Source: Balanoglossus misakiensis | Lineage: Eukaryota; Animalia; Hemichordata | Reading direction: 5' to 3' | Length of the DNA stretch: 64,000 nucleotides | NCBI GenBank assembly: GCA_040954595.2 | Contig: CM082586.2 | Span: 9,331,337-9,395,336 of the forward strand | In this document: positions 1 to 64,000 of the stretch, one piece after another | Position numbering within the stretch: position 1 is the first letter of the stretch | Layout of the letters: the number at the start of each line of letters is the position of its first letter | Made by a program: the position numbers and the translations under genes | The notes under the pieces: generated by a model | Seen by the model: the letters and a program-made list of their open reading frames with translations, nothing else | Told to the model about the DNA's origin: nothing | Databases searched by the model: none

Positions 1-591
1 GGATTGGCTTTTCCAAATATGTAAATACTGCATTTATTTCTGTGAATATTGTATGTTTATGTGATCAAAAGCCCAGGGGTTATCATTGTAATTTTTATCA
101 GTTAAATCGATTTGTTTTTTGATAATTGAAAGGAATTTTGCTTCAAATATTGAACAATCTGTGTGAGTACAAAACAGAAACATTGCTGGATTATTTGACG
201 TTTTAGTTGTTTGTAAAAATGTGGGGACAAGCGGAGAATTGGCCAAATATTTTTGGTGACCACTGCCTTTAGTGTGTATGCTTTCTGGTGGTGACAGGTG
301 TGCCAAAACGTAGACAATGGAATCTGGCAGGAGCATGAAAAGAACAGTTGACTTGTTAACATATTTTGATGCCATGAAAATATGTTGTGTTATCAATCTG
401 TGGTAACCTGTATGTGCCATTTGTATGGAAACTGTGATCAAGACATGAATTTCTGAATATCACAAGCTTGGCAGTGAATTCATTGTTAATTGTTATCCTG
501 TTTGTAGGCAATTGTATATTTTCATGTATTAGTTTAAATATAAATTTATAGTTAATTAGTTAATTAAACAGGTTTTTTATTTTCTTGACAG

Positions 592-617
592 ATTTTGGCT
601 ATCAAAGAGTTTTCAAG
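592..617 (+). other. Candidate 26-bp micro-exon upstream of the transposase ORF
   Basis: Polypyrimidine acceptor ttttttattttcttgacAG (AG at 590-591) and perfect donor AAG|GTGAGT at 617/618. Confidence 0.5.
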
Positions 618-1119
618 GTGAGTGTTGGTGCACAACAGTGCATAGTATCATAGATTAACACACTCAGGTGTGCATTGTGTCAAATGTGAATTAGTCTTTT
701 AAATCATTTGCGGAGGAATTGCTTAGTTCTACTATCAGTCACACTGTGGTTTAATATCAGATAGGATGATTGTCCACTTCCATGCAACGTCTGTAAACAT
801 GTAAAAGCACTAGCCCATTTCTTTGAATTTGTTATTCAGGGGTGACGGAAGAAAAACATATTGTAATAGTTCTTAGAAATGGTGTTTATTGAATACATCA
901 GAAAGGAAGGGACTTGTATGTGAAGAACAATCATTGTGCTATGTGGTGTTAAGATCATTGGATAGTGCCATTACTTACAACAGTGGCTTCAATAAAACAT
1001 TGGTATGATGTATGTTTCTTGATATCCCTGCCTTGTTATTGAACTTGTATATTAAATTACTAAGTGTAAATCAGGTCTAAAACAATCGTTTGTGATTTGT
1101 ATGAGTACATAATGAAAAT

Positions 1120-2640
1120 GCCAGGATGTAAGGTCATACAGGGGTCAGGATTCAAGCCTTGTCAGGTTCTTCAGGAGGGAAATGCGGTGTCAGTGAATAC
1201 TGTGTGTGTATTTGTCCGTGTGTGTGTCTGTATGTATGAATGCATACATACATGAATGCTTGTCATTGTACTTGGACTTGATATTGCTGACTGGTGGAAA
1301 TGGTTTTGAAGTGAAATTTTATTCAGATTTGGCTGAGTACATTGCAACGTAAATGGGAAAATGTCGGGTCATTCAGGGTCAGGTCTGAAGCCTTATTTGG
1401 TTGTACACGGTGGATGTTGGGGTGTCCGTGTATTTGTTTATGTCTGTGCAAATGCATACATGTATGCCTATCGTACTTGGACTTGATATTGCTAACTGGT
1501 GGAAATGATTTTGAAGTGAAATTTTATTCAGATTTGGCTGAGTACATTGCAACATAAATGGGAAAATGTCGGGTCATTCAGGGTCAGGTCTGAAGCCTTA
1601 TTTGGTTGTACACGGTGGATGTTGGGGTCTCCGTGTATTTGTTTATGTCTGTGCAAATTCATACATGTATGCCTATCGTACTTGGACTTGATATTGCTAA
1701 CTGGTGGAAATGATTTTGAAGTGAAATTTTATTCAGATTTGGCTGAGTACATTGCAACGTAAATGGGAAAATGTCGGGTCATTCAGGGTCAGGTCTGAAG
1801 CCTTATTTGGTTGTACACGGTGGATGTTGGGGTGTCCGTGTATTTGTTTATGTCTGTGCAAATTCATACATGTATGCCTATCGTACTTGGACTTGATATT
1901 GCTAACTGGAAGTGAAATTTTATTCAAATTTGGCCGAGTACATTGCAACGTAAATGGGAAAATGTCGGGTCATTCAGGGTCAGGTCTGAAGCCTTATTTG
2001 GTTGTACACGGTGGATGTTGGGGTGTCCGTGTGTTTGTTTATGTCTGTGCAAATGCATACATGTATGCCTATCGTACTTGGACTTGATATTGCTAACTGG
2101 TGGAAATGATTTTGAAGTGAAATTTTATTCAGATTTGGCTGAGTACATTGCAACGTAAATGGGAAAATGTCGGGTCATTCAGGGTCAGGTCTGAAGCCTT
2201 ATTTGGTTGTACACGGTGGATGTTGGGGTGTCCGTGTGTTTGTTTATGTCTGTGCAAATGCATACATGTATGCCTATCGTACTTGGACTTGATATTGCTA
2301 ACTGGTGGAAATGATTTTGAAGTGAAATTTTATTCAGATTTGGCTGAGTACATTGCAACGTAAATGGGAAAATGTCGGGTCATTTAGGGTCAGGTCTGAA
2401 GCCTTATTTGGTTGTACACGGTGGATGTTGGGGTGTCCGTGTATTTGTTTATGTCTGTGCAAATTCATACATGTATGCCTATCGTACTTGCACTTGATAT
2501 TGCTAAATAGCGGAAATGATTTTTAAAGAAAATTTCACTCATATCTGAGATTTGTCTGAGCACATTCCAATGTGAATGCCAGAATGTTAGGTCATACAGG
2601 GGTCATGATTTAAGCCTTATCCTGTTTTCCAGCAGAAAAA
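1120..2640. repeat. 205-bp tandem repeat (about 6 near-identical copies plus degenerate flanks)
   Basis: ttgcaacgtaaatgggaaaatgtcgggtc recurs at 1342, 1547, 1752, 1943, 2148 and 2353. One unit is 191 bp because of a 14-bp deletion near 1910. Diverged copies lie at ~1120-1270 and ~2510-2640. Confidence 0.95.
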
Positions 2641-2893
2641 AAGTGTGTCTGTGATACTTTGTGTGTATATGTGTCTATTTGTATACAGGCATGGGGATAT
2701 GTGTGTATTATGTGTTGCTGTTGAATTACAACTTTGTTCGGACTTTCTATAAATCACTTCTGTCTGTTAAAAGTTCCACTACTTTTTACTGGTTATAATC
2801 ACTAGTGATGTGATTTGATGAGACGGTTATCTGAAGTCTGGTGGTGAAAGGATAGTAAAAACCTAACTAGACAGTATATTTGCTTTGTTCCAG

Positions 2894-5800
2894 ATGCCAC
2901 GCAGTAGATACTGGAGGAAGAAGAGGAGTCAGAAGAATGAAGATGCTGTTGTGTCTGAGGATCCTGTCCTCTTGAAAAACAGGATAGCTATAGAGCACAA
3001 AGAGGGGCCTGCCCTCTCTAAAAACAGGAATAGAAATGAATACAAAGAGGGGCCTGCCCTCTCTAAAAACAGGAATAATAATGAATTCAAAGAGGGGCCT
3101 GCCCTCTCTAAAAACAGGAATAGAAATGAATTCAAAGAGGGGCCTGCCCTCTCTAAAAACAGGAATAGAAATGAATACAAAGAGGGGCCTGCCCTCTCTA
3201 AAAACAGGAATAGAAATGAATTCAAAGAGGGGCCTGCCCTCTCTAAAAACAGGAATATGGATAAAATCAGAAAAAGTGACAGAGAAAATGAAAGTACAAA
3301 AGTCAACAATGAGATATTTGAGACTGAAAATCAAAGTGTTGATAAGACTGAAGGAAGTAATGAAATTCTGCAACAACATAGTCTTGACAATGATTCATCG
3401 GACGACCTATATATTGGTAGTGGACCAGAGGACAGTGTGTATTCATTCTCTCCACTTACTTCTGATGTATGTGAACAGCTGTGTTGCAAATTTGATATTG
3501 TAGATAAAAATAAAATTGATATTTTAAATAAACTTGGAAGTGTTACAATTGGAGACCCATGTAATTACAAGTCAATAATTGGTGATGGTAACTGTTTTTT
3601 TAGGTCCTTGTCATATTGTATAAGTGGGACTGAGCGAAATCATGGAGTTATTCGAATGGCCATTGTGAATCACTTGAAAGCCAATGAGGAAGTATATTCA
3701 GGCTGGGTAAGGTTAGATGGATATACATCAGTTGCTGATTATATTGCAAAGTCCAGAATGGATCATCTAGGAACATGGGCTACAGAAACTGAAATCATTG
3801 CCACTACAAACCTCTTCAATGTAAATATTTTCGTGTACAGTTTTGATAGTTGGTGGAAGCATTCTTGTAATATAATCAATAAAAACAATGTTGATAGAGG
3901 TGTTGGTATATACCTGAACCATCGCAATAGAAACCATTATGAAGTAGTTGAGTGTGTGAAGACACCACAGTTGGAAACCTGTCATTGTACACACATTGAT
4001 TGCAATGAAGTTGTCCCTATTGAACCTGTAACTGGAGAATGCATGGGTGTGACAGACAATGAGTGTTCAAAACAAATTGGTTTGAAAAAAGAGTTCCATT
4101 TGGATGACGTTTTTGCAACACAGTGTTTCGCACCAGTACGAAGTAAGAAACGCAGTAGAGCCATTGGTGAACGGTTAAAAAAGAAACTCAGGCATGAAAA
4201 GTATGAAAGTGAAAGAGGTAAATTGAATCAATTAAATGTATCCAATAGTGTGAAGAGCTCTAAAGCAGCTAAACAACATGAATGTTATCAGACTAATTCT
4301 GAATATAGAGACAACCGAAAATCAGATAGTAGAAAGAGATATCATGAAAATGTACTCTATAAAGAGAACAAAAAACGTAGACTTGCAGAGAGATATGATC
4401 GTGACCTGGTGTTTCGTGAAGCACGGAAAACTATGTCTGCAGAACAATGTTTGGCAAAATATGAAAAAGTTCCACTATACAGAGAGCACAAGAAGAGTGA
4501 GAGTGCAGCACAATGTGTTGACAAGTACGAAAAAGATCAGACGTTCCGAGAACAAAAGAAGAGACAGAGTGCAGCACAATGTGTTGACAAGTACAAAAAA
4601 GATCTGGAGTTTCGAGAACATAAGAAGAGACAGACTGCAGCAGTATTTGCTAACAAGTTCCAAAACGATCAGAACTTCCGAGAACACAAAAAAAGTCAGA
4701 ATGCAGCACAATTTCTTGACAAGTATAACAGAGATGAAGAGTTTCAAAACCGAACAAAAAAAAAGTGTTTGGAACGTTACCAACAGGATCACGTTTATAA
4801 ACAAACTGTACTAGAGAGAAGACGTACTGAGAGGAAAGTGACAAAGATTGAAAAGGAAAATATAGAGCGTGTTATAATTGATTTCCAGAATCAGATTTCA
4901 GTTGGGCCAAATTGTGTATGTTCAGTTTGTCACCGGCGACTTTTTAGAAAACAGGTACTTGTTTGTAAGATGGATAACTATGTCTCTAAGGGAGGTCTCT
5001 GTGAAATGAATGCCAATAAATGCATAACACAAGATTATGTACACAACTGTACTGAATTATGTATTATTGATTGTCCCCTTAAGAGCAGTGCAGCCAGTAA
5101 ATTATGGATTTGTCACACATGCCATAGCAAACTCTTGCGTGCAGAGATGCCTGTTCAAGCTACTGCAAACAATCTTGATGTCAAACCAATTCCCAATGAA
5201 TTAAAATGTCTGAATTCTTTAGAGCAACATTTAATTGCACTGCATATTCCTTTCATGAAAATGATGGCTCTGCCAAGAGGTGGACAAAATGGTGTTCATG
5301 GACCTGTTGTGTGTGTTCCATCTAATATAGAAAAAGCCACAAGTATTTTGCCTAGAGGTGAATTGGATGACCAGATGATAAAGGTGAAATTAAAGCGGAA
5401 ATTAAGTTATAAAGGTTGTTATGAGTATCAATTTGTAAACAAAGGACACATTCAAAATGCACTGGAATACCTAAAGAAAAATAACATGTGGTATAATGAT
5501 GTAAAATTCAATCTCACTTGGGAAAATACTCTTGAAAAAACTGAAGAAAAATCTGACGGTGAAGGTAATGTAAACACTGAGGAAAAATTGTTAGATACTG
5601 AAGGCAATGATGTAGCATCAGACACAGAAGATGGAAATGAACCTGATAGAGATACAAATGGAATATTCATGGACACATGCTTTCAACCAGTTGACATTGG
5701 TCAGGATATTCTGGATTATCACTTTGACGATATCGCTTGTGTTGCTCCTGGTGAGGATAATAAACCTGTTAGAGTTTTGATGGAAAAGTTCAATGAGGCA

Positions 5801-8800
5801 AAGTGCTTTCCTGTGATATTCCCAACTGGGTCACCAACATTTCACGATGACCGAGAGGTTAAGATAACAATAGGGCGATACCTGCAAAGTCGTCTAATGA
5901 ATGCAAGTAACAGGTTTGCCAGAAGCACAGACTATATATTTTATGCACAATATCGTTCAGAACTTGACCAGGTTGTATCAAATGTGTCAATCGCTTTGAG
6001 AAAAGGAACTGCCAACGCTTGTGGCAAAAAGGTGACATCTGATATTCTGACTAATGGGGATTCTTTGAGAGAGATATTGAAGTGTGATGAAGGCTACAAG
6101 TTTTTAAAACCAGTACGTGGAACTCCTCCTTATTGGCAAGCTACACAGAAAGATTTGTTTGCGATGATCAGACAGTTAGGTATACCAACATGGTTCTGCT
6201 CATTTTCTGCTGCTGACTTAAGATGGAAAGAAGTAATTGAAACTATCCTACGTGAAGAAGGTGATACACGTAATGCTGAGGATCTCGATTGGTCTGAGAG
6301 ATGTGGTATCTTGAGACGAAATCCCGTAACGGCAGCTAGAATGTTTGATCACAGATTTCATTGTTTCTTGAATGAGGTAATAATGTCACCAGCCAATCCT
6401 ATTGGGAAGATCAAAGATTATTTTTATCGGGTTGAGTTTCAGCAGCGTGGATCGCCTCACACTCACTGTTTGTTTTGGGTTGAAAATGCACCTAAAGTGG
6501 ACAAAGATTCTGATGATGATGTTGTTGACTTTGTTGACACATATGTAACATGTGAAATGCCTTCTATTGAAGAGGATGAGGTACTGCATGAGATTGTGAA
6601 AACAGTCCAGAAACACAGCTCAAGGCATTCAAAATCTTGCAAGAAAAAGGGTACTACATGTCGATTCAACTTTCCTCGACCTCCTTCAAACAAAACTTTT
6701 GTATGCCACCCTTCTGTCAGCATAGATACCGGTATAGAGGTAACAGACAACGATCAGTGTAAGGATGATCAAATCACTACATTACTGGAAAGTGAATGTG
6801 AAAATAGTATGCCTCAGTTGGATGACACAGCATTGGTTCAGAAGAAGGCTAGACACATTTTAGAACGAGTGTGGACATGCCTGTGTGAGAAAGAGAAACA
6901 AATTGATACTATTGATGATTTGTTTAATGCAGTTGGCATAACTCAGGAAATGTTTGAACAAGCAAATGCAACTTTGGCCAAGAAGACAAGTGTAGTTCTA
7001 AAACGTGAACCAAGTGATGTGTGGGTGAACCAATATAATGCCAATCTTCTCCGTTGCTGGAATGCAAATATGGACATTCAGTTTGTTGTGGATGCTTATG
7101 CCTGTGTTGTGTACATTGTGTCATACATCTCTAAGGCAGAAAGAGAAATGGGTTTACTCCTGGAACATGCACAGAAAGAGGCTAACAAAGAAGGAAATAT
7201 GGATGCAAAGTCGGCTATGAAAGAGTTAGGTGGTGTATATCTGCACAATAGGGAAATAAGTGCCCAGGAAGCTATATATAGGGTATGTGGTTTGAAACTG
7301 AAACAATCATCACGAAAAGTTCAGTTTATTCCAACAGGAGAAAATCAAATTAAAATGAGTTTGCCATTAGCTGCAATACAGAAGAAAATGAAAGGTGATG
7401 ATTTAGATGAGGATGAGATATGGATGAATAGCATTGTGGACAGGTACAAGAACAGACCAAACGGGGAAGATTTTGACAACATGTGTCTTGCCACGTTTTG
7501 TTCTGAATACAGAGTGGTTTCAAAATCAGAAATGAGAAATGTGTGTAATGAAAAACGCCGAAGTCCAATAGTGAAGTTGAAAAATGACGTTGGTTTTATG
7601 CAGAAAAGATCTAGAAGTGATGGGGCTGTTGTTAGATATGCAAGATTTTCTGTTACCAAATATCCAGAGAAGCATTATGGCAGTATATTACAGCTTTTTC
7701 TCCCATACCGAAGTGAATCACAACTGAAACCTAGTGGATTTGAATCGTATGAGGATTTTTATTGTCTTGGCGCAGTGAAATGTGGCTCTGCTTCTTTAGA
7801 AAAGGTTAAAATGATCGTTGATGCCAATAAAGCATTATTTGAAACAGAGGCTGATGCTATGGATGCAGCTGAACAAATTCTTGATGAGAATGGCCATCTT
7901 GAAGATGCATGGGCTCAAATGTGTCCAGAAAATGAATTAGAACGATTGGAATGCATTGAAGAAGGTAAAAAGTGCTGTGGTGATGATACCGTAGATGACG
8001 ATGATATTCCAGATTTGGTTCAGAAACCTAAAGGTGATGACTGCCATGTAGAAATTTCGAATTCAATAAGGAAATATGAGGTTGAAGCAATGTGTAGATC
8101 GTTGAACAAGAAACAAGCAGAAGTGTTTTACACTGTCAGGAAGTGGTGTTTGGACAAAAGCAATGGCAAGAATCCAGAACCCTTTTTTCTGTTTGTCACT
8201 GGCGGTGCTGGTACTGGGAAAAGTCACTTAATCAAAGCCATATATCATGAAGCCAAACGAATACTAGCTCGGGCAATGCCAGATGTTGATGGAATTTCTA
8301 TTGCTTTAACTGCACCGACAGGAGTCGCGGCATTTAATGTACAAGGAACAACTCTCCATCATATATTCTCTATAGCTGTTGACTCAAAGCTGCCATATCA
8401 ACCACTGCGTGAAGAAAAGCTCAATACTCTTCGTTGCAAGTTTGGTAACCTTCAAATTTTGATAATAGATGAGATTTCTATGGTAGACAAAAAGTTATTG
8501 TACTATGTTCACGGAAGACTACGACAAATCAAACAGTCATCGGCTGAGTCACCATTTGGGAATGTGTGTGTTATTGCTGTAGGTGATTTTTATCAACTTC
8601 CACCTGTGAAAGCAAGTCCACTGTGTATAGACCGTGAATCCATCAATCTGTGGAATGATAATTTCAGTATGGTAGAATTAACTGAAATAATGAGACAGAA
8701 AGACTGTGCATTTGCGGAGGCACTAAATCGAGTAAGAGTTCACAAAAAAGGGGACACACTAAATGCTGGTGATGTGGCAATGTTACAAAAGTGTGTTACA

Positions 8801-10183
8801 GGTGAAACATCGGAGGCAATGCATGTTTTTGCTACAAATGCAGAGGTTAATAGCTGTAATGTTGAAATGCTTCATTCTCAATGTTCTGATCCTGTCTGTA
8901 TTGAAGCAGAAGATTTTAGCAGGAATCCTAAAAGTGGAAGACTAGAAAAAAAGGAAGGTCACCATGTCAAAGTGTACAGGACAACTTTGCCAAAGACTCT
9001 TACTCTAGCTGTTGGTGCACGAGTACAATTGACACATAATATTGATGTTGCTGATGGTTTGGTGAATGGCGTATTCGGCACAGTATGTCACATTGCAGTG
9101 AAACCAAATGTAAAATTCCCAGCTGCCATTTATGTTGTATTTGATAATGAGAAAGTTGGCCAAGGATTGCGTAAAAAGAAGCCTATAACTATATCTGACC
9201 TTCCAGTAAACAGTACCCCTATAGAACCCCAGGAAATGTCAGTTGCAAGCAATGGTGGTATTCGGAGGCAGTTTCCTTTAAAACTAGCTTGGGCATGTAC
9301 AGTGCATAAGGTGCAGGGATTAACAGTTGAAAAAGCTGTTGTTAATTTGAAGAAGATGTTTGCACCAGGACAGGCATATGTGGCATTGAGTCGAGTGACA
9401 TCATTAGATGGTCTCATTATTAATGACTTTAACAAATCTTCCATATATTGCAATGAAAAGGTCCAAGAAGCCCTGGAAACAATGCCAAAGTTTCTTCCCA
9501 AATGTACTCAGACAGAACAGAGTAATTACAAGTGCTCATTTGTATTGCATAATGTCGAGGGACTTGTCAATCATATTAAAGATATTTGCAATGACAGTGA
9601 ATATTTGAAAGCAGATTTCATTTGTTTGACGGAGACATGGTTATCTGAAAAAGAAGCATGGTGTGATGTACAATTAAGCGGGTTTGAATTCAATCACCAA
9701 CCTCGATCTCAATCCTACAATCAATTTGATACAAATACCTCAAGTTTACAGTTGCAACAGCGGGGTGGTGTTGGAGTCTATAGCAAAATTTGCAAGAATT
9801 TTGAAATTTTGCATTTGGCTGTGACTAATTTGGAATGTATTTCATTTTATGTCACAAATATCAATGTTACAATAGCTATAGTTTACAGACCTCCATCATA
9901 CAAAGCAGAGGTATTCAAAAATAGCATGGTTTGTTTGGTGAAAGCAATGGAAAAATACCCAGGGGGCAAACTGATCATGGGTGATTTCAATGAAGATATC
10001 TTGACTCGGTCATCACTTGTAAAGTTCATGGAAGGTCATGGTTTCAGACAATCTGTAAGCGAACCAACTACAGAAGCTAATACGCTGATTGATCATGTGT
10101 ATGTGAAAGGAATAAAGAATGTGACAGTAAATGTTATACCAAAATACTTCAGCTTTCATGAAGCAATAAGCATCAAAATATAG
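2894..10183 (+). CDS. Helentron (Helitron2) Rep-helicase-endonuclease polyprotein with N-terminal OTU domain
   Basis: Uninterrupted ORF (track 2885..10183; first ATG at 2894, directly after a candidate splice acceptor). Motifs in order: OTU IIGDGNCFFRS...NHY; CSVC...WICHTCH; Rep RGTPPYW, PTWFCSFSAAD, YRVEFQQRGSPHTH (HUH, with the Ser typical of Helentrons), YIVSYISK (Y2); PIF1-like GGAGTGKS, IIDEISM, GDFYQLPPV, QFPLKLAWACTVHKVQG, YVALSRV; APE-type HNVEGL, LTETW, YRPP, GDFN, IDHVY. Confidence 0.95.
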   Translation: MPRSRYWRKKRSQKNEDAVVSEDPVLLKNRIAIEHKEGPALSKNRNRNEYKEGPALSKNRNNNEFKEGPALSKNRNRNEFKEGPALSKNRNRNEYKEGPALSKNRNRNEFKEGPALSKNRNMDKIRKSDRENESTKVNNEIFETENQSVDKTEGSNEILQQHSLDNDSSDDLYIGSGPEDSVYSFSPLTSDVCEQLCCKFDIVDKNKIDILNKLGSVTIGDPCNYKSIIGDGNCFFRSLSYCISGTERNHGVIRMAIVNHLKANEEVYSGWVRLDGYTSVADYIAKSRMDHLGTWATETEIIATTNLFNVNIFVYSFDSWWKHSCNIINKNNVDRGVGIYLNHRNRNHYEVVECVKTPQLETCHCTHIDCNEVVPIEPVTGECMGVTDNECSKQIGLKKEFHLDDVFATQCFAPVRSKKRSRAIGERLKKKLRHEKYESERGKLNQLNVSNSVKSSKAAKQHECYQTNSEYRDNRKSDSRKRYHENVLYKENKKRRLAERYDRDLVFREARKTMSAEQCLAKYEKVPLYREHKKSESAAQCVDKYEKDQTFREQKKRQSAAQCVDKYKKDLEFREHKKRQTAAVFANKFQNDQNFREHKKSQNAAQFLDKYNRDEEFQNRTKKKCLERYQQDHVYKQTVLERRRTERKVTKIEKENIERVIIDFQNQISVGPNCVCSVCHRRLFRKQVLVCKMDNYVSKGGLCEMNANKCITQDYVHNCTELCIIDCPLKSSAASKLWICHTCHSKLLRAEMPVQATANNLDVKPIPNELKCLNSLEQHLIALHIPFMKMMALPRGGQNGVHGPVVCVPSNIEKATSILPRGELDDQMIKVKLKRKLSYKGCYEYQFVNKGHIQNALEYLKKNNMWYNDVKFNLTWENTLEKTEEKSDGEGNVNTEEKLLDTEGNDVASDTEDGNEPDRDTNGIFMDTCFQPVDIGQDILDYHFDDIACVAPGEDNKPVRVLMEKFNEAKCFPVIFPTGSPTFHDDREVKITIGRYLQSRLMNASNRFARSTDYIFYAQYRSELDQVVSNVSIALRKGTANACGKKVTSDILTNGDSLREILKCDEGYKFLKPVRGTPPYWQATQKDLFAMIRQLGIPTWFCSFSAADLRWKEVIETILREEGDTRNAEDLDWSERCGILRRNPVTAARMFDHRFHCFLNEVIMSPANPIGKIKDYFYRVEFQQRGSPHTHCLFWVENAPKVDKDSDDDVVDFVDTYVTCEMPSIEEDEVLHEIVKTVQKHSSRHSKSCKKKGTTCRFNFPRPPSNKTFVCHPSVSIDTGIEVTDNDQCKDDQITTLLESECENSMPQLDDTALVQKKARHILERVWTCLCEKEKQIDTIDDLFNAVGITQEMFEQANATLAKKTSVVLKREPSDVWVNQYNANLLRCWNANMDIQFVVDAYACVVYIVSYISKAEREMGLLLEHAQKEANKEGNMDAKSAMKELGGVYLHNREISAQEAIYRVCGLKLKQSSRKVQFIPTGENQIKMSLPLAAIQKKMKGDDLDEDEIWMNSIVDRYKNRPNGEDFDNMCLATFCSEYRVVSKSEMRNVCNEKRRSPIVKLKNDVGFMQKRSRSDGAVVRYARFSVTKYPEKHYGSILQLFLPYRSESQLKPSGFESYEDFYCLGAVKCGSASLEKVKMIVDANKALFETEADAMDAAEQILDENGHLEDAWAQMCPENELERLECIEEGKKCCGDDTVDDDDIPDLVQKPKGDDCHVEISNSIRKYEVEAMCRSLNKKQAEVFYTVRKWCLDKSNGKNPEPFFLFVTGGAGTGKSHLIKAIYHEAKRILARAMPDVDGISIALTAPTGVAAFNVQGTTLHHIFSIAVDSKLPYQPLREEKLNTLRCKFGNLQILIIDEISMVDKKLLYYVHGRLRQIKQSSAESPFGNVCVIAVGDFYQLPPVKASPLCIDRESINLWNDNFSMVELTEIMRQKDCAFAEALNRVRVHKKGDTLNAGDVAMLQKCVTGETSEAMHVFATNAEVNSCNVEMLHSQCSDPVCIEAEDFSRNPKSGRLEKKEGHHVKVYRTTLPKTLTLAVGARVQLTHNIDVADGLVNGVFGTVCHIAVKPNVKFPAAIYVVFDNEKVGQGLRKKKPITISDLPVNSTPIEPQEMSVASNGGIRRQFPLKLAWACTVHKVQGLTVEKAVVNLKKMFAPGQAYVALSRVTSLDGLIINDFNKSSIYCNEKVQEALETMPKFLPKCTQTEQSNYKCSFVLHNVEGLVNHIKDICNDSEYLKADFICLTETWLSEKEAWCDVQLSGFEFNHQPRSQSYNQFDTNTSSLQLQQRGGVGVYSKICKNFEILHLAVTNLECISFYVTNINVTIAIVYRPPSYKAEVFKNSMVCLVKAMEKYPGGKLIMGDFNEDILTRSSLVKFMEGHGFRQSVSEPTTEANTLIDHVYVKGIKNVTVNVIPKYFSFHEAISIKI
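2956..3257 (+). repeat. In-frame 45-bp minisatellite encoding (EGPALSKNRNRNE[Y/F]K)x6
   Basis: agaggggcctgccctctctaaaaacaggaat at 3001, 3046, 3091, 3136, 3181 and 3226, plus a degenerate copy at ~2956. Confidence 0.95.
3560..3955 (+). other. OTU-like cysteine protease domain of the polyprotein
   Basis: SIIGDGNCFFRSLS (catalytic Cys codon ~3593), WATETEI and HRNRNHYEVV (His ~3935). OTU domains are known in animal Helentrons. Confidence 0.85.
4415..4800 (+). repeat. In-frame 66-bp (22-aa) degenerate repeat, REHKKxxxAAQCVDKYxxDxxF
   Basis: Repeat starts at 4415, 4481, 4547, 4613 and 4679; basic, probably helical segment. Confidence 0.85.
5930..7290 (+). other. HUH/Y2 rolling-circle Rep domain
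   Basis: WFCSFSAAD (motif 1), VEFQQRGSPHTH (HUH at 6458-6466), YIVSYISK (two catalytic Tyr, ~7112-7135). Boundaries approximate. Confidence 0.92.
8100..9490 (+). other. PIF1-family SF1B DNA helicase domain
   Basis: Walker A GGAGTGKS at 8201-8224, TAPTGVAA, Walker B LIIDEISM, GDFYQLPPV, LTEIMRQ, HKVQGLT, GQAYVALSRV. Boundaries approximate. Confidence 0.95.
9540..10180 (+). other. Apurinic/apyrimidinic-like (EEP) endonuclease domain
   Basis: HNVEGL, DFICLTETWL, GGVGVY, IVYRPP, IMGDFNED, LIDHVYV and terminal SFH (canonical SDH position). A C-terminal APE fusion is the defining feature of Helentrons. Confidence 0.88.
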
Positions 10184-10203
10184 TAATTTACACTTGTATT
10201 TGA

Positions 10204-10209
10204 AATAAA
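10204..10209 (+). terminator. Candidate polyadenylation signal AATAAA
   Basis: About 20 nt after the TAG stop. The AT-rich context makes a chance match possible. Confidence 0.35.
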
Positions 10210-10871
10210 ATAAGTAAATAGAAAAATGAAGAAAAAAAACATGACGAGGAAAAACCTCATTCAGGTACATGCTTCAAAAATGGCCTTTGTTAACAAAAAG
10301 ATTGGTGACAGATGGTTCCAGACCTTGTTGCTTCGCCAAGGCAAATCATGTGCCTCTGGTGGTAGGACATGACCGGGCAAGTATCCTGTGCTGGCGGAGC
10401 GACTCTTGCTAGTTGCTATACTCCTTGCCTAATCATACTGCCAGTAGTGCACTAGGGTGCATAGCGATGAGGTCTGGGAGCAAAACTACCCAGCAATATT
10501 AGTGAATATATTTATACTGGCTCCTAGGATAAATCAATTATGTTCAATTCAAATAGTTTATTGTCAACAACAAATGTAAAAAATGTCTTCAGGCTCACTA
10601 ATCAAGTTACAAGTACAGGATAAAGAGCATTGTGATAAAATTTATACATACATCAACACAATTCCAATATGATGACAACCACATCTGCATGCAGCTAAGG
10701 ATAAAACTGAGAAAGGATGAAACTGAGGGTGAAAGAAAACAGAAAATAGGAGAACTGTTTACAGGGTTAAAATATATTATAACAGAAAATACAATTAATG
10801 AACTATGTAAAGGTGCTACAGATACTAAAATGTTCAAAAATAAATCATCAATCAGTTAATATAAAATAGAC

Positions 10872-10967
10872 TAATAAATAAATATACTGATGAATAAATG
10901 TACTGATAAATAAATAAATAAATAAAAACAAACAAACAAACAACAAACAAAAAAATATATATATAAA

Positions 10968-10999
<32 letters not shown>

Positions 11000-11102
11000 A
11001 AACAAACAAACAAACAAACAAACAAACAAACAAATAAATAAATAAATAAACAAACAAACAATCAAACAAACAAACAAACAAATAAATAAATAAATAAATA
11101 AA
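10872..11102. repeat. Compound (AAAT)n/(AAAC)n microsatellite
   Basis: Direct reading of alternating AAAT and AAAC tracts. Confidence 0.95.
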
Positions 11103-11739
11103 TTCTAGTTTATAATTTCTATTTTTTGATGGAATTACAGAAAACAGGTCATGACGTTTTTGATCTGATGTCAAGTGGCAAAGTTCCCCATAATACAGTA
11201 CCAGCGTAGGATATTGCAAATTTACATATCGATGTATTGACAGTTGGAACAAAAAGATTTCCTTGATTTTTATGTCATGTACTGTATTGGTGAGACGCTA
11301 ATGAACAATACTTAGTGAAACAGAGAGGTAAATTGTCATTGACCACAGGTCATACAAAAAGGTACACAATTGAAGTTTGTGTGGTTTGAAGATGTCAAGA
11401 ATATGCAAATGTTTAAATAAAACAGTCAAGTGTGCTGTGAAGTCGCGAAAGGTTACAACTCTAGCTGCCTTTTTAGAGCAAGGAGAATGCTGTTAAGGTG
11501 AAAAGGATATGTGGATATCCAGACTTCAAGGCCGATTAGGTGATGTGATGTAGTATAAATGTGTTTAATATAGAGAAGAATTAAAATATATTTTGGTACA
11601 AATTTGAAATGATTTAACTTTCAGAAGAAGATAAACTCAGGCGAAGGATTGAGTAATTTAAGACAGGCTGCCTGGCTGTCATAATGTTTTATCTGTCTGT
11701 ATGTCTGTGTCATGTATGCACTGGCATATGTACATTTGT

Positions 11740-11763
11740 AACATATGTACATGTGTATATGCA

Positions 11764-11800
<37 letters not shown>

Positions 11801-11819
11801 ATGCATGCATGCATGCATG

Positions 11820-11851
<32 letters not shown>

Positions 11852-11935
11852 TGTATGTATGTATGTATGTATGTATGTATGTATGTATGTATGTATGTAT
11901 GTATGTATGTACCGGCATGTATGTGCGTGCATGTG
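11740..11935. repeat. Compound (TG)n/(TATG)n/(CATG)n microsatellite
   Basis: Direct reading. Confidence 0.95.
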
Positions 11936-14900
11936 TACCAGTATGATGTGGAGGCATTTTCTATGAATATACAACATTATTCTTAAATATGATAAGTATT
12001 TTACGGCAATTAATCCATTTCATGGAAAGTGTTATCGTTCAATTTGGAAGCTCCGGAGGATGCAATTACAATGTTAAATATTACAGTAACATCATGGGAT
12101 AATCATCTTTGTGTGCAGACTCAATATTGAGTATATATATATAATTTATCTGCCTTCAATTCTGTGCGGTATAGTGTATTTATTGCATTTTATCAAAAGA
12201 TACGTCAGATGCTGTATTTTGAACATCTTATTGTATACTGTAATACTGGATAATTATTAATTTTAGTAAAGATATTTGCTTTTATTATGAGAGTAAAAGT
12301 AATGTTTGAAATTGTACATTTAATTATGGAAAAAGTTTACTGGTGTTTGGTATACCTTGTAAATAACCGAATTTGACTCAAGATAGTTATTTTACAACAT
12401 TAATTGAAATGTTTAAATTGTCATTGTTATTATCAAACATGGTTATGTGAATTTGATAACTATTTATTTGGAAACAATGTGGCTTGAAATATTTGAACTT
12501 GTATTCTTTTTCTCAAATGAAATACTGTCTGTTGGAGATTTTATGTTTTTAAAGTTTGTGTCAACATGACATACATGAAATTTTTCATTTTCATTACAAC
12601 ACTAAGTAACATCTTTGAAATTGTCAGATTTATTATTAAACATGGTTGTGTTTATTGATTATTTAGGGGTAATTAATTATTTAGAATCAGTGTTGTTACA
12701 TTTTGTTAGAAAAGTAATTGAAATCTTTACAATTATATTTGGTTATCAAACAAAGATTGTGTGTGTTGGATATTTTACAATTATAAACATTTTGATCAGC
12801 ATAGTTGCCTTTATTTGAGCATTTACTGAATGGTTTGACATTCTAAAGTTTATCATCACACATCATTCTGTCTGTTGAATATTTTATGACAGTTAAAAGT
12901 CAAGTCGGTTGGATTAGAACATTAATTCTAATATAGATTGATGTTAGAAATTGTAAATTTTATCATCAAATGTAGTGTGAAGAATAGAAGATTGTATTAA
13001 AGTAACAATATGGTACATTGACCTGGAGAAACAGGGGTTAATAATGAATTATTTCGAATGGTATTTGTTGAGTTGTTGGCACAGAAGCTGTATGGCATTT
13101 CAGTGTAGATAGCACATGTGAATATACAGCACATGTGAATATACAGCACTGAAACCAATGCATTTTAATACAAGTGAACTGTAGATGTGAATTTGGTCGA
13201 AGGGAAAAAGCAAATAGAACACTGTCACAAGATAGTGGGTCTGAGAGTTTTTTCTCATTATTAAAGTGTCACACATATACATAGCAACAATGTGTGCTTT
13301 TGAGCAAGCTCCATAATTACCCAGAAACATTATCAGGAATGCCATGCTGTTAATGAACTGTAGTCTGTTGCATGACGGATATAATAGAAAGATAATGTTT
13401 CGATCTGTATGGAAAGGGTTTTCATATCCTATGGTGTAATCGGCATAAATAGAAAAAATGGAAATATTTACAAACAGAAATATCTGTATTTAATATATAT
13501 GTGTTAATTATTTAACTTTGTTCATATCACTACCATGTGTGGATTAAGCTATTGGTGTTCATTGAACCCTGCAGAAGTCAACAAGGAACATTGTATTGTA
13601 AAAGATTAGCCTGTGCCTAGCTTGCTTTAAAACAGTGACACATCTACAAATTGTTCATTTCATATATAGATGCATGCTTTTAAGAGACAAACTCTTATTC
13701 AGCAATTGTTAAGAGTTTTCTTTAATATTAAAAACTGTTTCTGTTGTTTTAATAGTTGAAACATGCTGAAATATTGGTGAACTGTACTCAATCTGCACTA
13801 TGCACATACGGTACACATACATGTACAAGATAGAACATTCAATGATTCAGTAAAATAATTTGTGATGTCCATCCTGTTTTTGACTGTTGGTTAAACTTCG
13901 ATCCATGTATTTGACTATATAGCCATACGTTTAGACCACATCGAGCTTAGAATGAGATCATAGAGTATGAATTACTCTAGCTGTCATGTACAGTACCATG
14001 ATGGCAATATGTTATGTATCCAAGAGAAACAATGTACATGTAGTTTATTTAATCTGAATGTCACACATAGAATCACCACTTTTTATATAGCAAAGGGGTA
14101 ATTTCTGACCCCGTTTTTTGTTTATGCACTGAAGTTATATTGCACAGTGAGAAACGTTATGCAAGTATTCCCTGTATTCTTGAATGATATCACAAAAAGG
14201 GCCAAACACTGCATTTTGAAATTCTAGTAGACTTTTGCCAGGGTCAGATTTCCACACTTAATAAGTGTTATATTAGATATGTCCTCTTAATATATATGTT
14301 TTTAAGTATTTGATATGTCAACATGCACTGAAAGGAATACTGGATATTCAAATAATTAAGATAGATGGTAACTTAAGTACACCAATTCTCTTGGTGGAAG
14401 AATTAAATATTGTCTGTTACTACACTTGGCCATAGTCATTAAATTAAAGCCAGCTTGGTTTGCTTTAATATAAAACTAATGGGTAACAGATGAATTATAA
14501 ATGGCAAAGTGTGCATCATCACATAATAGCCAAAAACAGTGCCTAAGATACTGAAGAGCATGTGATTCATATGAAGATTTTAGAGTAAGACACAGCTTAT
14601 TAATGTTCAAGCTTGTAAGATAAGGATTCTGCAAAAGCTGAACAGTTAGGTCATTTAAGTAGTTCTATGGTAGATAGATGCTGTTGTTTCCAAAAATGCA
14701 GTATGTTACTCAAATGATGAGTGACAGCATTCCTGGATTTAACTTGCATCAGTAATTTGCTAGTTAAGTCAAATTTTACTACAATTTGTCACTTGTGGTC
14801 AGTCTTGACGGGTGTAACATGCTAGGAGGGTATACACTATCCATTCCGGACACCTGGTACCACCACTTAGCAGTGGTTCAAGACGATCCTGTTGATATTG

Positions 14901-15459
14901 TCATTTTTCTCTTATTTATTATTTGGACCTGGTAATTAGCTTACCTTGAATGATATTGATTATTCAACCTGATTTGGTGTCTTATTCTTGCAATAACAAA
15001 CACAAACCTCTACTGTTGTCAACCTTTTATTTATTTAAGATAAACCTTTCAGTTGAATCATTGCTTGTTTGAAAGCAGCCTTTATTGAAGTTATCTCTTT
15101 ATTTTTATGCACATTATAGGTCTCTGACCACTTAAAACATAACTTCTATGTCTGATTTTCTTATCTATCTTTACTCGGTACAATATATCTGGTTTGGCTG
15201 ATATATCACCCAATGGCCATACAAACTTTTGTCATTTAATTATGTCACATACTAGTACATATCCAAAACACAAAACATCTATGGCCCTCTTATTATTAGG
15301 CATACAATTTGCTTAAGTATAACAACCTGTAAAGTGTTTCAACATACCAAATACAAATACTTTATCTGCTCTGAAAGTCGAGATTTGGAAAAATAAGACA
15401 AGGTCACCCCAGGGACAAGGCTGAACCTACTATGGATGCTGATATATACGAACGAAAAT

Positions 15460-16070
15460 CAAAGGTCACCTAAGGCCACACCTATATTCGGACAAAATAG
15501 TTTGACCCCATACTATGTCCATGTCGAACAAACACCAGACCTGTAGCCGTGTTGGTAAACCTGTAATTATGTATGCACATAATTAATGCGTAAAGCAGGT
15601 GTCATAGGTGACCCAAAACTTTGGCTTTTCATTATGGCCCCATACCTCCAAACGCCAAGGTTGTACCTGCTTTGGATCCTGAGATATGCAAAAGTAGGTC
15701 AAAGGTCACCTGAGGTCACCCAAACTTTGGGCAAAATATTTTGACCCATAGTGGTCCATGTCCAACAAAAACCAGACCTCTAGCCCTTTTGGTTAGCCTG
15801 GAATTAGGTATGCACATAATTAATGAGTTAAGCAGGTGTCACAGGTGACCCAAAACTTTGGCTTTTCATTATGGCCCCATACCTCCAAACGCCAAGGCTG
15901 TATCTGCTGTGGATGTCGAGATATGCAAAAGTAGGTCAAAGGTCACCCGAGGTCACCCAACATTTGGGCAAAATATTTTGACCCCATACTGGTCCATGTA
16001 TAACAAAAACAAAACCTCTAGGTCTATTGGTTCGTCCGTAATTAGGTATGTGCATATTTAATGAGGGCAG
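15460..16070. repeat. ~237-bp internal subrepeat of the elements (copy number varies per unit)
   Basis: ggtgacccaaaactttggcttttcattatggcccc recurs with 237-bp spacing (15621/15858, 45757/45994). Copy number explains the ~1.43 kb versus ~1.68 kb unit sizes. Confidence 0.85.
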
Positions 16071-16343
16071 CTGAGGTCAAAGGGGTCATGAAAAGTAGCA
16101 AAATATTTTAATCACACACTAATCCACATACATCAAAAACCAAACGTCTAGCCCTATTGGTTAGCCTGGAATTAGATATGCAGAAAAATGATGCGTCAAA
16201 AGTAGGTCAAAGGTCATTGCCAAAATTACCAAAATATTTATAGCTTATTCTTGGCATATGATGATTCATATCCATAAAAAGAATTTCTGTGCTATCAATT
16301 TTTAGGCTAGAAAGGGAATTTTTACTTTTTAATCGTTTTTTAC

Positions 16344-16830
16344 AAAATCCAATATGGCCGCCATAATCTTCGACCAATCACATTCCTCATCGCAAACTTG
16401 ATAGACATCTGTTTAATGACCACACACACCAAATCTTGTGACTCGGTTATCGCTGGTTCTTGAGAAGAAGATTTTTGAAATTTTACTAGGGTTTTTCGAA
16501 AATCCAATATGGCCGCCATAATCTTCGACCAATCACAATGATCTTCGCAAACTTGATAGACCTCAGTTTGGTGACCACATACCCCAAACCGCGTGACTCG
16601 GTTATTGCCGGTTCTGGAGAAGAAGATTTTTGAAATTTTGACCAGATTTCAGAAAAACAACTGTAGCAAAAAAACTGCAACATTGACAGCAAAATATCCA
16701 ATTACAAAAATGATGGGCAGAAGGTACACTACCAGCACACCAAATCTGAAGTCGATCTGACTTGTAGTTTCTGAGATCTGAGATTTGCTTTTTTTCAGAA
16801 AATCCAATATGGCCGCCATGTCACGTGACT
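16344..16830. repeat. ~150-155-bp internal subrepeat (AAAATCCAATATGGCCGCC...) of the elements
   Basis: Motif at 16344, 16499 and 16799 with a diverged intermediate copy; the same layout is present in every unit. Confidence 0.8.
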
Positions 16831-16971
16831 AATTAAAAATTCAAGAGTTCAATGCACGACTACCCATTGACCTTGACCACTGTAGCAAGTTTGAGAAGTG
16901 TACCTGCAGCGGTGTCTGAGATCTAGAGCGACAAAGAAATGACACAAGAAAAAAGAAAGAAAGAAAGACAG

Positions 16972-17025
16972 AAAAACCCCAACGAAACCAATAGGGCCCA
17001 AGCGCTGGTATGCGCTTGGGCCCTA
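16972..17025. repeat. Terminal hairpin cap (14-bp stem, 6-nt loop) containing the subterminal inverted repeat
   Basis: TAGGGCCCAAGCGC tggtat GCGCTTGGGCCCTA at 16992-17025, preceded by the conserved AAAAACCCCAACGAAACCAA. Confidence 0.9.
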
Positions 17026-20000
17026 AAGAAAGACTGAATTAAAGCTGCAAGCAGCATTGTCCGGGCCCAAGCTCTATTATCTGATCTGATTATTAGATAT
17101 GCACATAATTAATGAGTAGAAACATAATGCTGTGTTTTATCCCATGAAATATCATGGTTATATCTATGTTTAGTGCTGATAAAGTGTTAAGTAGGTCAAA
17201 GGTCACCCAGAGGTCACCCATAATTTGGGCAGAAAATTTTGACCCATAGTGGTCCATGTCCAACAAAAACCAGACCTATAGCACTTTTGGTTAGCCCGGA
17301 ATTAAGTATGCACATAAATAATGAGTTAAGCAGGTGTCACAGGTGACCCACAACTTTGGCTTTTCATTATGGCCCCATACCTCCAAACGCCAAGGCTGTA
17401 TCTGCTGTGGATGCTGATATTTGCAAAAGTAGGTCAAAGGTCACCAGAGGTCACCCAACATTTGGGTAAAATTTTTTGACCCCATACTAGTCCTGTCCAA
17501 CAAAAACAAAACCTCTAGGTCTATTGGTTCGCCTGTAATTAGCTATGCACATAATTAATGAGGTCAGCAGGGGTCAAAGGGGTCGTGAAAAGTAGCAAAA
17601 AATTTTGATCACACACTTATCCACATACATCAAAAACCAAACTTATAGCCCTATTGGTTAGCCTGGAATTAGATATGCAGAAAAATGATGCGTCAAAAGT
17701 AGGTCAAAGGTCATTGCCAAAATTACCAAAATATTTATAGCATATTGTAGTCATATGATGATCCATATCCATAAAAAGAATTTCTGTGCTATCAATTTTT
17801 AGGCTAGAAAGGGAATTTTTACTTTTTAATCGTTTTTCACAAAATCCAATATGGCCGCCATAATCTTCGACCAATCACATTCCTCTTCGCAAACTTGATA
17901 GACATCTGGTGAATGACCACACACACAAAATCTTGTGACTCGGTTATCACCGGTTCTCGAGAAGAAGATTTTTGAAATTTTACTAGGGTTTTTCGAAAAT
18001 CCAATATGGCCGCCATAATCTTCGACCAATCACAATGATCTTCGCAAACTTGATAGACATCAGTTAGGTGACCACATACCCCAAACCCCGTGTCTCGGTT
18101 ATCACCGGTTCTAGAGAAGAAGATTTTTGAAATTTAAGCCAGATTTCAGAAAAAAAATTGTAGCAAAAAAACTGCAACATTGACAGCATAATTTCCAATT
18201 ACAAAAATGTTTGACAGAAGGTAGTCTACCTGCACGCCAAATTTGAAGTCGATCTGACTTGTAGTTTCTGAGATCTGAGATTTGCATTTTTTCAGAAAAT
18301 CCAAGATGGCCGCCAGGTCATGTGACTAATTAAAAATTCATGGGTTCAATGCACGACTACTCATTGACCTTGACCACTGTAGCAAGTTTGAGAACTGTAC
18401 CTGCAGTGGTGTCTGAGATCTAGAGCGACAAAGAAATGACAGAAGAATAAAGAAAGAAGAAAGAAAGACAGATTAAAGCTGCAAGCAGCATTGTCCGGGC
18501 CCAAGCTCTATTATCTGATCAGATTATTAGATATGCACATAATTAATGAGTAGAAACATAATGCTGTGTTTTATCCCACGAAATATCAAGGTTATATCTA
18601 TGTTTGGTGTTGATATAGTGTTAAGTAGGTCAAAGGTCACCCAGAGGTCACCCACAATTTGGGCAGAAAATTTTGACCCATAGTGGTCCATGTCCAACAA
18701 AAACCAGACCTCTATCCCTTTTGGTTAGCCCAGAATTAGGTATGCACATAAATAATGAGTTAAGCAGGTGTCACAGGTGACCCAAAACTTTGGCTTTTCA
18801 TTATGGCCCCATACCTCCAAACGCCAGGGCTGTATCTGCTGTGGATGTCGAGATATGCAAAAGTAGGTCAAAGGTCATCCGAGGTCACCCAACATTTGGG
18901 CAAAAAAATTTGACCCAATACTGGTTCATGTCCAACAAAAACCAAACCTCTAGGTCTATTGGTTCATCTGTAATTAGGTATGCGCATATTTAATGAGGTC
19001 AGCAGAGGTCAAAGGGGTCATGAAAAGTAGCGAAATTTTTTGATTGCATACAAATCCACATACATCAAAAACCAAACTTATAGCCCTATTAGTTAGCCTG
19101 GAATTAGATATGCAGAAAAATGATGTGTCAAAAGTAGGTCAAAGGTCATTGTCAAAATTACCAAAATATTTATAGCTTATTCTTGGCATATGATGATTCA
19201 TATCCATAAAAAGAATTTCTGTGCTATCAATTTTTAGGCTAGAAAGGGAATTTTTACTTTTTAATCGTTTTTCACAAAATCCAATATGGCCGCCATAATC
19301 TTCGACCAATCACATTCACCTTCGCAAACTTGATAGACATCTGTTTAATGACCACACACACCAAATCTTGTGACTCAGTTATCGCCGGTTCTTGAGAAGA
19401 AGATTTTTGAAATTTTACTAGGGTTTTTCGAAAATCCAATATGGCCGCCATAATCTTCGACCAATCACAATGATCTTCGCAAACTTGATAGACCTCACTT
19501 AGGTGACCACATACCCCAAACCACGTGACTCGGTTATTGCCGGTTCTGGAGAAGAAGATTTTTGAAATTTTGACCAGATTTCAGAAAAAAAATTGTAGCA
19601 AAAAAACTGCAACATTGACAGCAAAATATCCAATTACAAAAATGATGGGCAGAAGGTACACTACCAGCACACCAAATCTGAAGTAAATCTGACTTGTAGT
19701 TTCTGAGATCTGAGATTTGCATTTTTTCAGAAAATCCAATATGGCCGCCATGTCACGTGACTAATTAAAAATTCAAGAGTTCAATGCACGACTACCCATT
19801 GACCTTGACCACTGTAGCAAGTTTGAGAAGTGTACCTGCAGCGGTGTCTGAGATCTAGAGCGACAAAGAAATGACAGAAGAATAAAGAAAGAAGGAAAGA
19901 CAGAATTAAAGCTGCAAGCAGCATTGTCCGGGCCCAAGCTCTATTATCTGATCTGATATTAGATATGCACATAATTAATGAGTTGAAACATAATGCTGTT

Positions 20001-23000
20001 TTATCCCATGAAATATCAAGGTTATATGTATGTTTGGTGCTGTTAAAGTGTTAAGTAGGTCAAAGGTCACCCAGAGGTCACCCAACATTTGGGCAGAAAA
20101 TTTTGACCCATAGTGGTCCATGTCCAACAAAAACCAGACCTCTAGCCCTTTTTGTTAGCCTGGAATTAGGTATGCACATAAATAATGCGTAAAGCAGGTG
20201 TCACAGGTGACCCAAAACTTTGGCTTTTCATTATGGCCCCATACCTCCAAATGCCAAGGCTGTACCTGCTTTGGATGCCGAGATATGCAAAAGTACGTCA
20301 AAGGTCATCTGAGGTCATCCAAAATTTGGGCAGAAAATTTTGACCCATAGTGGTCCATGTCCAACAAAAAACAGACCTCTAGCCCTTTTGGTTAGCCTAG
20401 AATTAGGTATGCACATAATTAATGAGTTAAGCAGGTGTCACAGGTGACCCAAAACTTTGGCTTTTCATTATGGCCCCATACCTCCAAACGCCAAGGCTGT
20501 ATCTGCTGTGGATGTCAAGATATGCAAAAGTAGGTCAAAGGTCACCCGAGGTCACCCAACATTTGGGCAAAATATTTTGACCCCATACTGGTCCATGTAT
20601 AACAAAAACAAAACTTCTAGGTCTATTGGTTCATCTGTAATTAGGTATGTGCATATTTAATGAGGTCACCAGAGGTCAATGGGGTCATGAAAAATAGCAA
20701 AATTTTTGGATCACATAGAAATCCACATACATCAAAAACCAAACTTATAGCCCTATTGGTTAGCCTGGAATTAGATATGCAGAAAAATCATGTGTCAAAA
20801 GTAGGTCAAAGGTCATTGCCAAAATTACCAAAATATTTATAGCTTATTCTTGGCATATGATGATTCATATCCGTAAAAATAATTTCTGTGCTATCAATTT
20901 TTAGGCTAGAAAGGGAATTTTTACTTTTTAATCATTTTTCACAAAATCCAATATGGCCGCCATAATCTTCGACCAATCACATTCCTCTTCGCAAACTTGA
21001 TAGACATCTGTTTAATGACCACACACACCAAATCTTGTGACTCAGTTATCGCCGGTTCTTGAGAAGAAGATTTTTGAAATTTTACTATGGTTTTTCGAAA
21101 ATCCAATATGGCCGCCATAATCTTCAACCAATCACAATGATCTTCGCAAACTTGATAGACATCAGTTAGGTGACCACATACCCCAAACCGCATGACTCGG
21201 TTATCACCGGTTCTGGAGAAGAAGATTTTTGAAATTTAAGCCAGATTTCAGAAAAAAAATTGTAGCAAAAAATTGCAACTTTGTCAGTATAATTTCCAAT
21301 AACAAAAATGATTGCCAGAAGGTAGTCTACCAGCATGCCAAATTTGAAGTCGATCTGACTTGTAGTTTCTGAGATCTTTGATTTGCATTTTTTCAGAAAA
21401 TCCAAGATGGCCGCCAGGTCATGTGACTAATTAAAAATTCAAGGGTTCAATGCACGACTACTCATTGACCTTGACCACTGTAGCAAGTTTCAGAAGTGTA
21501 CCTGCAGCGGTGTCTGAGATCTCGTGGGTCAAAGAATTGACACAAGAATAAAGAAAGAAAGAAAGAAAAATTCCAACGAAACCAATACGGGCCCAAGCCT
21601 GGCTTGGCTTGGGCCCGTAAAAACCCCAACGAAACCAATAGGGCCCAAGCGCTGGTATGCGCTTGGGCCCTAATTAAAGCTGCAAGCAGCATTGTCCGGG
21701 CCCAAGCTCTATTATCTGATCTGATTATTAGATATGCACATAATTAATGAGTAGGAACATAATGCTGTGTTTTATCCCATGAAATATCAAGGTTATATCT
21801 ATGTTTGGTGTTGATATAGTGTTAAGTAGGTCAAAGGTCACCCAGAGGTCACCCACAATTTGGGCAGAAAATTTTGACCCATAGTGGTCCATGTCCAACA
21901 AAATCCAGATCTCTAGCCCTTTTGGTTAGCCCGAAATTAGGTATGCACATAAATAATGAGTTAAGCAGGTGTCACAGGTGACCCAAAACTTTGGCTTTTC
22001 ATTATGGCCCCATACCTCCAAACGCCAAGGCTGTATCTGCTGTGGATGTCGAGATATGCAAAAGTAGGTCAAAGGTCATCCGAGGTCACCCAACATTTGG
22101 GCAAAAAAATTTGACCCAATACTGGTTCATGTCCAACAGAAACCAAACATCTAGGTCTATTGGTTCATCTGTAATTAGGTATGCGCATATTTAATGAGGT
22201 CAGCAGAGGTCAAAGGGGTCATGATAAGTAGCGAAATTTTTTGATCACATACAAATCCACATACATCAAAAACCAAAATCATAGCCCTATAGGTTAGCCT
22301 GGAATTAGATATGCAGAAAAAAATGATGTGTCAAAAGTAGGTCAAAGGTCATTGCCAAAATTACCAAAATATTTGGGGTAGGTCCTGGCAGGGATGATAC
22401 CAATGTGCACAAAAATCAGAACTCTGGTACATTTAGAACACGCAGTATGAGCTATATATGCATATATGCAGGTTCTTAAAAAAGTAGGTCAAAGGTCATG
22501 TGAAAATTTCCAAAATATTTGCAACATATTCTAGTCATATCAAGACTCATATCCATAAAAAGAATGTGTATGCTATCTATTTTTAGACTAGAAATATGAT
22601 TTCTTAATTTTCGCTGGTTTTTACAAAATCCAATATGGCCGCCATAATCTTCGACCAATCACAACGCTCTTCGCAAACTTGATAGACATCAGTTAGGTGA
22701 TGTCATACCCTAAATCCCATGACTCGGTTATTGCCGGTTCTGGAGAAGAAGATTTTTGAAGATTTTACTGTACTTTTTCGAAAATCCAATATGGCGGCCA
22801 AAGTCACGTGACCGCTCAGGATTTTATTGTCAAACTTTGAAGGGCAGAGGACATGTGTACCATACACCAAATTTGAACTTGATTGGCCCTGTGGTTTTTG
22901 AGAAGAAGCCATTTAAAGATTTTCAGAAAATCCAATATGGCCGCCAGGTCACGTGACTAATTAAATATTCACAAGCCACTGCACATCTACTCATTGACCT

Positions 23001-26000
23001 TGACCACTGTAGCAAGTTTGAGAAGTGTACCTGTAGCCATTTCAGAGATCTAGGAGAGCAAAGATTGACATAAGAATAAAGAAAGATTAAAGCTGCAAGC
23101 AGCATTGTCCGGGCCCAAGCTCTATTATCTGATCTGATTATTAGATATGCACATAATTAATGAGTACAAACATAATGCTGTGTTTTACCCCATAAAATAT
23201 CAAGGTTATATCTATGCTTGGTGTTGATATAGTGTTAAGTAGGTCAAAGGTCACCCAGAGGTCACCCACAATTTGGGCAGAAAATTGTGACCCATAGTAG
23301 TCCATGTCCAACAAAAACCAGATATCTAGCCCTTTTGGTTAGCCCAGAATTAGGTATACACATAAATAATGAGTAAGCAGGTGTCACAGGTGACCCAAAA
23401 CTTTGGCTTTTCATTATGGCCCCATACCTCCAAACGCCAAGGCTGTATCTGCTGTGGATGTCAAGATATGCAAAAGTAGGTCAAAGGTCACCCGAGGTCA
23501 CCCAACATTTGGGCAAAATAGTTTCACCCCATACTGGTCCATGTATAACAAAAACAAAACCTCTAGGTCTATTGGTTCACCTGTAATTAGGTATGTGCAT
23601 ATTTAATGAGGTCAACAGAGGTCAAAGGGGTCATGAAAAGTAGCAACATTTTTTGATCACATACAAATCCACATACATCAAAAACCAAACTTATAGCCCT
23701 ATTGGTTAGCCTGGAATTAGATATGCAGAAAAATGATGCGTCAAAAGTAGGTCAAAGGTCATTGCCAAAATTACCAAAATATTTATAGCTTATTCTTGGC
23801 ATATGATGATTCATATCCATAAAAAGAATTTCTGTGCTATCAATTTTTAGGCTAGAAAGGGAATTTTTTCTTTTTAATCGTTTTTCACAAAATCCAATAT
23901 GGCCGCCATAATCTTCGACCAATCACATTCCCCTTCGCAAACTTGATAGACATCTGTTTAATGACCACACACACCAAATCTTGTGACTCGGTTATCGCCG
24001 GTTCTTGAGAAGAAGATTTTTGAAATTTTACTAGGGTTTTTCGAAAATCCAATATGGCCGCCGTAATCTTCGACCAATCACAATGATCTTCGCAAACTTG
24101 ATAGACATCAGTTAGGTGACCACATACCCTAAACCCCGTGTCTCGGTTATCACCGGTTCTGGAGAAGAAGATTTTTGAAATTTAAGCCAGATTTCAGAAA
24201 AAAAATTGTAGCAAAAAAACTGCAACTTTGTCAGCATAATTTCCAATTACAAAAATGATTGACAGAAGGTAGTCTACCTGCAGGCCAAATTTGAAGTCGA
24301 TCTGACTTGTAGTTTATGAGATCTGAGATTTGCATTTTTTCAGAAAATCCAATATGGCCGCCAGGTCACGTGACTAATTAAAAATTCATGGGTTCAATGC
24401 ACGACCACTCATTGACCTTGACCACTGTAGCAAGTTTGAAAACTGTACCTGCAGTGGTGTCTGAGATCTAGAGCGACAAAGAATTGACATAAGAATAAAG
24501 AAAGAAAGAAAGAAAGACTGAAAAATACCAACGAAACCAATAGGGCCCAAGCCTGGCTTGGCTTGGGCCCTAAAAAATTCCAACGAAACCAATACGGGCC
24601 CAAGCCTGGCTTGGCTTGGGCCCGTAATTAAAGCTGCAAGCAGCATTGTCCGGGCCCAAGCTCTATTATCTGATCTGATTATTAGATATGCACATAATTA
24701 ATGAGAAGAAACATAATGCTGTGTTTTATCCCACGAAATATCAAGGTTATATCTATGTTTGGTGTTGATATAATGTTAAGTAGGTCAAAGGTCACCAAGA
24801 GGTCACCCACAATTTGGGCAGAAAATTTTGACCCATAGTGGTCCATGTCCAACAAAAACCAGACCTCTAGCCCTCTTGGTTAGCCTGGAATTAGGTATGC
24901 ACATAATTAATGAGTTAAGCAGGTGTCACAGGTGACCCAAAACTTTGGCTTTTCATTATGGCCCCATACCTCCAAACGCCAAGGCTGTATCTGCTGTGGA
25001 TGTCGAGATATGCAAAAGTAGGTCAAAGGTCACCCCAGGTCACCCAACATTTGGGCAAAATATTTTGACCCCATACTGGTCCATGTATAACAAAAACAAA
25101 ACCTCTAGGTCTATTGGTTCATTTGTAATTAGGTATGTGCATATTTAATGAGGTCAGCAAAGGTCAAAGGGGTCATGAAAAGTAGCAAAAATTTTTGATC
25201 ACATACAAATCCACATACATCAAAAACCAAACTTATAGCCCTATTGGGTAGCCTGGAATTAGATATGCAGAAAAATGATGCGTCAAAAGTAGGTCAAAGG
25301 TCATTGCCAAAATTACCAAAATATTTATAGCTTATTCTTGGCATATGATGATTCATATCCATAAAAAGAATGTCTGTGCTATCAATTTTTAGGCTAGAAA
25401 GGGAATTTTTACTTTTTAATCGTTTTTCACAAAATCCAATATGGCCGCCATAATCTTCGACCAATCACATTCCTCTTCGCAAACTTGATAGACATCTGTT
25501 CAATGACCACACACACCAAATCTTGTGACTCGGTTATCGCCGGTTCTTTAGAAGAAGATTTTTGAAATTTTACTAGGGTTTTTCGAAAATCCAATATGGC
25601 CGCCATAATCTTCGACCAATCACAATGATCTTCGCAAACTTGATAGACCTCAGTTTGGTGACCACATACCCCAAACCGCGTGACTCGGTTATCTCCGGTT
25701 CTGGAGAAGAAGATTTTTGAAATTTTGACCAGATTTCAGAAAAACAAATGTAGCAAAAAAACTGCAACATTTACAGCAAAATATCCAATTACAAAAATGA
25801 TGGGCAGAAGGTACACTACCAGCACACCAAATCTGAAGTCGATCTGACTTGTAGTTTCTGAGATCTGAGATTTACATTTTTTCAGAAAATCCAATATGGC
25901 CGCCATGTCACGTGACTAATTAAAAATTCAAGAGTTCAATGCACGACTACTCATTGACCTTGACCATTGTAGCAAGTTTGAGAAGTGTACCTGCAGAGGT

Positions 26001-26054
26001 GTCTGAGATCTAGAGCGACAAAGAAATGACACAAGAAAAAAGAAAGAAAGACAG

Positions 26055-26266
26055 AAAAACCCCAACGAAACCAATAGGGCCCAAGCGCTGGCTTGCGCTT
26101 GGGCCCTAAAAAACCCCAACAAAACCAATAGGGCCCAAGCGCTGGTATGCGCTTGGGCCCTAAAAATACCAACGAAACCAATAGGGCCCAAGCCTGGCTT
26201 GGCTTGGGCCCTAAAAACCCCAACGAAACCAATAGGGCCCAAGCGCTGCTATGCGCTTGGGCCCTA
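26055..26266. repeat. Stack of four terminal hairpin caps
   Basis: Caps end at 26108, 26162, 26213 and 26266 and differ in loop or leader. The stack is duplicated at ~38963-39174. Confidence 0.92.
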
Positions 26267-27700
26267 ATTAAAGCTGCGAGCAGCATTGTCGGGCCCAAGC
26301 GCTGATCTTGAATTATATATGCACAGTATGAATGAGAAGAAACAGAATTTTCCATCGGATGTATTATCTCATGACATAACAAGGATGTGTGTATTTTTGC
26401 TGCTGAAATAGGGTGAAGTAGGTCAAAGGTCACCTAAGGTCACCCAACATTTGGGCAATTTTTTTTTACCCATACTGGTCCATGTCCAACAAAAACCAAA
26501 ACTCTAGCTCTTTTGGTTCGGATGTAATCAGGTATGTGCATATTTAATGAGGTCAGCAGGTGTCACAGGTGACCCAAAAATGTGGCTTTACATTCTGGTC
26601 CCATCCTACAAAATGCCATGGCTGTATCTGCTCTAGATGCTGAGATATGCGAAAGTAGGTCAAAGGTCACCAGAGGTCACCCAACATTTGGGCAAAAAAT
26701 TTTGATCCCATACTGGTCCATGTCCAACAAAAACCAAACCTCTAGCTCTATTGGTTCGCCTGTAATTAGCTATGTACATAATTAATGAGGTCAGCAGAGG
26801 TCAAAGGGGTCATGAAAAGTAGCAAAATATTTTGATCACACACTAATCCACATGCATCAAAAACCAAAAGTCTAGCCCTATAGGTTAGCCTGGAATTAGA
26901 TATGCAGAAATAATAACGCATGATAAGTAGGTCAAAGGTCATGTGAAAAATCGCCAAAAATTTGTAACATATTTTAGTCATATGATGATTGATATCCATG
27001 AAAAGAATTTGTATGCTGTCAATTTTTAGACTAGGAAAAGGAATTCCAATTTTTCACTGCTTTTTACAAAATCCAATATGGCCGCCATAATCTTCAACCA
27101 ATCACAATGCTCTTTGCAAACTTGATAGACATCAGTGTTGTGACCATACTCCCCGAATCTTGCGACTCAGTTATCGCCCGTTCTGGAGAAGAAGATTTTT
27201 GCAGTTTTACTATGGTTTTTCGAAAATCCAATATGGCCGCCATAATCTTCGACCAATCACAATGCTTCTTATCAAACTTGATAGACATCAGTTAGGTGAC
27301 CACATACCCCAAACCGCGTCACTCGGTTATCACCGGTTCTGGAGAAGAAGATTTTTGAAATTTAAGCCAGATTTCAGAAAAAAAATTGTAGCAAAAAAAC
27401 TGCAACATTTACAGCAAAATATCTAATTACAAAAATGATGGGTAGAAGGTAGACTACCTGCACACCAAATTTGAAGTCGATCTGACTTGTAGTTTCTGAG
27501 ATCTGAGATTTGCATTTTTTCAGAAAATCCAATATGGCCGCCATGTCACGTGACTAATTAAAAATTCAAGAGTTCAATGCACGACTACCCATTGACCTTG
27601 ACCACTGTAGCAAGTTTGAGAAGTGTACCTGCAGCGGTGTCTGAGATCTAGAGCGACAAAGAAATGACACAAGAATAAAGAAAGAAAGAAAGAAAGACAG

Positions 27701-29201
27701 ATTAAAGCTGCAAGCAGCATTGTCCGGGCCCAAGCTCTATTATCTGATCAGATTATTAGATATGCACATAATTAATGAGTAGAAACATAATGCTGTGTTT
27801 TATCCCATGAAATATCAAGGTTATATCTATGTTTGGTGTTGATATAGTGTTAAGTAGGTCAAAGGTCACCCAGAGGTCACCCACAATTTGGGCAGAAAAT
27901 TTTGATCCATAGTGGTCCATGTCCAACAAAAACCAGACCTCTAGCCCTTTTGGTTAGCCCGGAATTAGGTATGCACATAAATAATGAGTTAAGCAGGTGT
28001 CAAAGGTGACCCAAAACTTTGGCTTTTCATTATGGCCCCATACCTCCAAACGCCAAGGTTGTATCTGCTGTGGATGTCGAGATATGTAAAAGTAGGTCAA
28101 AGGTCACCCGAGGTCACCCAACATTTGGGCAAAATATTTTGACCCCATACTGGTCCATGTATAACAAAAACAAAACCTCTAGGTCTATTGGTTCATCATT
28201 AATTAGGTATGCGCATATTTAATGAGGTCACCAGAGGTCAAAGGGGTCATGAAAAGTAGCAACATTTTTTGATCACATACAAATCCACATACATCAAAAA
28301 CCAAACTTATAGCCCTATTGGTAAGCCTGGAATTAGATATGCAGAAAAATGATGCGTCAAAAGTAGGTCAAAGGTCATTGCCAAAATTACCAAAATATTT
28401 ATAGCTTATTCTTGTCATATGATGATTCATATCCATAAAAAGAATTTCTGTGCTATCAATTTTTAGGCTAGAAAAGGAATTTTTACTTTTTAATCGTTTT
28501 TCACAAAATCCAATATGGCCGCCATAATCTTCGACCAATCACATTCCCCTTTGCAAACTTGATAGACACCTGTTTAATGACCACACACACCAAATCTTGT
28601 GACTCGGTTATCACCCGTTCTTGAGAAGAAGATTTTTGAAGTTTTACTATGGTTTTTCGAAAATCCAATATGGCCGCCATAATCTTCGACCAATCACAAT
28701 GATCTTCGCAAACTTGGTAGACATCAGTTAGGTGACCACATACCCCAAACCGCGTGACTCAGTTATCACCGGTTCTGGAGAAGAAGATTTTTGAAAATTA
28801 AGCCAGATTTCAGAAAAAAAATTGTAGCAAAAAAACTGCAACATTTACAGCAAAATATCCAATTACAAAAATGATGGGTAAAAGGTAGACTACCTGCACA
28901 CCAAATTTGAAGTCGATCTGACTTGTAGTTTCTGAGATCTGAGATTTGCATTTTTTCAGAAAATCCAATATGGCCGCCAGGTCACGTGACTAATTAAAAA
29001 TTCACAGGTTCAATGCACGACTACTCATTGACCTTGACCACTGTAGCAAGTTTCAGAAGTGTACCTGCAGCGGTGTCTGAGATCTAGAGCGACAAAGAAT
29101 TGACACAAGAATAAAGAAAGAAAGAAAGAAGAAAGAAGGAAAGACAGAAAAACCCCAACGAAACCAATAGGGCCCAAGCGCTGGTATGCGCTTGGGCCCT
29201 A
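27701..29201. mobile_element. Complete uninterrupted subfamily-A non-autonomous element (reference copy, 1501 bp)
   Basis: Starts ATTAAAGCTGCAAGCAGCATTGTCCGGGCCCAAGCTC and ends with the GAAA tract plus AAAAACCCCAACGAAACCAA-TAGGGCCCAAGCGC-tggtat-GCGCTTGGGCCCTA. Confidence 0.88.
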
Positions 29202-32200
29202 ATTAAAGCTGCAAGCAGCATTGTCCGGGCCCAAGCTCTATTATCTGATCTGATATTAGATATGCACATAATTAATGAGTAGAAACATAATGCTGTTTCA
29301 TCCCATGAAATATCAAGGTTATATCTATGTTTGGTGCTGTTAAAGTAGGTCAAAGGTCACCCAGAGGTCACCCAACATTTGGGCAGAAAATTTTGACCCA
29401 TAGTGGTCCATGTCCAACAAAAACCAGACCTCTAGCCCTTTTGGTTAGCCTGGAATTAGGTATGCACATAAATAATGCGTAAAGCAGGTGTCACAGGTGA
29501 CCCAAAACTTTGGCTTTTCATTATGGCCCCATACCTCCAAATGCCAAGGCTGTACCTGCTTTGGATGCCGAGATATGCAAAAGTACGTCAAAGGTCATCT
29601 GAGGTCATCCAAAATTTGGGCAGAAAATTTTGACCCATAGTGGTCCATGTCCAACAAAAACCAGACCTCTAGTCCTTTTGGTTAGCCCAGAATTAGGTAT
29701 GCACATAAATAATGAGTTAAGCAGGTGTCACAGGTGACCCAAAACTTTGGCTTTTCATTATGGCCCCATACCTCCAAACGCCAGGGCTGTATCTGCTGTG
29801 GATGTCGAGATATGCAAAAGTAGGTCAAAGGTCATCCGAGGTCACCCAACATTTGGGCAAAAAAATTTGACCCAATACTGGTTCATGTCCAACAAAAACC
29901 AAACCTCTAGGTCTATTGGTTCATCTGTAATTAGGTATGCGCATATTTAATGAGGTCAGCAGAGGTCAAAGGGGTCATGAAAAGTAGCGAAATTTTTTGA
30001 TTGCATACAAATCCACATACATCAAAAACCAAACTTATAGCCCTATTAGTTAGCCTGGAATTAGATATGCAGAAAAATGATGTGTCAAAAGTAGGTCAAA
30101 GGTCATTGTCAAAATTACCAAAATATTTATAGCTTATTCTTGGCATATGATGATTCATATCCATAAAAAGAATTTCTGTGCTATCAATTTTTAGGCTAGA
30201 AAGGGAATTTTTACTTTTTAATCGTTTTTCACAAAATCCAATATGGCCGCCATAATCTTCGACCAATCACATTCACCTTCGCAAACTTGATAGACATCTG
30301 TTTAATGACCACACACACCAAATCTTGTGACTCAGTTATCGCCGGTTCTTGAGAAGAAGATTTTTGAAATTTTACTAGGGTTTTTCGAAAATCCAATATG
30401 GCCGCCATAATCTTCGACCAATCACAATGATCTTCGCAAACTTGATAGACCTCAGTTAGGTGACCACATACCCCAAACCACGTGACTCGGTTATTGCCGG
30501 TTCTGGAGAAGAAGATTTTTGAAATTTTGACCAGATTTCAGAAAAAAAATTGTAGCAAAAAAACTGCAACATTGACAGCAAAATATCCAATTACAAAAAT
30601 GATGGGCAGAAGGTACACTACCAGCACACCAAATCTGAAGTAAATCTGACTTGTAGTTTCTGAGATCTGAGATTTGCATTTTTTCAGAAAATCCAATATG
30701 GCCGCCATGTCACGTGACTAATTAAAAATTCAAGAGTTCAATGCACGACTACCCATTGACCTTGACCACTGTAGCAAGTTTGAGAAGTGTACCTGCAGCG
30801 GTGTCTGAGATCTAGAGCGACAAAGAAATGACAGAAGAATAAAGAAAGAAGGAAAGACAGATTAAAGCTGCAAGCAGCATTGTCCGGGCCCAAGCTCTAT
30901 TATCTGATCTAATTATTAGATATGCACATAATTAATGAGTAGAGACATAATGCTGTGTCTTATGCCATGAAATATCAAGGTTATATCTATGTTTTGTGGT
31001 GATATAGTGTTAAGTAGGTCAAAGGTCACCCAGAGGTCAACCACAATTTGGGCAGAAAATTTTGACCCATAGTGGTCCATGTCCAACAAAAACCAGACCT
31101 CTAGCCCTTTTGGTTATCCCGGAATTAGGTATGCACATAAATAATGAGTTAAGCACGTGTCACAGGTGACCCAAAACTTTGGCTTTTCATTATGGCCCCA
31201 TACCTCCAAACGCCAAGGCTGTATCTGCCGTAGATGTCGAGATATGCAAAAGTAGGTCAAAGGTCACCCGAGGTCACCCAACATTTGGGCAAAATATTTT
31301 GACCCCATACTGGTCCATGTATAACAAAAACAAAACCTCTAGGTCTATTGGTTCATCATTAATTAGGTATGCGCATATTTAATGAGGTCACCAGAGGTCA
31401 AAGGGGTCATGAAAAGTAGCAAAATTTTTTGATCACATACAAATCCACATACATCAAAAACCAAACTTATAGCCCTATTGGTTAGCCTGGAATTAGATAT
31501 GCAGAAAAATGATGCGTCAAAAGTAGGTCAAAGGTCATTGCCAAAATTACCAAAATATTTATAGCTTATTCTTGTCATATGATGTTTCATATCCGTAAAA
31601 AGAATTTCTGTGCTATCAATTTTTAGGCTAGAAAGGGAATTTTTACTTTTTAATCGTTTTTCACAAAATCCAATATGGCCGCCATAATCTTTGACCAATC
31701 ACATTCCTCTTCGCAAACTTGATAGACATCTGTTTAATGACCACACACATCAAATCTTGTGACTCAGTTATCGCCGGTTCTTGAGAAGAAGATTTTTGAA
31801 ATTTTACTAGGTTTTTTTTTAAATCCAATATGGCCGCCATAATCTTTGACCAATCACAATGATCTTCGCAAACTTGATAGACCTCAGCTTGGTGACCACA
31901 TACCCCAAACCGCGTGACTCGGTTATTGCCGGTTGTGGAGAAGAAGATTTTTGAAATTTTGACCAGATTTCAGAAAAACAACTGTAGCAAAAAAACTGCA
32001 ACATTGACAGCAAAATATCCAATTACAAAAATGATGGGCAGAAGGTAGACTACCTGCACACCAAATTTGAAGTCGATCTGACTTGTAGTTTCTGAGATCT
32101 GAGATTTGCATTTTTTCAGAAAATCCAATATGGCCGCCATGTCACGTGACTAATTAAAAATTCAAGAGTTCAATGCACGACTACCCATTGACCTTGACCA

Positions 32201-33810
32201 TTGTAGCAAGTTTGAGAAGTGTACCTGCAGCGGTGTCTGAGATCTAGAGCGACAAAGAAATGACAGAAGAATAAAGAAAGAAAGACAGAAAAACCCCAAC
32301 GAAACCAATAGGGCCCAAGCGCTGGTATGCGCTTGGGCCCTAAAAAACCCCAACGAAACCAATAGGGCCCAAGCGCTGGTATGCGCTTGGGCCCTAATTA
32401 AAGCTGCAAGCAGCATTGTCCGGGCCCAAGCTCTATTATCTGATCTGATTATTAGATATGCACATAATTAATGAGTAGGAACATAATGCTGTGTTTTATC
32501 CCATGAAATATCAAGGTTATATCTATGTTTGGTGTTGATATAGTGTTAAGTAGGTCAAAGGTCACCCAGAGGTCACCCACAATTTGGGCAGAAAATTTTG
32601 ACCCATAGTGGTCCATGTCCAACAAAATCCAGATCTCTAGCCCTTTTGGTTAGCCCGAAATTAGGTATGCACATAAATAATGAGTTAAGCAGGTGTCACA
32701 GGTGACCCAAAACTTTGGCTTTTCATTATGGCCCCATACCTCCAAACGCCAAGGCTGTATCTGCTGTGGATGTCGAGATATGCAAAAGTAGGTCAAAGGT
32801 CATCCGAGGTCACCCAACATTTGGGCAAAAAAATTTGACCCAATACTGGTTCATGTCCAACAGAAACCAAACATCTAGGTCTATTGGTTCATCTGTAATT
32901 AGGTATGCGCATATTTAATGAGGTCAGCAGAGGTCAAAGGGGTCATGATAAGTAGCGAAATTTTTTGATCACATACAAATCCACATACATCAAAAACCAA
33001 AATCATAGCCCTATAGGTTAGCCTGGAATTAGATATGCAGAAAAAAATGATGTGTCAAAAGTAGGTCAAAGGTCATTGCCAAAATTACCAAAATATTTGG
33101 GGTAGGTCCTGGCAGGGATGATACCAATGTGCACAAAAATCAGAACTCTGGTACATTTAGAACACGCAGTATGAGCTATATATGCATATATGCAGGTTCT
33201 TAAAAAAGTAGGTCAAAGGTCATGTGAAAATTTCCAAAATATTTGCAACATATTCTAGTCATATCAAGACTCATATCCATAAAAAGAATGTGTATGCTAT
33301 CTATTTTTAGACTAGAAATATGATTTCTTAATTTTCGCTGGTTTTTACAAAATCCAATATGGCCGCCATAATCTTCGACCAATCACAACGCTCTTCGCAA
33401 ACTTGATAGACATCAGTTAGGTGATGTCATACCCTAAATCCCATGACTCGGTTATTGCCGGTTCTGGAGAAGAAGATTTTTGAAGATTTTACTGTACTTT
33501 TTCGAAAATCCAATATGGCGGCCAAAGTCACGTGACCGCTCAGGATTTTATTGTCAAACTTTGAAGGGCAGAGGACATGTGTACCATACACCAAATTTGA
33601 ACTTGATTGGCCCTGTGGTTTTTGAGAAGAAGCCATTTAAAGATTTTCAGAAAATCCAATATGGCCGCCAGGTCACGTGACTAATTAAATATTCACAAGC
33701 CACTGCACATCTACTCATTGACCTTGACCACTGTAGCAAGTTTGAGAAGTGTACCTGTAGCCATTTCAGAGATCTAGGAGAGCAAAGATTGACATAAGAA
33801 TAAAGAAAGA

Positions 33811-36800
33811 ATTAAAGCTGCAAGCAGCATTGTCGGGCCCAAGCGCTGATCCGGTATTATATATGCACAGTATGAATGAGAAGAAACAGAATGCTCTATC
33901 GGGTGTTTTATCTCATGACGTAACAAGGACGTATGTATTTTTCCTACTGAAATAGAGTAAAGTAGGTCAAAGGTCACCTGAGGTCACCCAACATTTGGGC
34001 AAAATTTTTTGACCCATACTGTTCCATGTCCAACAAAAACCAAAACTCTAGTTCTATTGGTTCGCCTTTAATTAGGTACGTGCATATTTAATGAGGTCAG
34101 CAGGTGTCACAGGTGACTTAAAAATGTGGCTTTACATTGCTATTTGACATGTAAATTATGGTCTGAACGGAATAGTAAATTAAAAAAAAACGCAGAAACA
34201 CTATTACACCAATTCACTGCGTATAAGAATTAAATGGGTGTGTGAACATATTACTTATTCATTTGTATAGTAGACCATTTACAGGAAGCACACATTGTGT
34301 ATTTCTTTATTGCAATGATTTACAAGTAATCTTATGATTTTTTTCTGTATTTGTTTCTGATACAAAACCTGCCGTTAGTTGTATCATTACCGTTTGGCAG
34401 AAGCCTTTTACTGTAATCACATCTTTACTAAATTGTACATTATAGGTCACTGACCACTCAAAACAATGTCTGTGTCTGATTTCCTTTGTTCCATGTACTC
34501 TGTATATAGAATCTCATTTGGAAGATGCTCTGGATACCATGGTATGGAAAAGTGAAATATATTTGTTCCATACTAGTCCTATTTAGTTAATCCCAAATTT
34601 GCCATGCATACAAATTACGAGGTAAAGGATACCTAGAGATGGTGAAATCAGTGTGGGATTATCGGATGGTCAAACAAAATTTGTCAGAATTGTTTGATCC
34701 AAGAATGGTCCATGCACATGTCCCACATACACCAGACTTATAACCTTTTGCTTTGCCTGGAATAAGGTGTGTGTATAAAGTGTAGGTCTTCATCACATGT
34801 TCCGTCACTCAAAATGACAAGTCTGTATCTGTTCTGGATGCTGAGATGGGAATATGGGTGATAGGTCACTCCAAATTTCTACCCATTCTTGTGCATGTCC
34901 ACAAAAAGGACTTCTAGACCTATCAATTGGCCTAAAATAAGATGTGTACAAAGTGCAAGACTCCATCAGGTCTTCCAACCCTCCAAATGCCAAGAATATA
35001 TCTCCTCTAGATGCCTAGATGTGGTAAAATAGGTCAAAGGTCACCAAGAGGTCACCCAGATTTCCTCAAAAAATGTTTGATACCAAACTTCCATGTGCCA
35101 TGCCCCAGAAAAATCAGTCTTTTAGCTCTATTTGTAAGCCTAGAATTACCTATGTGCACAGTTAATGAGTTAATTAAACACCATTACCACCACTCTAAAT
35201 GCCAAAGCTTTATCTACATGTACTGTAGATGCCGAGATATGTGGGACAGTTGGTCAAGGGTAACTCAGAGGTCACCAAGATTTCGTCAAAAATGTTTGAG
35301 CTCATGCTGGCCCGAGTCCAACAAAAATCAAACATCTAGCTTAATTTGGTTGTCTGGAATTATATATGCACATAATTAATGATCAAATGTGTATGACTCA
35401 GTCATGTGTTCCATCCCTCAAAATGCCAAGGCGGTATCTGCTCTGGACGCCGAGATATGGGAAAGTAGGTCACCTGAGGTTACTGAAATTTGGGTAAATT
35501 TTATTGACCCCAAACAGGTTCATGTCCAACAAAAAAACAGACCTGTAGCCCAATTGGCTTGCCTGGAATTAGGTATGCACATGATAAATAAGTTAAGCAG
35601 GTGTTACAGGTCCAAACCCTCCAAACACCAAACACTGTATCTGCTCTGGATGCCGAGATAGCGAAATTTAGGTCAAAGATCACCCGAGGTCACTCGAAAT
35701 ATGGGCAAAAAAATTTGACCCCATACTGGTCCATGTCCAATAACAAGCAAAACTCTAGCTCTATTGGTTCGCCTGTAATTAGGTATGTGCATATTGAATG
35801 AGGTCAGCAGGTGTCACAGGTGACCCAAAAATTTGGCTTTACATTTTGGTCCCATCCTGCCAAATGCCAAGGCTGTATCTGCTCTGGATGCTGAGATATG
35901 CGAAAGTGGGTCAAAGGTCACCTGAGATCACCAAACATTTGGGCAAAATTTTTTGACCCATACTGGTCCATGTCAAACAAAAACTAAAACTCTAGCTCTA
36001 TTGGTTCGCCTGTAATTAGGTATGTGCATATTTAATGAGGTCAGCAGGTGTCACAGGTGACCCAAAAATGTGGCTGTACATTTTTGCCCCATCCTGCCAA
36101 ATGCCAAGGCTGTATCTGCTCTGGATGCTGAGATATGCGAAAGTGGGTCTAAGGTCACCTGAGGTCACCAAACATTTGGGCAAAATTTTTTGACCCATAC
36201 TGGTCCATGTCAAACAAAAACTAAAACTCTAGCTCTATTGGTTCGCCTGTAATTAGGTATGTGCATATTTAATGAGGTCAGCAGGTGTCACAGGTGACCC
36301 AAAAATGTGGCTGTACATTTTGGCCCCATCCTGCCAAATGCCAAGGCTGTATCTGCTCTGGATGCTGAGATATGCGAAAGTAGGTCAAAGGTGACCAGAG
36401 GTCACCCAACATTTGGGCAAAAAATTTTGTTCCCATAGTGGTCCATGTCCAACAAAAACCAAATCTCTAGCTCTATTGGTTCGCCTGTAATTAGCTATGT
36501 GCATAATTAATGAGGTCAGCAGAGGTCAAAGGGGTCATGAAAAGTAGCAAAATATTTTGATCACACACTAATCCACATGCATCAAAAACCAAACGTCTAG
36601 CCCTATAGGTTAGCCTGGAAATAGATATGCAGAAATAATAACGTGTGAAAAGTAGGTCAAAGGTCATGTGAAAAATCGCCAAAAAATTGTAACATAATTT
36701 AGTCACATGACGATTGATATCCATAAAAAGAGTTTGTATGCTATCAATTTTTACACTAGGAAAAGGAATTTCAATTTTTCACTGCTTTTTACATAATCCA

Positions 36801-37481
36801 ATATGGCCGCCATAATCTTCGACCAATCACAATGCTCTTTGCAAACTTGATAGACATCAGTGAAGTGACCAAACTCCCCGAATCTTGCGACTCAGTTATC
36901 GCCCGTTCTGGAGAAGAAGATTTTTTGAGTTTTACTATGGTTTTTCGAAAATCCAATATGGCCGCCATAATCTTCGACCAATCACAATGATCTTCGCAAA
37001 CTTGATAGACATCAGTTAGGTGACCACATACACCAAACCCCGTGTCTCGGTTATCACCGGTTCTGGAGAAGAAGATTTTTGAAATTTTGACCAGATTTAA
37101 GAAAAAAAATTGTGGCAAAAAAACTGCAACATTGACAGCATAATTTCCAATTACAAAAATGATGGGCAGAAGGTAGTCTACCTGCACGCCAAATTTGAAG
37201 TCGATCTGACTTGTAGTTTCTGAGATCTGAGATTTGCATTTTTTCAGAAAATCCAAGATGGCCGCCAGGTCATGTGACTAATTAAAAATTCAAGGGTTCA
37301 ATGCACGACTACTCATTGACCTTGACCACTGTAGCAAGTTTCAGAAGTGTACCTGCAGTGGTCTCTGAGATCTAGAGCGACAAAGAATTGACACAAGAAT
37401 AAAGAAAGAAAGAAGAAAGAAAGACAGAAAAACCCCAACGAAACCAATAGGGCCCAAGCGCTTGCTTGCGCTTGGGCCCTA
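33811..37481. mobile_element. Long (3671 bp) subfamily-B member with a unique interior, nested in the element starting at 32397
   Basis: Left terminus at 33811, non-repetitive interior ~34140-34640, degenerate then intact ~237-bp subrepeats, own cap ending at 37481. The host's AAAATTCC-type cap follows immediately. Confidence 0.8.
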
Positions 37482-40400
37482 AAAATTCCAACGAAACCAA
37501 TACGGGCCCAAGCCTGGCTTGGCTTGGGCCCGTAATTAAAGCTGCAAGCAGCATTGTCCGGGCCCAAGCTCTATTATCTGATCTGATTATTAGATATGCA
37601 CATAATTAATGAGAAGAAACATAATGCTGTGTTTTATCCCACGAAATATCAAGGTTATATCTATGTTTGGTGTTGATATAATGTTAAGTAGGTCAAAGGT
37701 CACCAAGAGGTCACCCACAATTTGGGCAGAAAATTTTGACCCATAGTGGTCCATGTCCAACAAAAACCAGACCTCTAGCCCTCTTGGTTAGCCTGGAATT
37801 AGGTATGCACATAATTAATGAGTTAAGCAGGTGTCACAGGTGACCCAAAACTTTGGCTTTTCATTATGGCCCCATACCTCCAAACGCCAAGGCTGTATCT
37901 GCTGTGGATGTCGAGATATGCAAAAGTAGGTCAAAGGTCACCCGAGGTCACCCAACATTTGGGCAAAATATTTTGACCCCATACTGGTCCATGTATAACA
38001 AAAACAAAACCTCTAGGTCTATTGGTTCATTTGTAATTAGGTATGTGCATATTTAATGAGGTCAGCAAAGGTCAAAGGGGTCATGAAAAGTAGCAAAAAT
38101 TTTTGATCACATACAAATCCACATACATCAAAAACCAAACTTATAGCCCTATTGGGTAGCCTGGAATTAGATATGCAGAAAAATGATGCGTCAAAAGTAG
38201 GTCAAAGGTCATTGCCAAAATTACCAAAATATTTATAGCTTATTCTTGGCATATGATGATTCATATCCATAAAAAGAATGTCTGTGCTATCAATTTTTAG
38301 GCTAGAAAGGGAATTTTTACTTTTTAATCGTTTTTCACAAAATCCAATATGGCCGCCATAATCTTCGACCAATCACATTCCTCTTCGCAAACTTGATAGA
38401 CATCTGTTCAATGACCACACACACCAAATCTTGTGACTCGGTTATCGCCGGTTCTTTAGAAGAAGATTTTTGAAATTTTACTATGGTTTTTCGAAAATCC
38501 AATATGGCCGCCATAATCTTCGACCAATCACAATGATCTTCGCAAACTTGATAGACCTCAGTTTGGTGACCACATACCCCAAACCGCGTGACTCGGTTAT
38601 CTCCGGTTCTGGAGAAGAAGATTTTTGAAATTTTGACCAGATTTCAGAAAAACAAATGTAGCAAAAAAACTGCAACATTTACAGCAAAATATCCAATTAC
38701 AAAAATGATGGGCAGAAGGTACACTACCAGCACACCAAATCTGAAGTCGATCTGACTTGTAGTTTCTGAGATCTGAGATTTGCATTTTTTCAGAAAATCC
38801 AATATGGCCGCCATGTCACGTGACTAATTAAAAATTCAAGAGTTCAATGCACGACTACTCATTGACCTTGACCATTGTAGCAAGTTTGAGAAGTGTACCT
38901 GCAGAGGTGTCTGAGATCTAGAGCGACAAAGAAATGACACAAGAAAAAAGAAAGAAAGACAGAAAAACCCCAACGAAACCAATAGGGCCCAAGCGCTGGC
39001 TTGCGCTTGGGCCCTAAAAAACCCCAACAAAACCAATAGGGCCCAAGCGCTGGTATGCGCTTGGGCCCTAAAAATACCAACGAAACCAATAGGGCCCAAG
39101 CCTGGCTTGGCTTGGGCCCTAAAAACCCCAACGAAACCAATAGGGCCCAAGCGCTGCTATGCGCTTGGGCCCTAATTAAAGCTGCGAGCAGCATTGTCGG
39201 GCCCAAGCGCTGATCTTGAATTATATATGCACAGTATGAATGAGAAGAAACAGAATTTTCCATCGGATGTATTATCTCATGACATAACAAGGATGTGTGT
39301 ATTTTTGCTGCTGAAATAGGGTGAAGTAGGTCAAAGGTCACCTAAGGTCACCCAACATTTGGGCAATTTTTTTTTACCCATACTGGTCCATGTCCAACAA
39401 AAACCAAAACTCTAGCTCTTTTGGTTCGGATGTAATCAGGTATGTGCATATTTAATGAGGTCAGCAGGTGTCACAGGTGACCCAAAAATGTGGCTTTACA
39501 TTCTGGTCCCATCCTACAAAATGCCATGGCTGTATCTGCTCTAGATGCTGAGATATGCGAAAGTAGGTCAAAGGTCACCAGAGGTCACCCAACATTTGGG
39601 CAAAAAATTTTGATCCCATACTGGTCCATGTCCAACAAAAACCAAACCTCTAGCTCTATTGGTTCGCCTGTAATTAGCTATGTACATAATTAATGAGGTC
39701 AGCAGAGGTCAAAGGGGTCATGAAAAGTAGCAAAATATTTTGATCACACACTAATCCACATGCATCAAAAACCAAAAGTCTAGCCCTATAGGTTAGCCTG
39801 GAATTAGATATGCAGAAATAATAACGCATGATAAGTAGGTCAAAGGTCATGTGAAAAATCGCCAAAAATTTGTAACATATTTTAGTCATATGATGATTGA
39901 TATCCATGAAAAGAATTTGTATGCTGTCAATTTTTAGACTAGGAAAAGGAATTCCAATTTTTCACTGCTTTTTACAAAATCCAATATGGCCGCCATAATC
40001 TTCAACCAATCACAATGCTCTTTGCAAACTTGATAGACATCAGTGTTGTGACCATACTCCCCGAATCTTGCGACTCAGTTATCGCCCGTTCTGGAGAAGA
40101 AGATTTTTGCAGTTTTACTATGGTTTTTCGAAAATCCAATATGGCCGCCATAATCTTCGACCAATCACAATGCTTCTTATCAAACTTGATAGACATCAGT
40201 TAGGTGACCACATACCCCAAACCGCGTCACTCGGTTATCACCGGTTCTGGAGAAGAAGATTTTTGAAATTTAAGCCAGATTTCAGAAAAAAAATTGTAGC
40301 AAAAAAACTGCAACATTTACAGCAAAATATCTAATTACAAAAATGATGGGTAGAAGGTAGACTACCTGCACACCAAATTTGAAGTCGATCTGACTTGTAG

Positions 40401-41100
40401 TTTCTGAGATCTGAGATTTGCATTTTTTCAGAAAATCCAATATGGCCGCCATGTCACGTGACTAATTAAAAATTCAAGAGTTCAATGCACGACTACCCAT
40501 TGACCTTGACCACTGTAGCAAGTTTGAGAAGTGTACCTGCAGCGGTGTCTGAGATCTAGAGCGACAAAGAAATGACACAAGAATAAAGAAAGAAAGAAAG
40601 AAAGACAGATTAAAGCTGCAAGCAGCATTGTCCGGGCCCAAGCTCTATTATCTGATCTGATATTAGATATGCACATAATTAATGAGTAGAAACATAATGC
40701 TGTTTCATCCCATGAAATATCAAGGTTATATCTATGTTTGGTGCTGTTAAAGTAGGTCAAAGGTCACCCAGAGGTCACCCAACATTTGGGCAGAAAATTT
40801 TGACCCATAGTGGTCCATGTCCAACAAAAACCAGACCTCTAGCCCTTTTGGTTAGCCTGGAATTAGGTATGCACATAAATAATGCGTAAAGCAGGTGTCA
40901 CAGGTGACCCAAAACTTTGGCTTTTCATTATGGCCCCATACCTCCAAATGCCAAGGCTGTACCTGCTTTGGATGCCGAGATATGCAAAAGTACGTCAAAG
41001 GTCATCTGAGGTCATCCAAAATTTGGGCAGAAAATTTTGACCCATAGTGGTCCATGTCCAACAAAAACCAGACCTCTAGCCCTTTTGGTTAGCCCGGAAT
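37482..41100. repeat. Part of a recent segmental duplication (37482-40608 copies 24574-27700, offset 12908)
   Basis: Identical short ORF translations at a constant offset (25573/38481, 25951/38859, 26582/39490, 27160/40068) with a few SNPs. The segment 40609-41100 matches 29202-29700. Confidence 0.9.
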
Positions 41101-44100
41101 TAGGTATGCACATAAATAATGAGTTAAGCAGGTGTCACAGGTGACCCAAAACTTTGGCTTTTCATTATGGCCCTATACCTCCAAACGCCAAGGCTGTATC
41201 TGCTGTGGATGTCAAGATATGCCAAAGTAGGTCAAAGGTCACCCGAGGTCACCCAACATTTGGGCAAAAAATTGTGACCCCCATACTGGTCCATGTATAA
41301 CAAAAACAAAACCTCTAGGTCTATTGGTTCATCATTAATTAGGTATGCGCATATTTAATGAGGTCACCAGAGGTCAAAGGGGTCATGAAAAGTAGCGAAA
41401 TTTTTGGATCACATACAAATCCACATACATCAAAAACTAAACTTATAGCCCTTTTGGTTAGCCTGGAATTAGATATGCAGAAAAATCATGCGTCAAAAGT
41501 AGGTCAAAGGTCATTGCCAAAATTACCAAAATAATTATAGCTTATTCTTGGCATATGATGATTCATATCCATAAAAAGAATTTCTGTGCTATCAATTTTT
41601 AGGCTAGAAAGGGAATTTTTACTTTTTAATCGTTTTTCACAAAATCCAATATGGCCGCCATAATCTTCGACCAATCACATTCCTCTTCGCAAACTTGATA
41701 GACATCTGTTTAATGACCACACACACCAAATCTTGTGACTCAGTTATCGCCGGTTCTTGAGAAGAAGATTTTTGAAATTTTACTAGGGTTTTTTTAAATC
41801 CAATATGGCCGCCATAATCTTCGACCAATCACAATAATCTTCGCAAACTTGATAGACCTCAGCTTGGTGACCACATACCCCAAACCGCGTGACTCGGTTA
41901 TCGCCGGTTCTGGAGAAGAAGATTTTTGAAATTTTGACCAGATTTCAGAAAATCAACTGTAGCAAAAAAACTGCAACATTGACAGCAAAATATCCAATTA
42001 CAAAAATGATGGGCAGAAGGTACACTACCAGCACACCAAATCTGAAGTAAATCTGACTTGTAGTTTCTGAGATCTGAGATTTGCATTTTGTCAGAAAATC
42101 CAATATGGCCACCATGTCACGTGACTAATTAAAAATTCAAGAGTTCAATGCACGACTACCCATTGACCTTGACCACTGTAGCAAGTTTGAGAAGTGTACC
42201 TGCAGCGGTGTCTGAGATCTAGAGCGACAAAGAAATGACAGAAGAATAAAGAAAGAAAGAAAGACAGAATTAAAGCTGCAAGCAGCATTGTCCGGGCCCA
42301 AGCTCTATTATCTGATCTGATTATTAGATATGCACATAATTAATGAGTAGAAACATAATGCAGTGTTTTATCCCATGAAATATCAAGGTTATATCTATGT
42401 TTGGTGCTGATATAGTGTTAAGTAGGTCAAAGGTCACCCAGGGGTCACCCACAATATGGGCAGAATATTTTGACCCATAGTGGTCAATGTCCAACAAAAA
42501 CCAGACCTCTAGCCCTTTTGGTTAACCCGGAATTAGGTATGCACATAAATAATGCGTAAAGCAGGTGTCACAGGTGACCCCACAACTTTGGCTTTTCATT
42601 ATGGCCCCATACCTCCAAACGCCAAGGTTGTACCTGCTTTGGATGCTGAGATATGCAAAAGTAGGTCAAAGGTCATCTGAGGTCACCCAAAATTTGGGTA
42701 GAAAATTTTGACCCGTAGTGGTCCATGTATAACAAAAACAAAACCTCTAGGTCTATTGGTTCATCTGTAATTAGGTATGTGCATATTTAATGAGTTAAGC
42801 AGGTGTCACAGGTGACCCAAAACTTTGGATTTTCATTATGGCCCCATACCTCCAAACGCCAAGGCTGTATCTGCTGTGGATGTCGAGATATGCAAAAGTA
42901 GGTCAAAGGTCACCCGAGGTCATCCAACATTTGGGCAAAATATTTTGACCCCATACTGATCCATGTCCAGAAAAAAACAAACCTCTAGGTCATTTGGTTC
43001 ATCTGTAATTAGGTATGCGCATATTTAATGAGGTCAGCAGAGGTCAAAGGGGTCATGAAAAGTAGCAAAAATTTTTGATCACATACAAAACCACATACAT
43101 CAAAAACCAAACTTATAGCCCTATTGGTTAGCCTGGAATTAGATATGCAGAAAAATGATGCGTCAAAAGTAGGTCAAAGGTCATTGCCAAAATTACCAAA
43201 ATATTTATAGCTTATTCTTGTCATATGATGATTCATATCCATAAAAAGAATTTCTGTGCTATCAATTTTTAGGCTAGAAACAGAATTTTTACTTTTTAAT
43301 CGTTGTTCACAAAATCCAATATGGCCGCCAAAATCTTCGACCAATCACAATGATCTTCGCAAACTTGATAGACATCTGTTTAATGACCACACACACCAAA
43401 TCTTGTGACTCGGTTATCGCCGGTTCTTGAGAAGAAGATTTTTGAAATTTTACTAGGGTTTTTCGAAAATCCAATATGGCCGCCATAATCTTCCACCAAT
43501 CACAATGATCTTCGCAAACTTGATAGACCTCAGTTTGGTGACCACATACCCCAAACCGCGTGACTCGGTTATCGCCGGTTCTGGAGAAGAAGATTTTTGA
43601 AATTTTGACCAGATTTCAGAAAAACAACTGTAGCAAAAAAACTGCAACATTGACAGCAAAATATCCAATTACAAAAATGATGGGTAGAAGGTAGACTACC
43701 TGCACACCAAGTTTGAAGTCGATCTGACTTGTAGTTTCTGAGATCTGAGATTTGCATTTTATCAGAAAATCTAATATGGCCGCCAGGTCACGTGACTAAT
43801 TAAAAATTCAAGGGTTCAATGCACATCTACTCATTGACCTTGACCACTGTAGCAAGTTTGAGAAGTGTACCTGCAGTGGTGTCTGAGATCTAGAGCGACA
43901 AAGAATTGACACAAGAATAAAGAAAGAAGAAAGAAGATAGAAGAAAGAAGGAAAGACAGAAAAACCCCAACGAAACCAATAGGGCCCAAGCGCTGGTATG
44001 TGCTTGGGCCCTAATTAAAGCTGCGAGCAGCATTGTCGGGCCCAAGCGCTGATCTCGAATTATATATGCACAGTATGAATGAGAAGAAACAGAATTTTCT

Positions 44101-47100
44101 ATCGGGTGTATTATCTCATGACATAACAAGGACGTGTGTATTTTTGCTGCTGAAATAGGGTGAAGTATGTCAAAGGTCACTTGAGGTCACCCAACATTTG
44201 GGCAAATTTTTTTGACCCATACTGGTCCATGTCCAACAAAAAACAAAACTCTAGCTCTATTGGTTCGCCTGTAATTAGGTATGTGCATATTTAATGAGGT
44301 CAGCAGGTGTCACAGGTGACCCAAAAATGTGGCTTTACATTTTGGTCCCATCCTGCCAAATGCCATGGCTGTATCTGCTCTGGATGCTGAGATATGCGAA
44401 AGTAGGTCAAAGGTCACCAGAGGTCTTCCAAAATTTGGGCAAAAAATTTTGATCCCATACATGTCCATGTCCAACAAAACCAAACCTCTAGCTCTATTGG
44501 TTCGCCTGTAATTAGCTATGCACATAATTAATGAGGTCAGCAGAGGTCAAAGGGGTCATGAAAAGTAGCAAAATATTTTGATCACACACTAATCCACATG
44601 CATCAAAAACCAAACGTCTAGCCCTATAGGTTAGCCTTGAATTAGATATGCAGAAATAATAATGCGTGATAAGTAGGTCAAAGGTCATGTGAAAAATCGC
44701 CAAAAATTTGTAACATATTTTAGTCATATAACGATTGATATCCATGAAAAGAATTTGTATGCTATCAATTTTTAGACTAGGAAAAGGAATTTCAATTTTT
44801 CACTGCTTTTTACGAAATCCAATATGGCCGCCATAATCTTCGACCAATCACAATGCTCTTTGCAAACTTGATAGACATCAGTGTTGTGACCATACTCCCC
44901 GAATCTTGCGACTCAGTTATCGCCAGTTCTGGAGTAGAAGATTTTTGCAGTTTTACTATGGTTTTTCGAAAATCCAATATGGCCGCCATAATCTTCGACC
45001 AATCACAATGCTTCTTATCAAACTTGATAGACATCAGTTAGGTGACCACATACCCCAAACCGCGTCACTCGGTTATCACCGGTTCTGGAGAAGAAGATTT
45101 TTGAAATTTAAGCCAGATTTCAGAAAAAAAATTGTAGCAAAAAAACTGCAACATTTACAGCAAAATATCCAATTACAAAAATGATGGGTAGAAGGTAGAC
45201 TACCTGCACACCAAATTTGAAGTCGATCTGACTTGTAGTTTCTGAGATCTGAGATTTGCATTTTTTCAGAAAATCCGATATGGCCGCCAGGTCACGTGAC
45301 TAATTAAAAATTCAAGGGTTCAATGCACGACTACTCATTGACCTTGACCACTGTAGCAAGTTTGAAAACTGTACCTGCAGTGGTGTCTGAGATCTAGAGC
45401 GACAAAGAAGTGAACCAAGAATAAAGAAAGAAAGAAAGATTAAAGCTGCAAGCAGCATTGTTTGGGCCCAAGCTCTATTATCTGATCTGGTTATTAGATA
45501 TGCACATAATTAATGAGTAGAAACATAATGCTGTGTTTTATCCCATGAAATATCAAGGTTATTTCTATGTTTGGTGTTGATATAGTGTTAAGTAGGTCAA
45601 AGGTCACCCAGAGGTCACCCACAATTTGGGCAGAAAATTTTGACCCATAGTGGTCCATGTCCAACAAAAACCAGACCTCTAGCCCTTTTGGTTAGCCCGG
45701 AATTATGTATGCACATAAATAATGAGTTAAGCAGGTGTCACAGGTGACCCAAAACTTTGGCTTTCATTATGGCCCCATACCTCCAAACGCCAAGGCTGTA
45801 CCTGCTTTGGATGCCGAGATATGCAAAAGTAGGTCAAAGGTCATCTGAGGTCACCCAAAATTTGGGCAAGAAAATTTTGACCCATAGTGGTCCATGTCCA
45901 ACAAAAACCAGACCTCTAGCTCTATTGGTTCGCCTGTAATTAGCTATGCACATAATAAATGAGGTCAGCAGAGGTCACAGGTGACCCAAAACTTTGGCTT
46001 TTCAATATGGCCCCATATCTCCAAATGCCAAGGCTGTACCTGCTTTGGATGCCGAGATATGCAAAAGTAGGTCAAAGGTCACCCGAGGTCACCCAACATT
46101 TGGGCAAAATAGTTTGACCCCATACTGGTCCATGTATAACAAAAACAAAACCTCTAGGTCTATTGGTTCATCTGTAATTAGGTATGCGCATATTTAATGA
46201 GGTCACCAGAGGTCAAAGGGGTCATGAAAAGTAGCAAAATTTTTTGATCACATACAAATCCACATACATCAAAAACCAAACTTATAGCCCTATTGGTTAG
46301 CCTGGAATTAGATATGCAGAAAAATGATGCGTCAAAAGTAGGTCAAAGGTCATTGCCAAAATTACCAAAATATTTATAGGTTATTCTTGTCATATGATGA
46401 TTCATATCCATAAAAAGAATTTCTGTGCTATCAATTTTTAGGCTAGAAAAGGAATTTTTACTTTTTAATCGTTTTTCACAAAATCCAATATGGCCGCCAT
46501 AATCTTCGACCAATCACATTCCCCTTCGCAAACTTGATAGACATCTGTTTAATGACCACACACACCAAATCTTGTGACTCGGTTATCGCCCGTTCTGGAG
46601 AAGAAGATTTTTGAAGTTTTACTATGGTTTTTCGAAAATCCAATATGGCCGCCATAATCTTCGACCAATCACAATGATCTTCGCAAACTTGATAGACATC
46701 AGTTAGGTGACCACATACCCCAAACGGCGTGACTCGGTTATCGCCGGTTCTGGAGAAGAAGATTTTTGAAATTTTGACCAGATTTCAGAAAAACAACTGT
46801 AGCAAAAAAACTGCAACATTGACAGCAAAATATCCAATTACAAAAATGATGGGCAGAGGGTATACTACCAGCACACCAAATCTTAACTCGATCTGACTTG
46901 TAGTTTCTGAGATCTGAGATTTGCATTTTTTCAGAAAATCCAATATGGCCGCCATGTCACGTGACTAATTAAGTATTCACAAGTCACTGCACATCTACTC
47001 ATTGACCTTGACCACTGTAGCAAGTTTGAGAACTGTACCTGCAGCGGTGTCTGAGATCTAGAGCGCGAAAGAAGTGAACCAAGAATAAAGAAAGAAAGAA

Positions 47101-50100
47101 AAACCCCAACGAAACCAATACGGGCCCAAGCCTGGCTTGCGCTTGGGCCCTAATTAAAGCTGCAAGCAGCATTGTCCGGGCCCAAGCTCTATTATCTGAT
47201 CTGATTATTAGATATGCACATAATCAATGAGTAGAAACATAATGCTGTGTTTTATCCCATGAAATATCAAGGTTATATCTGTTTGGTGCTGATATAGTGT
47301 TAAGTAGGTCAAAGGTCACCCAGGGGTCACCCACAATTTTGGCAGAACATTTTGACCCATAGTGGTCCATGTATAACAAAAACAAAACCTCTAGCCCTTT
47401 TGGTTAGCCCAGAATTAGGTATGCACATAAATAATGAGTCAAGCAGGTGTCACAGGTCACCCAAAACTTTTTCTTTTCCGTATGGCCCCATACATGTACC
47501 TCCAAACGCCAAGGCTGTATCTGCTGTGGATGTCGAGATATGCAAAAGTAGGTCAAAGGTCATCCGAGGTCACCCAACATTTGGGCAAAATATTTTGACC
47601 CCATACTGGTCCATGTATAACAAAAACAAAACCTCTAGGTCTATTGGTTCATCATTAATTAGGTATGCGCATATTTAATGAGGTCACCAGAGGTCAAAGG
47701 GGTCATGAAAAGTAGCAAAATTTTTTGATCACATACAAATCCACATACATCAAAAACCAAACTTATAGCCCTATTGGTTAGCCTGGAATTAGATATGCAG
47801 AAAAATGATGCGTCAAAAGTAGGTCAAAGGTCATTGCCAAAATTACCAAAATATTTATACCTTATTCTTGTCATATGATGATTCATATCCATAAAAAGAA
47901 TTTCTGTGCTATCAATTTTTAGGCTAGAAAAGGAATTTTTACTTTTTAATCGTTTTTCACAAAATCCAATATGGCCGCCATAATCTTCGACCAATCACAT
48001 TCCCCTTCGCAAACTTGATAGACATCTGTTTAATGACCACACACACCAAATCTTGTGACTCGGTTATCGCCCGTTCTTGAGAAGAAGATTTTTGAAGTTT
48101 TACTATGGTTTTTCGAAAATCCAATATGGCCGCCATAATCTTCGACCAATCACAATGATCTTCGCAAACTTGATAGACATCAGTTAGGTGACCACATACC
48201 CCAAACCGCGTGACTCAGTTATCACCGGTTCTGGAGAAGAAGATTTTTGAAATTTAAGCCAGATTTCAGAAAAAAAATTGTAGCAAAAAAACTGCAACAT
48301 TTACAGCAAAATATCCAATTACAAAAATGATGGGTAGAAGGTAGACTACCTGCACACCAAATTTGAAGTCGATCTGACTTGTAGTTTCTGAGATCTGAGA
48401 TTTGCATTTTTTCAGAAAATCCAATATGGCCGCCAGGTCACGTGACTAATTAAAAATTCAAGGGTTCAATGCACGACTACTCATTGACCTTGACCACTGT
48501 AGCAAGTTTCAGAAGTGTACTTGCACCGGTGTCTGAGATCTAGAGCGACAAAGAATTGACAGAAGAATAAAGAAAGAAAGAAAGAATTAAAGCTGCAAGC
48601 AGCATTGTCCGGGCCCAAGCTCTATTATCTGATCTGATTATTAGATATGCACATAATTAATGAGTAGAAACATAATGCTGTGTTTTATCCCATGAAATAT
48701 CAAGATTATATCTATGTTTAGTGCTGATATAGTGTTAAGTAGGTCAGAGGTCACCCACAGTTTGGGCAGAAAATTTTGACCCATAGTGGTCCATGTCCAA
48801 CAAAATCCAGACCTCTAACCCTTTTGGTTAGCCCGGAATTAGGTATGCACATAAATAATAAGTTAAGCAGGTGTCACAGGTGACCCAAAACTTTGGCTTT
48901 TCATTATGGCCCCATACCTCCAAACGCCAAGGCTGTATCTGCTGTGGATGCTGAGATTTGCGAAATTAGGTCAAAGGTCACCAGAGGTCACCCAAAATTT
49001 GGGTAAAAAATTTTGACCCTATACTTGTCCTGTCCAACAAAAACAAAACCTCTAGGTCTATTGGTTCATCTGTAATTAGGTATGCGCATATTTAATGAGG
49101 TCAGCAGAGGTCAAAGGGGTCATGAAAAGTACCAAAATTTTTTGATCACATACAAATCCACATACATCAAAAACCAAACTTATAGCCCTATTGGTTAGCC
49201 TGGAATTAGATATGCAGAAAATTGATGCGTCAAAAGTAGGTCAAAGGTCATTGCCAAAATTACCAAAATATTTATAGCTTATTCTTGTTATATGATGATT
49301 CATATCCATAAAAAGAATTTCTGTGCTATCAATTTTTAGGCTAGAAAGGGAATTTTTACTTTTTAATCGTTTTTCACAAAATCCAATATGGCCGCCATAA
49401 TCTTCGACCAATCACATTCCTCTTCGCAAACTTGATAGACATCTGTTGAATGACCACACACACAAAATCTTGTGACTCGGTTATCGCCGGTTCTCGAGAA
49501 GAAGATTTTTGAAATTTTACTAGGGTTTTTCGAAAATCCAATATGGCCGCCATAATCTTCGACCAATCACAATGATCTTCGCAAACTTGATAGACATCAG
49601 TTAGGTGACCACATACCCCAAACCCCATGTCTCGGTTATCACCGGTTCTGGAGAAGAAGATTTTTGAAATTTAAGCCAGATTTCAGAAAAAAAATTGTAG
49701 CAAAAAAACTGCAACTTTTTCAGCATAATTTCCAATTACAAAAATGTTTGACAGAAGGTAGTCTACCTGCACGCCAAATTTGAAGTCGATCTGACTTGTA
49801 GTTTCTGAGATCTGAGATTTGCATATTTTCAGAAAATCCAAGATGGCTGCCAGGTCATGTGACTAATTAGAAATTCAAGGGTTCAATGCACGACTACTCA
49901 TTGACCTTGACCACTGTAGCAAGTTTCAGAAGTGTACCTGCAGTGGTGTCTGAGATCTAGAGCGACAAAGAATTGACACAAGAATAAAGAAAGATTAAAG
50001 CTGCAAGCAGCATTGTCCGGGCCCAAGCTCTATTATCTGATCTGATTATTAGATATGCACATAATTAATGAGTAGAAACATAATGCAGTGTTTTATCCCA

Positions 50101-53100
50101 TGAAATATCAAGGTTATATCTATGTTTGGTGCTGATATAGTGTTAAGTAGGTCAAAGGTCACCCAGGGGTCACCCACAATTTGGGCAGAATATTTTGACC
50201 CATAGTGGTCAATGTCCAACAAAAACCAGACCTCTAGCCCTTTTGGTTAACCCGGAATTAGGTATGCACATAAATAATGCGTAAAGCAGGTGTCACAGGT
50301 GACCCCACAACTTTGGCTTTTCATTATGGCCCCATACCTCCAAACGCCAAGGTTGTACCTGCTTTGGATGCTGAGATATGCAAAAGTAGGTCAAAGGTCA
50401 TCTGAGGTCACCCAAAATTTGGGTAGAAAATTTTGACCCGTAGTGGTCCATGTATAACAAAAACAAAACCTCTAGGTCTATTGGTTCATCTGTAATTAGG
50501 TATGTGCATATTTAATGAGTAAAGCAGGTGTCACAGGTGACCCAAAACTTTGGCTTTTCATTATGGCCCCATACCTCCAAACGCCAAGGCTGTATCTGGT
50601 GTGGATGTCGAGATATGCAAAAGTAGGTCAAAGGTCACCCGAGGTCACCCAACATTTGGGCAAAATATTTTGACCCCATACTGGTCCATGTATAACAAAA
50701 ACAAAACCTCTAGGTCTATTGGTTCATCTGTAATTAGGTATATGCATATTTAATGAGGTCAGCAGAGGTCAAAGGGGTCATGAAAAGTAGCAAAATTTTT
50801 TGATCACATACAAATCCACATACATCTAAAACCAAACTTATAGCCCTATTGGTTAGCCAGGAATTAGATATGCAGAAATAATAATGTATGATAAGTAGGT
50901 CAAAGGTCATTGCCAAAATTACCAAAATATTTACAGCTTATTGTTGGCATATGATGATTCATATCCATAAAAAGAATTTCTGTGCTATCAATTTTTAGGC
51001 TAGAAACAGAATTTTTACTTTTTAATCGTTGTTCACAAAATCCAATATGGCCGCCAAAATCTTCGACCAATCACAATGATCTTCGCAAACTTGATAGACA
51101 TCTGTTTAATGACCACACACACCAAATCTTGTGACTCGGTTATCGCCGGTTCTTGAGAAGAAGATTTTTGAAATTTTACTAGGGTTTTTCGAAAATCCAA
51201 TATGGCCGCCATAATCTTCCACCAATCACAATGATCTTCGCAAACTTGATAGACCTCAGTTTGGTGACCACATACCCCAAACCGCGTGACTCGGTTATCG
51301 CCGGTTCTGGAGAAGAAGATTTTTGAAATTTTGACCAGATTTCAGAAAAACAACTGTAGCAAAAAAACTGCAACATTGACAGCAAAATATCCAATTACAA
51401 AAATGATGGGTAGAAGGTAGACTACCTGCACACCAAGTTTGAAGTCGATCTGACTTGTAGTTTCTGAGATCTGAGATTTGCATTTTTTCAGAAAATCTAA
51501 TATGGCCGCCAGGTCACGTGACTAATTAAAAATTCAAGGGTTCAATGCACATCTACTCATTGACCTTGACCACTGTAGCAAGTTTGAGAAGTGTACCTGC
51601 AGTGGTGTCTGAGATCTAGAGCGACAAAGAATTGACACAAGAATAAAGAAAGAAGAAAGAAGAAAGAAGGAAAGACAGAATTAAAGCTGCAAGCAGCATT
51701 GTCCGGGCCCAAGCTCTATTATCTGATCTGATTATTAGATATGCACATAATTAATGAGTAGAAACATAATGTTGTGTTTTATCACATGAAATATCAAGAT
51801 TATATCTATGTTTAGTGCTGATATAGTTTTAAGTAGGTCAAAGGTCACCCAGAGGTCACCCACAATTTGGGCAGAAAATTTTGACCCATAGTGGTCCATG
51901 TCCAACAAAAACCAGACCTCTAGCCCTTTTGGTTAGCCCGGAATTAGGTATGCACATAAATAAGCAGTTGTCACAGGTGACCCAAAACTTTGGCTTTTCA
52001 TTATGGCCCCATACCTCCAAACGCGAAGGCTGTATCTGCTTTGGATGCTGAGATTTGCGAAAGTAGGTCAAAGGTCACCAGAGGTCACCCAACATTTGGG
52101 TAAAAACATTTGACCCCATACTGGTCCTGTCCAACAAAAACAAAACCTCTAGGTCTATTGGTTCGTCTGTAATTAGCTATGCACATAATTAATGAGGTCA
52201 GCAGGGGTCAAAGGGGTCGTGAAAAGTAGCAAAATATTTTGATCACACATTAATCCACATACATCAAAAACCAAACTTATAGCCCTATTGATTAGCCTGG
52301 AATAAGATATGCAGAAAAATGATGCGTCAAAAGTAGGTCAAAGGTCATTGCCAAAATTACCAAAATATTTATAGCACATTGTAGTCATATGATGATTCAT
52401 ATCCATAAAAATAATTTCTGTGCTATCAATTTTTAGGCTAGAAAGGGAATTTTTACTTTTTAATCGTTTTTCGCAAAATCCAATATGGCCGCCATAATCT
52501 TCGACCAATCACAATGCTCTTTGCAAACTTGATAGACATCAGTATAGTGACCATACTGCCCAAATCTTGTGACTCAATTATCGCCGGTTCTTGAGAAGAA
52601 GATTTTTGAAGTTTTACTATGGTTTTTCGAAAATCCAATATGGCCGCCATAATCTTCGACCAATCACAATGATTTTCGCAAACTTGATAGACATCAGATA
52701 GGTGACCACATACCCCAAACCCCGTGTCTCGGTTGTCACCGGTTCTGGAGAAGAAGATTTTTGAAATTTAAGCCGGATTTCAGAAAAAAAATTGTAGCAA
52801 AAAAACTGCAACATTGACAGCATAATTTCCAATTACAAAAATGATGGGCAGAATGTAATCTACCTGCACACCAAATTTGAAGTCGATCTGACTTGTAGTT
52901 TCTGAGATCTGAGATTTGCATTTTTTCAGAAAATCCAATATGGCCGCCAGGTCACGTGACTAATTAAAAATTCAAGGGTTCAATGCACGACTACTCATTG
53001 ACCTTGACCACTGTAGAAAGTTTGAGAAGTGTACCTGCAGCGGTGTCTGAGATCTAGAGCGACAAAGAATTGACACAAGAATAAAGAAAGAAAGAAAGAA

Positions 53101-56100
53101 AGAAAGAATTAAAGCTGCAAGCAGCATTGTCGGGCCCAAGCGCTGATCTTGAATTATATATGCACAGTGTGAATGAGAAGAAGCAGAATTTTCTATCGGA
53201 TGTATTATCTCATGACATAACAAGGATGTGTGTATTTTTGCTGCTGAAATAGGGTGAAGTAGGTCAAAGGTCACCTGAGGTCACCCAACATTTGGGTAAT
53301 TTTTTTTTACCCATACTGGTCCATGTCCAATAAAAACCAAAACTCTAGCTCTATTGGTTTGCGTGTAATTAGGTATGTGCATATTTAATGAGGTCAGCAG
53401 GTGTCACAGGTGACCCAAAAATGTGGCTTTACATTTTGGTCCCATCCTACCAAATGCCATGGCTGTATCTGCTGTGGATGCTGAGATATGCGAAAGTAGG
53501 TCAAAGGTCACCAGAGGTCACGCAACATTTGGGCATAAAATTTTGATCCCATTCTGGTCCATGTCCAACAAAAACCAAACCTCTAGCTTTATTGGTTCGC
53601 CTGTAATTAGCTATGCACATAATTAATGAGGTCAGCAGAGGTCAAAGGGGTCATGAAAAGTAGCAAAATATTTTGATCACACATTAATCCACATTCATCA
53701 AAAACCAAACGTCTAGCCCTACAGGTTAGCCTGGAATTAGATATGCAGAAATAATAACGCGAGATAAGTAGGTCAAAGGTCATGTGAAAAATCGCCAAAA
53801 AATTGTAACACATTTTAGTCACATGACGATTGATATCCTTAAAAAGAATTTGTATGCTATCAATTTTTAGACTAGAAAAAGGAATTTCAATTTTTCACTG
53901 CTTTTTACAAAATCCAATATGGCCGCCATAATCTTCGACCAATCACAATGCTCTTTGCTAACTTGATAGACATCAGTGTAGTGACCATACTCCTCGAATC
54001 TTGCGACTAAGTCATCGCCCGTTCTGGAGAAGAAGATTTTTGCAGTTTAACTATGGTTTTTCGAAAATCCAATATGGCCGCCATAATCTTCGACCAATCA
54101 CAATGATCTTCGCAAACTTGATAGACATCAGTTAGGTGACCACATACCCCAAACCTCGTGTCTCGGTTATCACTGGTTCTGGAGAAGAAGATTTTTGAAA
54201 TTTAAGCCAGATTTCAGGAAAAAAATTGTAGCAAAAAAACTGCAACTTTTACAGCATAATTTCCGATTACAAAAATGATGGGCAGAAGGTAGTCTACCTG
54301 CATGCCAAATTTGAAGTTGATCTGACTTGTAGTTTCTGAGATCTGAGATTTGCATTTTTTCAGAAAATCCAATATGGCCGCCAGGTCACGTGACTAATTA
54401 AGTATTCACAAGTCACTGCACATCTACTCATTGACCTTGACCACTGTAGCAAGTTTGAGCAGTGTACCTGCAGTAGTTTCAGAGATCTCGTTGGCCAAAG
54501 AATTGACAGGAGAATAAAGAAAGAAAGAAAGAAAAATTCCAACGAAACCAATAGGGCCCAAGCGCTTGCTTGCGCTTGGGCCCTAAAAACCCCAACGAAA
54601 CCAATAGGGCCCAAGCGCTGGTATGCGCTTGGGCCCTAATTAAAGCTGCAAGCAGCATTGTCGGGCCCAAGCGCTGATCTCGAATTATATATGCACAGTA
54701 TGAATGAGAAGAAACAGAATTTTCTATCTGGTGTATTATCTCATGACATAACAAGGACGTGTGTATTTTTGCTGCTGAAATAGGCAGAAGTAGGTCAAAG
54801 GTCACCTGAGGTCACCCAACATTTGGGCAAATTTTTTTGACCCATACTGGTCCATGTCCAACAAAAACCAAAACTCTAGCTCTATTGGTTCGCCTGTAAT
54901 TAGGTATGTGCATATTTAATGAGGTCAGCAGGTGTCACAGGTGACCCAAAAATGTGGCTTTACATTTTGGTCCCATCCTACCAAATGCCATGGCTGTATC
55001 TGCTCTGGATGCTGAGATATGCGAAAGTAGGTCAAAGGTCACCCAACATTTGGGCAAAAAATTTTGATCCCATACTGGTCCATGTCCAACAAAAACCAAA
55101 CCTCTAGCTCTATTGGTTCGCCTGTAATTAGCTATGCACATAATTAATGAGGTCAGCAGAGATCAAAGGGGTCATGAAAAGTAGCAAAATATTTTGATCA
55201 CACACTAATCCACATGCATCAAAAACCAAAAGTCTAGCCCTATAGGTTAGCCTGGAATTAGATATGCAGAAATAATAACGCGTGATAAGTAGGTCAAAGG
55301 TCATGTGAAAAATCGCCAAAAATTTGTAACATATTTTAGTCATATGATGATTGATATCCATGAAAAGAATTTGTCTGCTGTCAATTTTTAGACTAGGACA
55401 AGGAATTTCAATTTTTCACTGCTTTTTACAAAATCCAATATGGCCGCCATAATCTTCGACCAATCACAATGTTCTTTGCAATCTTGATAGACATCAGTAT
55501 TGTGACCATACTCCCTGAATCTTGCGACTCAGTTATCGCCTATTCTGGAGAAGAAGATTTTTGCAGTTTTACTATGGTTTTTCGAAAATCCAATATGGCC
55601 GCCATAATCTTCGACCAATCACAATGCTTCTTATCAAACTTGATAGACATCAGTTAGGTGACCACATACCCCAAACCGCGTCACTCGGTTATCACCGGTT
55701 CTGGAGAAGAAGATTTTTGAAATTTAAGCCAGATTTCAGAAAAAAAATTGTAGCAAAAAAACTGCAACATTTACAGCAAAATATCCAATTACAAAAATGA
55801 TGGGTAGAAGGTAGACTACCTGCACACCAAATTTGAAGTCGATCTGACTTGTAGTTTCTGAGATCTGAGATTTGCATTTTTTCAGAAAATCCAATATGGC
55901 CGCCATGTCACGTGACTAATTAAAAATTCAAGAGTTCAATGCACGACTACCCATTGACCTTGACCACTGTAGCAAGTTTGAGAAGTGTACCTGCAGCGGT
56001 GTCTGAGATCTAGAGCGACAAAGAAATGACACAAGAATAAAGAAAGAAAGAAAGAAAGAAAGACAGAATTAAAGCTGCAAGCAGCATTGTCCGGGCCCAA

Positions 56101-57516
56101 GCTCTATTATCTGATCAGATTATTAGATATGCACATAATTAATGAGTAGAAACATAATGCTGCGTTTTATCCCATGAAATATCAAGGTTATATCTATGTT
56201 TGGTGTTGATATAGTGTTAAGTAGGTCAAAGGTCACCCAGAGGTCACCCACAATTTGGGCAGAAAATTTTGATCCATAGTGGTCCATGTCCAACAAAAAC
56301 CAGACCTCTAGCCCTTTTGGTTAGCCCGGAATTAGGTATGCACATAAATAATGAGTTAAGCAGGTGTCAAAGGTGACCCAAAACTTTGGCTTTTCATTAT
56401 GGCCCCATACCTCCAAACGCCAAGGTTGTATCTGCTGTGGATGTCGAGATATGCAAAAGTAGGTCAAAGGTCACCCGAGGTCACCCAACATTTGGGCAAA
56501 ATATTTTGACCCCATACTGGTCCATGTATAACAAAAACAAAACCTCTAGGTCTATTGGTTCATCATTAATTAGGTATGCGCATATTTAATGAGGTCACCA
56601 GAGGTCAAAGGGGTCATGAAAAGTAGCAACATTTTTTGATCACATACAAATCCACATACATCAAAAACCAAACTTATAGCCCTATTGGTAAGCCTGGAAT
56701 TAGATATGCAGAAAAATGATGCGTCAAAAGTAGGTCAAAGGTCATTGCCAAAATTACCAAAATATTTATAGCTTATTCTTGTCATATGATGATTCATATC
56801 CATAAAAAGAATTTCTGTGCTATCAATTTTTAGGCTAGAAAAGGAATTTTTACTTTTTAATCGTTTTTCACAAAATCCAATATGGCCGCCATAATCTTCG
56901 ACCAATCACATTCCCCTTCGCAAACTTGATAGACACCTATTTAATGACCACACACACCAAATCTTGTGACTCGGTTATCGCCCGTTCTTGAGAAGAAGAT
57001 TTTTGAAGTTTTACTATGGTTTTTCGAAAATCCAATATGGCCGCCATAATCTTCGACCAATCACAATGATCTTCGCAAACTTGATAGACATCAGTTAGGT
57101 GACCACATACCCCAAACCGCGTGACTCAGTTATCACCGGTTCTGGAGAAGAAGATTTTTGAAATTTAAGCCAGATTTCAGAAAAAAAATTGTAGCAAAAA
57201 AACTGCAACATTTACAGCAAAATATCCAATTACAAAAATGATGGGTAGAAGGTAGACTACCTGCACACCAAATTTGAAGTCGTTCTGACTTGTAGTTTCT
57301 GAGATCTGAGATTTGATTTTTTTCAGAAAATCCAATATGGCCGCCAGGTCACGTGACTAATTAAAAATTCACAGGTTCAATGCACGACTACTCATTGACT
57401 TTGACCACTGTAGCAAGTTTGAGAAGTGTACCTGCAGTGGTGTCTGAGATCTAGAGCGACAAAGAATTGACACAAGAATAAAGAAAGAAGAAGAAAGAAG
57501 AAAGAAGGAAAGACAG

Positions 57517-57815
57517 AAAAACCCCAACGAAACCAATAGGGCCCAAGCGCTGGTATGCGCTTGGGCCCTAAAAACCCCAACGAAACCAATAGGGCCCAAG
57601 CGCTGGTATGCGCTTGGGCCCTAAAGAAAGAAAGAAAGAAAAACCCCAACGAAACCAATAGGGCCCAAGCGCTGGCTTGCGCTTGGGCCCTAAAGAAGGA
57701 AAGACAGAAAAACCCCAACGAAACCAATAGGGCCCAAGCGCTGGCTTGCGCTTGGGCCCTAAAAAACCCCAACGAAACCAATAGGGCCCAAGCGCTGCTA
57801 TGCGCTTGGGCCCTA
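57517..57815. repeat. Stack of five terminal hairpin caps, two preceded by GAAA microsatellite remnants
   Basis: Five GGGCCCAAGCGC...GCGCTTGGGCCCTA hairpins, with spacers aagaaagaaagaaag and aagaaggaaagacag. Confidence 0.92.
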
Positions 57816-60800
57816 ATTAAAGCTGCAAGCAGCATTGTCAGGCCCAAGCGCTGATCTTTAATTATATATGCACAGTATGAATGAGGAGAAACAGAATTTT
57901 CTATTGGGTGTATTATCTCATGACATAACAAGGACGTATGTATTTTTGCTGCTGAAATTGGGTAAAGTAGGTCAAAGGTCACCTGAGGTCACCCAAAATT
58001 TGGGCAAAAAATTTTGACCCATGCTGGGCCATGTCCAACAAAAACCAAAACTCTAGCTCTATTGGTTTGCGAGTAATTAGGTATGTGCATATTTAATGAG
58101 GTCAACACGTGTCACAGGTGACCCAAAAATGTGGCTTTATATTTTGGTCCCATCCTGCCAAATGCCAAGGCTGTATCTGCTCTGGATGCTGAGATATGCG
58201 AAAGTAGGTCAAAGGTCACAAGAGGTCACCAAACATTTGGGCAAAAAAATTGGATCCAATACTGGTCCATGTCAAACAAAAAACAAACCTCTAGCTCTAT
58301 TGGTTCGCCTGTAATTAGCTATGCACATAATTAATGAGGTCAGCAGAGGTCAAAGGGGTCATGAAAAGTAGCAAAATATTTTGATCACACACTAATCCAC
58401 ATGCATCAAAAACCAAACGTCTAGCCCTATAGGTTAGCCTGGAATTAGATATACAGAAATAATAACGTGTGAAAAGTAGGTCAAAGGTCATGTGAAAAAT
58501 CGCCAAAAATTTGTAACATATTTTAGTCATATGACGATTGATATCCATGAAAAAATTTGTATGCTATCAATTTTTAGACTAGGAAAAGGAATTTCAATTT
58601 TTCACTGCTTTTTACAAAATCCAATATGGCCGCCATAATCTTCGACCAATCACAATGCCCTTTGCAAACTGGATAGACATCAGTGTAGTGACCATACTCC
58701 CCGAATCTTGCGACTCAGTTATTGCCCGTTCTGGAGAAGAAGATTTTTGCAGTTTTACTATGGTTTTTCGAAAATCCAATATGGCCGCCATAATCTTCGA
58801 CCAATCACAATGCTTCTTATCAAACTTGATAGACATCAGTTAGGTGACCACATACCCCAAATTCCGTGACTCGGTTATCGCCGGTTCTTGAGAAGAAGAT
58901 TTTTGAAGTTTTATTTGGATTTTTCGAAAATCCAATATGGCGGCCAAAGTCACGTGACCGCTCGAGATTTTATTATTAAACTTTGTTGGGCAGAGGCCAT
59001 GTGTACTATGTACCAAATTTGAACTTGATATGCCTTGTAGTTTTTGAGAAGAAGTCATTTACATTTTCTCAGAAAATCCAATATGGCCGCCAGGTCACGT
59101 GACTAATTAAGTATTCACAAGTCACTGCACATCTACTCATTGACCTCGACCACTGTATCAAGTTTGAGCAGTGTACCTGCAGTAGTTTCAGAGATTTAGT
59201 TGGCCGAAGAATTGACAGGAGAATAAAGAAAGAAAGAAAGAATTAAAGCTGCGAGCAGCATTGTCGGGCCCAAGCGCTGATCTTGAATTATATATGCACA
59301 GTATGAATGAGAAGAAACAGAATTTTCTATCAGATGTATTATCTCATGACATAACAAGGATGTGTGTATTTTTGCTGCTGAAATAGGGTGAAGTAGGTCA
59401 AAGGTCACCTGAGGTCACCCAACATTTGGGCAAAAAATTTTGAACCCATACTGGTCTATGTCCAACAAAAACCAAAACACTAGCTCTATTGGTTCGCGTG
59501 TAATTAGGTATGTGCATATTTAATGAGGTCAGCAGGTGTCACAGGTGACCCAAAAATGTGGCTTTACATTTTGGTCCCATCCTATCAAATGCCATGGCTG
59601 TATCTGCTCTGGATGCTGAGATATGCGAAAGTAGGTCAAAGGTCACCAGAGGTCACCCAACATTTGGGCAAAAAATTTTGATCCCATACTTGTCCATGTC
59701 CAACAAAAACCAAACCTCTAGCTCTATTGGTTCACCTGTAATTAGCTATGCACATAATTAATGAGGTCAGCAGAGGTCAAAGGGGTCATGAAAAGTAGCA
59801 AAATATTTTGATCACACACTAATCCACAAGCATCAAAAACCAAACGTCTAGCCCTATAGGTTAGCCTGGAATTAGATATGCAGAAATAATAACGCGTGAT
59901 AAGTAGGTCAAAGGTCATGTGAAAAATCGCCAAAAAATTGTAACATATTTTAGTCACATGACGATTGATATCCATAAAAAGAATTTGTATGCTATCAGTT
60001 TTTGGACTAGAAAACGGAATTTCAATTTTTCACTGCTTTTTACAAAATCCAATATGGCCGCCATAATCTTCAACCAATCACAATGCTCTTTGCAAACTTG
60101 ATAGACATCAGTGTAGTGACCATACTCCCCGAATCTTGCGACTCAGTCATCGCCCGTTCTGGAGAAGAAGATTTTTGGAGTTTAACTATGGTTTTTCGAA
60201 AATCCAATATGGCCGCCATAATCTTCGACCAATCACGATGATCTTCGCAAACTTGATAGACATCACTTAGGTGACCACATACCCCAAACCCCGTGTTTCG
60301 GTTATCACTGGTTCTGGAGAAGAAGATTTTTGAAATTTAAGCCAGATTTCAGAAAAAAAATTGTAGCAAAAAAACTGCAACATTGACAGCAAAATTTCCA
60401 ATCACAAAAATGATGGGCAGAAGGTAGTCTACCTGCATGCCAAATTTGAAGTCGATCTGACTTGTAGTTTCTGAGATCTGAGATTTGAATTTTTTCAGAA
60501 AATCCAATATGGCCGCCAGGTCACGTGACTAATTAAGTATTCACAAGTCACTGCACATCTACTCATAGACCTTGACCACTGTAGCAAGTTTGAGCAGTGT
60601 ACCTGCAGTAGTTTCTGAGATTTAGTTGGCCGAAGAATTGACACAAGAATAAAGAAAGAATTAAAGCTGCAAGCAGCATTGTCGGGCCCAAGCGCTGATC
60701 CGGAATTATATATGCACAGTATGAATGACAAGAAACAGAATGCTCTATCAGGTTTTTTATCTCATGACATAACAAGGCCATGTGTTTTTTTGGTGCAGAA

Positions 60801-63535
60801 ATAGAGTAAAGTAGGTCAAAGGTCACCTGAGGTCACCCAAATTTTGGGAAATTTTTTTGGACCCATATTCGTCCATGTCCAACAAAAACCAAAACTCTAG
60901 CTCTATTGGTTCGCCTGTAATTAGGTATGTGCATATTTAATGAGGTCAGCAGGTGTCACAGGTGACCCAAAAATGTGGCTTTACATTTTGGTCCTATCCT
61001 TCCAAATGCCAAGGCTGTATCTGCTCTGGATGCTGAGATATGCGAAAGTAGGTCAAAGGTCACCAGAGGTCATCAACATTTGGGCAAAACATGTTGACCC
61101 CATACTGGTCCATGTCCAACAAAAACCAAACAACTAGCTCTATTGGTTCGCCTGTAATTAGCTATGCACATAATTAATGAGGTCAACAGAGGTCAAAGGG
61201 GTCATGAAAAGTAGCAAAATATTTTGATCACACACTAATCCACATACATCAAAAACTAAACGTCTAGCCCTATAGGTTAGCCTGGAATTAGATATGCAGA
61301 AATAATAACGTGCGAAAATTAGGTCAAAGGTCATGTGAAAAATCGCCAAAAATGTGTAACATATTTTAGTCATATGGCGATTGATATCCATGAAAAGAAT
61401 TTGTATGCTATTAATTTTTAGACTAGGAAAAGGAATTTCAATTTTTCACTGCTTTTTACAAAATCCAATATGGCCGCCATAATCTTCGACCAATCACAAT
61501 GCTCTTTGCAAACTTGATAGACATCAGTGTAGTGACCATACTCCCCGAATCTTGCGACTCAGTTATCGCCCGTTCTGGAGAAGAAGATTTTTGGAGTTTT
61601 ACTATGGTTTTTCGAAAATCCAATATGGCCGCCATAATCTTCGACCAATCACAATGCTTCTTATCAAACTTGATAGACATCTGTTAAGTGACCACATACA
61701 CCAAACCCCGTGACTCGGTTATCACCGGTTCTGGAGAAGAAGATTTTTGAAATTTAAGCCAGATTTCAGAAAAAAAAATTGTAGCAAAAAAACTGCAACA
61801 TTTACAGCAAAATATCCAATTACAAAAATGATGGGCAGATGGTAGTCTACCTGCATGCCAAATTTGAAGTCGATCTGACTTGTAGTTTCTGAGATCTGAG
61901 ATTTGCATTTTTTCAGAAAATCCAATATGGCCACCAGGTCACGTGACTAATTAAAAATTCAAGAGTTCAATGCACGACTACCCATTGACCTTGACCACTG
62001 TAGCAAGTTTGAGAAGTGTACCTGCAGCGGTGTCTGAGATCTAGAGCGACAAAGAAATGACACAAGAATAAAGAAAGAAGAAAGAAAGACAGATTAAAGC
62101 TGCAAGCAGCATTGTCCGGGCCCAAGCTCTATTATCTGATCTGATATTAGATATGCACATAATTAATGAGTAGAAACATAATGCTCTGTTTTATCCCATG
62201 AAATATCAAGGTTATATCTATGTTTGGTGTTGATATAGTGTTAAGTAGGTCAAAGGTCTCCCAGGGGTCACCCACAATTTGGGCAGAAAATTTTGACCCA
62301 TAGTGGTCCATGTCCAACAAAAACCAGACCTCTAGCCCTTTTGGTTAGCCTGGAATTAGGTATGCACATAAATAATGAGTTAAGCAGGTGTCACAGGTGA
62401 CCCAAAACTTTGGCTTTTCATTATGGCCCCATACCTCCAAACGCCAAGGTTGTATCTGCTGTGGATGTCGAGATATGCAAAAGTAGGTCAAAGGTCACCC
62501 GAGGTCACCCAACATTTGGGCAAAATATTTTGACCCCATACTGGTCCATGTATAACAAAAACAAAACCTCTAGGTCTATTGGTTCATCATTAATTAGGTA
62601 TGCGCATATTTAATGAGGTCACCAGAGGTCAAAGGGGTCATGAAAAGTAGCAAAAATTTTTGGTCACATACAAATCCACATACATCAAAAACCAAACTTA
62701 TAGCCCTATTGGTTAGCCTGGAATTAGATATGCAGAAAAATGATGCGTCAAAAGTAGGTCAAAGGTCATTGCCAAAATTACCAAAATATTTATAGCTTAT
62801 TCTTGTCATATGATGATTCATATCCATAAAAAGAATTTCTGTGCTATCAATTTTTAGGCTAGAAAAGGAATTTTTACTTTTTAATCGTTTTTCACAAAAT
62901 CCAATATGGCCGCCATAATCTTCGACCAATCACATTCCTCTTCGCAAACTTGATAGACATCTGTTTAATGACCACACACACCAAATCTTGTGACTCGGTT
63001 ATCGCCCGTTCTTGAGAAGAAGATTTTTGAAGTTTTACTATGGTTTTTCGAAAATCCAATATGGCCGCCATAATCTTCGACCAATCACAATGATCTTCGC
63101 AAACTTGATAGACATCAGTTAGGTGACCACATACCCCAAACCGCGTGACTTAGTTATCACCGGTTCTGGAGAAGAAGATTTTTGAAATTTAAGCCAGATT
63201 TCAGAAAAAAAATTGTAGCAAAAAAACTGCAACATTTACAGCAAAATATCCAATTACAAAAATGATGAGTAGAAGGTAGACTACCTGCACACCAAATTTG
63301 AAGTCGATCTGACTTGTAGTTTCTGAGATCTGAGATTTGCATTTTTTCAGAAAATCCAATATGGCCGCCAGGTCACGTGACTAATTAAAAATTCAAGGGT
63401 TCAATGCACGACTACTCATTGACCTTGACCACTGTAGCAAGTTTCAGAAGTGTACCTGCAGCGGTGTCTGAGATCTAGAGCGACAAAGAATTGACAGAAG
63501 AATAAAGAAAGAAAGAAAGAAAGAAGGAAAGACAG

Positions 63536-63720
63536 AAAAACCCCAACGAAACCAATAGGGCCCAAGCGCTGGCTTGCGCTTGGGCCCTAAAAAACCCCAA
63601 CGAAACCAATAGGGCCCAAGCGCTGGTATGCGCTTGGGCCCTAAAGAAAGAAAGCAAGCAAGAAAGAAAAATTCCAACGAAACCAATAGGGCCCAAGCGC
63701 TTGCGTGCGCTTGGGCCCTA
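63536..63720. repeat. Stack of three terminal hairpin caps
   Basis: Three hairpins; the third is preceded by aagaaagaaagcaagcaagaaag and has the AAAAATTCC leader. Confidence 0.9.
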
Positions 63721-64000
63721 ATTAAAGCTGCGAGCAGCATTGTCGGGCCCAAGCGCTGATCTTGAATTATATATGCACAGTATGAATGAGGAGAAACAGA
63801 ATTTTCTATCGGGTGTATTATCTCATGACATAACAAGGACATATGTATTTTTGCTGCTGAAATTGGGTAAAGTAGGTCAAAGGTCACCTGAGGTCACCCA
63901 ACATTTGGGCAAAAAATTTTGACCTATGCTGGGCCATGTCCAACAAAAACCAAAACTCTAGCTCTTTTGGTTCGGATGTAATTAGGTATGTGCATATTTA

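What the first reader, a model, noticed from the sequence alone, without database searches (positions are those of the whole stretch)
1..17037. The intact autonomous Helentron appears to be a nested member of the array it could mobilise
Seen: the first array body has no left terminus and grades into the unique tail behind the ORF. Its cap (ends 17025) is followed by an orphan remnant AAGAAAGACTGA whose matching TACC-type cap sits at 26163-26213. Inference: the >17-kb coding element is inserted in the microsatellite of a host whose body lies left of the window, so enzyme source and substrates share one locus. If so, the ORF runs toward the large-hairpin/microsatellite end, which is the end usually drawn as 5' for DINE-1/HINE elements.
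Basis: inference. Interest (0 to 1): 0.78.

Follow-up and report, generated by a model that had tools for sequence, protein, structure and literature searches.

The report
Intact Helentron inside self-nested transposon array
An unbroken rolling-circle transposon gene is followed by the same end piece that 29 short non-coding copies beside it use, and it likely landed inside one of them as they land inside each other; this is a clean case of a known transposon type, and its 'backwards' gene direction is already described.

Summary
The ORF (ATG 2894 to 10183) is an unbroken EN-Helentron transposase with catalytic motifs present. The body at 15.4-17.0 kb lacks a left terminus, is 97% identical to the nearest array units, and ends in a complete cap (17025). 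With guests removed, the following remnant and the cap at 26167 rebuild an intact TACC-type end exactly; a second orphan cap follows. The nesting parse passes 12 of 14 checks (permutation mean 5.7).

Corrections:
(1) The tail is not unique: a 3.7-kb unit (33812-37482) holds colinear homologues, tying 14.3-17.0 kb to the family; 10.2-14.3 kb stays unlinked.
(2) Orphan caps do not prove a host body to the left: a near-exact block duplication made two more orphans, and multi-cap composites are published.
(3) Reverse ORF orientation is known (Helitron-1_DR, Helentron-Da-40, HLE2-reverse).
(4) The element looks multi-copy and a spliced contig matches a sister copy, so the enzyme probably acts in trans.

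The left terminus could not be seen. The more striking result is the strict, very recent self-targeting: 30 of 30 insertions lie beside a cap.

The parts
1..617 (+). Upstream non-coding part of the element; likely 5' untranslated exon sequence; continues left of the window
   Evidence: 61, 88 and 5 contigs of runs X1-X3 lay on 1-1210 with many variants; one X3 contig runs 261 letters past position 1; one X3 contig leaves the window after 617 and continues with the letters of 2894 onwards
618..2893 (+). Likely intron (GT at 618, AG at 2892-2893) holding a 205-bp x 6.2 tandem array (1268-2523)
   Evidence: one contig only
2894..10183 (+). Unbroken Helentron transposase ORF, 2429 aa from the ATG: OTU (about 3581-3844), DUF6570 (5144-5512), Rep/HUH-Y2 (5879 on), Pif1 helicase (8102 on), AP endonuclease (9548-10111)
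   Evidence: best of 895 hits 62-65% identical over residues 760-1500 (Saccoglossus, Haliotis, Myxine; Danio 61%)
10184..14304 (+). AT-rich tail with simple repeats (10864-11103, 11766-11911); no terminus found; not independently linked to either side
14305..15277 (+). Tail shared with the 3.7-kb unit (14305-14408 and 14972-15277)
15190..16945 (+). Array-type body without left terminus: decaying then intact 237-bp repeats (to 16065), 155-bp x 2 (16337-16639); the 975 bp that end in the GAAA tract are 97% identical to units 24628/37536
16946..17026 (+). GAAA tract, five-A run and complete cap (14-bp hairpin 16992-17025 holding subTIR and its inverted repeat): right end of the coding element (one A ambiguous)
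17027..17038 (+). Orphan remnant of host H1's microsatellite (GACTG type)
26164..26214 (+). TACC-type cap of host H1
26215..26267 (+). Second orphan cap (host H2)
17039..64000 (+). Nested array of non-autonomous units: 30 left termini, 29 further caps, 29 further complete bodies, all in one orientation
33812..37482 (+). 3.7-kb unit: left terminus + 327 bp ordinary start + tail homologue + graded 237-bp repeats + body + cap; likely deletion or recombination derivative of a sister coding element
29674..40657 (+). Second copy of array segment 18717-27749 (5833 shared bp, 4 mismatches) carrying different guests; duplicates the orphan cap stack at 39022-39174

Best explanation
The window holds an unbroken EN-Helentron transposase gene whose element likely runs from left of position 1 to the cap at 17025 and was likely inserted, like its short non-coding neighbours, into the A-rich tract beside the cap of a resident copy whose body would lie left of the window. 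SHOWN: intact ORF and motifs; array-type right end; remnant plus TACC cap rebuild an intact end; 30 of 30 array left termini sit in a GAAA/A5 tract (18) or directly after a cap (12), one orientation, with one ambiguous A and no target duplication (T|T on the minus strand). INFERRED from the family: RepHel binds the subTIR hairpin (cap, the DINE-1 '5' end'), nicks, peels one strand towards the small stem-loop end and pastes the copy at a T|T site, the nick probably made by the EN domain. INFERRED here: targeting depends on the neighbouring cap or the GAAA tract rather than on A-runs as such, since 680 A-runs of 4 or more in 29 bodies were never hit. The enzyme most likely works in trans from a multi-copy family; the coding copy sits here because it shares the target preference, not because the array needs it nearby. 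Short units probably arise by recombination between 237-bp repeats at the two ends of long elements.
For: ORF and motifs: (HUH, Y2, Walker A/B, OTU C/H, EN motifs present; only 2 single columns missing against 22 homologues). Right end. Parse: 12 of 14 host-cap pairs rebuild the five-A junction and cap type of the 13 of 13 uninterrupted units; permutation mean 5.7, P = 0.0005; all four pairs up to 26214 pass. Tail link. Element continues left and is multi-copy. Recent activity: two host pairs identical after guest removal carry different guests at sites 1 nt apart, in blocks with 4 mismatches per 5833 bp. Target restriction.
Against: The left terminus and host body were not seen: no genome is held, and contigs that run past position 1 are not printed. 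10184-14304 has no homologue in the window and no read evidence was obtained for it. 2 of 14 pairs fail (49995/57644, 47154/57767) and two orphan caps are duplication products, so the array is also reshaped by recombination. The TACC match rests on a single intact reference unit. The left-end stem-loop is not significant by folding (z = +0.65). The 30 sites are not all independent, since some lie in duplicated blocks. Runs X1-X3 are one sample and may be the source of the window.
Confidence: 0.6

Rival explanations
1. Unequal recombination between the shared bodies joined a coding element lying upstream to an array unit, deleting or displacing the H1 and H2 bodies; the coding element was never inserted in H1.
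For: The array shows near-exact block duplication with a chimeric unit at 29203 (its first 471 bp equal unit 40610, its rest equals unit 18473) and a second duplicated pair 42457-43760 / 50182-51486. The first body's nearest neighbour changes from tile to tile.
Against: No unit in the window is identical to the first body over a long tract (longest exact match 245 bp; 97% overall); the graded 237-bp repeats match the layout of the independent 3.7-kb unit.
Confidence: 0.15
2. The coding element jumped here as a composite carrying two extra caps (H1 remnant + cap, H2 cap) picked up at an earlier nested site; guests later filled the H1 remnant. The host bodies are elsewhere.
For: Multiple 5' termini with one 3' terminus, explained by self-insertion, are described for FoHeli (PMC5148889, passages); the polarity fits if the cap is the initiating end.
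Against: No clear case of a cap travelling without its host in the window: 12 of 14 pairs close in situ, and the two failures resolve by eye with one missing cap rather than extra caps.
Confidence: 0.12
3. The ORF belongs to a different Helentron whose end lies in 10.2-14.3 kb or was lost; 14.3-17.0 kb is a left-truncated long derivative that happens to abut it.
For: No homologue of 10184-14304 in the window; the stretch holds simple repeats and possible foreign inserts.
Against: No subTIR match with fewer than 2 mismatches, and no perfect GC-rich hairpin of 10 bp or more, between ORF and cap; same strand as published reverse-type Helentrons of this clade; GC stays 24-36% through the tail, apart from the first 300 bp after the stop.
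Confidence: 0.1
4. The resident coding copy is the local engine: it mobilises its neighbours preferentially in cis and built the array.
For: Intact ORF, 97% identical right end, very recent insertions next to it.
Against: A eukaryotic transposase is translated in the cytoplasm (established knowledge); many variant contigs of the upstream region, a second deeper subfamily, and a spliced contig with 11 other letters and a 16-bp insertion against this copy; guests span two left-end types and 69-100% pairwise identity. Not exclusive of the best explanation.
Confidence: 0.15

Closest known systems
Helentron-Da-40 / DINE-1 (Thomas et al. 2014, PMC4067079; section 8 and passages read)
   Same: Rep-helicase-EN ORF; subTIR + IR hairpin + microsatellite at one end, subTIR + stem-loop at the other; T|T insertion without duplication; ORF in minus orientation relative to the drawn 5' end; short partners nearly identical at the ends
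   Different: Here subTIR is 10 bp, the ORF also has OTU and DUF6570, the element exceeds 17 kb, and copies insert beside each other's caps; the paper mentions clustering but, in the passages seen, no deep nesting
Helitron2 / Helitron-1_DR (Bao and Jurka 2013, PMC3627910; passages) and HLE2-reverse (HELIANO, PMC11417382; passages)
   Same: Asymmetric TIRs with hairpins; zebrafish Helitron-1_DR has RepHel opposite to the majority; HLE2-reverse has the stem-loop upstream of the left TIR, as here; DUF6570 marks HLE2
   Different: I did not compare this protein with Helitron-1_DR itself (nearest Danio hit 61%); no array context described in the passages seen
FoHeli of Fusarium (Chellapan et al. 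2016, PMC5148889; passages)
   Same: Self-insertion, multiple 5' termini, reversed ORFs
   Different: No EN domain; one nested case (non-autonomous inside autonomous) and short 5' duplications, not a 47-kb-plus array with a coding guest
Cg_HINE of oyster (PMC7492417; passages) and Xenopus Heli2Xen (PMC12001565; passages)
   Same: subTIR/IR/microsatellite/internal tandem repeats; Heli2Xen autonomous copy bounded by the minisatellites that fill its short derivatives
   Different: Dispersed copies; no cap-adjacent nesting in the passages seen
Hydractinia subtelomeric Helitron-like arrays (PMC11934779; abstract and section 6)
   Same: Large local arrays of Helitron-derived units
   Different: Described as tandem arrays of a 372-bp unit, not nested insertions

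Membership tests
Helentron (EN-bearing HLE2/Helitron2) | One ORF with Rep (HUH, Y2) and Pif1 helicase | tested here: met
Helentron (EN-bearing HLE2/Helitron2) | C-terminal AP endonuclease; often OTU; DUF6570 as HLE2 marker | tested here: met
   PF03372 E 6.5e-7, PF02338 E 5.9e-6, PF20209 E 2.1e-20, all above curated cut-off
Helentron (EN-bearing HLE2/Helitron2) | Terminal subTIR forming a hairpin with an adjacent IR at one end | tested here: met
   16992-17025
Helentron (EN-bearing HLE2/Helitron2) | Matching subTIR and stem-loop at the other end of the coding element | not testable with these tools
   Lies left of the window; no genome held. Present in all 30 array units' left ends
Helentron (EN-bearing HLE2/Helitron2) | subTIR of 11-15 bp as in the published families | tested here: inconclusive
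   Shared exact motif is 10 bp; within the 8-15 bp given for Helitron2 ATIRs, short of the 11-15 bp
Helentron (EN-bearing HLE2/Helitron2) | Insertion at T|T without target duplication | tested here: met
   For array units: paralogous empty sites identical after guest removal, one ambiguous A. For the coding copy only the right flank is visible
Helentron (EN-bearing HLE2/Helitron2) | Phylogenetic placement in the HLE2 clade | not tested
   No tree built; homologues with the same domain set at 53-65%
HINE / DINE-1-like non-autonomous partners (array units) | No coding capacity; subTIR+IR+microsatellite at one end, central tandem repeats, subTIR+stem-loop at the other | tested here: met
   the small stem-loop is present by eye but not significant in folding
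Autonomous (active) element | Functional transposase expressed from this copy and both ends intact | tested here: inconclusive
   ORF unbroken; spliced contig fits a sister copy; activity not testable
Canonical Helitron (HLE1) | 5' TC, 3' hairpin + CTRR, A|T target, no TIR, no EN | tested here: not met
   TIR-type ends, T|T target, EN and DUF6570 present

The most novel reading that the evidence does not exclude
This Helentron family homes to its own ends: transposase bound to a resident cap tethers the endonuclease to the T-tract 15-60 nt away or to the cap edge, so coding and non-coding copies pile into self-renewing Russian-doll arrays, still growing (at least four independent insertions in blocks only 0.07% diverged). 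The intact gene plus this natural target would give a ready assay for the unresolved role of the Helentron EN domain.
Probability: 0.35. Interest if true: 0.65.

Novelty: new member of a known kind. Interest (0 to 1): 0.4.

Why it matters
Helentron target choice and the role of its endonuclease domain are hypotheses in the paper that defined the group (PMC4067079, passages). A candidate intact transposase, its cognate 1.4-kb substrates and a sharply defined, recently used target in one locus make a transposition assay straightforward and show a route from transposon to satellite-like block. The co-location itself and the ORF direction are not surprising.

Tried and rejected
Leftward extension: no genome held; three contig runs of one sample hold 40%, 37% and 6% of the words of 1-10000 (no RNA holder listed); laying them on 1-1210 showed overhangs but not their letters. 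No read depth or linkage was obtained for the tail and right end, so 10.2-14.3 kb stays open. Related loci with ends: left-terminus motif 0 matches in viral contigs; Rep region 0 relatives there; alignment A1 returned 80 loci each from metagenome, viral and prokaryote collections, mostly Pif1-only hits at about 30%; 10 of the 80 metagenome loci were picked by hand (9 with Rep-side coverage, plus L011) and scanned, none held these termini, and no fetched locus held the left-end motif. No match of unit left ends or the 237-bp repeat in 1-14300, and none between the 205-bp intron repeat and unit repeats. An imperfect hairpin at 14438-14469 starting like the left terminus was rejected as a boundary: 7 letters only, and tail homology continues on both sides. 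The reading that the coding element is the host of the array was rejected: its own tract, five-A run and cap are uninterrupted. No second gene (such as RPA) was evident by eye among ORFs of 60 aa or more in 1-2860 and 10190-15500; they were not scanned against Pfam. Earlier notes: none for this genome or these sequences. Six paper searches listed no paper whose title or abstract start describes a deep cap-adjacent nested Helentron array with a coding member; subscription journals are largely missing and supplements were not read.
Full report
THE GENE. One long ORF dominates the window: 2867-10183 (+), 2438 codons stop to stop, first ATG 2894. Pfam finds OTU, DUF6570, Helitron_like_N, PIF1 and Exo_endo_phos above their cut-offs. 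Against 22 homologues the HUH, Y2, Walker A/B, OTU and EN motifs are present and only two single columns are missing. The best of 895 hits are 62-65% identical proteins of Saccoglossus, Haliotis and Myxine; fishes follow at about 60%. This is an EN-bearing HLE2 (Helentron) transposase with no visible lesion; activity is untested.

THE ARRAY. From 15.4 kb to the window end there are 30 left termini, 30 caps and 30 body-end markers, none on the reverse strand. All 30 left termini sit in a unit's GAAA tract (8), in the A-run after GACAG/GACTG (10) or directly after a cap (12). None of 29 bodies is interrupted, although they hold 680 A-runs of four or more. All 13 uninterrupted units have five As before the cap; removing guests by a stack parse restores five As and a fitting cap type in 12 of 14 host-cap pairs, against 5.7 on average when caps are permuted (P = 0.0005). 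Each insertion adds the unit plus one ambiguous A, that is T|T on the minus strand with no duplication.

The first body has no left terminus. Its 237-bp repeats decay leftwards into the tail. Its last 975 bp before the A-run are 97% identical to units 24628 and 37536 and fall among the array units in a tree. Its cap is complete and is the only strong perfect hairpin in 1-17030. The remnant after it carries GACTG, found elsewhere in the array only in the one intact TACC-type unit; remnant plus the cap at 26167 rebuild 63 nt identical to that unit's end. A further cap at 26218 is also unclosed. All four testable pairs up to 26214 pass.

CORRECTION 1, IN FAVOUR. The tail is not unique. The 3.7-kb unit at 33812 has an ordinary left end for 327 bp, then sequence colinear with 14305-14408 and 14972-15277 at 63-67% identity (well above shuffles), then graded 237-bp repeats, body and cap. 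So a second lineage links this tail to this body, and the element reaches at least from 14.3 kb to the cap. The stretch 10184-14304 has no such support, though it holds no rival terminus. The 3.7-kb unit also suggests that long elements have 237-bp repeats at both ends and that 1.4-kb units form by recombination between them (inference; a Xenopus autonomous Helitron2 is bounded by its minisatellite, PMC12001565 passages).

CORRECTION 2, AGAINST. Orphan caps need not mean a host body to the left. The segment 18717-27749 recurs at 29674-40657 with 4 mismatches in 5833 shared bp and brings the same cap stack, making two more orphans at 39075 and 39126 with no GACTG remnant. Two pairs near 57.6 kb fail the parse. 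Unequal exchange therefore reshapes this array (or two haplotypes were joined in assembly). Self-insertion can also yield elements that travel with several 5' termini (PMC5148889 passages). I put in-situ nesting at about 60%.

THE LEFT SIDE. No genome is held. Three contig runs of one sample hold part of the stretch. On 1-1210, 61 and 88 contigs of X1 and X2 lay with depths of hundreds to thousands, about two thirds of them under 99% alike, cover 29 and 30 of 30 bins, and some run past position 1. Depth is no copy number, but the many variants indicate a multi-copy element with no end inside 1-1210. One X3 contig leaves the window after 617 and continues with the letters of the ATG at 2894; the skipped part begins GT and ends AG, so the family is likely transcribed and spliced. 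That contig has 11 other letters and a 16-bp insertion against this copy, so it likely comes from a sister copy. The predicted left terminus and host body remain unseen.

ORIENTATION. On the minus strand the cap reads subTIR, IR, microsatellite, the end drawn as 5' for DINE-1 and Cg_HINE (PMC4067079 and PMC7492417 passages). The ORF does run towards it. That is published: Helentron-Da-40, partner of DINE-1, has its ORF in minus orientation (section 8 read); so has zebrafish Helitron-1_DR (PMC3627910 passages); HELIANO calls the layout HLE2-reverse (PMC11417382 passages).

HOW IT LIKELY WORKS. By analogy with Helitrons (established knowledge, not tested here) RepHel nicks at one end, unwinds a strand, stops at the other end and pastes the copy elsewhere; which end initiates is assumed from the DINE-1 convention. 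Thomas et al. hypothesise that the EN domain nicks T-rich targets. Here plain A/T runs are spared and only the tract beside a cap, or the cap edge, is used, so the cap or the GAAA tract itself likely guides the choice; the sequence cannot separate the two. The duplicated blocks date this: hosts that are identical after guest removal carry different guests one base apart (19906 against 30862; 23087 against 33812), so at least four insertions postdate a split of 0.07%. The coding copy is best seen as one more guest with the same preference. Supply of enzyme in trans from a multi-copy family is more likely than a local engine.

WHAT IS NEW. The element is a new member of a well-defined group; self-insertion, clustering and reversed ORFs are each in print. 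Six searches listed no description of a deep cap-adjacent nested array with a coding member, but the library lacks most subscription papers; a lepidopteran Helitron-like family that disrupts (GAAA)n microsatellites was seen as a reference title only. PMC13085455, PMC2374699 (passages) and PMC11934779 (abstract, section 6) gave context only. An unchecked note of this scan reports a similar self-nested array in another genome. Verdict: observation largely right, nesting probable, orientation ordinary; interest 0.4.

Noticed in passing
window 18717-27749 and 29674-40657: Near-exact block duplication whose identical hosts carry different guests at sites 1 nt apart; unit 27702 appears in one copy only. 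Natural empty-site controls and a sign of very recent activity (or two haplotypes joined).
   Followed up: yes
window 618-2893: Likely 2.3-kb intron in the 5' leader with a 205-bp x 6.2 tandem array; splice seen in one X3 contig.
   Followed up: partly
window 1111-1147: A 37-bp motif shared by 13-16 contigs per run with varied flanks, so also part of another dispersed repeat; similar to 2546-2672.
   Followed up: no
window 576-651, 737-817, 930-979: A second, deeper subfamily shares only these islands with the upstream region.
   Followed up: no
window 47154-57815: The parse fails at two pairs; by eye one host (51681 or 54640) has lost its cap; host 47154 plus cap 57713 rebuilds the end of unit 62094. 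A second duplicated pair lies at 42457-43760 / 50182-51486.
   Followed up: partly
window 11630-11940: Short hairpin followed by GTCT-like and ATGT microsatellite; may be a remnant of another DINE-like element (resemblance recalled, untested).
   Followed up: no
window 14800-14960: GC-richer patch inside the part absent from the 3.7-kb unit; may be a small retroelement fragment (resemblance recalled, untested).
   Followed up: no
every unit, e.g. 15706-15718 and 16347-16362: The 237-bp repeat carries a direct repeat like a nuclear-receptor DR1 site and the 155-bp repeat a CCAAT/YY1-like motif (labels recalled, untested).
   Followed up: no
window 2963-3257 and 4438-4725: In-frame 45-bp x 6.6 and 66-bp x 4 repeats in the N-terminal part of the ORF.
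   Followed up: no
window 21674-24627 and 32398-37535: A diverged unit subtype (71% to the first body) nests with the others, so several subfamilies share the target.
   Followed up: partly
L006:7498-7528: An 11-bp GC-rich hairpin 1.7 kb downstream of a distant (28%) RepHel-EN match; possible terminus of another Helentron.
   Followed up: no

What the first reader, a model, noticed from the sequence alone, without database searches (positions are those of the whole stretch)
16972..63720. Self-targeting Russian-doll Helentron array: termini pair like nested brackets
Seen: 30 left termini and 30 hairpin caps. Caps per junction in order are 1,0,0,2,0,2,4,0,1,0,2,0,2,4,0,0,1,0,1,0,0,0,0,2,0,5,0,0,0,3. 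Intact ends read GACAG-AAAAA-CCCC, GACTG-AAAAA-TACC or GAAAG-AAAAA-TTCC. Treating left termini as '(' and caps as ')', the split halves rejoin exactly. GACAG| at 18471 joins |AAAAACCCC at 26109. GACAGA| at 19904 joins |AAAACCCC at 21620. GAAAG| at 23085 joins |AAAAATTCC at 24573. GACTGA| at 17037 joins |AAAATACC at 26163. GACAG| at 30860 joins the five-A cap at 32343. GAAAGA| at 33810 joins |AAAATTCC at 37482. GACAG| at 62092 and GAAAGA| at 60659 join the second and third caps of the 63536 stack. Both the A count and the cap subtype match. Established: Helentrons/HINEs insert at TT without TSD, and their tandem arrays are usually attributed to rolling-circle concatemers. Inference: this array grew by repeated precise insertion into a ~40-bp window next to the family's own hairpin end, so each new copy supplies a new target and the nesting records insertion order. 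I do not know of this being described for Helentrons, but could not search.
Basis: partly seen in the sequence, partly recalled or inferred. Interest (0 to 1): 0.93.

Follow-up and report, generated by a model that had tools for sequence, protein, structure and literature searches.

The report
Helentrons nesting beside their own hairpin
This 47-kb block is a Russian-doll nest of small rolling-circle transposons that have landed again and again within about 45 bases of the end hairpin of earlier copies, next to an intact transposase gene that likely belongs to the nest, probably because the enzyme is drawn to resident ends; self-insertion of this transposon type was proposed before in a fungus, but here two duplicated copies were each hit separately at the same spots.

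Summary
Observation largely confirmed. Three corrections: 30:30 is a coincidence, the second four-cap stack is a segmental duplicate, and the five-cap stack parses only if one cap was lost (strict 10 of 13, p=0.003; repaired 13 of 13, post hoc). New evidence: (1) two duplicate segments are both 5,831 bp with 4 substitutions once inserts are removed, yet each carries different inserts at the same two sites, one base out of phase, so the hits were independent and left no target duplication; (2) all 19 nested events lie beside the hairpin and follow the known Helitron2 rule T[TC]TT|Y, although about 45 other such sites per element went unused; (3) an intact 2,438-aa OTU-Rep-Pif1-endonuclease Helentron ORF lies at 2867-10183, and its element likely ends at the first cap. 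Reads show the family also inserts at generic A-runs elsewhere; a genome-wide excess was not measurable. Self-insertion near the 5' end was already proposed for Fusarium Helitrons. Verdict: a new, well-documented variant of a known kind.

The parts
2867..10183 (+). Intact open frame, 2,438 aa stop to stop: Helentron transposase with OTU protease, DUF6570, HUH Rep, Pif1 helicase and AP-type endonuclease domains; reversed relative to the conventional Helitron2 termini
   Evidence: catalytic-motif patterns recalled, all found; best relatives 62-63% identical over residues 680-1500
14307..17025 (-). E0: family-type tail ending in an intact microsatellite, A5 tract and hairpin cap; likely the end of the ORF-bearing element, which is itself inserted in a host copy
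   Evidence: collinear 63-70% matches to the extra part of E12 from 14307, 87% from 15416; no family terminus in 1-15400; link to the ORF is inferred
17026..17037 (-). 12-bp middle fragment of host H's microsatellite, cut on both sides by insertions
   Evidence: rejoins cap 26163
17038..26162 (-). E1 (17038-18471 + cap 26109-26162) holding the tandem run E2[E3], E4[E5], E6
18472..21672 (-). E2 (18472-19904 + 21620-21672) split by E3 (19905-21619) at GA|A4
21673..24626 (-). E4 (21673-23085 + 24573-24626) split by E5 (23086-24572) at G|A5
26055..26266 (-). Four-cap stack: E6, E1, host H, host H'
27701..29201 (-). E8: intact copy between E7 and E9, absent from the twin junction E14|E15 (gained on the left-terminus side after the duplication, or lost from the twin)
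29674..40657 (.). Segmental duplicate of 18717-27749, crossover inside E9 (a hybrid of E15 and E2); 4 substitutions in 5,831 bp after the inserts are removed
29202..32396 (-). E9 (twin of E2 over its last 1.2 kb) split by E10 (30861-32342) at G|A5: a different insert, one base from E3's position
   Evidence: E3 and E10 are 93% identical
32397..37534 (-). E11 (body identical to E4) split by the 3.67-kb E12 (33811-37481) at GA|A4: a different insert, one base from E5's position
   Evidence: E5 and E12 are 86% identical
38963..39174 (-). Duplicate four-cap stack (not an independent record)
39175..57815 (-). E14-E25: deepest nest (parse depth 7), closed by caps at 54586 and the five-cap stack 57517-57815; needs one lost cap
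57816..64000 (-). E26[E27[E28[E29]]] with a three-cap stack ending at 63720, then the start of E30; the array runs off the window
29168..29201 (.). Example terminal hairpin: 14-bp stem, 6-nt loop, carrying the terminal inverted repeat; its inner arm repeats directly the GGGCCCAAGC motif found 24-25 nt inside the left terminus
   Evidence: -18.9 kcal/mol, z -6.6, 0 of 200 shuffles as stable
29202..29236 (.). Example left terminus (conventional 3' end): short stem-loop, then the subterminal inverted repeat
   Evidence: the small stem-loop folds no better than shuffles (157 of 200)

Best explanation
The block is a nest of non-autonomous Helentron (Helitron2-group) elements built by repeated, precise insertion 21-45 nt inside the hairpin end of resident copies, likely because transposase bound at a resident end nicks the nearest T[TC]TT|Y site. 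Shown: nesting, position, the T[TC]TT|Y rule, no gain or loss of bases, independent hits on duplicated hosts, one segmental duplication, an intact transposase ORF upstream. Inferred: that the ORF belongs to the element ending at 17025 and can supply the enzyme; that one cap was later lost; that tethering at the resident hairpin selects the site. Each insertion pushes the host's cap outward and brings a fresh hairpin with its own A5 tract and (GAAA)n, so targets multiply. The junction left by an insertion is again a TTTT|T site at the same distance from the host hairpin, so re-hits would give the exact head-to-tail runs of unlike copies. Unequal crossover and cap slippage then edit the record.
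For: Natural replicate: duplicate segments are both 5,831 bp with 4 mismatches after excision, yet carry E3 versus E10 and E5 versus E12 at sites one base apart, shifted in opposite directions. Four insertions on 12 hairpins against 3.4e-4 substitutions per base is about 970-fold (380-3,570) per site. All 19 independent nested events fall in the microsatellite/A-tract; the 15 measurable distances are 21-23 nt (11) and 33-45 nt (4). An ordinary copy has 8.2 rule-matching sites within 70 nt of the hairpin, 26.1 elsewhere on the same strand and 19.2 on the other; 19 of 19 by chance is about 2e-12 counting the same strand only. Upstream tetranucleotide is TTTT in 11 of 15 and TCTT in 4 of 15; the next base is T or C in 17 of 17, as reported for Helitron2 (PMC3627910, passages). 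Bracket test p=0.0005-0.003. Tandem neighbours 80-95% alike at the 9 of 12 junctions compared. ORF domains. One contig of run X2 holds a cap-to-cap joint.
Against: The strict parse fails for 3 of 13 pairs at 8 nt. Hosts do not carry more private mutations than their inserts (10 of 17, p=0.31). Body-to-cap co-segregation is uneven: p from 0.001 to 0.18 over 12 tests. The family also sits at generic A-rich flanks: 18 and 14 contigs with loose A-rich letters before the left terminus, 5 and 5 behind the cap. No genome was available to measure a genome-wide excess. E8 lies at a TAAT|C junction that breaks the rule unless it was deleted from the twin. Gene conversion between the duplicates would inflate the rate ratio. 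Nothing here shows protein binding. Same-orientation insertion is no independent evidence, since the T-tract's strand fixes it.
Confidence: 0.6

Rival explanations
1. Same nesting, but the site is chosen by DNA structure alone: the strong hairpin and the purine-rich (GAAA)n tract would expose single-stranded or nucleosome-free DNA that any T[TC]TT|Y-seeking transposase prefers, with no sequence-specific tether.
For: The hairpin is very stable. The fine phase follows the A-tract and not a fixed distance: caps with a one-base longer spacer are hit at 22 and 23 nt, the others at 21 and 22 (n=2). Four events lie further out in the microsatellite.
Against: Most events (11 of 15) crowd at 21-23 nt, close to the 24-25 nt between the same motif and the real left terminus. 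The long A-rich microsatellites and 132 rule-matching sites outside the ORF in 1-15400 hold no insertion of this family.
Confidence: 0.25
2. Rolling-circle concatemers and composite (end-bypass) transposition, reshuffled by recombination, produced the tandem runs and stacked caps without fresh insertion at these sites.
For: 12 of 12 cap-to-left junctions are exact, like circle junctions (PMC5876387 passages). Multi-terminus Fusarium copies move as units (PMC5148889). Hybrids and a duplication exist in this array.
Against: Tandem neighbours are 80-95% alike, never near-identical. Composite movement should add caps without split hosts, whereas here each cap has a split host and the one misfit is a missing cap. 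It cannot give different inserts at one-base-shifted sites in identical twins.
Confidence: 0.08
3. Generic TTTT|Y insertion with no bias; copies elsewhere in the body were purged or are just absent by chance.
For: All sites obey the published rule and dispersed copies exist at generic A-runs.
Against: Chance of 19 of 19 is 1e-12 or less. No body in the window is interrupted by a family terminus in either orientation, and no reason is known why same-strand body insertions would be removed.
Confidence: 0.04
4. Assembly artefact: collapsed or stitched repeat copies, or two haplotypes joined in tandem.
For: No long read spanning a stack was seen; the duplicate with a hybrid element could be a haplotype switch; no contig bridged a head-to-tail junction by 31 letters on both sides among those listed.
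Against: Copies differ by 1-27% and junction phases complement each other across kilobases, which mis-assembly would not create. One contig holds a cap-to-cap joint. If the duplicates are two haplotypes, the independent hits remain real.
Confidence: 0.03

Closest known systems
Helentron / HINE (DINE-1-like) elements; Thomas et al. 2014, PMC4067079 (passages); oyster Cg_HINE, PMC7492417 (first part and passages)
   Same: Subterminal inverted repeats, inverted arm next to the 5' repeat, microsatellite, central tandem repeats, 3' stem-loop, T-rich target, no target duplication; autonomous partner with OTU, Rep, Pif1 and endonuclease.
   Different: The passages read describe dispersed insertion at TT and do not describe insertion into the family's own end. 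Variable terminal T counts reported there are not seen here: lengths are conserved exactly.
Helitron2 group; Bao and Jurka 2013, PMC3627910 (passages); HLE2 and 'HLE2-reverse', PMC11417382 (passages and section 24)
   Same: 5' repeat 0-2 bp from the end forming a hairpin, 3' repeat 20-30 bp from the end, insertion between TTTT and T/C (TCTT listed as an alternative tetranucleotide for related families), DUF6570, ORF reversed in some members.
   Different: This family has the endonuclease domain, and uses almost only the one rule-matching tract beside a resident hairpin within the array.
Fusarium FoHeli1 with multiple 5' termini; Chellapan et al. 2016, PMC5148889 (passages, section 10); PMC13342296 (passages)
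   Same: Short stacked 5' (hairpin) termini, up to five, ascribed to self-insertion 31-85 nt from the 5' end.
   Different: There the stacks travel as chimeric elements and self-insertion is a hypothesis with one nested example. Here the split hosts are still in place, up to 7 deep, with replicate hits and a countable bias.
Paramecium telomere-capping Helitrons, PMC13085455 (passages)
   Same: Helitron-like elements proposed to insert at a specific target and pile up in one orientation.
   Different: The target is host telomeric repeat, not the element's own end; a separate clade.
Tandem transposon dimers by insertion-site preference (McGurk and Barbash 2018) and rolling-circle Helitron arrays (Xiong et al. 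2016), both seen only as summarised in PMC12628747
   Same: Arrays of whole elements that can seed satellite DNA.
   Different: Here the target is supplied by the element itself and the units are unlike each other, not truncated concatemer copies.

Membership tests
Helitron2 / HLE2 | Asymmetric terminal inverted repeats: one 0-2 bp from the 5' end, the other about 20-30 bp from the 3' end | tested here: met
   Minus strand: repeat 2 nt from the cap end; partner 24-25 nt from the left terminus in 30 of 30
Helitron2 / HLE2 | 5' terminal hairpin that includes the 5' repeat | tested here: met
   14-bp stem, z -6.6
Helitron2 / HLE2 | 3' stem-loop between the 3' repeat and the end | tested here: inconclusive
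   A 4-5 bp stem is predicted at the expected place but is no more stable than shuffles (157 of 200)
Helitron2 / HLE2 | Insertion between TTTT and T/C, no target-site duplication | tested here: met
   TTTT 11 of 15, TCTT 4 of 15; T/C 17 of 17; excised twins equal in length
Helitron2 / HLE2 | DUF6570 and HLE2-type Rep/helicase; phylogenetic placement | tested here: inconclusive
   DUF6570, PF14214 and PIF1 found; no tree with reference HLE1/HLE2 proteins was built
Helentron (autonomous) | AP endonuclease fused C-terminal to Rep/helicase; OTU protease | tested here: met
   PF03372 at 2228-2415 and PF02338 at 239-326, both above Pfam's cut-off; motifs present
Helentron (autonomous) | ORF lies between the same termini as the non-autonomous copies | tested here: inconclusive
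   Cap at 17025 with no intervening terminus and collinear homology from 14307; the other terminus lies outside the window
HINE / DINE-1-like | No coding capacity; microsatellite next to the 5' hairpin; central tandem repeats | tested here: met
   (GAAA)n beside each intact cap, 155-bp and 237-bp internal repeats. ORFs were not listed for 16-64 kb, so absence of coding is judged from length and repeat content only
HINE / DINE-1-like | Mobilised in trans by the Helentron transposase | not testable with these tools
   Needs a transposition assay
Canonical Helitron1 / HLE1 | 5'-TC and CTRR-3' ends, A|T target, no inverted repeats | tested here: not met
   Ends and targets differ
Rolling-circle concatemer array | Adjacent units near-identical | tested here: not met
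   80.2-95.1% at the 9 of 12 junctions compared

The most novel reading that the evidence does not exclude
The hairpin's inner arm is a decoy terminus. It repeats directly the motif that sits 24-25 nt inside the real left end, so the Rep domain cuts 21-23 nt from it as it would at its own end and joins an incoming copy there, the same chemistry as circle closure but between molecules. Every Helitron2-type element would then carry a built-in, self-renewing landing pad, a DNA-transposon safe haven that explains stacked 5' termini in fungi, seeds satellite-like arrays, and could be ported as a programmable, scar-free integration site.
Probability: 0.3. Interest if true: 0.82.

Novelty: new variant of a known kind. 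Interest (0 to 1): 0.64.

Why it matters
How Helentrons choose targets is untested: no active member has a published assay in the papers read, and the endonuclease's role is a hypothesis (PMC4067079). This locus supplies a measurable bias (one tract out of about 50 matching sites), a natural replicate that dates the hits against point mutations, and an intact transposase beside its substrates, so the question becomes directly testable. It also offers a route to long element arrays other than rolling-circle concatemers, and shows the in-place intermediate that was only hypothesised for Fusarium's stacked termini. Such nests will be mis-annotated as satellites or fragments.

Tried and rejected
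No whole genome is held, so the genome-wide target map could not be made. The tool for contigs around protein relatives was closed, so termini of the abalone, acorn-worm and fish relatives were not examined. The left-terminus pattern found 0 matches in metagenome contigs. The protein scan gave 1 locus at 46% identity (L001, 8.6 kb) with no 11-bp hairpin: uninformative. Age ordering by private mutations: no signal, expected if copies differ mostly by donor. Body-cap co-segregation: mixed. Rfam on 14000-30000: 0 matches. Read depth from contigs cannot be turned into junction counts, the microsatellite was skipped as a repeat, and 172 and 22 loose-end rows were not shown; all 3 runs are one sample of one study and may or may not be the source. 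I first took the 12 of 12 exact tandem junctions as proof of a second, end-joining pathway, then dropped that: 3 are duplicates, some are forced by a four-A target, and only about 3-5 are free two-way choices (hand count), so re-hits of the same site suffice except for E8. The 30:30 count was rejected as evidence. Literature searches found no paper describing in-place, hairpin-adjacent nests for animal Helentrons; the library lacks most subscription papers and Repbase reports, a 2010 paper on lepidopteran elements disrupting (GAAA)n microsatellites was seen only as a title, and supplements of PMC5148889 (Table S6) and PMC13342296 (Fig. S5) were not read and may bear on novelty.


Full report
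What is there. From 17038 to the window's end lie 30 copies of a 1.4-1.75 kb element (one of 3.67 kb), all in one orientation, with 30 left termini and 30 hairpin caps. Each intact copy has a left terminus with a short stem-loop and a GGGCCCAAGC motif 24-25 nt inside, internal 237-bp and 155-bp repeats, a (GAAA)n tract, a five-A tract and a terminal 14-bp hairpin. Bodies are 73-100% alike and fall into two well-supported clades plus one divergent type.

The bracket claim. The cap series and the 8 listed joins are correct. I scored each pair by whether the rejoined junction occurs in one of 12 intact ends. Strict last-in-first-out pairing scores 11 of 13 at 6 nt per side and 10 of 13 at 8 nt, against shuffled means of about 5 (p=0.0005, 0.003). 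The failures at these widths are all in the five-cap stack. The repair is post hoc; loss of one 53-bp unit from a tandem stack is plausible but inferred. At 10 nt per side the scores fall to 8 and 10 of 13 because microsatellite lengths vary. The 30:30 balance is chance.

18717-27749 is repeated at 29674-40657. E9 matches E15 exactly for its first 471 bp and E2 afterwards, the mark of an unequal crossover. So the second four-cap stack is not independent. With the inserts cut out, both copies are 5,831 bp and differ at 4 bases. Yet host E2 holds E3 at GA|A4 while its twin holds E10 at G|A5, and host E4 holds E5 at G|A5 while its identical twin holds E12 at GA|A4. The inserts are 93% and 86% alike. 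Each copy is thus the other's empty site: insertion adds or removes no base, and the same two tracts were hit independently in the time it took to gather 4 substitutions, about 970 times the point-mutation rate per site (380-3,570; conversion between the copies would inflate this). If the two copies are stitched haplotypes the conclusion stands. A fifth difference, E8, is either an insertion directly against E9's left terminus or a clean loss from the twin within 49 shared bases.

Target choice. Nineteen independent nested events can be counted (17 split left halves after dropping one duplicate, plus 2 whose left halves lie outside). All are in the microsatellite or A-tract. The 15 measurable ones lie 21-23 nt (11) or 33-45 nt (4) from the hairpin's inner arm. 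On the minus strand the four bases before the cut are TTTT (11) or TCTT (4) and the base after is T or C (17 of 17), the published Helitron2 preference. That rule alone does not pick the site: ten ordinary copies average 8.2 matching sites within 70 nt of the hairpin and 45 elsewhere, none used (p about 2e-12 on the same strand alone). The 12 head-to-tail junctions are exact but join unlike copies (80-95% at 9 compared), which argues against single-round concatemers; re-insertion at the junction, itself TTTT|T, can explain them.

The autonomous partner. 2867-10183 on the plus strand is an unbroken 2,438-aa frame with OTU, DUF6570, Rep, Pif1 and AP-endonuclease domains and intact-looking catalytic motifs (patterns recalled). 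Its nearest relatives are abalone, acorn-worm, hagfish and fish proteins at 58-65% over the region searched. No family terminus lies in 1-15400, sequence from 14307 is collinear with the long copy E12, and the tail ends in an intact cap at 17025 followed by a 12-bp piece of a host. The simplest reading is that the autonomous element is itself nested two levels deep, with its ORF reversed as in some Helitron2 elements. This link is inferred, since its other end is outside the window.

Outside evidence. No genome is held. Three runs of one sample hold the family at very high depth. One contig shows a cap-to-cap joint (36 letters on the short side). Others show left termini and caps against unrelated A-rich flanks, so self-targeting is a preference, not the only mode, and its genome-wide share is unmeasured. 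Tests that gave little: age ordering (10 of 17) and body-cap linkage (p 0.001-0.18). Four earlier AI notes from other genomes describe similar nests at the head hairpin; they are unchecked leads, but suggest the habit is widespread.

Mechanism and novelty. I favour transposase held at a resident end cutting the nearest T[TC]TT|Y (0.6), over pure structural accessibility (0.25). The sharper version, that the inner arm acts as a decoy terminus because it repeats the left-end motif at nearly the same spacing, is inference (0.3); Helraiser's precise cleavage and joining at end junctions (PMC5876387, passages) is the nearest biochemical precedent, from the other Helitron group. Self-insertion near the 5' end was proposed to explain multiple 5' termini in Fusarium (PMC5148889; up to five in PMC13342296), so the idea is not new. 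Nine searches found no account of in-place nests with a measured bias in animal Helentrons. I rate it a new variant of a known kind, interest 0.64.

Noticed in passing
window 1268-2523: Six copies of a 205-bp tandem repeat upstream of the transposase ORF, probably an internal satellite of the autonomous element.
   Followed up: no
window 2963-3257 and 4438-4725: In-frame 45-bp and 66-bp coding repeats in the N-terminal part of the transposase.
   Followed up: no
window 590-620 and 2880-2895: Possible short upstream exon and a splice acceptor just before the first Met of the ORF, by eye only.
   Followed up: no
window 34140-35630: E12 carries about 2.2 kb of extra sequence with degenerate 237-bp repeats, collinear with 14307-15413: a less-deleted derivative of an autonomous relative.
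   Followed up: partly
window 21673-23085: E4 is a mosaic: about 700 bp 97% like E2, then a divergent body (about 80% overall); recombination between subfamilies is common in the array.
   Followed up: partly
window 26162-29202 and 54532-57571: The pairs E7+E8 and E24+E25 are 97.8% alike, with the inner copy at G|A5 phase in one and GA|A4 in the other: perhaps an older replicate hit.
   Followed up: partly
runs X1, X2 at window 32431: 16 and 22 contigs share the left terminus but continue into different internal sequence: other families with the same ends exist in that genome.
   Followed up: no
proteins P0025/P0026, P0108/P0114: Related fish transposases carry adjacent or near-adjacent gene numbers on contigs of equal length, hinting at clustered autonomous copies in other genomes.
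   Followed up: no
window 10906-11103 and 11766-11911: Long (ATAA)n/(AAAC)n and (TGTA)n microsatellites downstream of the ORF, with no family insertion despite A-rich sites.
   Followed up: partly

Follow-up and report, generated by a model that had tools for sequence, protein, structure and literature searches.

A 48-kb non-coding block in the genome of Balanoglossus misakiensis consists of about 31 small rolling-circle-type transposons lying inside or adjoining one another. Having analysed the block within a stretch of 64,000 nucleotides (the window), we consider it probable that this nest grew by insertion into a target that the elements themselves carry beside their 5' hairpins, that 11 kb of it was doubled by one unequal crossover, and that at least four insertions followed after the two copies split. 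Element anatomy, nesting, the restriction to the target, the lack of target duplication, the single orientation, a chimeric unit at the duplication and a divergence of four bases between the copies are read directly from the letters.

Self-comparison resolves the sequence from about 15.4 kb to the window end into related units of about 1.5 kb, comprising 30 3' ends, 30 5' hairpins and, at the left, one body without a 3' end:

15416 to 64000, minus strand: nest of about 31 non-autonomous Helentron-type elements, continuing past the window end
29105 to 29201, minus strand: 5' zone of one element as an example, with a 14-bp hairpin stem, a five-T run and a CTTT-type microsatellite containing the insertion target

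All 30 3' ends and all 30 hairpins share a single orientation, and every 3' end (30/30) lies directly after a microsatellite or A-run or directly after a hairpin. Pairs of units other than the twins described below diverge by 1-21% and fall into several subfamilies. The order on the minus strand is 5' hairpin, five-T run, CTTT-type microsatellite, internal repeats, subterminal repeat and 3' palindrome. Hairpin stems are perfect over 12-14 bp in 29 of 30 cases, changes in the stem between subfamilies match on both arms, and two hairpins that were folded gave z scores of -7.6 and -6.0. The central tandem repeats measure 155 and 237 bp. A 10-bp subterminal repeat, GGGCCCAAGC, stands 23-24 bases from the 3' end at 29/30 ends and forms the complement of the 5' hairpin's outer arm; the 3' palindrome, with 5-bp arms, is present at 30/30 ends and folds weakly (z 0.8 and 1.6 versus shuffles). 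The longest stop-to-stop frame across 15.4-64 kb is 198 aa, a HINE-like absence of coding capacity as judged by frame length. By their anatomy, these units are HINE/DINE-1-like non-autonomous Helentrons (HLE2).

Once three twin copies and the chimera are set aside, 26 non-redundant 3' ends remain, among which 18 are nested, eight form exact head-to-tail joints and none falls within a body. Every nested end (18/18) lies directly after the minus-strand motif T^(T)CWKTCTTT in the host's own 5' microsatellite, and all 26 events fall, on one strand, within a zone of less than 100 bp. The motif occurs two to five times in the 5' zone of each of the 11 empty elements; it has no same-strand match in their bodies (one on the other strand) and none in positions 1-15400. 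It was defined from these same 18 sites, and the one independent line of evidence for it is this absence elsewhere. In the 11 empty elements the last 100 bp hold only 10.6% of the same-strand TT sites and the bodies 89%, and the placement of all 18 nested ends in the last 100 bp has a P of about 3e-18 on a TT null and 2e-9 on a TTTC null, values to be read with the caution that the events are not strictly independent.

Bodies without a hairpin are common, and hairpins are stacked in groups of two to five. When bodies and hairpins are paired last-in-first-out and the guests removed, canonical host ends are restored at 13 of 13 testable sites among the 18 nested ones, as the five-A run (present in 11/11 empty elements) at ten sites and as a microsatellite unit at three. 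At the other five sites the closing lies outside the window, or the closing end was lost or displaced by the duplication. The pairing broke at three closings near 57.6-57.8 kb, which needs one lost hairpin, and three of the 13 restored sites depend on one such loss assumed near 50-57.6 kb. Subfamily-specific ends pair correctly, the hairpin closing 59243 being one base off that of its nearest relative, 53109. Every element adds exactly two T/A without target duplication (13/13 testable sites), and joints of a hairpin to a 3' end contain exactly two A in 12/12 cases. The bond entered is T^T at 18/18 sites if both T are assigned to the 5' end, or T^T at ten and T^C at eight with one T per end, in which case a second insertion at the same bond would yield the two-A joint. 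The target survives at the 3' joint of inserted elements, and every element has its own copy of the motif. Persistence of the motif predicts an empty copy beside it, and the two independent informative sibling pairs, 42270/44015 and 45440/47154, both agree: the motif-adjacent copy is empty and its neighbour deeply nested. One more pair is a tie, and the others are uninformative.

Inside the nest lies a recent tandem duplication. The first-pass annotation placed its copies at about 18700-29700 and 29700-41100; two copies are real, their bounds are corrected below, and the larger nest that encloses them, from 15416 to beyond 64000, had gone undescribed. The features of the two copies are as follows, A-phase denoting the counts of A flanking an insert:

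18717 to 29672: copy 1 of the recent tandem duplication, from exact-match runs
29674 to 41079: copy 2 of the recent tandem duplication, from exact-match runs
18472 to 21672, minus strand: host X, its body reaching 19904 and its 5' hairpin at 21619-21671; parent of the chimera's right part
19905 to 21619, minus strand: insert A, within X; length 1,715 bp, A-phase 2+5, empty
21673 to 24626, minus strand: host Z, of a divergent subfamily 14-21% from other units, hairpin at 24572-24625
23086 to 24572, minus strand: insert B, within Z; length 1,487 bp, A-phase 1+6
24627 to 26108, minus strand: element V, twin at 37535-39016
26108 to 26266, minus strand: stack of three outer-host 5' hairpins, two of them without a body in the window, twin at 39016-39174
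26267 to 27700, minus strand: host W, body only, identical twin at 39175-40608
27701 to 29201, minus strand: element C, 1,501 bp, in copy 1 only
29202 to 32396, minus strand: chimeric host K, left part from Y and right part from X, hairpin at 32342-32395
29613 to 29688: crossover interval (29673-29688 if base 18715 of X is old), inside 237-bp subrepeats and far from element termini
30861 to 32342, minus strand: insert D, within K; length 1,482 bp, A-phase 1+6
32397 to 37534, minus strand: host Z', body identical to that of Z
33811 to 37481, minus strand: insert E, within Z'; length 3,671 bp, A-phase 2+5, a long variant of the second 3'-end type
40609 to 42268, minus strand: host Y, body; parent of the chimera's left part, hosting a deep nest to the right

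Exact-match runs reproduced the three offsets seen at first, 10957 (18717-19904, 1 substitution), 10724 (21619-23086, 0 substitutions) and 12908 (24573-27701, 3 substitutions), and added a fourth, 11407, on which 29202-29672 equals 40609-41079 with 0 substitutions. The twin backbone thus totals 6,256 bp with 4 substitutions and 0 indels, a divergence of 0.064%; the copies do differ by scattered SNPs only, as had been stated, and the duplication is very recent, its divergence lying far below the family background of 1-21%. An 11-kb piece was likely doubled via one unequal crossover, with the tandem arrangement as given by the assembly.

The trace of that crossover is the unit at 29202, rightly suspected of being a chimera. 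It agrees with the unit at 40609 as far as 29672 and, from 29689 onward, with the unit at 18472, the parental switch falling within homologous sequence and away from element ends; the two parents, X and Y, are 3.7% divergent (about 96% identical) and one of them has an additional 237-bp subrepeat. Neither parent shares base 29673, which is private among 20 homologous columns, and its homologous neighbour in X, base 18715, is likewise private, so that the substitution count ranges from 4 to 6 and the crossover lies within 29613-29688. We rejected a duplication made by the transposase, because the crossover is internal to an element.

The offsets change where the copies carry different elements. 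The size differences, -233 for A/D and +2,184 for B/E, equal the offset steps, and the 1,501 bp of C equal 12908-11407, which bears out the earlier observations that twin hosts hold different inserts one base apart and that 27701-29201 is confined to copy 1. Each pair of inserts lies one base apart within the same five-A run, with flanking A counts of 2+5 against 1+6 at the first site and 1+6 against 2+5 at the second, the total being conserved. A and D are about 6% divergent and B and E about 12%, plus 2.2 kb; these differences come as close as 1 and 11 bases to the 5' termini, and the flanking host sequence matches without a difference over the 406-1,468 bp that adjoin the insert joints. All five differing elements (A-E) are themselves empty, as expected of young inserts. 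Divergent partners, differing phases and identical flanks together imply, for each site, either two post-split events or a single replacement by a donor of the same host context, and A, B, D and E are best read as independent insertions made after the copies split. Within the window no near-identical donor for A, B, D or E was found, the nearest being 3.1-5.7% away. Had both inserts of a pair been ancestral neighbours, one lost per copy, the A totals would be 6 or 8, and the idea otherwise needs a type of joint seen in 0/12 cases; we rejected it. Common descent of all host/C-family pairs as composites is disfavoured as well, by guests less diverged than their hosts and by two intact sites that differ in phase.

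About five independent insertions had been proposed. Partner divergence, phase and identical flanks fit four of them; for C, gain in copy 1 and loss from copy 2 appear nearly even. On the side of gain, C is empty and adjoins a motif, and a recombination that removed it would have had to fall in the last 48 of the 393 bp taken up by identical runs of equal length. On the side of loss, a 1,270-bp block over the W/C joint differs from that over the 54640/56069 joint by 3 substitutions and a 5-base gap, a likeness that hints that C is older than the duplication, and under a strict T^T rule Y would be the younger neighbour.

The insertions had also been placed after the duplication. After the split is what stands; their order relative to the duplication does not, since an unequal crossover between homologues that already bore different inserts would give the identical chimera and insert pattern with the insertions coming first, and would make C a simple presence/absence polymorphism. 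We regard this sequence of events as unlikely: the copies are 0.064% apart, against about 2.3% to another sample (below), and random alleles are seldom so close.

Equally improbable, in our view, is that gene conversion replaced one ancestral insert per site in one copy, leaving only three post-split events. Patchwork exchange is active in the family, as seen in units 42270 and 49995, where a single 500-bp block has 25 substitutions and the remainder only 4, so that conversion could swap inserts or clean the backbone. Donors are plentiful in so abundant a family, and the same two hosts are filled in both copies while the target site of V is empty in both. That coincidence has a chance of 1 in 3, however, given three empty hosts. 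Conversion tracts would have to span both joints yet spare 406-1,468 bp of flank per side, despite the several-percent divergence of the family, and mixed joints predict A totals of 6 or 8, where 7 is observed at 10/10 five-A sites. In addition, all four backbone substitutions lie at least 400 bp from insert joints, the opposite of conversion halting at the inserts, although this scarcity of SNPs near the joints is weak evidence (P 0.14).

Conversion and a mis-join were the two refuting cases named at the outset, and both are disfavoured on internal evidence. A mis-join of two allelic haplotypes at 29673 during assembly, of which the private base there could be a sign in the form of a polishing error at a false joint, is very unlikely: the joint links non-allelic units 3.7% and one 237-bp subrepeat apart with a clean switch in at most 76 bp, and 0 indels in 6,256 bp of homopolymer-rich backbone suggest accurate reads, which would not overlap such units. 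Least credible of all is an ordinary satellite or rolling-circle concatemer of 1.5-kb monomers changed by unequal exchange without targeted insertion, for although eight non-redundant joints are exactly head-to-tail and the accessible part of PMC5876387 mentions Helitron arrays of this head-to-tail kind, attributing them to rolling-circle replication, the units are 1-21% apart in several subfamilies, neighbours differ by several to 21% and are nested, and hairpin-less bodies and stacks of up to five hairpins close last-in-first-out with subfamily-matched ends, a pattern made neither by concatemers nor by exchange. The restored host ends already contradict the satellite or concatemer reading.

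Under the preferred reading of self-targeted insertion, one crossover and later insertions, the twin backbone serves as a clock. With 4-5 events, 4-6 substitutions and 3-8 target sites as inputs, the per-site insertion rate is about 500-2,600 times the per-base substitution rate (95% bounds 108 to 13,137 over the cases), in line with the high targeted rate first suggested; both twin spots were likely struck hundreds to thousands of times more often than one base mutates. Because an inter-allelic crossover leaves the number of events per unit divergence unchanged, the rate is the same for copies that parted as duplicates and for copies that parted as alleles; a backbone cleaned by conversion would invalidate it. 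With the rate per element held constant, 26 events are computed to accumulate in about 0.2% divergence. A further step, which we put forward tentatively and with some doubt, is self-homing: the family would read a self-carried, never-destroyed target motif, and one copy would seed exponential local growth. If so, all 26 events of the nest would fit into about 0.2% divergence, one-tenth of the distance at which the other sample lies, and each nest would be confined to a single haplotype and would change much more rapidly than point mutation alters bases.

That distance comes from outside data, namely contigs of three runs (X1-X3) from one sample in one study, probably another individual and perhaps another population or species. 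Words of the left flank were present at shares of 0.49 in X1, 0.47 in X2 and 0.00 in X3, and a share of 0.47-0.49 corresponds, at face value and if uniform, to about 2.3% divergence. Over 33050-35450 the three runs covered 22, 26 and 8 of 30 bins; among the pieces listed from X1-X3 none bridges the Z'/E joint, and 34184-34426 is without cover. Summed depth on 33050-35450, which is not copy number, reaches 10^4-10^6 on family parts against 17-19 on E-specific pieces in X2, and the family is clearly abundant in the other sample. Three E-specific X2 pieces over 34436-35160 match without any other letter, and one X3 contig exits the element at 33810, the same 3' boundary, into 255 other letters, which indicates a dispersed copy. 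As the runs are probably not from the source individual, the contigs neither support nor oppose the duplication.

An intact Helentron gene lies to the left of the nest, as an ORF at 2867-10183 on the plus strand with Pfam matches to Helitron_like_N (2e-30), PIF1 (2e-26), DUF6570 (2e-20), Exo_endo_phos (7e-7) and OTU (6e-6). Its Rep and Pif1 helicase, C-terminal AP endonuclease, DUF6570 and serine in Rep motif 2 (RGSPH) are those of a Helentron transposase, the serine being diagnostic for the Helentron type in the available portions of PMC4067079 and PMC11417382. A search of 1-15420 for termini of the array returned one 10-mer with a mismatch and no blastn match under E 0.08; the gene shares no termini with the array in that stretch and is at most a candidate helper.

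In the model that we propose, the enzyme is a Helentron Rep/helicase whose gene lies elsewhere; it would copy an element and attach the copy immediately upstream of the pyrimidine repeat. According to the same part of PMC5876387, transposases of Helitrons copy a single strand and form circles with precise end joints. Each insertion would retain the old target and add a new one, such that empty hosts would become nested, filled sites would acquire exact head-to-tail neighbours and growth would be self-accelerating. Recombination between X and Y would then have produced the tandem copy and the chimera K. The site may be chosen by the motif itself or by enzyme bound at the adjacent hairpin; both fit. 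The locus bears on two open questions, the choice of targets by rolling-circle transposons and the origin of satellite-like blocks from dispersed elements, and it suggests a way besides rolling-circle concatemers in which Helitron arrays may arise. For annotators, such blocks resemble 1.5-kb satellites yet are nests.

The element class and its tendency to self-insertion are known; this locus shows them at unusual depth and together with an internal clock. Coates et al. in 2010 reportedly described, to go by the title, lepidopteran Helitron-like elements that disrupt (GAAA)n, the same GAAA unit as here but in a host repeat. As excerpted, the accounts of HINE/DINE-1 (Thomas et al. 2014, PMC4067079; oyster Cg_HINE, PMC7492417) match the present units in the 5' subterminal inverted repeat with an adjacent complement, the 4-base microsatellite, the central tandem repeats, the 3' subterminal repeat and palindrome, the T-rich target, the lack of target duplication and the lack of coding capacity. 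The subterminal repeat is 10 bp here and 11-15 bp there, and those elements are dispersed in T-rich sites, neither a target in their own microsatellite nor a nest of 30 elements being mentioned in those excerpts. T(T/C) is the target quoted for Helitron2 in the accessible part of PMC13085455, where one-strand insertion into a simple repeat is proposed to give telomeric Helitrons of Paramecium their single orientation; there the target is a host repeat, here the element's own. Tandem dimers in Drosophila (McGurk and Barbash 2018, PMC5932611, in part) likewise arise quickly through target preference and are expanded by recombination, but at a target in host DNA with a target duplication at the joint, where the present target is self-carried and unduplicated. 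A frog element with two 5' ends in direct repeat is not termed a self-insertion in the relevant section of PMC11417382, shuffled Helitron loci are reviewed for oyster in the part of PMC12628747 at hand, and the corresponding parts of PMC11934779 and PMC4344730 contain nothing on nesting targets. No dated animal nest of this size was found in the literature, with supplements, subscription journals and Repbase/Dfam outside the scope; the Fusarium and DINE-1 supplements among these may bear on target sites.

Self-insertion is published for Helitron2 of Fusarium, FoHeli (PMC5148889, PMC13342296), which in the available portions of those papers inserts near the 5' end of a sister copy and leaves stacked 5' termini, with 31-85 bp duplicated and up to five termini, taken as a mark of recent activity. 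FoHeli is fungal, with few elements per locus and mostly partial copies, whereas the nest described here retains both bodies and hairpins through many levels of nesting and holds a twin segment that dates the events. This twin-dated comparison is what the locus adds to published self-insertion.

Elements of the nest, the array of non-autonomous Helentron-type elements on the minus strand, bear what are probably marks of exchange and of loss. The sequences at 42270-43959 and 49995-51680 are near-identical save for one 500-bp block with 25 substitutions, which is likely a conversion patch. The hairpin at 47099-47151 is probably a recombinant; its two arms come from two subfamilies, one each, and its perfect stem, counted from the outer end, is only 2 bp long. 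Within 49995-57622, a stack appears to be short of one 5' hairpin through loss, probably by slippage among the 53-bp units.

The youngest-looking subfamily consists of four elements (27702, 47154, 56069 and 62094) that are 1.0-2.7% apart, and all four of their hosts, the elements into which they are inserted, carry the second 3'-end type. In a post hoc hand tally, this subfamily made up 4 of the 9 guests in hosts of that type versus 0 of 17 in the others (Fisher p 0.008).

The nest is cut at its left edge (14307-17036). Its leftmost body is without a 3' end, the bodies of two outer hosts, those with hairpins 26162 and 26213, are missing from the window, and patches at 14307-14408 and 15051-15162 are 70-75% like the inner part of element E, a long insert of the nest. 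The following features lie farther left:

1268-2523, tandem repeats of a 205-bp unit, upstream of the Helentron gene
2867-10183, + strand, intact stop-to-stop Helentron frame of 2,438 aa
2963-3257 and 4438-4725, 45-bp and 66-bp in-frame repeats within the gene
10906-11103 and 11766-11911, long microsatellites of ATAA/ACAA and TGTA type, in the interval that separates gene from nest

Neither microsatellite contains copies of the array family.

The Helentron frame encodes OTU, DUF6570, Rep, Pif1 helicase and AP endonuclease domains. Gene and array lie on opposite strands, 5 kb apart, and a search of 1-15420 found no termini common to both. Directly past the gene, at 10325-10415, lies a candidate, with motifs at 10331 and 10390, that we take to be a possible short HINE-like end of a distinct kind; the autonomous element may have its 3' end here.
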